The position numbers and the translations under genes are program-made. From Candidatus Eiseniibacteriota bacterium (GTDB taxonomy: Bacteria; Arandabacterota; Arandabacteria; Arandabacterales; Arandabacteraceae), in the NCBI GenBank assembly GCA_043810925.1, contig JBDRNT010000041.1, positions 1 through 39,101 on the forward strand: a DNA stretch of 39,101 nt. The letters run 5' to 3'. Below, piece by piece: positions 1 through 39,101 of this stretch (positions within the stretch are counted from its first letter, which is position 1; each line of letters starts with the position of its first letter). The notes under the pieces were generated by a model. It was not told where the DNA came from, ran no database searches, and saw only the letters and a program-made list of their open reading frames with translations.

Positions 1-120
1 TACAAGGGCAGGAAACTCAAGCACAGGAAGATCACAAGAGTGACCAAGAAACAAAGACAGGAGGCCCTCAAAGAAGAGGCCTTAAGACAGGGTGACATTT
101 CTATGTTGCAGAATACATGA
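1..120 (+). CDS. C-terminal end of a probable ISNCY/IS1202-group transposase (partial, runs off window start)
   Basis: Open frame YKGRKLKHRKITRVTKKQRQEALKEEALRQGDISMLQNT* whose stop lies inside the IS terminal repeats; the YKGRxL motif resembles the C-terminus of these transposases. Confidence 0.55.
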   Translation, partial: YKGRKLKHRKITRVTKKQRQEALKEEALRQGDISMLQNT

Positions 121-141
121 CATTCTTATGTTGCAACTACA
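1..141 (+). mobile_element. Right end of an IS1202-like (ISNCY) insertion sequence
   Basis: Two subterminal direct repeats TGACATTTCTATGTTGCA (93-110) and TGACATTCTTATGTTGCA (118-135), then terminal ACA at 139-141 (TGT...ACA type ends). Confidence 0.65.
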
Positions 142-156
142 GCGCTCGGATAGATG

Positions 157-185
157 TTGACATCGCACCCCAACGGATATAGTCT
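157..185 (+). promoter_or_regulatory. sigma70-type promoter of gyrA
   Basis: TTGACA (157-162), 17-nt spacer, TAGTCT (180-185). Confidence 0.55.
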
Positions 186-278
186 AGAAGAGACAGTTCG
201 GGCCTCGCCCCCCTATCCATTCCGAGTCGGAACAAGGGGCGGATTAGTCATGATCGAGGACTACCAGAGGTAACCAGA

Positions 279-2711
279 ATGACGACTGGAAGAGAGAGAA
301 TCATCCCGGTCTATGTCGAAGACGAGATGAAACGCTCCTACATAGACTACTCGATGAGTGTGATTGTTTCCCGTGCACTACCTGATGTGAGAGACGGACT
401 CAAACCGTCTCAGCGCAGAATACTTGTTGCAATGAATGACCTGAACTTAAGCCCCACCTCGCACTATAGAAAGTGCGCGAAGATAGCCGGTGACACATCC
501 GGTAACTACCATCCACATGGCGAGCAGGTGGTATACCCGACGCTCGTAAGGATGGCGCAGGATTTCAACATGCGGTATCCGCTTGTACAGGGGCAAGGCA
601 ACTTCGGATCGATCGATGGGGATCCGCCTGCGGCGATGAGGTACACCGAGGCGAGGATGGCCGGGCCGGCAACCGAGGTATTGAATGATCTCGAAAAGGA
701 TACGGTCGATTTCGTTCCCAACTATGATGAGACACGCCAGATGCCAACGGTGCTTCCAGGCAAGTTTCCCAACCTGGTCTGTAACGGCTCCTCCGGCATA
801 GCGGTAGGCATGGCAACAAACATTCCGCCGCACAACCTGACCGAGGCTGCCGACGGTATCGCCGCGATGATAGACAACCCCAAGATGACTGATGAGGAAT
901 TGATCAAGATCGTTACGGGACCGGACTTTCCCACTGGCGGGATCATTTACGGCAGGCAGGGAATCAGGGATGCGTACCTTACGGGCAGGGGGCTTATCAC
1001 TGTCCGGGCGCGTGTTTTCTTTGAGACTGCGAAGAACGGAAGAGAGAAGATCATCGTCACCGAGATACCGTACCAGGTCAACAAGTCGGGTCTGATCGAG
1101 AGAATCGCGGACATGGTCAGAGACGGCAAGATTGAGGGGATCTCCGACCTGAGGGATGAGTCGGACAGAGACGGGAACAGGATCCTTATAGAACTTAAAC
1201 GCGATGCCCAGTCCAACATTGTGCTCAACCAGCTCTTCAAACACACGCCGATGCAGACCACATTCGGGGTTATCATGCTTGCGCTGGTTGATCTCGAGCC
1301 CAAGATACTCACCATCAAGGGCCTCCTTGAGCAATACATAAAGTTCCGGCATGAGGTGATCCTCCGTCGTACACGCTTCGATCTTGCCGCTGCCGAAAAG
1401 CGTGCGCACATCCTTGAAGGATTCAAGATAGCGCTTTCCAACATCGACGCCGTTATCGAGGTGATAAAAAAGTCCCCGACGGTGGAGGCCGCGAGGGACG
1501 CGCTGATGAGGACGTTTAAGCTCTCGGAAATCCAGGCAACTGCGATCCTCGAGATGCGACTCCAGCGGCTCACGGGTCTGGAGCGAAAGAAGATAGAGGA
1601 TGAGTATCTGGAACTGATAAAGAAGATCGAAGCGCTGAGAGCCATACTTGCAAGCCACGCAAAGCAGATGGAGATAATCAAGCAAGAGGTCCTGGAGGTA
1701 AAGAAGAAATACGGAGATGCCAGGCGGACTGAGATCGTCGAGGCCGCGGCCGATTTTGATATCGAAGATCTGATTGCCGAAGAGGACATGGTAATCGCGA
1801 TCACACATGGCGGTTATATCAAGCGGATGCCCGTAACGCTCTATCGCAGACAGCGACGGGGTGGAAAGGGCGTGGTCGGCATGGGGACGAAGGAAGAGGA
1901 TTTTGTCGAGCACCTGTTCGTCGCATCAACGCATGACTATATACTCTTCTTCACAAATACCGGGAAGTGCCACTGGAAGAAGGTTCATGAGCTGCCTGAA
2001 GGCGGGAGATACTCGAAGGGCAAGTCGATTGCCAACGTCCTCGAGCTTGGCACGGAAGGCCGGGTAACGGCATTTGTCACCACGAAAGACTTCGCCGAGG
2101 ACCGGCATCTCATAATGGCGACACGGCTTGGTGTGATAAAGAAGACGAGATTGGCGGCATTTTCGCATCAGCGACGTGGCGGGATCATCGGAATCACACT
2201 TGATGAGGGCGACACCTTGATCGACGCCCGGCTGACGGATGGTTCGAATGACGTCATACTGGCAAAAAGCGGCGGCAGGGCGATCAGGTTCCATGAGCAA
2301 GATGTAAGATCGATGGGCCGTAGCGCGCGTGGCGTGAGAGGCGTGACACTTGAGAAGGGTGATGTCGTTGTCGGAATGGTTGTTGTCGTCAGAGAGGGTA
2401 CGCTCCTTGTTGTAAGCGCGAACGGCTACGGCAAGCGCTCGCCCATATCCGATTACAGGGTAACCAAACGGGGCGGCAAAGGTATCCTGACGATGCGGTG
2501 CACGGAGAAAACCGGGGAGCTCGTGTCGATCATGGAAGTGGTTGACGAAGATGAGTTGATGATAATGTCCCAGCATGGATCGGTGATACGGGTGCCGATC
2601 AAGGGGGTTTCGGTCATAGGCAGGGCAACCCAGGGCGTGAGACTCAAGGTCCTGGAAGCAGGAGACCGGGTAGTCGACGTCGCCAGGGTTGTGAGCGAAG
2701 ATACCGAATAG
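279..2711 (+). CDS. gyrA: DNA gyrase subunit A
   Basis: [17 protein letters not shown], catalytic AAMRYTE, GyrA-box QRRGGKG and C-terminal beta-pinwheel repeats. Confidence 0.97.
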
Positions 2712-2759
2712 CTAAAGTCCGCAATTCGGTGTGTCGATTACTAAGATGTGAGCGTAAAT

Positions 2760-2801
2760 AAGCCGGCTTGCTACCCATTTATGGGTGGAGGTCGGTTTTT
2801 T
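2760..2801 (+). terminator. Intrinsic terminator-like hairpin after gyrA
   Basis: AGCCGGCTT-G-CTACCCA-ttta-TGGGTGG-AGGTCGGTT followed by a T-run; long stem with G-U pairs and one bulge. Confidence 0.5.
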
Positions 2802-4806
2802 GCATAGGACCCGCCTGGTATTGATGACTCTGGTGTTGGTCTCGATCCACCTGAGCTGCTCGGTCGACTCGCCTCAGATGCCTTCATGGGACGTTACGCT
2901 CTCGCTTCCCGTTGTTACGGAGGAGTTCTCATTCAGGGATCTTGCCGATGATGAGGATTTCATCAATGTCGTCGGTGACAGTCTCGAGATACGCGTCAAA
3001 GAGCCCATCACCAAATTGAGCTTTAGAGATAAGCTTATACTCAACGCGGACAGCGAGGACTTCGGTGTTTCACTGGGGAGTTTCCTGGTGGATTCGATCG
3101 GGGGCGGACATGTCACACTCACCCTTGGGGAGCTCTGGGATAATGCTCCGGGATCGGGTGTCTCGATGGAGGTCCTCCCATTCTGTTTTCCGGATTCCGG
3201 CGGGATACCGCTGTTGAGAACGATCGATATGGGTGAGAGCTACCGGTACATTGAATTCACCGAAGGGACACTTCTCGTCACGGTTCGAAACGGGCTCCCG
3301 GTCAGTCTGGGAAACCCGGGTGGTGGATGCCCGCTCCGGATCACCGTGATCTCCGGCAGCGAATATGCGGACTCATGCGTTGCCGGCGAAGCCGTTGGTC
3401 CGGGATCCGAAACGACGTTCGAGCTTGATCTGGCGGGGTCACGAATCACCAGCGACGTCGATGTGACAATCGTCGGAGGTTCTACGGGGAGTGACGGCGA
3501 GGTTCATGTTTCTCCAGACGATGAGATCGAGATCACCGTAATGCCTGTTGACATCCGCGCGGCAAGGGCGCTCGCCCGGATCCCGGAGCAGATCTTTGCC
3601 GAGACAACGACAATTGCCATTGAGGATTCAACCAGACTTGTCAGCGCGGAAATAGCAACGGGATCTGCCGACTTTGTGCTCACGAATGACCTGCCTGTTG
3701 CGCTTACCATGCATGTCGAAACCGGGAATGTGACTATAGGTGGCGCTCCACTCGTTATCAGAAAGTACATCGACGCGCTTTCCAACTCCATGGTCACTGT
3801 TGATCTTTCGGGCTACCGGATAGAGACGAGTCCGGTCGCCGGTGACACGCTTGAGGGTAGTAACGAGATAGATTTTGACGTCAGGGCCGAGCTCGATAGA
3901 CAGGACGATCTCATCGACCTGTCCGCGGCCGACACTGTTTCGGTACATGTCACACTTGATGAGATCGTGTTGAACAAGGTCAAGGGGACACTCAAACCGA
4001 CGGTTGTAACCTTTTCGGAGGAACGGACGCTCGAGTTCCCGGAGGGGTTTGAATGCATAAGCCCGTATGCGGCGGAACTGATCATAAACATTACCAACAC
4101 CGCTATGGTTGGGGGCAGTTTCACGCTCGATGTCGAAGGAGAACGAGGCGCAACGTTGCGCGAAGCTCGTTTCAATGGGGTGATCGAAGCGGCGGAATCC
4201 GAGGGTATTTCACATACTACACGGTGTGAGTACACCGGCGAAGATGCAATACATCTTGTCGGCATCTTCCCGGAGGTCATCCGGATCGATGGTGAAGCAA
4301 CCGTGTCGGGCAGGGGAACGATATCGGTTGAGGATTCTCTTTGTGGTGATTTCGAAATGATAGTGCCCCTGGTGTTCGAAGTTAATGCGGACACCTTCAC
4401 GACCAGCCCGAGGTTCAGCGAAATAGACAAGGGCGTGAGGGAGAGTATCGAGGATGATATCGAAAGATCACGGTTCTGTGGCCGGGTCGTTACCGGTGCC
4501 CCTCTGAGTGGTGGTGTGCGGTTGTTTATGGGGGGCGATTCCGCCTCGGTCTATTCCGCCCCCCTGCTTGTACTTCCCCAGGATGGGTACTCAATCGATT
4601 TTGACGGAACACAAGAGACGAGCGGGAGCAATCCCGAATTCGAAATCGACCTCGGTGAGGGTGAACTCGAGGTATTCGCACGCGAGCATCTGTGGTTCGG
4701 GCTTGAGATAAGATTGGACCCAAGTTACGGGCCTGTCACGATCGGGCCGGATGATGCCGTATGTATCGAAGGAAGAGTCGAGCTGGTCAGGAGGGTCGGA
4801 TCTTGA
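2800..4806 (+). CDS. Hypothetical lipoprotein, acidic and beta-rich (ORF track starts 2785; TTG at 2800 follows GGAGGT)
   Basis: Signal peptide with lipobox-like LSC, then PSWDVTLSLP; long uninterrupted ORF. Confidence 0.75.
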   Translation: MHRTRLVLMTLVLVSIHLSCSVDSPQMPSWDVTLSLPVVTEEFSFRDLADDEDFINVVGDSLEIRVKEPITKLSFRDKLILNADSEDFGVSLGSFLVDSIGGGHVTLTLGELWDNAPGSGVSMEVLPFCFPDSGGIPLLRTIDMGESYRYIEFTEGTLLVTVRNGLPVSLGNPGGGCPLRITVISGSEYADSCVAGEAVGPGSETTFELDLAGSRITSDVDVTIVGGSTGSDGEVHVSPDDEIEITVMPVDIRAARALARIPEQIFAETTTIAIEDSTRLVSAEIATGSADFVLTNDLPVALTMHVETGNVTIGGAPLVIRKYIDALSNSMVTVDLSGYRIETSPVAGDTLEGSNEIDFDVRAELDRQDDLIDLSAADTVSVHVTLDEIVLNKVKGTLKPTVVTFSEERTLEFPEGFECISPYAAELIINITNTAMVGGSFTLDVEGERGATLREARFNGVIEAAESEGISHTTRCEYTGEDAIHLVGIFPEVIRIDGEATVSGRGTISVEDSLCGDFEMIVPLVFEVNADTFTTSPRFSEIDKGVRESIEDDIERSRFCGRVVTGAPLSGGVRLFMGGDSASVYSAPLLVLPQDGYSIDFDGTQETSGSNPEFEIDLGEGELEVFAREHLWFGLEIRLDPSYGPVTIGPDDAVCIEGRVELVRRVGS

Positions 4807-5972
4807 AGATCTCGACAGGGGCTGTGATGGTGCTGATTCTGGCTCTCGCCCCGGATGTGACCGCTGCCCGGGGGTTCGATGCCGGCCTGCCGTTTGTGGC
4901 CGGACAGGAAGAGACCGAAGTTGAGTACTTCTCCCTCGGCCTGGACCTCGGGAGCAACAGCGTCTCGCTGGGCGACTACGGCATGTATAACGGCAGCTTC
5001 CTTACCGACCGTCAGAAGCACGACATAGTCGGTTCGGTGCCGGATGGGGGATTGAGCCTGTTCTCTACGGCCGAAGCCCGCGGCTGTGGTGCTGTAATCG
5101 GCAACGTGGCGATAACGATGGCTTTTCGTGCGGGCGAGAATGCTAATGTTCCCAAAGATGTCCTCGATCTTGTGCTTTTCGGGAACGAGACAGGCAGAAC
5201 CTACCATCTCGACGATACGGCCGGCGAGGCGCTTGCCTCGGCAGAGATAGGGGCCTTCTATTCAAGACGGGTACCCGGGCTTGGAGCCGAGACATCGATC
5301 GGTGGTGGTCTCAGGGTCATCAAAGGGCTCGCCTATGGTGGCATCACTCATGCGCAGGGGAGGTTACACTCGGCTGATACGGGAATCAGCGGGGACGGCA
5401 GAATAGAACTCAGAACCGCACGGGGTGGGACGGGCTACGCGCTCGATCTTGGGCTCCAATACAGAACACATACGGATATAACAATATATGCATATATTCG
5501 GGATGTCTTTTCCACGATCCGGTGGACGAGAGGCTGCCATGAGGAGGTAAACACCTTCCTTTTTGACAGCGTGGTGCTGGGAGGGAACGACCCCGACTCG
5601 CTGATAACGAGCGCCAACGAATCCCATGACATCACAGCCTTTACGACCAGACAAGTGCCACATCTGCACCTTGTAGTCGAGAGGCCCTGGTCGGACACGG
5701 ACTTAGCCCTCATCTACAGTCAGGGGTTTGGAAATGGGGCGTTGGTAACCTCGCAACCCGAGTTCACTCTCCGGGCCGCCCGAAGTGTCCGCAGCTGGAT
5801 GGAGATTGAGGGGTCTTTCGGTTGGGACGGGCAAACAGGGATAAAAGAAGGCTTACTGGCAAAACTGGGGAAGCGGACGAGGTTCCTGATCGGAGTAGGG
5901 GTCTCACCTGCCCCGTGGCCGTCATCGCTCAAGCAGCTATCCCTTGATGTAGGAGTTACCCGCCTGTTATAG
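4803..5972 (+). CDS. Putative outer-membrane beta-barrel protein (DUF5723-like), coupled to the upstream lipoprotein
   Basis: Signal peptide, LxLFGN and GYALDLG motifs, alternating beta-strand pattern; TTG start overlaps the upstream TGA (TTGA) after GGAGG. Confidence 0.6.
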   Translation: MKISTGAVMVLILALAPDVTAARGFDAGLPFVAGQEETEVEYFSLGLDLGSNSVSLGDYGMYNGSFLTDRQKHDIVGSVPDGGLSLFSTAEARGCGAVIGNVAITMAFRAGENANVPKDVLDLVLFGNETGRTYHLDDTAGEALASAEIGAFYSRRVPGLGAETSIGGGLRVIKGLAYGGITHAQGRLHSADTGISGDGRIELRTARGGTGYALDLGLQYRTHTDITIYAYIRDVFSTIRWTRGCHEEVNTFLFDSVVLGGNDPDSLITSANESHDITAFTTRQVPHLHLVVERPWSDTDLALIYSQGFGNGALVTSQPEFTLRAARSVRSWMEIEGSFGWDGQTGIKEGLLAKLGKRTRFLIGVGVSPAPWPSSLKQLSLDVGVTRLL

Positions 5973-6023
5973 ACCGATCTTGATCCCGCCGGTTTCCTGC
6001 CGGTCAGAGCACCCTGACTTACG

Positions 6024-6233
6024 TTAGCCGACCTCATCGGGGTGGCCGGGCTCGCCGGCACCGACTGTCACCAGGGCGAAGTAATCCAGCCCGGCGGCGA
6101 TGCCGCGTTCCCTGATCGCACATTGAGGGCAGAACCAGCTGCCGTCGATGTACTCAGCGCACTTGGGGCATACAGCATCGGAACATCTTGTGCAGACAGT
6201 ATCCTTGGGTTTGTCATGGAGCTTGCAGTTCAT
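6024..6233 (-). CDS. Small B-box-like zinc-finger protein
   Basis: MNCKLH...CTRCSDAVCPKC...FCPQC (CxxH, CxxC, CxxC, CxxC); purine-rich SD upstream of the ATG at 6233. Confidence 0.65.
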   Translation of the reverse strand: MNCKLHDKPKDTVCTRCSDAVCPKCAEYIDGSWFCPQCAIRERGIAAGLDYFALVTVGAGEPGHPDEVG

Positions 6234-6364
6234 CTTTCTTCCCCTTGCACATCCTTGTTTTGTGTCCGGGTCACAGGAGGAGTTCCGAATGACCCTTACC
6301 CCTGGTATTTCGGTACAAGAGGTCACACGCTTGAGGAGTAGATGCCGTCATCGCGGGGCCGGCG

Positions 6365-6393
6365 TTGACTGGGGCAGCTGTCCACCGTAGAAT
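6365..6393 (+). promoter_or_regulatory. sigma70-type promoter, probably giving a leaderless mRNA
   Basis: TTGACT-17 nt-TAGAAT; ATG at 6400 is 6 nt after the -10 box, with no SD. Confidence 0.6.
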
Positions 6394-6399
6394 GATGAT

Positions 6400-7092
6400 A
6401 TGTACGGTTACTACGATGACAATCTCGCTGCAGAGCGTCTGAAACAGGTCTATGCGATTGCCCCTCCGCGGATACAACAGTACCTCGAAGCCGAAGTGAG
6501 CCATGTTCTTGAGCGAATCCGGCAGGGTGACGTTGTTCTGGATCTTGGCTGCGGCTACGGACGGGTTCTGCCCCGCTTTGCGGCGAAGGCCCGCGCGGCA
6601 GTGGGCATCGATACATCGCTTTCAAGCCTGGTCATGGCGCAGAAGGACCTATGCGGTACGCCGGACTGCTTTGTGCTCTGTATGGACGCCGTCCGGCTCG
6701 GCTTCCGTGATGGCGTGTTCGACGTTGTCGTCTGTATCCAGAATGGTATGTCCGCGTTTCATGTCGACCGGAAAGCCCTGATACGGGAGAGCTTCCGGGT
6801 GACAAGACCGGGCGGGACTGTCCTCTTTTCCACGTACTCTCAACGCTTCTGGGATGACCGGCTGGAGTGGTTCAGGCTCCAGTCGGAGGCGGGGCTGCTC
6901 GGCGAGATGGACTACGAAAAGACGCGCAACGGTGTGATCGTCTGCAAAGATGGTTTCACCGGAACGGCAGTCGCGCCGGAAGAACTTGAGATTCTTACCG
7001 GCAGCCTTGACGCAGACGTCATGATCACCGAAGTAGATGGGTCAAGTGTCTTCTGCGAGATAAAGCCGCGCTCTGGTGGACACCGGTTTTGA
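6400..7092 (+). CDS. Class I SAM-dependent methyltransferase
   Basis: VLDLGCGYG motif I, GIDTS, FDVVVC, RVTRPGG. Confidence 0.9.
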   Translation: MYGYYDDNLAAERLKQVYAIAPPRIQQYLEAEVSHVLERIRQGDVVLDLGCGYGRVLPRFAAKARAAVGIDTSLSSLVMAQKDLCGTPDCFVLCMDAVRLGFRDGVFDVVVCIQNGMSAFHVDRKALIRESFRVTRPGGTVLFSTYSQRFWDDRLEWFRLQSEAGLLGEMDYEKTRNGVIVCKDGFTGTAVAPEELEILTGSLDADVMITEVDGSSVFCEIKPRSGGHRF

Positions 7093-7117
7093 CTTCAGGC
7101 TAAAGCCCTGCTACGAT
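7089..7117 (+). promoter_or_regulatory. sigma70-type promoter for the HAD gene
   Basis: TTGACT-17 nt-TACGAT with extended -10 TG; ATG at 7127, no SD. Confidence 0.5.
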
Positions 7118-7126
7118 CTTCTCCTG

Positions 7127-7819
7127 ATGATGCTGACTACCGTCTTGCTCGATGCAGGTGGCGTGATTCTGGATGAATCAGAGCACGAGCGCGTGCGCGT
7201 CGCCATTGCCGTGGAAGTTCTCAACACGGTGATTCCAGGATATACTCAGGCGGCCTTCTATTCAGAAATCAATGAAGCGATTGAATCTTTCTGCCCGAGG
7301 ATCCTATCGTATGTTTTCTGGAAGCACCTGAAGCCCGATCGCGAACGTTATGACGATCTCTATGCCTTGTTCCAAGAGCGCTGGCGTGAGGCCCGGCCTG
7401 CGCTCAAGTTGATGCGGGGCTTCGGGAAGGAAGTCGAGGCGATGGCCGGCAACTTCGATATCGGAATCGCGGGCCAGTACGGGAAGGACATGCTCGATCT
7501 CCTAGAAACCGAAAGCCTGCTTCGCTTCTTCAGGTACCGGTTCACACAGGACGACTTCGCGATAACAAAGCCGGATCCGCGCTACCTTGAGCAGATCGCA
7601 GAGGCGTGCGGCGTCGATCCCCGGCAGTGCATCATGGTCGGAGACAGGGTAGACAACGACGTAATACCGGCAAAGCAAGTGGGTATGGGAACTGTTCTCG
7701 TCCGTGTAGGCCTGCATGAGCTTCAACAGCCGAGAACTCCATTTGAGATTCCGGATATGGAGATTACGGGTATTACCGGGCTTGCGGCAGCGGTGTCGAC
7801 CGTTGCAGGAATGCGCTGA
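7127..7819 (+). CDS. HAD-superfamily hydrolase
   Basis: LLDAGGVI motif I, KPDP motif III, MVGDRVDND motif IV. Confidence 0.9.
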   Translation: MMLTTVLLDAGGVILDESEHERVRVAIAVEVLNTVIPGYTQAAFYSEINEAIESFCPRILSYVFWKHLKPDRERYDDLYALFQERWREARPALKLMRGFGKEVEAMAGNFDIGIAGQYGKDMLDLLETESLLRFFRYRFTQDDFAITKPDPRYLEQIAEACGVDPRQCIMVGDRVDNDVIPAKQVGMGTVLVRVGLHELQQPRTPFEIPDMEITGITGLAAAVSTVAGMR

Positions 7820-7827
7820 GTATCTTT

Positions 7828-8832
7828 ATGAATGCGATCGATTGGATTCTGCAGGAACTCAAACCCGGAAAGTGTACCTCGGAGGAGTTCTTCTACAACG
7901 ATATGGACTCGCAGTCGGGTTATGCCCTTCCCATAATCTATGAGCCGTTTGATATAAACAGGCGATCTCACTGGAGTGACAGGGGCGCGCTCTTTGACTT
8001 TCTCTTCGCAACACGGGGACACGGTAAGAGACTCCTTGACTTCGGTCCGGGTGATGGATGGCCGTCACTTATAATGGCACCCTTTGTCGGAGAGATCGTC
8101 GGTGTCGAAGGGTCGCGCCGCCGCGTCGATGTGTGTAAGGCAAATGCCGGGCGGATGGGCATCTCGAATGTGGATTTCGTTTTCGTCGAGCCCGGGGGCC
8201 CCCTGCCGTTTGAGACCGCGAGTTTCGACGGGGCTATGGCGGCGTCGTCGATTGAACAGACCCCGGATCCATGCTTCAGCCTCAAGGAGCTTCACCGGGT
8301 TCTTAAAGCCTCAGGGCGGCTTCGGGTTGACTACGAAGACCTCGATAGATACCGCGGGAGCAAGGAGCAAGAGGCCACGATCCTGGCTCTTGACGACAAG
8401 ACATGCAAACTTGTGCTCTATGATCGTGACATCACACGCGAGCTGGCGGCCATGTATGGTGTAACGCTTTCAATACCGGCCGGAGAGGCGGCGAAGGTCT
8501 TATCCGGCGAGGCCGGTACGGTTCGCTTCGAACGAATCACACCCGATCTGCTTGATGAGAGTCGTCCGCACATCAAGAGCGCGCAGGTCTGTACGCTGAT
8601 GCATCCGTCGGCCAAAACGTTCGTGGGGTTGCTCGACGATGCAGGATTCAGCGAGGTGCTTCCGACCCACAGCGGGATCCGCCTGGCACGAGATCTCTTC
8701 GACGATCTTGTCGGGGAGGACCGTCCTTGTGGCCTCGATGCACTTGACAGTCTGCTTAAACCCCTGGTTGAGACGGAGGTCGGTAAGCCGGCTCCTGCTG
8801 AAGCCAACCCGCCCATCACGGCGGTCAAGTGA
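7828..8832 (+). CDS. Class I SAM-dependent methyltransferase
   Basis: LLDFGPGDG, GVEGS, LPFETASFD, ELHRVLKASG. Confidence 0.85.
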   Translation: MNAIDWILQELKPGKCTSEEFFYNDMDSQSGYALPIIYEPFDINRRSHWSDRGALFDFLFATRGHGKRLLDFGPGDGWPSLIMAPFVGEIVGVEGSRRRVDVCKANAGRMGISNVDFVFVEPGGPLPFETASFDGAMAASSIEQTPDPCFSLKELHRVLKASGRLRVDYEDLDRYRGSKEQEATILALDDKTCKLVLYDRDITRELAAMYGVTLSIPAGEAAKVLSGEAGTVRFERITPDLLDESRPHIKSAQVCTLMHPSAKTFVGLLDDAGFSEVLPTHSGIRLARDLFDDLVGEDRPCGLDALDSLLKPLVETEVGKPAPAEANPPITAVK

Positions 8833-8859
8833 GTGCCGCCCACCGGAGGGGACAGTTGC

Positions 8860-9612
8860 ATGAGTGATGACAACTACAGCGACTTTGCGGCACGCTATGA
8901 TCTTTTCTTTGCGAAGTTCGGTGAGCGCGATCCCGATGTAGTCAAGTGCTTTCGCAGTCTCTTCGAGCAAAACGCGGTTCGGGGCATCCTGGACTGTGCG
9001 TGCGGTACCGGACGCGACCTGCCGATGTTTCACCGTCTTGGTCTTGAAGTCTTTGGATCGGACATCGCGCCGTCGATGCTTGCAAAGGCGGAGGAGAACA
9101 TGGCAGGACTGGACCTGGCGATCCCCTTAAGGCGCGTGGACTACCGGGAGCTACCCCGGAGCTACCAGCGGCGATTCGATGCGGTCGCATGCCTGTCGAC
9201 CTCGCTGCTTGAAATGCCCGATGAGGGGGAGGTCCTCCGGGCTCTTAAGAGCATGAGAGAGGTTCTTAACGAGCGCGGCATATTGGTGATGTCGCAGGGT
9301 ACGACGGATAAGCAGTGGTCGGAAAAGCCGAGATTCATTCCGGCGGTCAACCGGCAAGACTTCTCGAGGGTCTTCGTGATCGATTATGAAGGTCGCGGCG
9401 CGCATTACAATGTTCTCGATCTGTTTCACTCCGATGAGACATGCGAATTCAAAGTGTGGACTGCCCATTACCATATAGTGCTCTTAAAGGATGACCTCGA
9501 ACGGCTCCTTAAAGACGCTGGTTTCGGCTTGATCGAGTTCTATGGAAGCTACCGGCTCGAGGCGTATGATAAGGCTTCAAGCGACGTCCTCTTAACCGTC
9601 GCCCACCGGTAG
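8860..9612 (+). CDS. Class I SAM-dependent methyltransferase (glycine/sarcosine N-methyltransferase-like)
   Basis: ILDCACGTG, GSDIAPSML, FDAVACL; GGAGG upstream of ATG 8860. Confidence 0.88.
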   Translation: MSDDNYSDFAARYDLFFAKFGERDPDVVKCFRSLFEQNAVRGILDCACGTGRDLPMFHRLGLEVFGSDIAPSMLAKAEENMAGLDLAIPLRRVDYRELPRSYQRRFDAVACLSTSLLEMPDEGEVLRALKSMREVLNERGILVMSQGTTDKQWSEKPRFIPAVNRQDFSRVFVIDYEGRGAHYNVLDLFHSDETCEFKVWTAHYHIVLLKDDLERLLKDAGFGLIEFYGSYRLEAYDKASSDVLLTVAHR

Positions 9613-9640
9613 CGTCGTCGCTCCTGCGGCGACGGCCTTT
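9613..9640 (+). terminator. Possible terminator hairpin
   Basis: CGTCGTCGC-tcct-GCGGCGACG immediately after the stop; only a short T-run follows. Confidence 0.35.
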
Positions 9641-9755
9641 ACGTCGGGTGAGCCGTGCTGAGCCGTGGGCCTAGCTGGGGCGACTCCCTGCCCCACCCTG
9701 CTCAGGATGAGACATTCGCTGGCGTGCCAGGGAATCGCCCGAGCACCCGCCACCG

Positions 9756-9784
9756 TTGATTCTACAGGCCCGGTGTGGTACACT
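9756..9784 (+). promoter_or_regulatory. sigma70-type promoter
   Basis: TTGATT-17 nt-TACACT with extended -10 TG. Confidence 0.5.
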
Positions 9785-9818
9785 CAGGACAAACCCCAAA
9801 CCCAGTGTGAGGTGAAGA

Positions 9819-12092
9819 GTGATGACTGACCGCGGAATGCCAAGACGATATGCAATCGGCCTGCTGGTTATGAGCATGCTGGTCTGTTCCAGTGTGGCAG
9901 TTGCGGTGCACGGGAAATACGCCCATACGGACTCGGCAAGAGGCACAACCACACCGCTTCTCATACGGAGTGGTGAGTGGTCTGATCTACCCGGCGCTAC
10001 CGCTGACCAGGGGTCTGGTATACACCCAAGGCGCGAGCCACTTGCAGTCTTCCCCGGGATCACGCAGAGCGATTCCGATTGGGTTCTGATCGATACCGAC
10101 ACTTTCTTTGTCAGGCTTCCGGTTGACGAGGCCTGTGCCATCCGGTTTGACTGTCTGGGTGAATCACTCGAGGTTCTTCTTCCGCCGGACGCCCTGACAA
10201 GCCCTGCAAGGCAGGCGGTCGAGTATGCTCCCGACTGGCTGGCACTCGAACTTGAGGATGCCTTCGCCAGAATGAACTCGGGCAGCCAGGACACCTATGC
10301 GGGGATAATCCTGGGCACACCGGATCCAATCGTCGATGAGATAGCGTTTGTCATTGCCCACACCGCGACCCAGGTGCTTCAGTCCGTGAATTTCAAGACG
10401 CAGATCCTCACGGAAAACGCGGAGGACGTTTACGGCCATGATCCGTTCATCGACTACGCGGACATAGTGGACTACGGCTCGGCGGCCGCCGGAGGCAACT
10501 ACTACTCGACGGTTCTTTACCGGACGGCGGAAACGGGTGACACCCTCGAGATCGAGCTTCCGAGGGAGAGGTATTACTGGGACATAGTGCACCTGAAGAT
10601 CTCCGATGAGTTCCCGACCTATATCAATCCCGCCACGGGTGCAGCCACAGACCCGCCCGTGGGCAGGTTCTGGCGTGAATTCCTGTTTGCGCACGCAGAC
10701 TCCGGCTATCCCGCTCTCAAGGATGAACTGGCAGGTTGTGGTACGCTCTGGGAGGGGCAGGTTAACAGTCTGGCGAATGGTGCCGTCGGTATAATGAGCC
10801 AGTGGATCCTCGATGTGATGGACTTCGGTTCCGGTGTCGAGCGCCCGATTCAGCCGGTGCGGATCTACCGTAAACACCTTGGCCGGTGCGGTGAGCATGC
10901 CGACATCACCGCTGCCGCCGCGCGTGCAGCGCTGATTGCCACCAATTCGCCGCTCTCGATGGCAAGCGATCATACCTGGAACGAATTCTGGGACCAACGG
11001 TGGGTCCATTGGGAACCTGTAAACGTCTATGTCGACTCTCCATGGAGCTATGAGGGGTGGGGCAAGGTCTTTCTGGGGATCTTTAACTGGCAAGGCGACG
11101 ACGGGATCTGGACAGTCACCGAGCGCTACACCCCGCACTGCACGCTGACGGTCGCGGTGAGCGATTCCTTCGGCTATCCTGTGGATGGGGCTCAGGTCAC
11201 AATCGCGAGGAAGACAAGCTCGATCACGTATTACGAAAGCACCTGGGGCTCGACCGGCCATGACGGTCTCTGCCGCTTCCTGCTCGGGGACGAAACGGAT
11301 GTTTATGCCCGGATAGACAGCGATCTCGGTACAATCCCGCCCGGGCCGCTGTACAAGCTGGCCGTTGACTCAAGCGCGGCAGACAGTCACTATACGTGGG
11401 TCAAAAGCCTCCCGAACCACCGGCCGCAGGTGCCTGTCCAAGCGGCATCACTGCCGGCGGAACCCACCGACAGCTACCAGCTTCGCCTCAGCTGGGAAGC
11501 CGTGGGTGAGTTCTGTTACGGAGACAACAGACTTAACAACAACACCTTCTCTGATCATATTACTGGCGGTGCGGTTGAGTTCTTCGTGTGTGACGCGCCC
11601 AACTACGCGGCCTACGCCACATCTGATTCTTTTCTGGCTTACAACATCATTGAGGATGCCGACTCGGTCGAGTTGACCTTTACATTCCCGACGCATGACG
11701 AGTGGTATGCCGTTCTTTCAAATGAAGAACACGTCGTGAGTTCACAGCTGGTGCGCGGTACGGCACATCTCTACGCCCGGCCGTCTGCCCGTGTGGCATC
11801 CGGCAGTTCCCCGGGCACGATCAGGCTGGACCAAACCAGGCCGAATCCCTTTACGTCTGAAACCTGGATATCATACAGCGTCGGCAGGGAAGCGATGGTA
11901 GATCTTGCAATCTACGATGTGACAGGGCGCAGGGTGACGACCCTGGTCTCGGAAAGAGTGCCGTACGGTGACCACCGGGTATGCTGGAACGGGCTGGATG
12001 CGTTCGGGAGACCTGTTGCGTCCGGGGTCTATCTCTTACGCGTTGAAACACCGGAGCGCAGACTTTCGCACAAGGTTGTGTTTGTCAGGTAG
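9819..12092 (+). CDS. Secreted transglutaminase-like (PNGase-like) protein with C-terminal FlgD-Ig/T9SS-type sorting domain
   Basis: Signal peptide; GRCGE...DHTWNE...RWVHWEP catalytic motifs; C-terminal PNPF...IYDVTGRRV...WNG.D..G..VASGVY. Confidence 0.8.
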   Translation: MMTDRGMPRRYAIGLLVMSMLVCSSVAVAVHGKYAHTDSARGTTTPLLIRSGEWSDLPGATADQGSGIHPRREPLAVFPGITQSDSDWVLIDTDTFFVRLPVDEACAIRFDCLGESLEVLLPPDALTSPARQAVEYAPDWLALELEDAFARMNSGSQDTYAGIILGTPDPIVDEIAFVIAHTATQVLQSVNFKTQILTENAEDVYGHDPFIDYADIVDYGSAAAGGNYYSTVLYRTAETGDTLEIELPRERYYWDIVHLKISDEFPTYINPATGAATDPPVGRFWREFLFAHADSGYPALKDELAGCGTLWEGQVNSLANGAVGIMSQWILDVMDFGSGVERPIQPVRIYRKHLGRCGEHADITAAAARAALIATNSPLSMASDHTWNEFWDQRWVHWEPVNVYVDSPWSYEGWGKVFLGIFNWQGDDGIWTVTERYTPHCTLTVAVSDSFGYPVDGAQVTIARKTSSITYYESTWGSTGHDGLCRFLLGDETDVYARIDSDLGTIPPGPLYKLAVDSSAADSHYTWVKSLPNHRPQVPVQAASLPAEPTDSYQLRLSWEAVGEFCYGDNRLNNNTFSDHITGGAVEFFVCDAPNYAAYATSDSFLAYNIIEDADSVELTFTFPTHDEWYAVLSNEEHVVSSQLVRGTAHLYARPSARVASGSSPGTIRLDQTRPNPFTSETWISYSVGREAMVDLAIYDVTGRRVTTLVSERVPYGDHRVCWNGLDAFGRPVASGVYLLRVETPERRLSHKVVFVR

Positions 12093-12101
12093 CAGGTCGG
12101 T

Positions 12102-13061
12102 GTGGATATACTCAAAGAGGTGCTGCAGGCCGAGGAGCGTATCCGGCCGTATGTCCACGAGACGGCACTCTTACGTTCTGCGTATCTCAGCGAGACCGGC
12201 AAGGCCAGTGTCCGCTGCAAGCTTGAGAACCTTCAACACACGGGCTCGTTTAAGGTCCGCGGTGCGCTCAACAAGCTGCTGTCGCTTTCTCTGGACACCA
12301 TGGCCGGAGGGATCGTGGCCGCATCGACGGGTAATCACGGCGCCGCAGTCGCGTGGAGTGCACAGACGCTCAATGTACGAAGCCTCGTATTCGTGACTGA
12401 AAATACAGATTCCTCCAAGGTGGAAGCCGTCATGGGCTATGGTGCGGAGGTCCGCCGTCACGGCGCCGATTGTCTTGAAACGGAAGTTCACGCGCGTGAG
12501 TACGCAGGCAAGCACAACATGACCTATGTGCCACCCTACAACGATCCGCAGGTGATCGGCGGCCAGGGTACAATCGGTGTCGAGCTCTCACGGCAGACAG
12601 CCGGGATAGATGCGGTGTTTGTCTCAGTCGGTGGTGGGGGATTGATATCCGGAATCGCCACCTATCTTAAGTCGGTACAACCCGGGCTAAGGGTAATAGG
12701 ATGTTCGCCTGAGAACTCACAGGTAATGATCCAGTCGCTTAAGGCGGGACGAATTCTTAGTCTGCCGTCGCTTCCGACCCTGTCTGACGGCACCGCGGGC
12801 GGGGTTGAAGCAGGTTCGATCACCTTCGATCTTTGCCGCGGGCTGGTAGATGACTACGTCACCGTCACGGAAGATGAAATTGCTGAAGGTCTGCGACTGT
12901 TTCTCAAGGCCCACGATATGGTGATAGAAGGAGCCGCCGCCGTCGCGGTCGCTTCTTACCTCAAGATTCGAGACAGATTCAGAGGCAAGAGTGTGGTGAT
13001 CGTGATTTGCGGGGCAAACATCAGCCCCGGTACCCTCAAGCAGGTCCTTTCTCCGCAATGA
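12102..13061 (+). CDS. PLP-dependent threonine/serine dehydratase (catabolic type, no regulatory domain)
   Basis: KLENLQHTGSFKVRGA, ASTGNHG, GQGTIG, VGGGGLISG, CGAN. Confidence 0.92.
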   Translation: MDILKEVLQAEERIRPYVHETALLRSAYLSETGKASVRCKLENLQHTGSFKVRGALNKLLSLSLDTMAGGIVAASTGNHGAAVAWSAQTLNVRSLVFVTENTDSSKVEAVMGYGAEVRRHGADCLETEVHAREYAGKHNMTYVPPYNDPQVIGGQGTIGVELSRQTAGIDAVFVSVGGGGLISGIATYLKSVQPGLRVIGCSPENSQVMIQSLKAGRILSLPSLPTLSDGTAGGVEAGSITFDLCRGLVDDYVTVTEDEIAEGLRLFLKAHDMVIEGAAAVAVASYLKIRDRFRGKSVVIVICGANISPGTLKQVLSPQ

Positions 13062-13848
13062 AGATCATCTCGGGCGACTTATCGTCAAGAGGTGAGCGAT
13101 CGAAATTCCCGAAGACCTCCACGACGCGGAAGCCGCAGCGCGCCAGCATGTGTTCAATCTCGAACCTGAAGAAGTAGCGAAACGGGAAGGCCTGCACAAG
13201 GCGCTCGGTTCTGCCATTAGCATCCGTCAGGTAGTAGATGATCTCAATCTCGTTATACTGCTCTGAGCGGTGCAAGGCCGTGTGGCGGTGGCACCGGCGA
13301 AGCTTGCGGCCGTCGGGCAGTTCGAATTCGGGCAGGTCTTCTCGCTCCTGAAGTATACAGGGATCGGTGATCATATCGAGATTCACCTGGAAGACATCAA
13401 AAACGAGCCTCCCTCCAGCGCCAAGATGGGCATGGGCATGCTCCAGGCAAGCCATCTGGTCATCAACGGCAACCAGGTGCTGGAAGGGCCGGAAGGGTAT
13501 TATGAGCAGCGCGAATTCACCGTCCAACCTGAAATCGGTCATGCTTGCCTGTACCAGACTCACACGCGCCTGAACGTCCGCTGGCTTACCGGCCAAGTGG
13601 TCTCTGCACCTGGCCAGCATGTTTGGGGAAACGTCAAGTCCTACGATAGTCACTCCGGCCTCGGCAGCCGGGATAAGCACTCTTCCCGTGCCGCAACCCA
13701 GTTCAAGCACCCGCCCTTTGGTTGAGCTGCAAAGATCGACATAGAACTCGACATCATGCCGGTCGGTATACTGAGGAACAAGATCATAAAGTTCGGCCAG
13801 GAACGGCTCGTCGTAGTAACTCCCGAATTCCGCCATATCCCCCCCCAT
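13036..13848 (-). CDS. Class I SAM-dependent methyltransferase
   Basis: VLELGCGTGRV, GLDVSPNML, AHLGAGG; 3' end overlaps the dehydratase gene by 26 nt. Confidence 0.9.
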   Translation of the reverse strand: MGGDMAEFGSYYDEPFLAELYDLVPQYTDRHDVEFYVDLCSSTKGRVLELGCGTGRVLIPAAEAGVTIVGLDVSPNMLARCRDHLAGKPADVQARVSLVQASMTDFRLDGEFALLIIPFRPFQHLVAVDDQMACLEHAHAHLGAGGRLVFDVFQVNLDMITDPCILQEREDLPEFELPDGRKLRRCHRHTALHRSEQYNEIEIIYYLTDANGRTERLVQAFPFRYFFRFEIEHMLARCGFRVVEVFGNFDRSPLDDKSPEMIFIAEKGPA

Positions 13849-13890
13849 AATTCTGTACCAGCTTAGTAATTATGACGTCGCCGGAACCAT

Positions 13891-13915
13891 GGAATTACCA
13901 AACTGTCACCGGATT
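13891..13915 (+). repeat. REP-like repeat copy 1
   Basis: GGAATTACCAAACTGTCACCGGATT. Confidence 0.7.
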
Positions 13916-13917
13916 AG

Positions 13918-14457
13918 CTATTCGTCTGAGGAAGACAAACCCGCGGGCTGACTGTCGCGGATCTCCTGCTTCACGCGTTCATATACATTATATACTATAG
14001 GACATACCGAGCAACTCGAGAACGCCCGGTCGAGCCTGGCTACAAATCCCGCCCTCCGGAGACTTGGATACACGCGACAAGCATCCGGTCTATCCGAATA
14101 GACTGAGCAGGCGTTGTCGACAAGGAAGGGGCAAGGCGTGAGCTTATAGTAGTGTTCTTCGCCGTCCTTGTACGCATTGAGGTATTTTGTAATGAAGTCT
14201 TCTCTCGGGATCTTGAGGCGTACGGCGAGACGGTCGATGTCACTGGCCGTCAGCATGGGGCGAAACACCTTGCAGCAATTCCCACAGTCCCGACACTCGA
14301 TTTCGCCGGACACCGCCCGGTAGTGTTTACGGACAATAGTGTCGATGTCTTTGGTTGAGAGATCACAAATATCAAGGAGATACCGGTACTGCGTGTTTTC
14401 GTCATGATTCTGACGCGTCAACGTCTCGATTCTGCTTATGCTGGTCTCGAGCTTCAT
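13918..14457 (-). CDS. YkgJ-family cysteine-cluster (CxxCxxCC) protein
   Basis: CRDCGNCC...PCPFL...CSVYSDRPDACRVYP; likely start MKLETS at 14457 after AGGTG. Confidence 0.85.
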   Translation of the reverse strand: MKLETSISRIETLTRQNHDENTQYRYLLDICDLSTKDIDTIVRKHYRAVSGEIECRDCGNCCKVFRPMLTASDIDRLAVRLKIPREDFITKYLNAYKDGEEHYYKLTPCPFLVDNACSVYSDRPDACRVYPSLRRAGFVARLDRAFSSCSVCPIVYNVYERVKQEIRDSQPAGLSSSDE

Positions 14458-14507
14458 AACACCTTTATGATGACAGATACCGCACTCGCGTGTCCACGCC
14501 ATTCGAA

Positions 14508-14530
14508 AACTCGGTGACAGTTTACTAATT
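14508..14530 (-). repeat. REP-like repeat copy 2 (inverted)
   Basis: Reverse complement reads AATTAGTAAACTGTCACCGAGTT. Confidence 0.65.
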
Positions 14531-14575
14531 AGGGTAATACTCCTGCAACGACCGCGCAAGCCCGGCCGGAGATCG

Positions 14576-14600
14576 GGAATCCCCAAGCCGCCACCGAATT
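14576..14600 (+). repeat. REP-like repeat copy 3 (degenerate)
   Basis: GGAATCCCCAAGCCGCCACCGAATT. Confidence 0.55.
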
Positions 14601-14619
14601 AGGCGTAGTCATAGAAGCC

Positions 14620-14991
14620 GTGACCCATGCGGCAGTCGGCGCCACAGGCACCGGGCTTGCCTATATATACTGGAACAGTGGGAAGCGCGAGGCGGCCGGT
14701 GATCTGCTTGCCGGGGCTCTGGAAGAAGCAAAGACAAACATGGAAGACGGAGCTGAGGATATATTCACTCCCTTTAACATCGCTTCCATCTACGCTGTGC
14801 AGGGGGAGAAGGAACAGGCGTATACATGGCTTCTGAAGTCAATCGACGCCGGGTGGTTAAACTACAGTGCTCTCATCAACGATCCTCTCTTCGAATGCCT
14901 GCACGACGACGACCGCTTCAAGCAGATGATGGCCGACCTCAAAGCACGGGTTGCGGAAATGCGGGCCCGCGCCGAGGAAGAAATCCCCTGA
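14620..14991 (+). pseudogene. 5'-truncated TPR-domain gene (C-terminal TPR region of a larger protein)
   Basis: FNIASIYAVQGEKEQAYTWLLKSIDAGW...DPLFECLHDDDRF is a typical terminal TPR module; no SD, and it begins right after a repeat. Confidence 0.6.
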
Positions 14992-15049
14992 CAGTCTGCT
15001 AACTTCCAGAGCTAGCCGCCAAGGGCCAGACCGATCCCGGTAGCGATGA

Positions 15050-15082
15050 GGAATTTCCAGACTGTCACCGAATTACCGAATT
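15050..15082 (+). repeat. REP-like repeat copy 4 with tandem duplication of ACCGAATT
   Basis: GGAATTTCCAGACTGTCACCGAATT-ACCGAATT. Confidence 0.7.
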
Positions 15083-15260
15083 AGGTTTTGCGCTTGCCCA
15101 AGAGGCCGCCGAGCAGGATATTCGAGACCACGGCGCCACCGGCCAGGATTGGTGTTACATCCGAGGCCAACCCCGTACCCTTGAGTTTGAATGCGGTACC
15201 GAGTATTACAGCTCCCCAGATGATGGCGTTCGCTATTATGGCCGCGCCCAGATTCTTCAT
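15081..15260 (-). CDS. Small two-helix membrane protein (59 aa)
   Basis: MKNLGAAIIANAIIWGAVIL...; strong AGGAGG SD. Confidence 0.7.
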   Translation of the reverse strand: MKNLGAAIIANAIIWGAVILGTAFKLKGTGLASDVTPILAGGAVVSNILLGGLLGKRKT

Positions 15261-15286
15261 TGTCTTCCTCCTTATCAGTCTATCTC

Positions 15287-15757
15287 CTACAGTCGAAGCC
15301 GCATCAGGGCCTCGTCTTCTTCCCAATCGCCCGTAAGCTTAAATCCCATCCTCTCATAAAACCCCTGGGGACTCCCTTCTGCAACGTGGATACTCGTGAG
15401 AAGCACGGTGGCACCGGGCCTCGTCTTCACGTACTCAATCAAATGCTCCAGGGCCTTCCGACCGAACCCCATGCCCTGGTAACGCTGATCGATCATGAGA
15501 CGCCAGAGGAAGTACTCAGGCTTCTTAGTGTCGTCGTAGAGCATCACAAAGCCGACGGGTGTCTCATCGGCGTATATCGCACGGAACCATGCGCACTTCG
15601 AGAAGTAGGCCTGTGCAATGGAAAGTGCGTTGGCGGCAACGAATTGAGTCTGCACTTCCGTGACGGAGAGACCGCAGATCACCCGGACGGTATCGGCGGT
15701 TATCTCCCGAAGAGTCACGCTGCTGTCGTGTGACGGTGCGTCACATGTATCGCTCAC
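15287..15757 (-). CDS. GNAT-family N-acetyltransferase (diamine/spermidine acetyltransferase-like)
   Basis: LWRLMIDQRYQGMGFG acetyl-CoA motif, FYERMGF. Confidence 0.9.
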   Translation of the reverse strand: MSDTCDAPSHDSSVTLREITADTVRVICGLSVTEVQTQFVAANALSIAQAYFSKCAWFRAIYADETPVGFVMLYDDTKKPEYFLWRLMIDQRYQGMGFGRKALEHLIEYVKTRPGATVLLTSIHVAEGSPQGFYERMGFKLTGDWEEDEALMRLRL

Positions 15758-15770
15758 AACGACTTTTCTC

Positions 15771-16847
15771 CTATTGTCGCATCAGTTCTACAGTCTCCTG
15801 CATTTTCCGGATCACATCAACACCAAACGGGCATCTCTCGGTGCAAACTGCACATTCGCTGCAGTCTGAAGCGTTTGCCTCAAGCCCGCCATACTCTGAC
15901 CTCAGTTGCGGCGTGACGCGAAGTTTCGCGATATCACCGATTCTGTTGACCGCAGCGATATCGATTCCTTGTGGACATGGCAGGCAGTGGCTGCAGTAGA
16001 CACACCCATCGATGACGGCCTCCATCCTTTCTTGGTCCTCAATGAGTTGCAGGAAGTCTCTTTCCTTGTCGGAGGCTTTCCAGAAGAGGTCCAGAGCCAC
16101 TACTTCTTCCACTCTGGAGACCCCGGCAAGAGCAACTTCAACACCGGGCTGACTCAATGCATAGTGAAGGCACTGAACCGGACTTGCCTGCACGCCGTTA
16201 CCGGGTGCCAACAACCGGCCGCCCCAGAAGACTTTCATGGCGACGACCGGAAGCCCGTGCTCAATACAGGTATTCAGGACCCTCTTCTTCTCCGCGGCGA
16301 CAAAACCACGGCGAAAGGGTGAAGAGATAGCTTTGGATGCCAGATTCACAGGGTGCATCAAGACATCGAAATCTCCACTCCGGGCCGCCAGCAAGGGCGT
16401 TTCCGGACGGTGACAACTCATGCCGATGGCTCTGGTCTTACCTTCCTGCTTCAATTTTGCGGCAAGGTCATAAAGTCCCTCGGGGCGCATCATCTCGTCA
16501 TATTCGCTTTGCTTATCAATCCATTGAATAAAGAGGATGTCCACGTGGTCGGTGCCGAGACAACGGAGCAGATCGTCGAATATGGTGAGTGCTTTCGACG
16601 GGTTTCTCTCAGCACGAACGAGATGCCCGGCAATCACCAGCCTGTCACGCCTGCCCGTGAATGCCCTGCCGAACCTTGCGCGTGCCTCTTCCTTGTCTGT
16701 CAGGATATCGAAGTAAGTGTAACCACGGTCGATCGCGCAGGATACGACTTCAGTGAGACGTTTCCCGGAACAACGATTGAGATGCGCCGTTCCGATACCT
16801 ATTCTGCTCACGTTCAGTTCAGTTTGTCCCAATTGAATGTGCTTCAT
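15771..16847 (-). CDS. Aldo/keto reductase with C-terminal 4Fe-4S dicluster domain
   Basis: LGQTELNVSRIGIG, GKTRAIGMSCH, AMK; CVYCSHCLPCP and CSECAVCTERCP. Confidence 0.9.
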   Translation of the reverse strand: MKHIQLGQTELNVSRIGIGTAHLNRCSGKRLTEVVSCAIDRGYTYFDILTDKEEARARFGRAFTGRRDRLVIAGHLVRAERNPSKALTIFDDLLRCLGTDHVDILFIQWIDKQSEYDEMMRPEGLYDLAAKLKQEGKTRAIGMSCHRPETPLLAARSGDFDVLMHPVNLASKAISSPFRRGFVAAEKKRVLNTCIEHGLPVVAMKVFWGGRLLAPGNGVQASPVQCLHYALSQPGVEVALAGVSRVEEVVALDLFWKASDKERDFLQLIEDQERMEAVIDGCVYCSHCLPCPQGIDIAAVNRIGDIAKLRVTPQLRSEYGGLEANASDCSECAVCTERCPFGVDVIRKMQETVELMRQ

Positions 16848-16960
16848 ATGACTGTTTCCTCTCCGGCAAACAGGCCTGATTTGTAATCATACCGACCGCT
16901 ATCGAGCTACTGAATGCACCGGGTGTTGTCAACACATCTGGCAGTTGCCTCGAGCGAACG

Positions 16961-17086
16961 AAGTCCTGCGGGTGGCTGCTCGGACGGCCATGTTCCACAC
17001 GGGTATTCCAATGCGATCATCGCAACTTCTTGATGAGCGCGAAATGCACCGAAGCGGCGCAGTCCATCGCCGGTCCGGCATGGTGA
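16961..17086 (+). repeat. att-like / serine-recombinase 3'-end copy S1
   Basis: Reads KSCGWLLGRPCSTRVFQCDHRNFLMSAKC...*; CGCAACTTCTTGATGAG (17021-17037) is 16/17 identical to 30564-30580. Confidence 0.6.
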
Positions 17087-17152
17087 TACCTCTGCCCTCG
17101 GTCGCCATCAGACTGAATGCTCTTGTGAAAAGGTAACCAATTAAGTAACCTT

Positions 17153-17169
17153 ATACGGGTGTGGGGTAT
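17153..17169. promoter_or_regulatory. CsoR-type operator
   Basis: ATAC-GGGTGTGGG-GTAT, i.e. TAC/GTA inverted repeat around a G-tract, upstream of csoR. Confidence 0.6.
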
Positions 17170-17200
17170 CCAAAGAAATATGAAAGGGGGTATGGATTCA

Positions 17201-17482
17201 ATGATTGATGACACGGTGGAGGGCGACGCTCTCAAGCGATTGAGGCGGATCGAGGGCCAGGTGATCGGGGTCCAGAAGATGATAAAGGAGCGTAGATACT
17301 GCATGGACATTGTCAATCAGGTATCGGCGGTCGAGGCAGCTCTTCACAGGGTATCCAAAATCGTTCTGAGGAATCATATCAAGACCTGTGTGCTCTCGGC
17401 TTTCAGATCAGGCGATACGGACGACGTAACCCGCAAAGTCGACGAGCTGATGCGGGTATACGACAATGTCCGCTTGAAGTAG
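17201..17482 (+). CDS. csoR: Copper-sensing transcriptional repressor, CsoR/RcnR family
   Basis: RLRRIEGQV.G.QKMI...YC.DI; Cys-His-Cys ligands (RYC, HIKTC); alternative start at 17192. Confidence 0.88.
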   Translation: MIDDTVEGDALKRLRRIEGQVIGVQKMIKERRYCMDIVNQVSAVEAALHRVSKIVLRNHIKTCVLSAFRSGDTDDVTRKVDELMRVYDNVRLK

Positions 17483-17586
17483 GTGGCCGTGATGATTCAA
17501 AAGTCTGGTAATGCAATCTGCTCAGATGAGTTTCTTGCTATCCGCGTCGCATTCGGGGTGCCGGATGCTACCGAGGGAGGTTTACG

Positions 17587-18294
17587 ATGTTGCGAAGTCA
17601 GCTGATAAGGAACGATGTAAAGATCACCGGGCTGGTTATATTCTCGGCAATCATGATCATCGGCGGTTTCGTACTTGCCGCAGAGCCGGAGGTCGGCTCG
17701 CCCGAGCAAGCCAAGGAAGATACCTACCCGCTGGAAACGTGTATCGTCTCGGGCGAGAAGCTCGGTTCGATGGGCACGCCCTTCATCTATGAGCACGAAG
17801 GCCGTGAGATCCGATTCTGCTGCAAGGGTTGCGTTGGCGGTTTCCAGAAGGATCCCGCCGGTTACCTAAAGAAGATGGACGAGGCCATCATCGCCGGCGA
17901 GGTCCCGGACTATCCACTTGATACTTGCGTTGTGAGCGGCGATACTCTGGGGACGATGGGCGATCCCGTGGACCGCGTGTACGACAACCGGCTCGCACGC
18001 TTATGCTGCGCCGGCTGCATCCACAAGTTTGAAAAGCAACCCGATCAGTATATGAAGATCATAGATGAAGCAAGGGCGGCCCGGGCTGCCGAGCAGTCAC
18101 CGAGGCCGTACCCTCTGGATACATGTATCGTATCGGGAGGCAAGCTGGGAGCGATGGGCGAGCCGGTGACCTATGTATATGAAGGTCAGGAGATTCTGTT
18201 CTGCTGCGCGGGCTGCGTCCCTCAGTTTGAGAAGAATCCGGAGAAATACATGAAGAAGCTGATCTCTCTGGAAGCTGACAAGACCGGAGAGTAA
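17587..18294 (+). CDS. Exported triple YHS/TRASH-like metal-binding protein
   Basis: Signal peptide plus three repeats YPLxTCxVSGxxLGxMGxP...(F/L)CCxGC. Confidence 0.8.
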   Translation: MLRSQLIRNDVKITGLVIFSAIMIIGGFVLAAEPEVGSPEQAKEDTYPLETCIVSGEKLGSMGTPFIYEHEGREIRFCCKGCVGGFQKDPAGYLKKMDEAIIAGEVPDYPLDTCVVSGDTLGTMGDPVDRVYDNRLARLCCAGCIHKFEKQPDQYMKIIDEARAARAAEQSPRPYPLDTCIVSGGKLGAMGEPVTYVYEGQEILFCCAGCVPQFEKNPEKYMKKLISLEADKTGE

Positions 18295-18322
18295 CATCCG
18301 GCGAACAAGGAGGGCGTGGATC

Positions 18323-19804
18323 TTGGCGGTACGAACAGGCCTTAGAAGCGCATGCGGCAAGGGGGTGCGTCCCTGCCTGAGCATGCCGGCCTTCTGGCTG
18401 ATGTCGGTGGCGCTGCTTGCAGGGCTCGCCGGGTGTGCGTCGGTTGAGGAGCGGCAGGCTTTCCTCAATCTCAAAATAGAAGCCGGAGCGTTCGCCGGTG
18501 AGGCCGATGCCTCCGCAGCTGGTATGATCCCGGAACTTGGTGAAGATGCCACACTTTCGGACTACACGGCGTACGCTCTTTTGCGGAACCCCGGGCTGGA
18601 GGCGGCCTTCAATGACTGGAAGGCGGGCCTCGAAAGGGTCTCTCAGGCCCGCTCGCTCCCCGACCCTCGATTCACGTATGTCCATTATGTCGAGGCGGTC
18701 GAGACACGTGTCGGCCCTCAAGAACGGTCCTTCGCCCTGATGCAGACCTTCCCCTGGTTGGGAAAACTCCAGCGGCAAGGCGACATCGCCTTCAAAGAGG
18801 CCGAGGCGGCACGGCAAAGATACGAGGCCGCAAGACTCAGGCTGATCTACCAGTTGAAGCTCGCATACTATGAGTATTACTATCTCTGGCGCGCCATCTC
18901 AGTTATGGAGACCGACATCAAACTGGTCTCGAATCTTGAGGGGATCGCAAGGACGAAGTACGAGGTCGGCACTGTTCCGTATTCCACCCTCATCAAGGCC
19001 CAGGTGGAGATGGGGAAGCTCGAGGAGACGCTCGCGACCCTCATGGACCTCGAAGACCCCACTGTCGCCCGGTTGAACAAGACGCTCGGACGTCCGCCGG
19101 ACGCCTACCTGGCGCGGCCGACGTCCCTGGACACTGAACCGATCACTTCTAGCGACGACGATATCCTGGCAGAACTCAAGAGGAACAACCCGGAACTTCT
19201 CGCCCTCGATCTCATCGTTTCAAAAGAAGAGGCATCTATCGGCCTGGTGCGACAGGGGTACTTCCCCGATATTACACTGGGCGCGACGGTCGTGAGAACC
19301 GGCGACGCGCTGAATCCTCAACTGGAGGACAGCGGTAAGGACCCCGTGATGGCGACAGTCTCGCTCAATCTTCCTATCTGGATCGGCAAACACCGCGCAG
19401 CGGGAAGAGAAGCTCGCGCACGGCTTCACGCAACAGCCAAACGTCGTGAGGATCACGAGAACCAGCTTCTGAGCGATCTCAAGCTGGCTCTCTTCGGCTT
19501 CCGCTCGGCAGAGCGAAAGATAGACCTTTATGGCGATTCATTGATTCCAAAGGCCGAGCAGGCGCTGACCGCATCCCGGAAGGCTTTTTCCGCCGATAAG
19601 GCGGATTTCTTCGATCTGATCGAAGCCCAGCGCACGCTATTGGAATTCCAATTGGCCCATGAGCGGGCGCTGGCCGATCGCGCCGAGCGCCTCGCCGAGA
19701 TCGAAATGTTGATCGGCCGGCAGGTCAGGCCGGAACAGAGCGTGGGGCCGGGCGTAGGAATGGACAGCCCGGCGCCTCCCGAAGCGGAGTCCGAGCCTGA
19801 GTAG
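18323..19804 (+). CDS. TolC-family outer-membrane efflux lipoprotein (CusC-like)
   Basis: Lipobox LAGC, ARSLPDP, QTFPWLGK, YFPDITLG, SLNLPIW; position in the operon. Confidence 0.9.
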   Translation: MAVRTGLRSACGKGVRPCLSMPAFWLMSVALLAGLAGCASVEERQAFLNLKIEAGAFAGEADASAAGMIPELGEDATLSDYTAYALLRNPGLEAAFNDWKAGLERVSQARSLPDPRFTYVHYVEAVETRVGPQERSFALMQTFPWLGKLQRQGDIAFKEAEAARQRYEAARLRLIYQLKLAYYEYYYLWRAISVMETDIKLVSNLEGIARTKYEVGTVPYSTLIKAQVEMGKLEETLATLMDLEDPTVARLNKTLGRPPDAYLARPTSLDTEPITSSDDDILAELKRNNPELLALDLIVSKEEASIGLVRQGYFPDITLGATVVRTGDALNPQLEDSGKDPVMATVSLNLPIWIGKHRAAGREARARLHATAKRREDHENQLLSDLKLALFGFRSAERKIDLYGDSLIPKAEQALTASRKAFSADKADFFDLIEAQRTLLEFQLAHERALADRAERLAEIEMLIGRQVRPEQSVGPGVGMDSPAPPEAESEPE

Positions 19805-19822
19805 GCCGAGGAGGTAGCGATT

Positions 19823-21724
19823 ATGAAGGATGGGATCGAGAAAAAACCGGGAAGGGGCTATTCGTGGAAGATGGTTGCCATCTTGTGCATCGGGGCTACA
19901 GCCCTCATAGCAATCGGCATCTGGGGTGGTCATTCCATAGGCAAGAGCGAAAAGGCTGAAGCCTTGGGCGGCGACCACGCGATGGATCAGGCCGGACAGG
20001 CTGAGATCTGGACATGTTCGATGCACCCGCAGATACGGCAGCCGAAACCCGGCAAGTGCCCGCTTTGTGGCATGGACCTGGTTCCGGTCACTGAAGCAGG
20101 CGCGGGAGATGCCGGCGCGAGGGAACTCAGGCTTTCTCCGGCTGCGATGAAACTCGCTGAGATCCAGACCGCTGCCGTTGAGAGAAGAGTTGTCGCCGCC
20201 GAGGTCAGGATGGCCGGCAAAGTCGACTATGACGAGACCCGTGTGAGCTATATCACTGCCTGGGTTCCCGGCCGGCTCAATCAGATGTACATCGATTACA
20301 CGGGTGTTGCGGTCGAACAGGGCGCCCCCATGGTATCGATCTACAGTCCCGAACTCGTGGTGGCGCAGGAGGAACTCATCCAGTCGGTAAGGGCGATGGA
20401 GAATCTGCAGACAAGTGAAGTCGAAAGCCTGAAACGGACGGCGCGAGAGACGCTCCATGCAGTGCGGGAAAAGCTGCGTCTCCTTGGGCTCACACCGGAC
20501 CAGATCTCGGAAATAGAAACGCGAGGCACGGTATCGGATGAGATCGTCATCGGGGCTCCCGCCGGCGGCGTCGTGGTCGACAAGGCCGCAGTCGAGGGCC
20601 AATACGTAACCACCGGTACGCTGATTTATACTATTGCAGACCTCACCCGCGTCTGGGTCAAACTGGACGCGTACGAGTCGGACCTTCCCTGGCTCCGGTC
20701 CGGCCAAGATGTCGAGTTTACGGCCGAAGCCCTTCCGGGTGAGACCTTCAATGGTGAAGTGGCTTTCATCGATCCCGTGCTGGATCCTAAAACCCGGACG
20801 GCCAAGGTCCGGGTGAACGTGGAGAATCCCGGCGGTAGGCTCAAGCCTGCGATGTTCGTGCGAGGTGTGGTTAGCGCGGACGTGGCTCCGGTCGGCCGGG
20901 CCCAGGCACCATTGGTGATCCCGGCTTCGGCTCCGCTCATTACGGGCAAACGCGCGGTGGTTTATCTCGAGACCGAGCCCGGACTTTATACGGGTATGGA
21001 AATCGTGCTCGGTCCGCGGGCCGGCAACTTCTATGTCGTCGAGGAAGGACTCGAGGAGGGCCAGCGCGTCGTCACGAACGGCAATTTCAAGATAGACAGC
21101 GCAATTCAGATTCTTGCCAAACCCAGCATGATGAACCCGGAGGGCGGAGGGCCTCTGCCCGGTCATCAGCATGGTGGCGCGGGAAGTTCCGGCAGTGTTG
21201 CCGCTGGGTATCATGCTGAAGCGCGATTCATTGTCCCTGCAGAATTCGCGGACCAGATTGCCCGCGTGTATGACTCCTATCTGGAAATCCACCACGGCCT
21301 CAGTCGTGACTCGCTTGAAAACGCCAAGGCCGCCGCGAAGCACCTCGAAGCGAGGGTCGGCTCCGTAGACATGACGCTCCTCGGGGGAGCCGCCCACAAC
21401 GCCTGGATGGATTATCTTGGCGGGCTTAAGGCTCATGCGGGCATGGTCCGGTCGGCGGAGGATATCACCGCGGCAAGAAGCGGATTCGCGCCGCTTTCGG
21501 AGACCATGTATGCCGCGCTAAAGAGTTTCGGGGCGGGTGGCAGTACGCCCGTCTACCGCTTCCACTGCTCGATGGCCTTCGGTGGCAGCGGGGCAAACTG
21601 GCTTCAAAGCACCAGGGAAGTCGAGAATCCTTACTGGGGCGCGGCAATGTTCAGTTGCGGCGAGATGACGGAAAGTGTAGCCGCCGGCTCGGAAGACGAA
21701 CCGGGAGAGCACCACCATGAGTGA
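19823..21724 (+). CDS. cusB: CusB-like RND membrane-fusion protein with heavy-metal-binding domain and C-terminal DUF3347-like domain
   Basis: WTCSMHPQIRQPKPGKCPLCGMDL, YSPEL..AQEEL, LKPAMF; C-terminal CSMAF...W...NPYWG..M..CG. Confidence 0.88.
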   Translation: MKDGIEKKPGRGYSWKMVAILCIGATALIAIGIWGGHSIGKSEKAEALGGDHAMDQAGQAEIWTCSMHPQIRQPKPGKCPLCGMDLVPVTEAGAGDAGARELRLSPAAMKLAEIQTAAVERRVVAAEVRMAGKVDYDETRVSYITAWVPGRLNQMYIDYTGVAVEQGAPMVSIYSPELVVAQEELIQSVRAMENLQTSEVESLKRTARETLHAVREKLRLLGLTPDQISEIETRGTVSDEIVIGAPAGGVVVDKAAVEGQYVTTGTLIYTIADLTRVWVKLDAYESDLPWLRSGQDVEFTAEALPGETFNGEVAFIDPVLDPKTRTAKVRVNVENPGGRLKPAMFVRGVVSADVAPVGRAQAPLVIPASAPLITGKRAVVYLETEPGLYTGMEIVLGPRAGNFYVVEEGLEEGQRVVTNGNFKIDSAIQILAKPSMMNPEGGGPLPGHQHGGAGSSGSVAAGYHAEARFIVPAEFADQIARVYDSYLEIHHGLSRDSLENAKAAAKHLEARVGSVDMTLLGGAAHNAWMDYLGGLKAHAGMVRSAEDITAARSGFAPLSETMYAALKSFGAGGSTPVYRFHCSMAFGGSGANWLQSTREVENPYWGAAMFSCGEMTESVAAGSEDEPGEHHHE

Positions 21725-24700
21725 TTCGAGCGACGGCAGGTCCGGGGAGAGCTTCTCCGCGATCGGCGCGGTCATCGGCTTCTTTCTCAGGAACAAAGTA
21801 ATCGTGATACTCGGGGTGCTGGCCCTGGTCTTCTGGGGTATCGGTGTGGCCCCATTCGACTGGGACATCAAGCGCCTGCCGCGCGACCCGGTCCCCGTTG
21901 ACGCTATTCCTGACATCGGAGAGAACCAGCAGATCGTATTCACGACATGGGCAGGCCGGTCGCCCCAGGACGTCGACGACCAGATCTCCTATCCTCTGAC
22001 AGCGGCTCTTATCGGTGTTCCCGGAGTCAAGACCGTTCGAAGTTTTTCGATGTTGGGTTTCTCCACCATCTACGTCATTTTCAAGGAAGATGTAGAGTTC
22101 TACTGGTCCCGCTCCCGTATCCTGGAGAAGCTTAACAGCCTCCCACCGGGTCTCTTACCTGACGGGGTGCAGCCCGCACTGGGGCCCGACGCCACGGCGC
22201 TCGGCCAGGTTTTCTGGTACACGCTTGAAGGCCGTGACGAAGACGGCAGCCCCGCCGGTGGATGGGACCTCGATGAGCTTCGGAGTGTCCAGGACTGGAC
22301 GGTCCGATATGCGCTCCTCTCCGCCGAGGGTGTGAGCGAGGTCGCATCGGTGGGTGGCTTCGTCCGCGAGTACCAGATTGATGTGGATCCCAATGCGATG
22401 CTCGCAAGCGGCGTTTCCCTCGAAGAGGTCTTCACGGCGGTGCGGATGGCCAACGTGGATGTAGGGGCGCGCACTATCGAAGTTAACCAGGTCGAATACA
22501 TTATCCGCGGCATCGGTTTCATTAAGGGTCCCGAGGATATCGAGAATACCGTAATCAAGATGAAGGACAATGTACCGATCTATGTGAAGACCGTGGCCAG
22601 GGTCTCACGGGGGCCGGCCCTCAGGCGCGGCGCACTCGATAAGGAAGGCACGGAAGCGGTCGGTGGAGTAGTGGTGGTCCGCTACGGCGAAAACCCGCTG
22701 GCCGCCATAAACAACGTCAAGAAGAAGATCGCGGAGATCGCCCCCGGTCTGCCGAAGAAGATCCTCCCGGACGGCACCGTGAGCCGGGTAACGATAGTCC
22801 CGTTCTACGACCGCACCGGACTGATTCAACAGACCCTGGGCACCCTGAAATCGGCGCTGACTGAAGAAATCCTTGTTACGATCATCATCGTGCTCATCAT
22901 GGTTATGCACCTGCGGAGTTCATTGCTGATCTCCGGACTGCTGCCCCTGGCCGTCCTTATGTGCTTCATCGCGATGAAAATGTTCGGCGTTGATGCCAAT
23001 ATCGTTGCCCTGTCTGGTATTGCGATTGCGATCGGCACCATGGTGGACATGGGGATCGTCATCACGGAGAACATCATCAAGCACCTGGACGAGGCAGATC
23101 CGGGTGAGGACCGGCTGGAGGTCGTACTCAGGGCATCAAAAGAGGTGGGTTCGGCGGTGGTGACCGCGGTCAGTACTACGGTTGTGAGTTTCCTGCCGGT
23201 ATTCACCATGGTTGCAGCCGAGGGGAAGCTCTTCAGACCCCTTGCATTCACGAAGACCTTTGCCCTCATAGCCTCGGTGGTTGTCGCTATCACAGTCCTT
23301 CCGTCGCTGGCGCACCTTCTTCTCACCGCAAAGAGCATAAAGCCACGGGCCTTCCGCCTGGGCATCCACGGCTCGGCCGTACTTGCGGGTATTGCCGTAA
23401 TTGTGATCACGCTTGTAAGAAGCGTCTCGGGGGCGGGCTCAGCACCTGGCTACGTCTGGTGGGTGCTGGGACTGGTGCTCATCGGAATAGGAGCGTATCA
23501 TCTCGTCTCCGAACGGCTTCCTGAGCGGGGCCGCCGGTGGGCCCCGAAGGCAAGCAATGTGATAATCGCTGTAGTCGTCGCCATAGTCCTTACCAGACAC
23601 TGGATGCCCCTGGGTCTCGACAAGAATCTCTTGATCAACGTCGTTTTCGTTGCAGCCCTGATCGGGAGCTTCCTTGCGATCATTCTTCTCTTTTACAAGT
23701 TTTATGCGCCGGTGCTTAAGTGGTGTCTAGGCCATAAGCTCGCGTTTCTTGCGATTCCTGCGGTTCTCACCTTTCTCGGTGTGATGACCTGGCTGGGCTT
23801 CAGCACGTTCTTCGGGTGGCTGCCCCTGGGTGTCAGGACGTCGTGGCCGACCTCGGCGCTTGTGCACACCTTCCCGGGCCTGGGCAAGGAGTTCATGCCT
23901 CCGCTCGATGAGGGCTCCTACCTCCTGATGCCGACCACAATGCCCCATGCCTCGATCGGAGAGGTCATGGATGTTTTGAGCAAGCAGGACATGGCAATTA
24001 CCCGGATACCGGAGGTGGAGTCGGCCGTCGGCAAAATCGGCAGGGCCGATACGCCGCTCGATCCGGCGCCCATCTCGATGATTGAAACCGTGATCAATTA
24101 TCACCCGGAGTATATTGAGGATCGTAGCGGATATCTTCTGACTTTCCAGCATGACAGCGATGAAAACGACTACTTCCGGGACGTGGTGGGAAATCCGGTT
24201 CCGGCGGGTGATGGCGAGCCCTACATAGTCAAGGGACGGTTTGCGCGTGACGCCGAGGGCAGTCTGATCCCCGAACGGGGGGGTAAGCCCTTCCGACTCT
24301 GGCGGCCGCCGCTCGATCCCGAGCTCAATCCCGGCAGGGAAGCCCAGCCGGGCATAAGAGAGCCCGACGATATCTGGCGGGAGATCCAGAAGGCCGCCGA
24401 GATCCCCGGCACCACCCCGGCGCCAAAGCTTCAGCCCATAGCTGCGCGCATAGTGATGCTTCAAAGCGGTATGCGGGCACCCATGGGTGTAAAGATAAAG
24501 GGGCCGGACCTCAAGACCATAGAAGGTGTGGGACTGGAGATAGAAAGACTGCTTAAGGAAGTCCCGGCCGTGGATGCCTCAATGGTCATAGCGGACCGCA
24601 TCGTCGGGAAGCCCTATCTCGAGATAGAAATCGACCGTATGGCCATTGCCCGCTATGGGATTCACCTGGCGAAAGTACAGGATGTGATCGAGGTTGCCGT

Positions 24701-25766
24701 CGGCGGCCGGCGGATCACCACCACGGTGGAAGGGCGCGAGCGCTATCCGGTACGGGTCCGCTACATGCGAGAACTGAGGGACCGGATCGAGTCGCTGGGA
24801 AGAATCCTGGTATCTGCCCCTGACGGGACCCAGGTCCCGCTGGAGCAGCTGGCAAGCATCGAATACGTCCGCGGCCCGCAGGTCATAAAAAGCGAAGACA
24901 CCTTCCTCGTGGGCTATGTACTCTTCGACAAGAGGCCTGGATTTGCGGAGGTTGATGCCGTCGAGCAGGCAAAGACATATCTCGACTACAAGGTTGAGAC
25001 GGGGGACCTGGAGATACCTGCCGGCGTGAGCTATGTCTTCGCGGGCAACTATGAGAACCAACAGCGGGCGCAGCGCACCCTCAGCTGGGTGCTGCCACTG
25101 GCCCTCTTCATCATCTTCATGATCCTCTATCTCCAATTCCGGTCGGCTGCAAGGACCTGGCTGGTGTTCTCCGGCATCTTTGTGGCCTGGGCGGGCGGTT
25201 TTCTAATGATCTGGCTCTATGGGCAGGGTTGGTTCCTGGACTTCTCCTTTGCAGGTGTTGGCATGCGGGATCTCTTTCAGGTGCACCCCGTGAATCTCAG
25301 TGTCGCGGTGTGGGTCGGTTTCCTGGCTCTCTTCGGCATCGCGTCGGACGATGGTGTCATCATGACCACCTATCTCGATCAGAGATTCTCCCGGCAGGTG
25401 CCCAGGACGACCGAAGAGATCCGCCAGGCGACGCTTGAGGCGGGGCTGCGGCGGGTGCGTCCGTGTCTCATGACTACAGCTACCACTGTCATAGCCCTGA
25501 TCCCGGTGCTGACCTCTACCGGGAGGGGTTCCGACGTCATGGTGCCGATGGCGATTCCTTCCTTCGGCGGAATGCTCCTTGAACTCATCACCATGTTCGT
25601 CGTACCCGTGCTTTACGCGGCGCTCAAGGAATTCCAGCTCAACACCGGCTGGAACGGCAAGATAATCGACGCGGTGGCCTTCATAGGCGCCCCCATCCTT
25701 CTACCCGCCGTTGTGATTCACGGCGAGTTGGCGGAGCGCCGAAAGCGAAGAACCGGGCAACGGTGA
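21717..25766 (+). CDS. cusA: CusA/CzcA-family heavy-metal efflux RND transporter (Cu+/Ag+)
   Basis: VDAIPDIGENQQIV, GIAIAIGTMVD, GKLFRPLAFTKT; Met triad equivalents LLMP, ISMIET, IVMLQSG; RVRPCLMT. Confidence 0.95.
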   Translation: MSDSSDGRSGESFSAIGAVIGFFLRNKVIVILGVLALVFWGIGVAPFDWDIKRLPRDPVPVDAIPDIGENQQIVFTTWAGRSPQDVDDQISYPLTAALIGVPGVKTVRSFSMLGFSTIYVIFKEDVEFYWSRSRILEKLNSLPPGLLPDGVQPALGPDATALGQVFWYTLEGRDEDGSPAGGWDLDELRSVQDWTVRYALLSAEGVSEVASVGGFVREYQIDVDPNAMLASGVSLEEVFTAVRMANVDVGARTIEVNQVEYIIRGIGFIKGPEDIENTVIKMKDNVPIYVKTVARVSRGPALRRGALDKEGTEAVGGVVVVRYGENPLAAINNVKKKIAEIAPGLPKKILPDGTVSRVTIVPFYDRTGLIQQTLGTLKSALTEEILVTIIIVLIMVMHLRSSLLISGLLPLAVLMCFIAMKMFGVDANIVALSGIAIAIGTMVDMGIVITENIIKHLDEADPGEDRLEVVLRASKEVGSAVVTAVSTTVVSFLPVFTMVAAEGKLFRPLAFTKTFALIASVVVAITVLPSLAHLLLTAKSIKPRAFRLGIHGSAVLAGIAVIVITLVRSVSGAGSAPGYVWWVLGLVLIGIGAYHLVSERLPERGRRWAPKASNVIIAVVVAIVLTRHWMPLGLDKNLLINVVFVAALIGSFLAIILLFYKFYAPVLKWCLGHKLAFLAIPAVLTFLGVMTWLGFSTFFGWLPLGVRTSWPTSALVHTFPGLGKEFMPPLDEGSYLLMPTTMPHASIGEVMDVLSKQDMAITRIPEVESAVGKIGRADTPLDPAPISMIETVINYHPEYIEDRSGYLLTFQHDSDENDYFRDVVGNPVPAGDGEPYIVKGRFARDAEGSLIPERGGKPFRLWRPPLDPELNPGREAQPGIREPDDIWREIQKAAEIPGTTPAPKLQPIAARIVMLQSGMRAPMGVKIKGPDLKTIEGVGLEIERLLKEVPAVDASMVIADRIVGKPYLEIEIDRMAIARYGIHLAKVQDVIEVAVGGRRITTTVEGRERYPVRVRYMRELRDRIESLGRILVSAPDGTQVPLEQLASIEYVRGPQVIKSEDTFLVGYVLFDKRPGFAEVDAVEQAKTYLDYKVETGDLEIPAGVSYVFAGNYENQQRAQRTLSWVLPLALFIIFMILYLQFRSAARTWLVFSGIFVAWAGGFLMIWLYGQGWFLDFSFAGVGMRDLFQVHPVNLSVAVWVGFLALFGIASDDGVIMTTYLDQRFSRQVPRTTEEIRQATLEAGLRRVRPCLMTTATTVIALIPVLTSTGRGSDVMVPMAIPSFGGMLLELITMFVVPVLYAALKEFQLNTGWNGKIIDAVAFIGAPILLPAVVIHGELAERRKRRTGQR

Positions 25767-25768
25767 TT

Positions 25769-25807
25769 CAGGCCTTCCAGGACCATGCGGATCTTCTCTT
25801 CAGTGGA
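25769..25807 (-). mobile_element. Tiny remnant of an IS3-family OrfA
   Basis: Minus-strand translation STEEKIRMVLEGL resembles the IS3 OrfA motif SAEEKIRIVLEGL. Confidence 0.45.
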
Positions 25808-25816
25808 GAGCTACAG

Positions 25817-25906
25817 TCATACTATCTCAAGGAGATCTTTCAGCTGTTTGAGAAACGGATAACCTTGGTTGAGAGAGTAAACGCGCGTTCTGCCAAACGA
25901 TCGCCG
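25817..25906 (-). pseudogene. Fragment of a winged-helix regulator gene
   Basis: RRSFGRTRVYSLNQGYPFLKQLKDLLEIV* resembles the wing/C-terminal helix of wHTH proteins; no start. Confidence 0.45.
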
Positions 25907-26084
25907 GTCCGTCTAATCAATTAGATGGGAACCACACCTGGCATGCCGTGCAAGTACCATATTCTCAGGTGACTGTCAAAGCATTCACCGAAATGGTACG
26001 GCGAGTAGATATTCTGCCGAGAAGGTCCCCTTCGAGGCTAGTTGCCTCGCTGAAGCTAACGCTCATGCCTGCTCGAATCTGCCG

Positions 26085-26546
26085 CTAGCCGAAGCCCGGC
26101 CTGACACCAAACAGCAAGGCGATGGTCAGTACAGACCCGCTCCCAATGAGACAGCCAGACATCTTTCCCAGAGATGTGGTTATTGCCTCTCTTGATGCTT
26201 CGACACCATGCCCACGAAGCCACTCTGCGATACTTCCCTCAAAGAAACCTGCTATGGCGTCCGTCAGGGCATCGCCAATGACTACACCCGCGATGGCACC
26301 CGCTACACCGTAAGTCATCCCACCCCAGATGGCTGGAACCGTCAGTAATCCGGTGTCTATTGCACCAAAGACCATGTCCGGGACCGCGCCGACCAATGAA
26401 CGATGTGCGAGGATGATCCCCAGGAGAGGAAACACGGAGATGGCGAGGACAACCGGGCCCACAGGAAGCCGCTGCTGAAGCGTGTAGTAACCAACCAGTG
26501 CCACTGGCAGGGCGACAAAACCGACATAGAAACCCTTTCGTATCAT
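26085..26546 (-). CDS. Hypothetical membrane protein (TMEM65/VIT-like motifs)
   Basis: Several TM helices; FGAIDTG, IGDALTDAIAG, GCLIG. Confidence 0.7.
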   Translation of the reverse strand: MIRKGFYVGFVALPVALVGYYTLQQRLPVGPVVLAISVFPLLGIILAHRSLVGAVPDMVFGAIDTGLLTVPAIWGGMTYGVAGAIAGVVIGDALTDAIAGFFEGSIAEWLRGHGVEASREAITTSLGKMSGCLIGSGSVLTIALLFGVRPGFG

Positions 26547-26634
26547 TCGCTACCTCGTTTCCCTTCACCCAACGATCAATCGGAAGCTTCGGGGCACATT
26601 CACGCGGATATCCTCCAGCGCATGGTTCGGCGGA

Positions 26635-27021
26635 TCATAAACTCTCAATGACTGTTCTCAACCTGTCTCGAACTTCCTGGGCCACCTGTGCCAAGTTGTC
26701 GTTCTCAACAGACTGCATGGCGGAGACCGGGTCAATTGCGGAGACTTCGGCCGAACCCTCTTCCGTTGCTTGAACTACTACATTGCAGGGAAGCAGTAGA
26801 CCGATATTGCGCTCGGCCTGAAGCGCCTGATGGGCGAACGGCGGATTGCACGCACCGAGAATGATATAGTCCCTGAAATCCACGTCGAGTTTCTTTTTCA
26901 GTGTCGCCTTGACGTCGATCTCGGTCAGAACCCCGAAGCCCTCGGCCTTGAGGGCATCGATTACCTTCGGGATCGCCTCTTCGTACGAGCACTGTAAGAC
27001 CTTCGTAAAATAGTAGCCCAT
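26635..27021 (-). CDS. DUF302-domain protein
   Basis: GFGVLTEID...YIILGACNP...IGLLLPCNVVV; AAGGAGG SD before ATG 27021. Confidence 0.9.
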   Translation of the reverse strand: MGYYFTKVLQCSYEEAIPKVIDALKAEGFGVLTEIDVKATLKKKLDVDFRDYIILGACNPPFAHQALQAERNIGLLLPCNVVVQATEEGSAEVSAIDPVSAMQSVENDNLAQVAQEVRDRLRTVIESL

Positions 27022-27216
27022 TGTTCTTTCCTCCTTCGTTGCCGGACTATGACCCAGGTGGTTTCCGCAGAACACCCTTTGTTCGCCGAGCCAGTCTGAC
27101 AATAATCGACGTTGCACACTTATCAAGTAGCATGTTTTCGAGCACTCATCAACAGCTGTGCTGTTTACCCCGGGTGCTATGCCGCTTACACGTTGTAGGG
27201 GTCAGCGATCCTGTCC

Positions 27217-27259
27217 ACTGACGTGTCCCGCATGGGTTCCAAATCTGTACCAATGGCAC
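27217..27259 (+). repeat. att-like copy S2 (degenerate)
   Basis: GACGTGTCCCGCATGGGTTCCAAATCTGTACCAATGGCAC aligns ungapped 28/40 with 30648-30687. Confidence 0.5.
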
Positions 27260-27360
27260 TGTCGGCGGCGGATCATGCACGGTGCAGGCCCCAGACTGTC
27301 GCCGGCGGATGCCGTTCTGGAACCGGGGGCGTTATAGTAGAATTGGCCGCCTCGGCAGGG

Positions 27361-28062
27361 TCACCTTTTTTCGAGAGTAACACTCTCGCGCACATGTTTT
27401 CCGGCCGACAGTTTGATTCCTTCTTTCCTCACGGTCTTGTAGCCTTGAAGTGAACATTCGACATCCCAGGTACCAGGAGGAATAAGGGTCCGGACAAAGA
27501 TCCCCTCCCGGTTAGTCTGAGCGCGCACGACCATTCCCGCAACCTCGGGCTTGATCAACACCATCACACCCTCCAGTGGCTTTTCTTCCACGTCCAGAAC
27601 CTCCCCGGTGAGAATTCCCGTATTCGGAAACTCGGGGTCATCAAGCCCCACAAGCTTCACCTTGATCGGAACAACGATTTCAAGTGGACCGTCGAGACCC
27701 TCAATTTCCCAGGACTGCATCTTGGCAATAAGGGCTTTGGCCAGATCATCACTTCCCGTTTCATTCTTGACAATCTCTGCTGATGTTAGCACGCGGTTCT
27801 CCCACATCACCTTTATTTCTATCAGGCCGTTGAATGTGGGGTCCTGATGGTGAAAACGCATGGTTACGTCATGGAAGTCGTCGAAATTCGCCTGAAGATG
27901 TGCAACAAGGAGATCCCAATGAAGGCTATCCGCCGCTGTGAAGGCTGGAGATTCACCTTCGTCCGCGGATTGCCGTTCTCCAGCTTCCTTCTGACAAGAT
28001 ACACAGCAGAGCACCATTGCGACCACGACAGAAATGACAAGCAAGGTCTTATTCAACAACAT
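27361..28062 (-). CDS. Lipoprotein with TonB-C/AgmX-like domain and carboxypeptidase-regulatory-like (Cna-B) domain
   Basis: Lipobox VSC; GILTGEVLD...PLEGV.V...TNREGIF....IPPGTWDVECSLQGY; AGGAGGAGG SD. Confidence 0.75.
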   Translation of the reverse strand: MLLNKTLLVISVVVAMVLCCVSCQKEAGERQSADEGESPAFTAADSLHWDLLVAHLQANFDDFHDVTMRFHHQDPTFNGLIEIKVMWENRVLTSAEIVKNETGSDDLAKALIAKMQSWEIEGLDGPLEIVVPIKVKLVGLDDPEFPNTGILTGEVLDVEEKPLEGVMVLIKPEVAGMVVRAQTNREGIFVRTLIPPGTWDVECSLQGYKTVRKEGIKLSAGKHVRESVTLEKR

Positions 28063-28251
28063 GGTAACCTCCTCCTATTGCCGACAATTCTTACTTGAGC
28101 CAATGGCTCACCCACCATAATAAGGTTCCGTTCCCCCCTCCCCTCGGTGTGCGTGTGTGAATGATATTCATTGCCCAAACGAGGCTCATGTTTCCACGAC
28201 CCATACGCCTCCCCTCTGACCGAACGCAGTGACAGTTTAGGACCAGACCAA

Positions 28252-29229
28252 TCAATATGTGTAGGATGCTATCGCTTCCTGAAGGGCGACCCGAATTGGG
28301 GTATATGTTATCCCCAATTCCCTTTCGACCCTGCTACCGTCAACCTCTGCTCCCTCTTTCATTGTTCTCATCTGGTCTATTGCGATGCCTAAGAGCGGAG
28401 GTTTCTTAGCAATGTCAGCCATTAAGGTGAGGAGCCTTGCATTTAACATGGCCAACGAAGCCGGCATCCTGAGTCGGGGAAGTGCCACGCCTGATATCTC
28501 ACTGATCATCTGGTTCATCTGCCCGAATGTCAGGTTCTGCGCGACGGCCAGGTATTTACCGCTGATGTTATGTTCCTTCTCTGCTGCCCTGACGATGACC
28601 TCGGCGACATCCCGCACATGTACCCACGGGAAGAGTACGTCGTCGAACACTGTGGCGGGCATGCGTCCGTTCAAGAGGTTCTGGATATATTCACCGGTGG
28701 CCTGTGGATCGCCCGGCCCCAGAACACCACCTGGGTATACCATGACCAGCGGAAGGCCCTTGGTCTTGCTGGCCTCCCAGGCAATCAGGTCCCCCTCGTG
28801 CTTGGTGCGGGCATACTCACTGAAACGGACCGGGCCTGGATTGCTGTCTTCGTTGAAAGGGCGCTCGGCCGGTCTTCCATAGATTGCCACAGTGCTAACA
28901 TGCACAACCTTGGAAACCCCAGCCTCCAGAGCGCACTCCATGACGTTCCGAGTGCCACCAATATTGACGTCGGCGTAGGTTCGCTTCCTCGGGAGCCAGA
29001 AGGAATAGGCCGCCGCGATGTTTACTACCCACTCACAACCGTTCATACCTCGCTGCAAAGAGGCCCGATCGGTCAGATCTCCAACGGCGAGAGCGGCGTC
29101 CAGCTTCTTGAGCTTGCTGGTATCACTCATACGCCTGACGAGGCAAGTGAGTTCATGGCCTGCCGCTACTAGGCGCTCCGCCGTGTGACGTCCAATGAAA
29201 CCGGTGGCGCCGGTGACGAATGTTCTCGT
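28252..29229 (-). CDS. NAD-dependent epimerase/dehydratase (HpnA/dihydroflavonol-reductase-like); the start codon appears to be ACG
   Basis: FVTGATGFIG, HVST, YARTK; AGGAGGTG SD followed by an in-frame ACG at 29229. Confidence 0.85.
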   Translation of the reverse strand, partial: TRTFVTGATGFIGRHTAERLVAAGHELTCLVRRMSDTSKLKKLDAALAVGDLTDRASLQRGMNGCEWVVNIAAAYSFWLPRKRTYADVNIGGTRNVMECALEAGVSKVVHVSTVAIYGRPAERPFNEDSNPGPVRFSEYARTKHEGDLIAWEASKTKGLPLVMVYPGGVLGPGDPQATGEYIQNLLNGRMPATVFDDVLFPWVHVRDVAEVIVRAAEKEHNISGKYLAVAQNLTFGQMNQMISEISGVALPRLRMPASLAMLNARLLTLMADIAKKPPLLGIAIDQMRTMKEGAEVDGSRVERELGITYTPIRVALQEAIASYTY

Positions 29230-29340
29230 ATCATCACCTCCTGGAAACTCTGCATTATTCAACCTCGCTTGATCCTCATCTTCCTTGTTACATCTGATGC
29301 TGTGGGATGTCCAGCAAAACCGTAGGCAAGCAGTCAGGTC

Positions 29341-29445
29341 CGTTTCGAGTGTATCCCTTGGTTCCCCAAACTGAACGATCTTCGCAACTCTTTCATGAGG
29401 GAGGAATGTCTCAGATTGGGACAACTCGCCGCTAACATGTCATAG
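29341..29445 (+). repeat. att-like copy S3
   Basis: Reads RFECIPWFPKLNDLRNSFMREECLRLGQLAANMS*; shares CCCCAAACTG with S6/S8 and TTCGCAACT...ATGAG with S7. Confidence 0.65.
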
Positions 29446-29464
29446 GACTTAGGATTGTCGCGCG

Positions 29465-29495
29465 CTGACATGTTCCACATGGCTTCGCATACGGG
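29465..29495 (+). repeat. att-like copy S4 (left half only)
   Basis: CTGACATGTTCCACATGGCTTC (LTCSTWL) matches GACATGTTCCGCACGCCTCC at 30648 and CATGTTCCACACGG at 16989. Confidence 0.5.
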
Positions 29496-29524
29496 TTTCC
29501 CACTGCCAACTGCTGCTCAATCGG

Positions 29525-30418
29525 TCAAGGTTTGTAAGGGAAGGTGACTTGCGTAGGATCTGTGCCATCGGCGTTCACAACCCAGATGACCATTGCGCGG
29601 CCATCGGCCGATCGAGCCCCGTAAGCTATTCTCCTGCCGTCAGGTGACCAAGAGGGCACAGCCCCGGGGCAGGCAACCAGTTGCTGGCCCGTTCCATCCG
29701 GATTGATCACCCAGATTCCGACACTCTTCTTCTTGCTTTCACAGTATGCGCCGTAGGTCACCAATCTCCCATCAGGCGACCACCGGGCATGCCAACCGTA
29801 TCCGTATTGCTGATCATAGGGAATAGTACCAAGGAAGTTGCCTGCCGTGTCGTACATCTCCATTATGAAGCACAGCAGCTTGGACCCGTCGGGTGACCAG
29901 TCTGGTTCACCTTGAGAACAGATCCACCTGGTCTCTTGAGTTTCCAGATTGTAGATCGTGACCCCGATCGGATCCTCGCTGTTGTCAAAGGCGATCATCG
30001 TACCGCACGGAGAGAAGTCAGGTGTATAGCCACGAATGGGAAGCATTTCTTCATCACCGGTTTCGACATTCACCAGTACTATTCCCGGTACGCTGCTGTG
30101 TACAATGACGTGGCTGCCATCAGGCGACCAGTCCGCGATGATTCCTGAGGTGACATAGCGTGTCTTGGCAGTCTCGAGATCAACGATCCAGGTAGTATAG
30201 TCGCCGAACTCCAGATGCTCTTCCCACGTCACAGCGATATGGGTGTATGCAACGAGGCTCGTGTCGGTGGGACTCCACTTTGGCCAAGCGTCCTGCATAT
30301 ATGCATGGTCAGGCTCAATGTAATAGGAATCGGTGACTTTATCATCATCACAACCAATCATGGTGAGGGACAGTGCAAGGAATGCTAAGACCAAGACGAC
30401 TCTGGGCATTACGTTCAT
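29525..30418 (-). CDS. TolB-like PD40 (WD40-like) beta-propeller lipoprotein
   Basis: Lipobox MIGC; repeated (P)xWSPDG motifs. Confidence 0.85.
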   Translation of the reverse strand: MNVMPRVVLVLAFLALSLTMIGCDDDKVTDSYYIEPDHAYMQDAWPKWSPTDTSLVAYTHIAVTWEEHLEFGDYTTWIVDLETAKTRYVTSGIIADWSPDGSHVIVHSSVPGIVLVNVETGDEEMLPIRGYTPDFSPCGTMIAFDNSEDPIGVTIYNLETQETRWICSQGEPDWSPDGSKLLCFIMEMYDTAGNFLGTIPYDQQYGYGWHARWSPDGRLVTYGAYCESKKKSVGIWVINPDGTGQQLVACPGAVPSWSPDGRRIAYGARSADGRAMVIWVVNADGTDPTQVTFPYKP

Positions 30419-30545
30419 GGCTGTCCACCTCTGCTCACGCCGATGCATGTGCCGGCAGCTTCCTGTACTACTTTACCTCACCCCGCCCGAGCTGTCCAGA
30501 TTCGCTCCTGTTTCAGCCGTCTGATCATGGGAAACTCAAGCGATA

Positions 30546-30641
30546 CCCAACGGAGAAGGCTTTCGCGACTTCTTGATGAGTGAGGAATACATCAGTCTGG
30601 TACAACATGTGGGTACCACGTCATATAGCAACGTGCCTTAA
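30546..30641 (+). repeat. att-like copy S5 (right half)
   Basis: CCCAACGG-A-GAAGGCTTTCGCGACTTCTTGATGAGTGAGGAATAC... aligns about 40/54 (one gap) with 30725-30778; reads EGFRDFLMSEEY...*. Confidence 0.65.
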
Positions 30642-30642
30642 T

Positions 30643-30707
30643 CGGCCGACATGTTCCGCACGCCTCCCCAAACTGCACCATAGGCAGAACTTTCAGGGTG
30701 GTGTTCG
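30643..30707 (+). repeat. att-like copy S6
   Basis: 30662-30707 is 45/46 identical to 33643-33688 (GCCTCCCCAAACTGCACCATAGGCAGAACTyTCAGGGTGGTGTTCG). Confidence 0.9.
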
Positions 30708-30720
30708 GTCTACGTTCTCC

Positions 30721-30779
30721 CTCCCCCAACGGGACGACTTTCGCAACTTTCTGATGAGCCAGAAGTGCGTCAAGATGGC
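30721..30779 (+). repeat. att-like copy S7 (core plus right half)
   Basis: CTCCCCCAACGGGACGACTTTCGCAACTTTCTGATGAGCCAGAAGTGC, reading LPQRDDFRNFLMSQKC. Confidence 0.7.
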
Positions 30780-30887
30780 GGGAGGTGATTCTCTAACGGC
30801 AGCAGGCGCTGCTACTCCGAGCCGAACTTAGCGGCTGCCTTGGCGGCCTTCGCGGCTTCCTCTTCCTCCAAGACCCTTACGAGAGGC

Positions 30888-30916
30888 TTGCTGAGACGAT
30901 TGAAATGGGGTATACT
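30888..30916 (+). promoter_or_regulatory. sigma70-type promoter
   Basis: TTGCTG-17 nt-TATACT upstream of the DUF11 gene. Confidence 0.45.
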
Positions 30917-30948
30917 GAAATAGTGGCCGGAGGCCAGAGAGGCGAGAT

Positions 30949-33240
30949 ATGCGAGGACATACCGGCTGTTGTTGCATCCCTGATGATGCCCTCATCCGAT
31001 ACCCCCGTGTGGTGGTTACTGCCGCCTGGATCATCATCGCATTTACCCTGATCACATACGGACCTGCCTTGTGCGGGTCTAACCAGAATGCCAGAGTCGC
31101 CGTTCATGTGATCCCCCACGATGGGGGACGAACTTGTAATCACGGCATGCCCGAAATCTCCTACTGTACCGACCTACGCACGACGCTGGACACCTGCGGC
31201 GATGTCGATTTCTTCCCCGTCTTCTTTGAAGTCATCGAATGTCAAGGCATCGAATATGGCGTGACCTGGCCTGGGAGTTATAGCTGTGCTTTCACCAGCT
31301 GCAGCGATCTTAAGATTGGTGATATAATCTGGCCGGGCGACGGGGTCTCGCACGCCTGGTTTGACTGTCAACCTGGGCCTGTTGCCATCCCCGGATGGGG
31401 CTGGGTTAGTGTAAATGATTCAGGTCACATACGTGTCGTGCCCCACCCGGGAACCGGTGAGATTACCGTAGGCGACTGTGTGCGCCGGCTTGACGATATT
31501 GAAGATGTTTACTCTGCCGGGGTCTGCGGTGCTCTGGGTGATGACCCAAGCGGCTGGGGCTATAACCCGCTCAATGTAGGTAAGCGCGACGGGCTGGGCG
31601 GTGAATGTGCGGCGCCGGACCAGAGCCTGATCTATACGATCCAGTATGACAGCCCCAACTCCAACCTGATACACGATGCTACCCTAGTCGACTACCTCCC
31701 TCCGGAGATCGAGTTTGTCTCCACCACCGATGGCGGCACATACGATATCGGGACGCACGCGGTCACCTGGGACATCGGGACTATCAGCCAGTATGCCGCC
31801 GATTCCGCACAGGTGATCACGCATATCCCGCCGGCCACACCTTACGGAACGTTGCTTACCAATCGTTGTCGGATAACCGGTCTGGAGACCGGTCCTACTG
31901 AGGTCGAGATGCTCACAACGGTCTGCACCGGAGGATCTCAGGCGCTCACAATCACAAAGAACGACGGGCTCGGCAGCGATGGTACGGTTCCCGGGGCAGG
32001 GCTTACATACACAATCACCTATGCCAACTCGGGGAATCTGGAATCGGTCCACGATGCGATTTTGACTGATCTTCTGCCGCCGGAGGTCGAGTTCGTCTCG
32101 GCCGATGATCCCGGGGTTTATGATGCAGGCCAGCACAGCATCACCTGGGATGTGGGAACACTTGGAAGTGACGCATCGGGGACGGCACAGGCACAGGTAG
32201 TCGTCTCGATGTCCACCGACCCCGGGGTGCGGCTCATAAACCGCTGCTGGATAGTGTGCAGTGAAGCACCGGCTGCCGAGACAGCCGAGACGACGAGGGT
32301 CCACTCAGTGGAGTCTGAACCCCTTGCCATCAGCAAGCGTGCCAAGGGGCCATCCTCGTCCTTGGGGCCTTTCTTCCCCGGAGATGACATAACGTACACC
32401 ATAACCTATGGCAACAACACCAACGACTATGCCGTTCATGGCGTCCTCCTGAGAGATGTGCTTCCCGCTCAGACAGGCTTTGTCTCATCCAGCGACTGGG
32501 GTATGTATGATAGCGAAAGCCACTCCGTGACCTGGGACATAGGCACACTTGCACCGGATGAAGCGGGGTCCCGCCAGGTTGTCGTGAGGGTGCCCTTGGA
32601 TACCGAGCCCGGCACCATCATTTCCAATCTGTGCAGGGTTTTCAGTGACGAGGCACCGAGCTCTAAAGCCACCGCCCAGACAGTGATCTCCAGTTTCGGA
32701 GAGTGTATGATCGCCATCCATGTGCGCCCTCATCAACAGACCACAACATGTACCCAGATCGGCTCCGATGTAAACGACTGCGGTGACATCGTGACCACGA
32801 CGGGTTCTTGCGACGTCGACGTATTCCCGGTCTTCTTTGAGATTGTCGAATGCCAGGGGTTGGGCTACGGTCTAACCTGGCCCGCCGAGTGGGGTGAGAT
32901 GGCTTTCACGAGCTGTAGTGACGTCACCGAGGGCACTCTTGCTGTGCCCGGCGATGGCGTCTCACACAGTTGGACAAGTTGCCGTACCAACTACGTGGTA
33001 ATCCCGGGCTACGGTCGGCTTATCGCTGACAGTCCGGGCCTCATCGAGTTGATCCACCACCCGGCAACCGGGATGATAAGCCTGACCACCTGCAGGGGCT
33101 ATGAGTATCAGGTCTATCCGATGGGTGGTTTGGTGTATCGAGCCGGCGTGTGCGGTGCCGCAGGCGACCCGGTTGAATGCGGAGGACCCCAGCGCATAGT
33201 CCCCACCACCTGGAGCAGCATCAAAGCTTTGTTCAGGTGA
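30949..33240 (+). CDS. Secreted protein with three DUF11-like Ig repeats flanked by a duplicated Cys-rich domain; TW tail
   Basis: Three repeats of YTIxY...HxxxLxDxLP....FVS....G.YD...H..TWD.GT; ends VPTTWSSIKALFR*. Confidence 0.85.
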   Translation: MRGHTGCCCIPDDALIRYPRVVVTAAWIIIAFTLITYGPALCGSNQNARVAVHVIPHDGGRTCNHGMPEISYCTDLRTTLDTCGDVDFFPVFFEVIECQGIEYGVTWPGSYSCAFTSCSDLKIGDIIWPGDGVSHAWFDCQPGPVAIPGWGWVSVNDSGHIRVVPHPGTGEITVGDCVRRLDDIEDVYSAGVCGALGDDPSGWGYNPLNVGKRDGLGGECAAPDQSLIYTIQYDSPNSNLIHDATLVDYLPPEIEFVSTTDGGTYDIGTHAVTWDIGTISQYAADSAQVITHIPPATPYGTLLTNRCRITGLETGPTEVEMLTTVCTGGSQALTITKNDGLGSDGTVPGAGLTYTITYANSGNLESVHDAILTDLLPPEVEFVSADDPGVYDAGQHSITWDVGTLGSDASGTAQAQVVVSMSTDPGVRLINRCWIVCSEAPAAETAETTRVHSVESEPLAISKRAKGPSSSLGPFFPGDDITYTITYGNNTNDYAVHGVLLRDVLPAQTGFVSSSDWGMYDSESHSVTWDIGTLAPDEAGSRQVVVRVPLDTEPGTIISNLCRVFSDEAPSSKATAQTVISSFGECMIAIHVRPHQQTTTCTQIGSDVNDCGDIVTTTGSCDVDVFPVFFEIVECQGLGYGLTWPAEWGEMAFTSCSDVTEGTLAVPGDGVSHSWTSCRTNYVVIPGYGRLIADSPGLIELIHHPATGMISLTTCRGYEYQVYPMGGLVYRAGVCGAAGDPVECGGPQRIVPTTWSSIKALFR

Positions 33241-33339
33241 TACCGCACCCGGAGAGGACCCAGAGAACCGGGATCCAGCCAGTCGATCAGGCCGCGCGCC
33301 AGTACCGCTGAACCCCGGAGATCCTAAACGTCATGGGCG

Positions 33340-33690
33340 TTTGACGGCAAGATCGATGAGGGATTCTGGGAAAGGAAATCAGAAGAGTGGCGAGCTCATC
33401 AGGAAGACGTCCGAAAAGCCATGGACAACGCGAGGAGGCGAACAAGGTCTACCTGGGTGGGGGAATCAAGATAATCGAGGTTGCACAGAAGGCATATTCA
33501 ATATGGGCGAACCGGGATTCGCACGACAACCGTAGGATTCTGGATGCACTACTTTCGAATTGCACGCTCGATGGCGTAAGGCTAATGCCCACTTATAGAA
33601 AGCCGTTTTGCTGGCTTGTTGATCGGCCTCCCCATACCGTCTGCCTCCCCAAACTGCACCATAGGCAGAACTCTCAGGGTGGTGTTCGAG
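33340..33690 (+). pseudogene. 5'-truncated, frameshifted C-terminal remnant of a large serine recombinase
   Basis: FDGKIDEGFWERKSEEWRAHQEDVRKAMD, frameshift near 33430, then EEANKVYLGGGIKIIEVAQKAYSIW...RRILDALLSNCTLDGVRLMPTYRKPFCWL; resembles the coiled-coil/C-terminal region of these recombinases. Confidence 0.75.
33643..33688 (+). repeat. att-like copy S8 at the 3' end of the recombinase remnant
   Basis: 45/46 identical to 30662-30707. Confidence 0.9.
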
Positions 33691-33859
33691 ATCACTCCCC
33701 GGTCAGGTTCCTCGGATGGGTCTTATGTCGCTCGGTGAATACCGCCTGCCACCAAGCCGATTGTGGAGGGACGGTATCCCTCGCCAGGCGGGTAGATGAC
33801 GAGATGCTGGAGCATCCGAACGAAGTGGAGCAGGCGAGAGATTCGATCGACAGTAATGG

Positions 33860-34993
33860 TTGCACCGAGGTACAATGAAGATGCCAACTGAAATGCACAT
33901 AGTCATCAAGCAGAGCGCAGGTGAGGTGTGCGTGCTGGTGCGAGCGTTCTTAGTTTCGTCCGCAATGTTGTTCTTCGCGCTAACGCCTTGTTTCGGCCGT
34001 ACCTGGTATATCTCAGCGGATGGGCTCGGTGATGCTCCGACCATCCAAGCTGGTATCGATTCTGCTACCGTCGGAGATACCGTTCTTGTGGAATGCGGCA
34101 CGTACTACGAATTTGGCTTACACGGCCTAAAGCCCGGGGTCTTGATCACAAGTGAGACCGGCGAATACAGCTGCGTTACCATTGATGCTCAGCGCGAATG
34201 GAGTGTCTTTACTTGCTGGGACTCCGACAGCACCACAATCATCAAGGGGTTTACAATCACTCATGGTCAGTCGAGTGAAGATGAGGGCCCTCCAGGGGCG
34301 GGTGGTGGTATGAAATGCCAGAGTACAGTGCGGGTAGTGAACTGCCTCTTTCTGGACAATCTGACCTACGGGTATGGTGGTGCAGTCTACGTGGATACGG
34401 GTACGCCGAGGTTCGAGAATTGCGTCTTTATAGACAACACTGCTGCCCAGGGCGGCGCGATATACATTAGCCGCATGGCGGGTTGCATAGTCAAGGACTG
34501 TACTTTTGTGGGCAACTACACCGGTGATTCAGGAACGATCTATTGTAACGGGAGCTCACCACGAATACAGGGATGCACCTTCTACGGTAATGCTGCAGAT
34601 CATGGCGGCAGCGGAATATCGAGTCTGGATTCCGCCTCGCCTGAGATCGACAACACAATTATCGCTTATAGCACCTCTGGGGCAGGAGTTCGCTGCGACG
34701 AGCGGAGTCATCCGGCTTTCACCTGTTGTGATATCTATGGGAACAACGGCGGCGACTGGGACGAATACACCTCCAGCCAAAACGGAGTGAACGGGAACTT
34801 CTCGGCAGACCCGAAGTTCTGTGACACGCCGAACGGGGACTTCACTTTGGAGGCATGCTCGCCATGTCTACCCGGCAACCATCCTGACGGCTACGATTGC
34901 GGCGACATCATCGGAGCCTTCGGAGAAGACTGCGAATGCGAGACGGCGACGGAGCCATCCACCTGGGGCATGATCAAGTCAATGTACCGATAG
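33860..34993 (+). CDS. Secreted right-handed parallel beta-helix repeat protein; TW tail (true start probably near 33932-33938)
   Basis: DAPTIQAGIDSA..GDTVLV, FxxN...GGA(I/V) repeats, GNFSADPKFC; ends TEPSTWGMIKSMYR*. Confidence 0.85.
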   Translation: MHRGTMKMPTEMHIVIKQSAGEVCVLVRAFLVSSAMLFFALTPCFGRTWYISADGLGDAPTIQAGIDSATVGDTVLVECGTYYEFGLHGLKPGVLITSETGEYSCVTIDAQREWSVFTCWDSDSTTIIKGFTITHGQSSEDEGPPGAGGGMKCQSTVRVVNCLFLDNLTYGYGGAVYVDTGTPRFENCVFIDNTAAQGGAIYISRMAGCIVKDCTFVGNYTGDSGTIYCNGSSPRIQGCTFYGNAADHGGSGISSLDSASPEIDNTIIAYSTSGAGVRCDERSHPAFTCCDIYGNNGGDWDEYTSSQNGVNGNFSADPKFCDTPNGDFTLEACSPCLPGNHPDGYDCGDIIGAFGEDCECETATEPSTWGMIKSMYR

Positions 34994-35002
34994 GAGCGAG
35001 GG

Positions 35003-36433
35003 ATGAGACGGCTGGTGCTGCTTCTGTGCTTCTTGGTGCTGGCACCGCACGTGTCCACGGCCCGCACGTGGTATGTCAAGCCCGATGGTACAGGTGATGC
35101 TCCCACGATCCAGGCTGGAATCGACTCTGCCGCTGTGGGTGACACAGTCATGCTTGCAGATGGGACATACACTGGTGATGGCAACCGCGACATAATCTAC
35201 GCGGGCAAGGCCGTAACAGTACTCTCGGAGGGTGATGATCCTGATCTATGTGTCATCGATTGCGAAGGCTCAGAGGCGGAGTCGCACAGAGGCTTCGAGT
35301 TCCAACATGGAGACGGGCCCGGCGCGCTACTCAGGGGGGTGACCATCGCTAATGGCGTATGGTTTAGCGGCGCTGGTGGCGGAGGAGGCATATCGTGCCT
35401 GGGTGGATCGCCTACTTTGGTCAATCTGGTTGTCCTTGAGAACAGAGCTAAGGTGAGAGGTGGTGGTATCGATTGCAGCGATGGCGCAGCCCCAACTCTT
35501 CAGAATGTGCGAGTCGTCGACAATGTGGTCGAGAAGGCAGCAGGTGGCGGCGTGTACTGGGAACAAGGGTGTTCCCCGGCTCTGGCCGACATCATTTTCG
35601 AAGGCAATAGTGCCACCAGCGCCGGAGGCGCTATCTGCGGCGAGTACTACTCCGAAAGGACGTTGTCAAACTGCTCGTTCATACGGAATACTGCCGGGTA
35701 CGGTGGAGCAGTGGCGTTCTGCTGTTCCGACTGCACATTCGAGGACTGCCATTTTGTTGAAAATCGCGCCGTCGGAACCTCTTTAGGAGGTGACGGAGGT
35801 GGAGCACTATTTCTCCTGGACGGAGCTCCCGTGATCATCCGATGTGACTTCAAGAGTAATTCGAGTGAATCTCGAGGGGGTGCGATCATTGCGATCGAAT
35901 CGCGGCCGACACTGCAATCGTGTATCTTTGATGCCAATTCCTCTGTCGACGAAGGCGGTAGCATCTGCTGTGACGGTAGTGAGTGTGAATGCAATGTCTC
36001 TAATTGCACATTTGTCCGAAACCTGACTACCGGTGTCTCGTCGATTGCCTCTGGAGTAGGGTGCGTAAACTACGCTCGCCTATCGATGACGAACAGCATA
36101 ATTGCCTACAGCCCGAACGGAGTGCCCGTCTCATGTGGCATCGACTCCCAATCTGACCTTGGCTGTTGCGATCTCTTCGGCAATCCAAGCGGCGACTGGG
36201 TGGGTTTTATCGCCAGTCAATATGGCATCAACGGCAACTTCTCAGCCTGCCCATCCTTCTGTAACGCCGGGCTCGGGGATTTCCAATTATGCGATGAGTC
36301 ACCATGCCTACCAGGGAACCACCCAGATGGGTATGAATGTGGACTCATAGGAGCGTGGGGAGAAGGATGCAGCTGCGGGCCGTCTCAGGCTGAGCTCACC
36401 ACCTGGGGCGCCATCAAGACGCTGTTCAGGTGA
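35003..36433 (+). CDS. Secreted right-handed parallel beta-helix repeat protein (paralog); TW tail
   Basis: Signal peptide, DAPTIQAGIDSA, FxxN/GGA repeats; ends AELTTWGAIKTLFR*. Confidence 0.88.
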   Translation: MRRLVLLLCFLVLAPHVSTARTWYVKPDGTGDAPTIQAGIDSAAVGDTVMLADGTYTGDGNRDIIYAGKAVTVLSEGDDPDLCVIDCEGSEAESHRGFEFQHGDGPGALLRGVTIANGVWFSGAGGGGGISCLGGSPTLVNLVVLENRAKVRGGGIDCSDGAAPTLQNVRVVDNVVEKAAGGGVYWEQGCSPALADIIFEGNSATSAGGAICGEYYSERTLSNCSFIRNTAGYGGAVAFCCSDCTFEDCHFVENRAVGTSLGGDGGGALFLLDGAPVIIRCDFKSNSSESRGGAIIAIESRPTLQSCIFDANSSVDEGGSICCDGSECECNVSNCTFVRNLTTGVSSIASGVGCVNYARLSMTNSIIAYSPNGVPVSCGIDSQSDLGCCDLFGNPSGDWVGFIASQYGINGNFSACPSFCNAGLGDFQLCDESPCLPGNHPDGYECGLIGAWGEGCSCGPSQAELTTWGAIKTLFR

Positions 36434-36502
36434 GGGGGTTTCATTCATGGCATGTTACATTGAATGCCGTTCCGTTGGCCGTCGTGCCAAAGGGGGTTCG
36501 AC

Positions 36503-37435
36503 ATGCGAACTGTCTTCGTGTCTGTCATAGTCATATCCTTGGCGGGCAGTACGGTATTGGCTGATACCGCGAGCCAGCTGACCACAAACCCGTCGAGTGA
36601 CCTCAATCCAGCCTGGTCTCCTGATGGAAGCTTGATCGCATTCGAGTCCGACAGAAGTGGCAACTATGACATCTGGGCAATCCCTGCCTTGGGAGGTGAC
36701 CCTGTTCAGATAACCACCAACACTGCTGATGATCACCACCCAACCTGGTCTCCCGATGGAAGCATGATTGCATTCCATTCGGACAGAAGCGGCCATACCG
36801 ACATTTGGACAATCCCGTCATCTGGCGGGACAGCCACTCAGATAACCGCCAGTATTTACAGCGAAGCGGAACCGGCGTGGTCACCCGACGGGAGCACAAT
36901 CGCATATGTTGCGCACTATGACCCGCACATACTCAATGACCATATATGGTTAGTTCCATCTACAGGTGGGGTCCCGACACAGTTACAGTCAACGACAAGC
37001 AGCGAAGCCAGCCCAGACTGGTCACCTGACGGGAGCCGAATAGCGTTCACCAACACTGGCGCCGGTCTGCCTGAGATCTATATTGTACCTGTGGACGGAG
37101 GTTTAGCGACCAGCGTGACAGGCGGCTTTGGCTTTGAGGGAGGTCCCACATGGTCACCAGGCGGCAATGAGATAGCGTACCATCGCGATCCGATATGGCC
37201 TGTTGGAGAGCCCTCTAACTACGACATCTATGTAGCGCCTTCAGGGGGCGGACCGAAAAGCCGGATTACAGATGATCCCGCGGAGGACAAGCAACCCGAC
37301 TGGTCGCCCGACTGTACTCGCATAGTCTTTTGCTCCAATCGGAGTGGTAACTGGGATCTGTGGGTAATCGAGGTCGGAGGCCCGAGTGAGACTGAGCCTT
37401 CCACCTGGGGCAGCATAAAGGCGATGTTCAGATGA
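36503..37435 (+). CDS. Secreted TolB-like PD40 beta-propeller protein; TW tail
   Basis: Six PxWSP(D/G) repeats; ends TEPSTWGSIKAMFR*. Confidence 0.88.
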   Translation: MRTVFVSVIVISLAGSTVLADTASQLTTNPSSDLNPAWSPDGSLIAFESDRSGNYDIWAIPALGGDPVQITTNTADDHHPTWSPDGSMIAFHSDRSGHTDIWTIPSSGGTATQITASIYSEAEPAWSPDGSTIAYVAHYDPHILNDHIWLVPSTGGVPTQLQSTTSSEASPDWSPDGSRIAFTNTGAGLPEIYIVPVDGGLATSVTGGFGFEGGPTWSPGGNEIAYHRDPIWPVGEPSNYDIYVAPSGGGPKSRITDDPAEDKQPDWSPDCTRIVFCSNRSGNWDLWVIEVGGPSETEPSTWGSIKAMFR

Positions 37436-37456
37436 GAGCCGGACCAAGGAAGGCTA

Positions 37457-38044
37457 TCAGTAATACCCTGGATCCACGACCTTTCCTATGAAGAGGATTG
37501 TGTTCGTCTGATTCTCCCTGATGGCGAAGATGAAGGGGCGGCTCACCCAGAACTGGAAATGCGCACAGTCAGGCGTGTTGCCGGTGGACATGTCCACTTC
37601 AGTAACTGCTGCTGCCTCTGTTCCCAGTTCATCCACCCTTACGTAGGTCTTGTGGAGAACATTACTAATAAAGAGGCCGGCAGACATGCCAGAGAAGTCC
37701 GCACCACCCCCGAAGGCTATGGCCATTCCCATCGTCTTGAGGGCTTCGTTGAGGTCGGCGCCGAACTCCAGCTCGAAACGCGGCAGGGCAACGCGCCCCC
37801 AGGACGTGATCTCGGACGAAGGGATGGGCGGCTCGCTACCCGTGCGGCGCGTCCATCCAGCAACCTGCCTGTCGCAACCCCAGACCTCGCCACTATGCAA
37901 CAGCACCTCACTTGAATGCAATGCGATGATCCCACCGGAGTTATGGTCAGCGTAGGTTTCTGCCTCCCCATACCTTGCCCCCACGTGAAAAGCTACCACC
38001 AACGCCAGAATCCCAAGACACACGTACATGAACTTCTTGGCCAT
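37457..38044 (-). CDS. Chimeric ORF: exported-protein N-terminus fused to the C-terminal third of a serpin (possibly a pseudogene)
   Basis: Signal peptide MAKKFMYVCLGILAL; then VALPRF...ADFSGM...HKTYVRVDELGTEAAAVT...RPFIFAIRE...ILFIGKVVDP serpin signature. Confidence 0.8.
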   Translation of the reverse strand: MAKKFMYVCLGILALVVAFHVGARYGEAETYADHNSGGIIALHSSEVLLHSGEVWGCDRQVAGWTRRTGSEPPIPSSEITSWGRVALPRFELEFGADLNEALKTMGMAIAFGGGADFSGMSAGLFISNVLHKTYVRVDELGTEAAAVTEVDMSTGNTPDCAHFQFWVSRPFIFAIRENQTNTILFIGKVVDPGYY

Positions 38045-38321
38045 ATCGTACCTCCTCTCACGCAGAGTATGGCATAGGTCTCGCGGTGCTCAAAGCCGGG
38101 AAGCAGGTGGGGTTAGACTGAATACCGTCAAGAATGAAAAGACAGATGCCTACATACCTGTGATTTCACTTTCAGGAGTCCATTGAAACATAAAGGTGTT
38201 GTGACCAAGAATGAGGGTGTTGACGCTAATTGCCGGTTTCTGTCATATCAGCTCAATTCTATGAAGGTCTCCAAGGTCAGTGCTATCAAGCAGAGAGTGT
38301 TTGTAACCATGTGGGTTTCCG

Positions 38322-39101
38322 TCAGTTCTGGACACCCCTTCGCATTCCGACAATCAGTTCCACCTCCGAATCGGGTATAGGTCCGTCAGATGGTTTCCCC
38401 TGGACAGCATCTTCGATCTGATCGAGGGCTTCTTGCACCTTTCTACCACCGAAGGTAATGTGGCTGGTAGAAATCACCTCCATCCAGGTTCCACCGCCTC
38501 GGCCCTCAAGCCGCTTGGCTATTGACTGTATGAATGCGATAACCTCCTCCTTGCCGACCAGCTCACGGGGCTCGGCGACGACCTTAGACTGCAGGTAGTT
38601 TTCGTGAAGGTAATACGAGGCCTCCCAAGGCAATCCATCCCACTTGACCACGACGGTCGCATCTCCATGGCGGATTTCGAAGGCCGGGTCGAGAAGCAGC
38701 CTATCCATGGAGTCAACAACGGCCTCGGTAGCTACATCCTTTGAGCCGGTGATCTCAAAGACACTGCCGTACACCCTTAATGCCTTGTCATCGAATGCTC
38801 TCCTTCTAGAATTGTACTGATGAGCGGCCTCACGCCATGTCTCCCCTTGCTCCACCAAGTCGACGATAAAGGGAACAGCCCCATAGGTGTTCTCCAGATC
38901 ATTTTCAGGGATCTGTTTAGGGGGAGGCTTCGGTACGGGGAATACTGCCAAACCGTTAATCCTCACACTGTCCCCCGGCTCCCAAGTGATCGAGACGTCA
39001 CTACGATATTCGCGTCCCTGAACAAAGAGCACGTTTCCGGGGGAAATCCTCATGCGGTACGGTAGTTCAATTCCCTCACCTTCACGAGCGCAACCCTCAA
39101 C
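38322..39101 (-). CDS. Hypothetical protein (5' end runs off the window)
   Basis: Frame stays open from 39053 to the window end (VEGCAREGEGIELPYR-MRISP...); no recognised domain. Confidence 0.7.
   Translation of the reverse strand, partial: VEGCAREGEGIELPYRMRISPGNVLFVQGREYRSDVSITWEPGDSVRINGLAVFPVPKPPPKQIPENDLENTYGAVPFIVDLVEQGETWREAAHQYNSRRRAFDDKALRVYGSVFEITGSKDVATEAVVDSMDRLLLDPAFEIRHGDATVVVKWDGLPWEASYYLHENYLQSKVVAEPRELVGKEEVIAFIQSIAKRLEGRGGGTWMEVISTSHITFGGRKVQEALDQIEDAVQGKPSDGPIPDSEVELIVGMRRGVQN

Follow-up and report, generated by a model that had tools for sequence, protein, structure and literature searches.

Co-oriented repeats in a contig of a Candidatus Eiseniibacteriota bacterium are probable relics of attachment sites of a tRNA-targeting serine-recombinase element

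Repeats and modules of the window

The window, which is the whole stretch of 39,101 nt that was analysed, carries eight related sequences (S1 to S8) on the plus strand, interspersed with accessory genes. The repeats are composed, in various combinations, of an upstream A box, a core, and a tail or a B' continuation. They are listed here together with the modules between them and a remnant of a large serine recombinase (LSR) gene; E-values are from nhmmer.

S1, 16949-17086, plus strand: C-terminal LSR remnant ..RTKSCGWLLGRP, A box GCCATGTTCCACACG, degenerate core and tail (E = 2.4e-10)
Module S1-S2, 17159-27126, no strand given: csoR, a YHS/TRASH protein, OEP (cusC-like), a CusB-like protein and further ORFs, with a 1349-aa ORF (21717-25766), a 153-aa ORF (minus strand) and DUF302 (minus strand)
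S2, 27212-27267, plus strand: A box GACGTGTCCCGCATG and degenerate core, without tail; truncated relic (E = 4.9e-5)
Module S2-S3, 27361-29424, minus strand: CarboxypepD_reg lipoprotein and NAD-dependent epimerase
S3, 29340-29445, plus strand: core TGGTTCCCCAAAC and complete tail ..FPKLNDLRNSFMREECLRLGQLAANMS (E = 3.1e-13)
S4, 29465-29500, plus strand: A box GACATGTTCCACATG and partial core, truncated where the convergent PD40 gene has its 3' end
Module S4-S5, 29525-30448, minus strand: PD40-repeat protein
S5, 30529-30641, plus strand: degenerate tail ..GFRDFLMSEEYISLVQHVG.. (E = 6.7e-9)
S6, 30645-30712, plus strand: A box, core CCTCCCCAAAC and B' continuation TGCACCATAGGCAGAACTTTCAGGGTGGTGTTCG
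S7, 30718-30790, plus strand: core CTCCCCCAAC and tail ..LPQRDDFRNFLMSQKCVKMAGG (E = 3.4e-11)
Module S7-S8, 30949-33240, plus strand: DUF11 surface protein, then the LSR remnant
LSR remnant, 33328-33642, plus strand: last ~105 codons, FDGKIDEGFWERKSEEW.. / ..LLSNCTLDGVRLMPTYRKPFCWLVDRP, reading towards S8
S8, 33620-33702, plus strand: diverged A region, core CCTCCCCAAAC and B' continuation, in frame with the LSR remnant

A sequence-only reading of this DNA had claimed eight related copies on the same strand, and all eight are present, related and co-oriented. The copies differ in make-up: S2 and S4 consist only of the A box (GACATGTTCC..) and a degenerate core, while S6 and S8 combine A box, core and B' continuation (TGCACCATAGGCAGAACTTTCAGGG) without the tail. 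A repeat search grouped the copies into a 51-nt family at 29363, 30544 and 30722, a 29-nt family at 17020, 29382, 30563 and 30741, and another 29-nt family at 27217, 29464 and 30645; positions 30638-30707 and 33619-33688, in S6 and S8, are 84% identical. None of the copies lies within a long open frame. They had been described as lying outside the called genes, but S3 runs into the epimerase gene in its longest ORF call (28252-29424).

The tail of S1 reads ..HRNFLMSAKC..PAW and stops with TGA at 17084-17086. That of S3, of the 'ANMS' subtype, stops with TAG at 29443-29445. The distal part of S7 is diverged and the stop is missing at the conserved place. The end of S3 (AACATGTCA) and S4 (TGACATGTT) form a 9-bp inverted repeat, which also occurs in relatives (loci L057 and L061); no significant fold was found for it (z = -0.69).

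A nucleotide profile of the eight copies was used to scan the genome with nhmmer and matched 28 places on 13 contigs at E < 1e-3. Matches on the window are circular, as the profile was built from those copies; those elsewhere are independent, for example on contigs C99 (1.6e-14), C5 (3.1e-11) and C64 (2.3e-10). With a second profile, about 33 copies were counted on 17 contigs of this genome (G000), and further copies were found in 10 of the 40 other genomes searched, all within two related families. Random orientation had been named as an observation that would speak against a site array. The opposite was found: wherever at least two copies share a contig or locus they are co-oriented, in 6 of 6 cases in this genome and 9 of 9 loci of relatives (15/15). 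The left boundaries of the copies vary, lying ~20-30, ~40 or 150-230 nt upstream of the anchor. The modal boundary, at the A box, is common to at least 12 copies, the DNA upstream of it being unrelated.

Origin of the sites and their position at tRNA genes

The consensus had been read as a protein C-terminus, and rightly so: it ends in ..LPQRDDFRNFLMSEECAKMAQMVANLA followed by a stop (TGA, TAG or TAA, depending on the copy) whose position is constant, 21 codons past FRNF. Variation is greatest at codon position 3, then 1, then 2 (entropies of 0.99, 0.81 and 0.65; n = 20 copies). The copies are 3' ends of an LSR gene, truncated on their 5' side. The retention of an open frame and a fixed stop by relics is counted against the main reading given below.

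The copies are homologous to an LSR C-terminus. S1, S8 and the metagenome protein P0010 join YRKPFCWL..P to core and tail, the similarity of KSCGWLLGRP in S1 to KPFCWLVDRP in the remnant is confirmed, and four copies reach 150-230 nt further into LSR-like sequence (ALLSxxxLxD..). The remnant, which has a frameshift near 33440-33474, is 42-54% identical to an LSR on contig C181. These junctions and the match to the C181 LSR bear out the derivation of the sites from the 3' end of an LSR gene, and the proposed overlap of a recombination site with that gene end is supported. The view of S8 as the actual 3' end of the remnant stands in part: S8 is joined to it, but the frame stays open as far as 33878 instead of terminating with the tail.

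Intact versions of such a gene were sought at several levels. The genome contains four long LSR frames, of which only that on C181 is closely related, and a group II intron breaks it off ahead of the part of interest. No intact LSR was found within any array; the window holds only the 105-codon C-terminal remnant. The expected LSR gene ending in the tail did not emerge from an exhaustive HMMER search of 1.84 billion representative proteins, which gave 102 matches, 100 of them of 24-145 aa and the two long ones apparently spurious, nor from 5.8 billion clustered proteins, where all 13 matches were of 87-143 aa. The LSR homologues P0014-P0024 carry PF00239, PF07508 and PF13408. After YRKPF.., 8 of 11 homologues continue into strings such as DSNPRP or ELNPQP, which we take to be antisense tRNA. 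An LSR remnant in genome G013 ends in ..LPIRD/SNSNSG, over GGGATTCGAAC.

The target, which the sequence-only reading had left unnamed, is the 3' end of tRNA genes, as indicated by Asp-type cores and by the positions of arrays at tRNA-Asp and tRNA-Trp. In other arrays, the LSR tail is immediately preceded by 18 nt that reproduce, as an exact reverse complement, the 3' end of tRNA-Asp GTCCCGTCGGCCCCGCCA. This core, identical to the tRNA 3' end, is exact in 4 of the 33 copies of this genome (10 of 33 are Asp-type) and in 6 copies of two relatives; local alignment scored it at 45, whereas the null maximum was 35. Sister arrays begin immediately 3' of their target tRNA. On C21, tRNA-Asp (5102-5179, plus strand) is followed by five minus-strand sites at 7.6-13.4 kb, and on C7, tRNA-Asp (43385-43462, minus strand) by three plus-strand sites. 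In a relative (G008, contig C11), tRNA-Trp precedes five sites with cores ending ..GCCTGCCA, like that tRNA, and one copy in G014 matches a tRNA-Trp end at 18 of 18 positions. In G011, the flank found downstream of tRNA-Asp in C21 comes after the core, as expected for attR.

The window itself gave no tRNA with ARAGORN and no Rfam match over its 39.1 kb, and the contig ends 5.4 kb beyond S8. Its cores, of the 'X type' (..GGGGAGCCA), match no tRNA found in the 17 genomes searched. Five tail-bearing loci had no relevant Rfam match at E up to 5.

Modules, proposed mechanism and competing explanations

Both genes of module S2-S3 are antisense to the sites, like genes in the tRNA-linked arrays. PF00589 and PF07508 had no match in modules S2-S3 and S4-S5 or in the array modules of C21, C7 and C143. 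By their sequence, these att-flanked, recombinase-free modules have a feature of cis-mobilizable elements, which they may putatively be. A comparison of breakpoints between genomes was possible for a 1.65-kb unit of tail and AbiEi/AbiEii genes common to G000 (C143), G007 (C150) and G008 (C83), with 73-79% identity. Homology starts exactly at the site, at TGG/CTCCCC, and the upstream DNA is unrelated in all three genomes. The proposal that the 10-kb csoR-cus block is a mobile module is unsupported, as the cus operon of G007 (80% identical) has no adjoining site.

We consider it fairly probable that the eight repeats are leftovers of attachment sites of a tRNA-targeting serine-recombinase element, and, to the same degree, that the sites in general are att relics of LSR elements which integrated at the T-stem/acceptor junction of tRNA genes, arrays being built by serial integration. 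The LSR gene would cross its own attP, located within its 3' coding end. The P' arm would correspond to codons ..HSLTCSA (the A box), the crossover would fall within CTCCCCAAAC/GGGAC, and the P arm would be the last ~28 codons (DFRNFLMSEEC..ANLA, stop). Integration at the tRNA junction would leave, on the distal side of the insert, the P arm together with the 3' end of the tRNA, and further integrations beside the regenerated tRNA would produce a co-oriented tandem stack of modules, mostly without recombinase and often of a single gene. As most modules lack a recombinase, they would depend on an LSR acting in trans, or be fixed. The LSR would be the catalyst. An imperfect dyad, GTTCCGCACGCCTCCCC-AAAC-GGGACGACTTTCGCAAC, in which 11 of 17 positions match as read by eye, is counted in favour of this reading. 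S1 is an attP-like junction (P'-core-P) at the array edge, adjoining conserved core genes. The array of the window is old and decayed, as the copies are diverged, several are truncated, the LSR is only a frameshifted remnant, and no tRNA is present on the contig.

Repeated integration, as already proposed, is the best explanation of the arrays, and none of the observations named beforehand as refuting was made. Several points count against the main reading: the failure to find an intact LSR gene ending in the tail, the intron in the C181 LSR, the lack of a tRNA and the X-type cores in the window, the lack of circular or empty-site junctions in the one run available, and the attC hairpins that follow some tails. 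In addition, LSRs normally do not recombine hybrid sites, which makes the regeneration of a site for the next integration hypothetical, and the single-gene modules of 0.6-2.3 kb are far below the size of known LSR islands.

It is unlikely that these are classical integron arrays, or integrase-less attC clusters moved by IntI, with the LSR tails as passenger debris in cassettes. The modules are cassette-sized, with toxin-antitoxin and defence genes that are typical cassette cargo, and true integron integrases are present in 4 of 17 genomes (G002, G006, G007 and G008; 457-471 bits, cut-off 265). Yet the relatives' IntI contigs carry no tail copy, and this genome lacks IntI: its best match reaches 111.9 bits against 265 (TIGR02249), in two pieces skipping model positions 179-236, and lacks the IntI-specific insert. 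Classical attC hairpins do occur ~45 nt past the tail stop on C108, at C143_1015 and in L059 (471-570 and 1634-1748), a hint of a second recombination system in such copies. The conserved spacer has an R-box-like end, ..CTAAC. The sites themselves have no hairpin fold. Against shuffled sequences, nine tail stretches (five from the window) gave z-scores of -0.1 to -1.75, as compared to -4.7 to -6.6 for attC controls (n = 3), and a naive scan for AAC..GTT hairpins detected no attC next to S1-S8 or within the C21 array. In C21-type copies, the tail stop lies 9 nt from that of the neighbouring gene, which leaves no room for attC. IntI gives no account of tRNA-end cores or of arrays at tRNA genes.

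Ordinary tRNA-linked islands could have been formed by another enzyme such as a tyrosine integrase, for which tRNA 3' ends are the classical target, the LSR sequence being the decayed end of one ancestral element that was copied with the direct repeat. The 14 Phage_integrase matches in the genome fit this scenario, as does the failure to find an intact tail-bearing LSR in either protein database. It is nevertheless improbable. C21, C7 and C41 have no tyrosine-integrase or LSR match, LSR homologues elsewhere read directly into antisense tRNA, as fits an LSR acting at tRNA junctions, and tails occur fused to the ends of two or more different tRNAs, among them Asp and Trp, which requires repeated recombination at one point of the LSR-derived sequence.

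Dispersed relics devoid of present site-specific mobility, providing only portable homology for general recombination or duplication, would agree with the divergence and truncation of the window copies, with the variable left boundaries, and with the lack of circular or empty-site junctions listed in one public run (contigs, of low depth, over a small share of the region). The exact shared AbiE breakpoint, the cores matching the adjacent tRNA, the strict co-orientation and the common A-box boundary in at least 12 copies with unrelated upstream DNA make such relics a rather poor candidate. That the copies are genes of a small-protein family with a common C-terminal domain is very improbable, despite the open frame, fixed stop, conservative substitutions and 100 such short proteins predicted by gene callers, as the copies have unrelated sequences ahead of their conserved part, the start codon is often missing, stop-to-stop frames go down to 33-40 aa, the A box is read in different frames (P0012, P0013) and no Pfam or other family matches.

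Known systems and significance

The closest known systems to the attachment-site arrays proposed here are the Dehalococcoides ssrA islands and the SCC composite islands. In SCC/SCCmec, CcrAB or CcrC LSRs integrate at the 3' end of a conserved gene, and elements are arrayed with short co-oriented att repeats between them, some lacking ccr and being movable in trans. SCC elements, which measure tens of kb, insert at a protein gene (rlmH/orfX), and their repeats, of ~18 nt, lie outside the recombinase ORF. SSV1-type integrases likewise have attP inside the integrase gene and a tRNA target, and integration alters the gene end; they are, however, tyrosine recombinases of archaeal viruses whose gene is split in two, whereas the serine recombinase considered here would exchange just its last ~28 codons. 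The arrays resemble integrons in their co-oriented sites after one or a few genes, in module size, toxin-antitoxin pairs and surface proteins, and in the true IntI and attC hairpins of relatives, the latter sometimes abutting tails. They differ in that the sites are unfolded and have their origin in a serine-recombinase gene and the end of a tRNA, in a genome without IntI.

The sequence-only reading had recognised no named system, but there is a precedent in the tandem LSR islands at the tmRNA gene of Dehalococcoides, many of which have no recombinase. These ssrA islands follow one another in tandem immediately after a small structured RNA gene, and the 3' end of that gene recurs as a direct repeat at the borders of each island; insertion is inferred in the T-loop region, the LSR DsiB (a CcrB homologue) is on the reverse strand beside attL, and the repeat is closely preceded by a conserved motif that the element carries (McMurdie et al. 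2011, PMC3146451). Fifteen islands without integration module are interpreted there as cis-mobilizable elements gathered by accretion. As in both the ssrA and SCC islands, modules of the sister arrays are bounded by co-oriented direct repeats of the target 3' end. In comparison with the ssrA islands, the arrays here target tRNA genes (Asp, Trp and one or more further types) instead of a single tmRNA gene, the modules are far smaller (0.6-2.3 kb, often one gene), the conserved element-borne arm, of ~100 nt, is the sequence that encodes the C-terminus of the recombinase itself, intact recombinase modules were found in none of the arrays, and ~33 sites are spread over many loci of one genome. The stacking of small modules is a process known from a few other bacteria, unusually fine-grained here.

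A working cassette platform, with single-gene cassettes carrying a ~60-130-bp attP-like site (A box-core-tail) captured serially at tRNA genes by an LSR in trans, is conceivable but doubtful. It would be the serine-recombinase counterpart of the integron, and the attC hairpins 45 nt past the tail in some copies would then indicate an exchange of cassettes between the IntI integrons of this lineage and the LSR arrays.

If the attachment-site reading is correct, an uncultured sediment lineage would assemble much of its accessory genome at tRNA genes, small module by small module, including surface proteins, a serpin, AbiE toxin-antitoxin pairs and perhaps metal resistance. The recognition site of the recombinase would be encoded in its own last codons. 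Tandem accretion by LSRs would be extended from tmRNA and rlmH to several tRNA genes, and module size lowered to the scale of cassettes. For one family of LSRs, a class of enzymes that attracts interest in genome engineering, the arrays would also be a natural source of compact attP/attB pairs, and their contact with true attC sites offers a clue to the movement of cassettes between recombination systems.

Distribution, orientation and boundaries of the sites

A repeat search of the window recovered the eight copies claimed by the sequence-only reading (S1–S8, 16949–33702, + strand). When the source genome (G000; 3.85 Mb in 185 contigs, 92% complete, the window being all of contig C41) was scanned with a nucleotide profile of the eight copies, the same family was found on many other contigs (e.g. 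C99, E = 1.6e-14; C5, 3.1e-11). A refined profile gave 33 copies on 17 contigs. The co-orientation first noted in the window held throughout: copies lie on a single strand in all six G000 contigs and all nine relatives' loci with at least two copies. When a protein profile covering the 30 conserved residues was run against 41 genomes, G000 among them, it matched 8 of the 12 others from the same family, 2 of the 3 from the sister family, and none of the 25 from other families. Matching genomes carry 2–31 copies, in co-oriented runs with a spacing of 1–3 kb. The exact core pattern was found in five contigs among 185,579 GTDB species genomes, all of them from MAGs and one labelled Candidatus Eisenbacteria; viral contigs gave no exact match.

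Breakpoints at the sites, as originally proposed, were observed in a 1.65-kb block consisting of the tail (the proposed last ~28 codons of the large serine recombinase, LSR, gene) and an AbiEi/AbiEii pair (Pfam). This block is common to C143 and to contigs of two relatives (G007:C150 and G008:C83), with 73–79% identity. Its homology begins exactly at TGG/CTCCCC.., and the preceding DNA shows no relationship among the three genomes. In arrays linked to tRNA genes, every module pairs a single gene, in the same orientation as the tRNA, with one site behind it; the gene products are beta-helix proteins, a serpin, DUF4185 and a Por_Secre_tail protein. The lipoprotein and epimerase module and the PD40 module of the window follow this pattern; the cus block, like the DUF11 gene, is in the reverse orientation. 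The genomes compared are fragmented MAGs throughout, with assemblies broken at repeats. The cus operon, epimerase and lipoprotein of G007 lie on three site-free contigs, the assemblies being too fragmented across S1 for synteny. From public reads, one run with 0.07 of the sampled words, consisting of contigs only, gave pieces of a relative over 30.5–33.5 kb at 85% likeness, with no joints; neither circles nor empty sites were seen in that one contig-only run.

The DNA conservation beside some sites is explained in part by a C-terminal motif common to the beta-helix and DUF11 secreted proteins, (S/T)(T/S)W(G/S)xIK(S/A)(L/M)(Y/F)R, immediately before the stop codon. This motif, possibly a sorting signal specific to the lineage, is found at:
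window 33199–33240 and 34952–34993
locus L001, 8768–8809 and 9993–10034

Further features of the window modules are a GC-rich pseudo-palindrome, TATACGGGTGTGGGGTAT, immediately upstream of csoR (17152–17169), which we take to resemble a CsoR operator; an internal duplication in the YHS/TRASH metal-binding gene (17725–17834 and 18109–18218); and duplicated N- and C-terminal cysteine-rich ends in the DUF11 protein (31199–31271 and 32810–32882).

Coding character and relationship to the recombinase gene

The plus-strand reading of the copies is ..(T/I)CSA(R/W)LPQRDDFRNFLMSEECAKMAQMVANLA followed by a stop codon at constant position, which is TGA, TAG or TAA depending on the copy. Variation among copies peaks at codon position 3. 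No long gene was found to contain a copy; the stop-to-stop frames span 33–148 aa, and their upstream parts are without relationship. The proposed link to an LSR is genuine: the motif YRKPFCWL..P is joined to the core in S1, S8 and the database protein P0010. LSR-like sequence reaches 150–230 nt beyond in four copies, and the window segment 33328–33642 is a frameshifted LSR remnant comprising the last ~105 codons, nearest to the LSR of C181. An intact LSR gene ending in the tail, sought as a further check, was found neither in 5.8 billion protein clusters nor in 1.84 billion representatives. With a tail profile based on a 46-column alignment, the clusters gave 13 matches, all short predicted proteins of 87–143 aa. 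An exhaustive search of the representatives gave 102, of which 100 have 24–145 aa and the two long ones are partial, in multiple stretches.

The C181 gene is the only LSR gene of G000 close to the window remnant. At G000:C181:6064–6381 (locus L015) it is interrupted by a group II intron, which follows ..LLSNCTFDGVSLYP and lies on the opposite strand.

The intron-encoded protein on C181 has the C-terminus ..WRQWKRPYTRAKNLMKRGLDEARFWQSATNGHGPWWNAGASHMNEAFPKKFFDNLGLVSL, and further copies of the intron end, 87% identical, are present on C109 and C13. A second LSR, intact and unrelated (609 aa, G000:C172:424–2253), ends in ..GARYEPPTFGLQNK, which we take to resemble read-through into tRNA-derived sequence; ARAGORN detected no tRNA beside it.

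tRNA genes as probable targets and a proposed model of the site

LSR homologues from databases contain Resolvase, Recombinase and zinc-ribbon domains, and 8 of 11 continue past YRKPF.. into strings that we take to be antisense tRNA. The LSR remnant of the relative G013 terminates with ..LPIRD/SNSNSG over GGGATTCGAAC, which is T-loop antisense. When the reverse complements of the tails were aligned to G000's own tRNAs, the subfamily of C21 and C33 was found to end with GTCCCGTCGGCCCCGCCA, the exact 3' end of tRNA-Asp(GTC). By their cores, the 33 copies of G000 comprise 10 of this Asp type (4 exact, 18/18), 12 of the X type of the window, with a second core, ..GTTTGGGGAGCCA, and 11 that are diverged and unclassed. 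Exact Asp-type cores also occur in relatives, in six copies from two genomes. Both tRNA-Asp genes of G000 have an array directly on their 3' side, with tails antisense to the tRNA:
C21:5102–5179
C7:43385–43462

Likewise, five sites lie 3' of a tRNA-Trp gene in G008, with core ends resembling tRNA-Trp, and one copy in G014 matches a tRNA-Trp end (18/18). In G011, the core runs into the flank that C21 has downstream of tRNA-Asp, which is the arrangement expected of an attR.

The tail is not a pseudo-tRNA, as nothing was recognized by ARAGORN or Rfam and the tRNA-derived part is the final ~18 nt only. One candidate source of the X-type core was a tRNA ending with ..CCCGTTKGGGGAGCCA; a 2-mismatch pattern search of 17 genomes found no exact tRNA, returning only the tRNA-Glu(UUC) of G013 and G014, both with 2 mismatches, together with a single stretch that is not a tRNA.

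In C21, ~130 nt separate tRNA-Asp from a downstream string resembling a tRNA 3' fragment, AGAAGTTCTAATCCCGTATGGGGA; its counterpart in G011 precedes a reverse-complemented A box. The string may be what is left of a second target beside tRNA-Asp, and is located at:
G000:C21:5290–5320
locus L059 (reverse strand), ~190–215 and ~3985–4010

The pieces fit an attP located within the LSR 3' coding end. The P' arm would be the A box (codons HSLTCSA) and the P arm the tail. Crossover would take place at ..CCCCAAAC/GGGAC (near AAAC/GGGAC), for which the tRNA equivalent would be the GT between T-stem and acceptor. The A box and tail arms form an imperfect dyad, with 11/17 matches by eye. Copies with A box, core and tail would be attP-like junctions, as expected within tandem arrays; those with a tRNA end would be of attR type, and the G013 copy of attL type. 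We infer that the LSR would be the recombining enzyme, that the site would be regenerated for the following event, and that the sites may be active at present. The window array itself looks old, with diverged copies, S2 and S4 reduced to stumps and a contig without any tRNA.

Another part of the site, the B' arm GCACCATAGGCAGAACTTTCAGGG of S6 and S8, has 0–2 mismatches per 24 nt in all 10 matched G000 copies. It is more strongly conserved than the tail, and an A box nearly always precedes it. It may stem from another target or be a further element arm. Its places are:
window 30675–30698 and 33656–33679
eight more, on C12 (two), C48, C64, C85, C119 and C128

The integron reading and related systems

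True integron integrases (TIGR02249, 457–471 bits) are encoded in four relatives:
L053, G002:C96
L052, G007:C131
L051, G008:C79
L054, G006:C244

In G002 and G007, cassette genes and attC hairpins lie 3' of intI on the same strand, which is the inverted-intI arrangement. Classical attC-like hairpins also begin 45 nt past the stop of some tails, precisely where a conserved spacer of 45 nt (..CTGCTGAGxxTAAC) ends:
L059, 471–570 and 1634–1748
L010, 2860–2913
L002, 784–912

Given these integrases and hairpins, the integron reading was tested. The tails do not fold as attC sites, with z of −0.1 to −1.75 for nine stretches versus −4.7 to −6.6 for three attC controls, and an inverted-repeat search of the tails likewise led to rejection of the attC reading. 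G000 has no IntI, and the IntI contigs of the relatives have no tails. No attC hairpin was detected beside S1–S8 or in the C21 array by an inverted-repeat search and a home-made AAC..GTT scan, the latter producing many false matches within coding DNA. In one tail subfamily, 9 nt separate the tail stop from the stop of a convergent gene. The hairpins behind some tails suggest either insertion of integron cassettes at one constant position in the LSR element or an exchange of cargo between both systems.

In the integron and serine-recombinase literature, none of the matches listed describes LSRs acting at such arrays. SCC composite islands are one analogue. The closest described system is that of the ssrA-specific islands of Dehalococcoides (PMC3146451). 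These islands stand in tandem downstream of the tmRNA gene, with 20-bp repeats of its 3' end and inferred insertion in the T-loop, and an LSR resembling CcrB, encoded on the reverse strand, adjoins attL; 15 islands without an integration module are interpreted as cis-mobilizable elements (PMC3146451). What is new in arrays of this family is the use of several tRNA targets, the cassette size of the modules, the contact with attC sites, and an element arm of ~100 nt formed by the C-terminal coding sequence of the recombinase itself.

Follow-up and report, generated by a model that had tools for sequence, protein, structure and literature searches.

Among phage large serine recombinases (LSRs) such as those of Bxb1, phiC31, LI/A118 and SPbeta, attP lies outside int and the targets are mostly protein-coding genes. 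The accessible part of PMC11722253 describes a register shift by which P-type half-sites of phage LSRs differ from B-type half-sites. For islands at tRNA and tmRNA genes, the portions available of two sources (10.1101/2020.12.28.424599; PMC4383910) report that displaced direct fragments of the tRNA 3′ end mark old junctions, and that newcomers push older islands outward, with arrays that contain degenerate elements and cargo. According to the 2014 Islander work (PMC4383910), serine integrases were not known to target tRNA genes, and the tycheposon preprint counts tyrosine recombinases in 910 of 937 elements (10.1101/2020.12.28.424599). In Mx8 IntP and SSV-type systems, according to the consulted sections of PMC6070905 and PMC4383910, the recombinase ORF spans attP, and integration gives it a new 3′ end and C-terminus. 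A narrow literature search found no description of an LSR whose own 3′ end contains attP and lies at a tRNA, or of cassette arrays run by an LSR.

Sites S1 to S8 in the window

The window analysed here, that is, the whole stretch of 39,101 nucleotides, contains eight sites, S1 to S8, which judging from sequence are probably att junctions left by elements that carry an LSR, target tRNA ends and have attP inside the LSR 3′ end. As observed directly, the sites combine a left half (L), a core and the modules R1 and R2. L is found at 29466-29481 (S4) and 30647-30662 (S6); S1 and S2 contain degenerate copies of it, at 16986-17001 and 27219-27234 respectively. The core reads CTCCCCAAAC at 30664 and 33645, CTCCCCCAAC at 30721 and TTCCCCAAAC at 29362. 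R1 occurs in S1, S3, S5 and S7, and R2 (CACCATAGGCAGAAC) at 30676 and 33657 and, degenerate, in S2. The features are:

16986..17085, plus strand: S1, degenerate L, degenerate core and R1 (nhmmer match 16990-17083, E 2.7e-7)
17159..25766, plus strand: possible cargo between S1 and S2, namely a CsoR-type repressor, a YHS/TRASH protein and Cus-like RND efflux genes (Pfam)
27219..27258, plus strand: S2, degenerate L-core-R2 (L-core-R2 profile, E 3.6e-5)
29347..29448, plus strand: S3, unrelated left side, core TTCCCCAAACTG and R1 (R1 profile, E 1e-19)
29466..29481, plus strand: S4, lone L without a core behind it (14/16 match to L; E 0.04 alone)
29525..30448, minus strand: cargo between S4 and S5, an exported PD40/beta-propeller protein (Pfam PF07676, E 9.3e-8)
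30544..30641, plus strand: S5, degenerate core and R1 (R1 profile, E 1.2e-9)
30647..30712, plus strand: S6, L at 30647-30662, core at 30664-30673 and R2 module at 30674-30712 (E 1.3e-21)
30713..30805, plus strand: S7, core′ CTCCCCCAACGGGAC and R1, in frame with S6 (R1 profile, E 3.6e-18)
33387..33644, plus strand: LSR C-terminal remnant (...SNCTLDGVRLMPTYRKPFCWLVDRPPHTVC; tblastn to the LSR on contig C181, 43% identity, E 1.4e-15)
33645..33690, plus strand: S8, core and R2, then core′-like TCCCCGGTCAGG and non-R1 DNA (E 1.3e-14)

The first-pass annotation had listed L, core, R1 and R2, and every motif was found where it had placed it. Its further readings that S3 joins a CCCCAAACTG core to R1, that R1 and R2 place AAC equally far from the core, and that on both sides of the PD40 gene an L follows within about 20 nt of an R1 stop are likewise borne out by the sequence. 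The significance of S1 to S8 was determined with nhmmer profiles (R1; L-core-R2) made only from copies outside the window. These profiles match all eight sites, and the best E-values in 50 block-shuffled control windows were 0.78 and 9.5; S4 is marginal alone because it consists of just the 16-nt L with two mismatches.

The R1 copy of S3 has TAG at the stop position of the family, and S4 begins 20 nt past this stop; the same order of R1, spacer and L is seen again at S5-S6 and on contig C44. In S5 the stop is TAA at 30639, displaced by a 1-nt shift. The PD40 gene between S4 and S5 is antisense to these repeats. S6 is 84% identical to 33619-33688 over 70 nt, and its L occupies the position that is held by the last codons of the LSR remnant. 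S7 departs from the family after ...VKMA, and the ORF that reads through it extends over 30580-30831. The LSR copy of the window is a C-terminal remnant of about 100 residues without a Pfam hit; its tail matches homologue P0005, and it reads in frame through core and R2 at S8 (LPKLHHRQNSQGGV). The genes at 17159..25766 may belong to an element, and the same repeats flank an RND operon in a second genome (G001:C67). Rfam returned no family at gathering score over the whole window and chance-level matches only in 29200-30950; a hammerhead reading of CTGATGAG was dropped.

Modules of the repeat family

The site family extends well beyond the window. A genome-wide profile that included two window copies gave 40 listed matches in this 3.85-Mb genome, 33 of them at E<0.01; BLAST matches occur in 11 of the 18 genomes of the phylum, and at least 20 other contigs, along with 10 other genomes, contain the same modules. 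Among 28 distinct copies, L-core is followed by R1 in 14, by R2 in seven, by a module resembling a tRNA T-loop (R3) in six and by other DNA in one, and R1 in turn has various left sides as partners. There is more than one left half, and there are more than two right halves. R2 is a 45-50-nt module with a core at each end, placed between L-core and core′-R1; it lies between two cores in S6-S7 of the window and on C64, C119, C128 and G007:C18, which are five of the 14 R2 copies listed, and is not an alternative to R1. By-eye alignment of R2 gives 19/33 nt with the YRKPF...W coding end of the LSR and 15/28 nt with the start of R1.

The sites had been described as mosaics with two alternative right halves. 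The partner switch at or just after the core holds in the 28 copies, but the right halves number more than two, and R1 and R2 are not alternatives of one site, R2 lying between two cores ahead of R1. Nor does the view of the sites as attL and attR of one island survive, since the system is genome-wide and lineage-wide. A single LSR island in the window, with L-core-R1 and L-core-R2 as its attL/attR (or attB) hybrids, would explain the mosaic, which is real, and the LSR remnant does read into R2. It is nonetheless highly improbable: besides being contradicted by the distribution over at least 20 other contigs and 10 other genomes, it does not accommodate an L joined to at least three right sides, or an R2 that has a core on either side and R1 behind it.

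R1 shows a coding signature. Its stop falls at the identical codon in 29 of 29 copies (TGA 22, TAG 5, TAA 2), column entropy at codon positions 1, 2 and 3 is 0.71, 0.46 and 1.02, and the synonymous share of codon differences is 31%, compared with 8-26% in the five other frames. R1 thus evolves like coding sequence, in a frame continuous with that of the LSR. RNAalifold, applied to the 29 R1 copies, predicts 4 pairs only (-1.7 kcal/mol). A 6-bp hairpin is kept in 86% of cells; four of its pairs are changed on both sides, and none of 500 shuffles attained its covariation score. This covarying hairpin would suit a model in which R1 works for the cargo genes, for example by stabilising the 3′ UTR or as an opposite-strand terminator, or else constitutes a small gene of its own, with recombination only a secondary association. 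The reverse complement of R1 also starts about 10 nt past the stop of many cargo genes, and gene callers often predict short ORFs ending in R1. However, the hairpin is short and has no T run after it, some cargo genes point in the same direction as R1, and the predicted ORFs have neither a conserved start nor a conserved upstream region, conservation starting at the junction. We consider such a role quite unlikely.

In L-core-R1 sites, dyad symmetry about CCCCA|AC is weak, with 9-12 of 22 positions paired and the best-scoring centre in three of four copies; this centre is not the best one for R2 or R3 sites. AACTT is located 15-19 nt past the AAC of the core in R1 and R2, and at 9-13 in R3. 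In real tRNA-Asp, AAC stands at 9-11 and is followed by CC, the antisense keeping TCG and AAC at the nearer place. With AACTT (or TCG) as the marker, a motif assignment of our own, the register of R1 and R2 is 5-6 nt farther out than that of R3. The accessible part of PMC11722253 places the DBD2 motif of LSRs 5 bp (SPbeta: 4) closer to the centre in half-sites of attB than in those of attP, and the shift between R1/R2 and R3 would fit this rule.

tRNA ends and LSR genes

The core is the antisense of a tRNA 3′ end, exact in arrays near tRNA-Asp and merely tRNA-like for the CTCCCCAAAC of the window. The tRNA-Asp gene ends in ...GTCCCGTCGGCCCCGCCA, and its last 18 nt in antisense are TGGCGGGGCCGACGGGAC. 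This exact block was observed before R1 in one of five copies on C21, where the remaining four carry a 3-mismatch variant, and in three of three on C33. At loci of three other genomes (G008, G006 and G009), the 18-nt block precedes R1 in 5/6 tRNA-Asp-type copies, the G009 copy having one mismatch. Past the 18 nt, left sides are poorly conserved in tRNA-Asp arrays.

In this genome (G000), C21 bears tRNA-Asp at 5102-5179 (+) and repeats at 7616-13349 (-), and C7 bears tRNA-Asp at c43385-43462 and repeats at 40443-42432 (+). The repeats of G006:C185 and G009:C80 are likewise downstream of, and antisense to, tRNA-Asp, so that such arrays occur on two contigs of this genome and in two other genera. 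All four loci display the Islander signature of an intact tRNA with a displaced 18-nt 3′ fragment in direct orientation and foreign DNA separating the two. It is absent from the window, where ARAGORN finds no tRNA. No tRNA was found behind the core CTCCCCAAAC of the window, and ARAGORN called none at 12 loci with T-loop-like (R3) sequence and core; our guess for the tRNA matching GTTTGGGGAG at its 3′ end is tRNA-Asn. In a sediment sequencing run with 5% of the sampled words, one piece falls on an epimerase gene and another is a different R1 copy of tRNA-Asp type; the run yielded no joints.

L (TGACATGTT) and some R1 ends (AACATGTCA) form inverted repeats in S3, C85 and L052. These ends, and the many copies often located at contig ends, would be expected if R1, L and R2 were pieces of a non-autonomous dispersed repeat of the MITE or REP type that sometimes lands at LSR genes or tRNA ends. 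Inverted ends are, however, confined to a minority of copies, most R1 copies ending in ...AATCTGGCATGA. Moreover, the left border is always the tRNA-end block, exact for tRNA-Asp, array copies lie in one orientation at gene borders, no target duplications were seen, albeit in no systematic search, and a coding signature with a fixed stop is unexpected for a MITE. Mobility of this type is therefore an unlikely source of the repeats.

The domains PF00239, PF07508 and PF13408 are found in 120 of 120 listed LSR homologues, and the LSR gene on C181 matches PF07508. The homologues share the end ...YRKPF(C/D)WLAEGxxxxxW, after which their tails vary, and this marks a common switch point; a C-terminus that differs beyond such a point is also known from systems of the Mx8 type with attP inside int. 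Among the 120 tails, 71 are antisense-tRNA, 26 end within four residues, four are R1-like (P0026, P0031, P0036 and P0040, all divergent), three are R2-like (QNF), 15 are other and one is unplaced. The prediction that the recombinase tail changes at the switch point thus agrees with the in-frame read at S8 and with the differing tails of the homologues, in which both variants, R1-like (4/120) and R2-like (3/120), occur at one switch point. Neither significance at the level of shuffled DNA nor a single tail type without a switch point was found.

An LSR 3′ end is present in 59 of 80 metagenome loci, and in 35 of these 59 the LSR stop was observed 12-66 nt inside a tRNA gene on the opposite strand; at one further locus the tRNA begins 27 nt beyond the stop. 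The tRNAs at LSR ends are Asn (12), Ile (6), Arg (5), Asp (4), His (4), Gln (2) and Glu, Trp and Pro (1 each). In a Vampirovibrionales LSR the overlap with tRNA-Pro amounts to 12 nt, and the W codon is the antisense of CCA; the LSR of G009:C273 overlaps tRNA-Glu by 41 nt. At a distant LSR locus (L086), the order is LSR, R2-like tail, about 150 nt, core′ and R1-like sequence. A search of 10 kb did not reveal the far end of the L020 element.

Close relatives of the LSR (E<=1e-30) occur in two of 18 genomes of the phylum, and a search of genome contigs with a single LSR protein gave two related loci. Other PF07508 genes in the phylum have unrelated tails, except for one antisense-tRNA-like tail in G002:C35. 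Both local LSR copies are broken, the C181 copy stopping short after ...SLYPA. No intact LSR gene joined to R1 of this family was found, and an R1 peptide profile searched against 1.84 billion representative proteins gave 112 matches, none of LSR length: 109 measure at most 177 aa, and the longer three (334, 1739 and 1921 aa) are each matched in several stretches. Because this library holds one representative per 50% cluster, LSR-R1 genes may be hidden. In the free state, an intact gene of this LSR clade would be expected to carry the R1 tail.

Arrays, gene capture and known systems

Copies of the repeat are often arrayed in one orientation, each interval containing one or two cargo genes. The cargo includes AbiE and MqsR toxin-antitoxin pairs, a serpin and exported beta-helix, NHL and PD40 proteins, and in relatives a sulfatase, a kinase, a catalase and an RND efflux operon; it is island-like. 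Neither an LSR nor a tyrosine recombinase was found in the array intervals examined, which accordingly lack the integrase that Islander expects in each island. The sequences examined contained neither a circular junction nor an empty site nor an excision variant.

On the basis of these observations, we propose that integrative elements or cassettes would be moved by an LSR that targets the 3′ ends of tRNA genes or tRNA-like ends, its gene converging on the tRNA and reading across its own attachment site. The core would be the block common to element and target, made up of the antisense of tRNA CCA, acceptor strand and 3′ T-stem strand, with the crossover inside it or at its edge. L would correspond to the diverged final codons of an LSR gene and form the left arm (P) of the element, and R1 would form the right arm (P′), encoding about 24 residues that serve as the LSR C-terminus when the LSR lies to its left, in a free circle or a tandem array. 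Next to a tRNA, the last residues of the LSR would instead be a short peptide encoded by the antisense strand of the tRNA gene. As the tail would alternate between R1 and this peptide, each recombination would swap the tail of the enzyme, and as each insertion would restore the target, elements would stack into arrays. Most array elements would have lost the LSR and retained one or two cargo genes, and R2 may be an additional conserved module beside the LSR end, bordered by the second core. We infer that this LSR family made the junctions, with the crossover placed as above, and it may still be active.

A more specific reading, which we regard as possible but hold only tentatively, is a gene-capture system analogous to integrons and run by the LSR, with the tRNA 3′ end as fixed insertion site and the tail supplied by the cassette. 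The recombination site of each one- or two-gene cassette would then consist of the 18-nt tRNA-end block and R1. Insertion would regenerate both partners, and cassettes would stack, because the left half-sites of cassette and tRNA are the same tRNA-end block. The adjoining cassette would supply the C-terminal peptide of about 24 residues, and for this reason every R1 would be under coding selection. If so, the tail could stand in for a separate factor that sets directionality.

Capture by another recombinase, as in integrons proper, would make R1 the attC equivalent and the LSR remnants mere cargo or arrivals at a hot spot. Same-orientation repeats about 10 nt behind the stop of a gene, intervals of one or two genes, cargo typical of integrons and arrays without an LSR all conform to it. 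Yet the 14 PF00589 matches of this genome all lie off the array contigs C21, C7, C33, C143 and C41, although these are short and a recombinase gene might lie just past a contig end. R1 has no extended fold, only one 6-bp hairpin (consensus energy -1.7 kcal/mol), and by-eye inspection revealed no RYYYAAC...GTTRRRY pair in it. Furthermore, the R1 coding frame is continuous with that of the LSR, and four LSR homologues have R1-like tails. We give little weight to this possibility and retain the LSR-borne elements as the probable explanation.

If functional, the tail swap would provide LSRs with a built-in switch for their activity or direction, and would bear on the control of LSRs, which are widely used genome-engineering tools. 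The arrays would account for some of the turnover of accessory genes in an uncultured phylum, with toxin-antitoxin pairs, exported proteins and metal efflux genes as the cargo in flux. R1 together with the tRNA-end block is an easily searched marker that would aid island annotation.

With Islander islands and the tycheposons of Prochlorococcus, this system would share the 3′ end of a tRNA gene as target and its regeneration by element DNA, as well as displaced direct 3′ fragments at old junctions and arrays of degenerate elements with cargo. Those islands use tyrosine integrases almost exclusively, whereas the associated enzyme here is an LSR; in addition, the junctions contain a conserved coding module of about 85 nt (R1), and most units comprise one or two genes without an integrase. 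A large and widespread LSR clade that ends inside tRNA genes (35/59 loci) would fill a gap in the record as given in the available text of PMC4383910. With Mx8 IntP and the SSV type it would share a recombinase ORF crossing attP, but those are tyrosine recombinases and this is a serine recombinase; the tail of the integrated state comes from an antisense tRNA gene, and R1, as the proposed alternative tail, is conserved between genera.

Integrons likewise have co-oriented one- or two-gene cassettes that end in a conserved repeat, a cargo rich in toxin-antitoxin and exported proteins, and insertion that seems to take place at a single fixed site where the array begins. In contrast to them, the array contigs contain no IntI-type tyrosine recombinase, the repeat is not a folded attC hairpin but is conserved in sequence and reads as coding, and the fixed site is a tRNA 3′ end. 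Finally, the phage LSRs Bxb1, phiC31, LI/A118 and SPbeta have the same domains PF00239, PF07508 and PF13408 and short sites, whereas the identity block found here is long (18 nt), lies in the coding end of the enzyme itself and matches a tRNA.

Repeat sites in the window

The first-pass annotation described a group of repeat sites (S1-S8) as mosaics of a shared left half (L) and core with alternative right halves R1 and R2, and read them as hybrid attachment (att) sites of a large serine recombinase (LSR). All of its motifs are present where it placed them. Two nhmmer profiles, built from copies outside the window, match the sites with better E values than the best from 50 block-shuffled windows (0.78 and 9.5). 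The observation of mosaic sites is thus confirmed, and its first interpretation is borne out in part.

Repeat sites and their profile matches
S1, 16986-17085: R1, E 2.7e-7
S2, 27219-27258: L-core-R2, E 3.6e-5
S3, 29347-29448: R1, E 1e-19
S4, 29466-29481: L-core-R2, E 0.04; marginal alone, as it consists of just the 16-nt L
S5, 30544-30641: R1, E 1.2e-9
S6, 30647-30712: L-core-R2, E 1.3e-21
S7, 30713-30805: R1, E 3.6e-18
S8, 33645-33690: L-core-R2, E 1.3e-14

The order of S3-S4, an R1 stop followed after ~20 nt by L, recurs at S5-S6 and on another contig of the genome, C44. L is most plausibly the diverged end of an LSR gene, the putative left arm of an element, because in the alignment of S6 with S8 (84% identity over 70 nt) it occupies the position of the last codons (RPTCSAR versus RPPHTVC) of a C-terminal LSR remnant, which lies at 33387-33644 and runs in frame into core-R2.

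Core and right-hand modules

Among 28 distinct copies, L-core leads into R1 in 14, R2 in seven, a third right side (R3) in six and another sequence in one, with the right sides diverging 2-5 bases past CCCCAAAC. The mosaic structure therefore stands, but R1 and R2 are not equal alternatives: R2 is a 45-50-nt module ending in a second core (often TGG-CTCCCC...), after which R1 or unrelated DNA follows. The same order of modules occurs in a distant, AT-rich LSR locus from a metagenome, L086, which comprises the LSR, an R2-like tail (C|PIGHVQNF), ~150 nt, a second core and an R1-like sequence. In L086 the R2-like GTTCAGAACTTTTA(A/G) is found twice (3963 and 4250, ~290 nt apart), flanking the R1-like copy, an indication that this kind of modular repeat system exists far beyond the phylum.

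For the tRNA-Asp arrays, the core is the antisense of a tRNA 3' end. On contigs C21 and C7 of this genome and in two relatives (G006:C185 and G009:C80), arrays stand downstream of a tRNA-Asp gene ending in ...GTCCCGTCGGCCCCGCCA and run antisense to it. On C21, the exact antisense of this end, TGGCGGGGCCGACGGGAC, directly precedes R1 in one of five copies and a 3-mismatch variant does so in the other four; on C33 all three copies have the exact form. At loci of G006, G008 and G009 the exact form precedes R1 in five of six tRNA-Asp-type copies, the G009 copy having one mismatch. Beyond GGGAC the tRNA reads TCGAACCC and the repeat GACTTTCGCAAC. The window core (CTCCCCAAAC.GGA) is built like this block, and in six copies a window-type core continues into R3, which is T-loop-like (GGA(C/T)TCGAACT). 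Since no real tRNA with an end matching the window core was found in the window or the 12 loci tested, its identity as a tRNA end is suggested by resemblance only.

The AACTT register is equal in R1 and R2 and 5-6 bp nearer the core in R3, the position of TCGAAC in the true tRNA. Because this shift matches the 4-5-bp offset of the outer motif described between attP-type and attB-type LSR half-sites (PMC11722253), R1 and R2 may be P-type arms and the tRNA T-loop a B-type arm; as the motif assignment is our own and the dyad symmetry of the sites is weak, we use this as supporting inference only.

R1 evolves like coding sequence. Across an ungapped set of 29 copies drawn from eight genomes, the column entropies at codon positions 1, 2 and 3 are 0.71, 0.46 and 1.02, and 31% of codon differences are synonymous in the LSR-continuous frame versus 8-26% in the five others. 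All 29 copies stop at one fixed codon (TGA 22, TAG 5, TAA 2). Conservation begins at the junction, and the aligned copies share no conserved start codon. This frame carries on from the tRNA-end block's W, so that an LSR gene placed to the left of R1 would have the C-terminus ...W RGRRD DFRNFLMSxECxxMAQMVANLA. An R1 profile run against 1.84 billion representatives retrieved 112 proteins, 109 of them short ORFs and none an LSR-length protein with R1, which counts against R1 as a native LSR tail. R1 has no extended secondary structure; its one 6-bp hairpin, with modest covariation, is TGTGCC-loop-GGCACA in the coding-like tail (alignment columns 61-77; 29407-29423 in S3). Changes in both of its arms, for example G-C to C-G in S3 and on contig C85, leave the hairpin intact; it is paired in 86% of cells, and its covariation score is reached by none of 500 shuffles.

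Recombinase tails and a model of insertion

This genome has a single near-full LSR of the clade, a paralogue on contig C181 (locus L015, 6066-6381), broken after codon 477 (...SLYPA) and followed to the contig end by unrelated DNA, possibly an insertion element. The 120 best homologues of this paralogue have the end ...YRKPF(C/D)WLAEGxxxxxW in common and part ways after it; tails resembling both of the C-terminal variants named in the first-pass annotation occur among them.

Tails of the 120 best homologues
Antisense-tRNA, such as LPGQDSNLQPSG or RGRRDSNPRPPA: 71
Stop within 4 residues past W: 26
R1-like (WRAIRDDFAEWLRSEECRDLAGHLE and similar): 4
QNF, R2-like: 3
Other: 15
Not anchored: 1

Among the 80 metagenome loci, 59 extend over the LSR 3' end; for 35 of them the stop codon falls 12-66 nt within an opposite-strand tRNA gene, and in one more a tRNA begins 27 nt downstream of the stop; four of the associated tRNAs are tRNA-Asp, one adjoining the closest homologue. 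A Vampirovibrionales genome has the same layout with tRNA-Pro, the conserved W codon being the antisense of CCA. The LSR clade therefore sits at tRNA ends and its reading frame crosses the junction.

We consider it fairly probable that the sites are LSR/tRNA-end junctions. An LSR-borne element would have the final ~18 nt of the tRNA duplicated within the end of its own recombinase gene, with R1 behind it. On recombining with the tRNA gene, the element would be inserted and the tRNA rebuilt; the LSR would gain a short tail encoded by antisense tRNA, and "flank, tRNA-end block, R1" would be left on the far side. Repeated insertion would stack elements, most of which would by now have lost the LSR and survive as 1-2-gene units. 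Neither a circular junction nor an empty site was found, and the one public sequencing run that has sequence words in common with the region yielded no joints. In this model S2 to S8 (27.2-33.7 kb), perhaps from S1, would be a stack of LSR-borne elements without a nearby tRNA.

Cargo, distribution and known systems

The window makes up contig C41 in full. A 14-seed profile gave 33 matches at E<0.01 among 40 listed in the 3.85-Mb assembly, many on short contigs or close to contig ends. C21 and C143 each hold a co-oriented array of five copies, and C33 and C7 arrays of three; their intervals carry one or two genes, mostly antisense to the repeat, with the gene stop often ~10 nt from the repeat end. 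The cargo includes two AbiEi/AbiEii pairs, an MqsR/MqsA-like pair, a serpin, and exported proteins of the beta-helix, NHL and PD40 types. R1 BLAST matches occur in 11 of 18 phylum genomes (8 of 11 genera) and L-core-R2 matches (E<=0.05) in 10 of 18. Among the cargo of relatives are a sulfatase, a Ser/Thr kinase, catalase, beta-lactamase-family proteins and an RND efflux operon, the last flanked on both sides by repeats of this family in G001:C67.

The S1-S2 interval (17159-27126) encodes a CsoR-type metal repressor, a YHS/TRASH protein and a DUF302 protein, together with a Cus-like RND efflux trio made up of OEP, a 1349-aa AcrB-family pump and a membrane-fusion protein that has a heavy-metal-binding domain; this set may be mobile metal-resistance cargo. 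Serpin genes occur at two places, in the window (37457-38044, minus strand; a 195-aa C-terminal part) and as a C21 array cassette (locus L002, 5278-6573, minus strand). Many cargo proteins (window 30949-37435; C21 7781-10034) share the C-terminal motif (T/S)WG.IK..(Y/F)(R/K), in several placed behind beta-helix, DUF11 or PD40 domains; the motif probably serves as a sorting signal specific to the lineage, and some carriers match FlgD_ig or Por_Secre_tail.

The LSR-less arrays look integron-like but do not fit the definition of an integron: their contigs carry no IntI, and the repeat forms no attC-type hairpin. A narrow literature search found no description of the LSR/tRNA-end/R1 arrangement. 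Tyrosine-integrase islands and tycheposons, which are described as accumulating in tandem at tRNA genes and leaving partial tRNAs as scars (10.1101/2020.12.28.424599, PMC4383910), resemble this family in stacking at tRNA ends, and Mx8 and SSV, in which the integrase ORF crosses attP (PMC6070905, PMC4383910), resemble it in the reading frame across the site. The S1-S8 family differs from these in three respects: the enzyme associated with it is a serine recombinase, LSR-less arrays take on an integron-like appearance, and a conserved coding module, R1, marks each junction.
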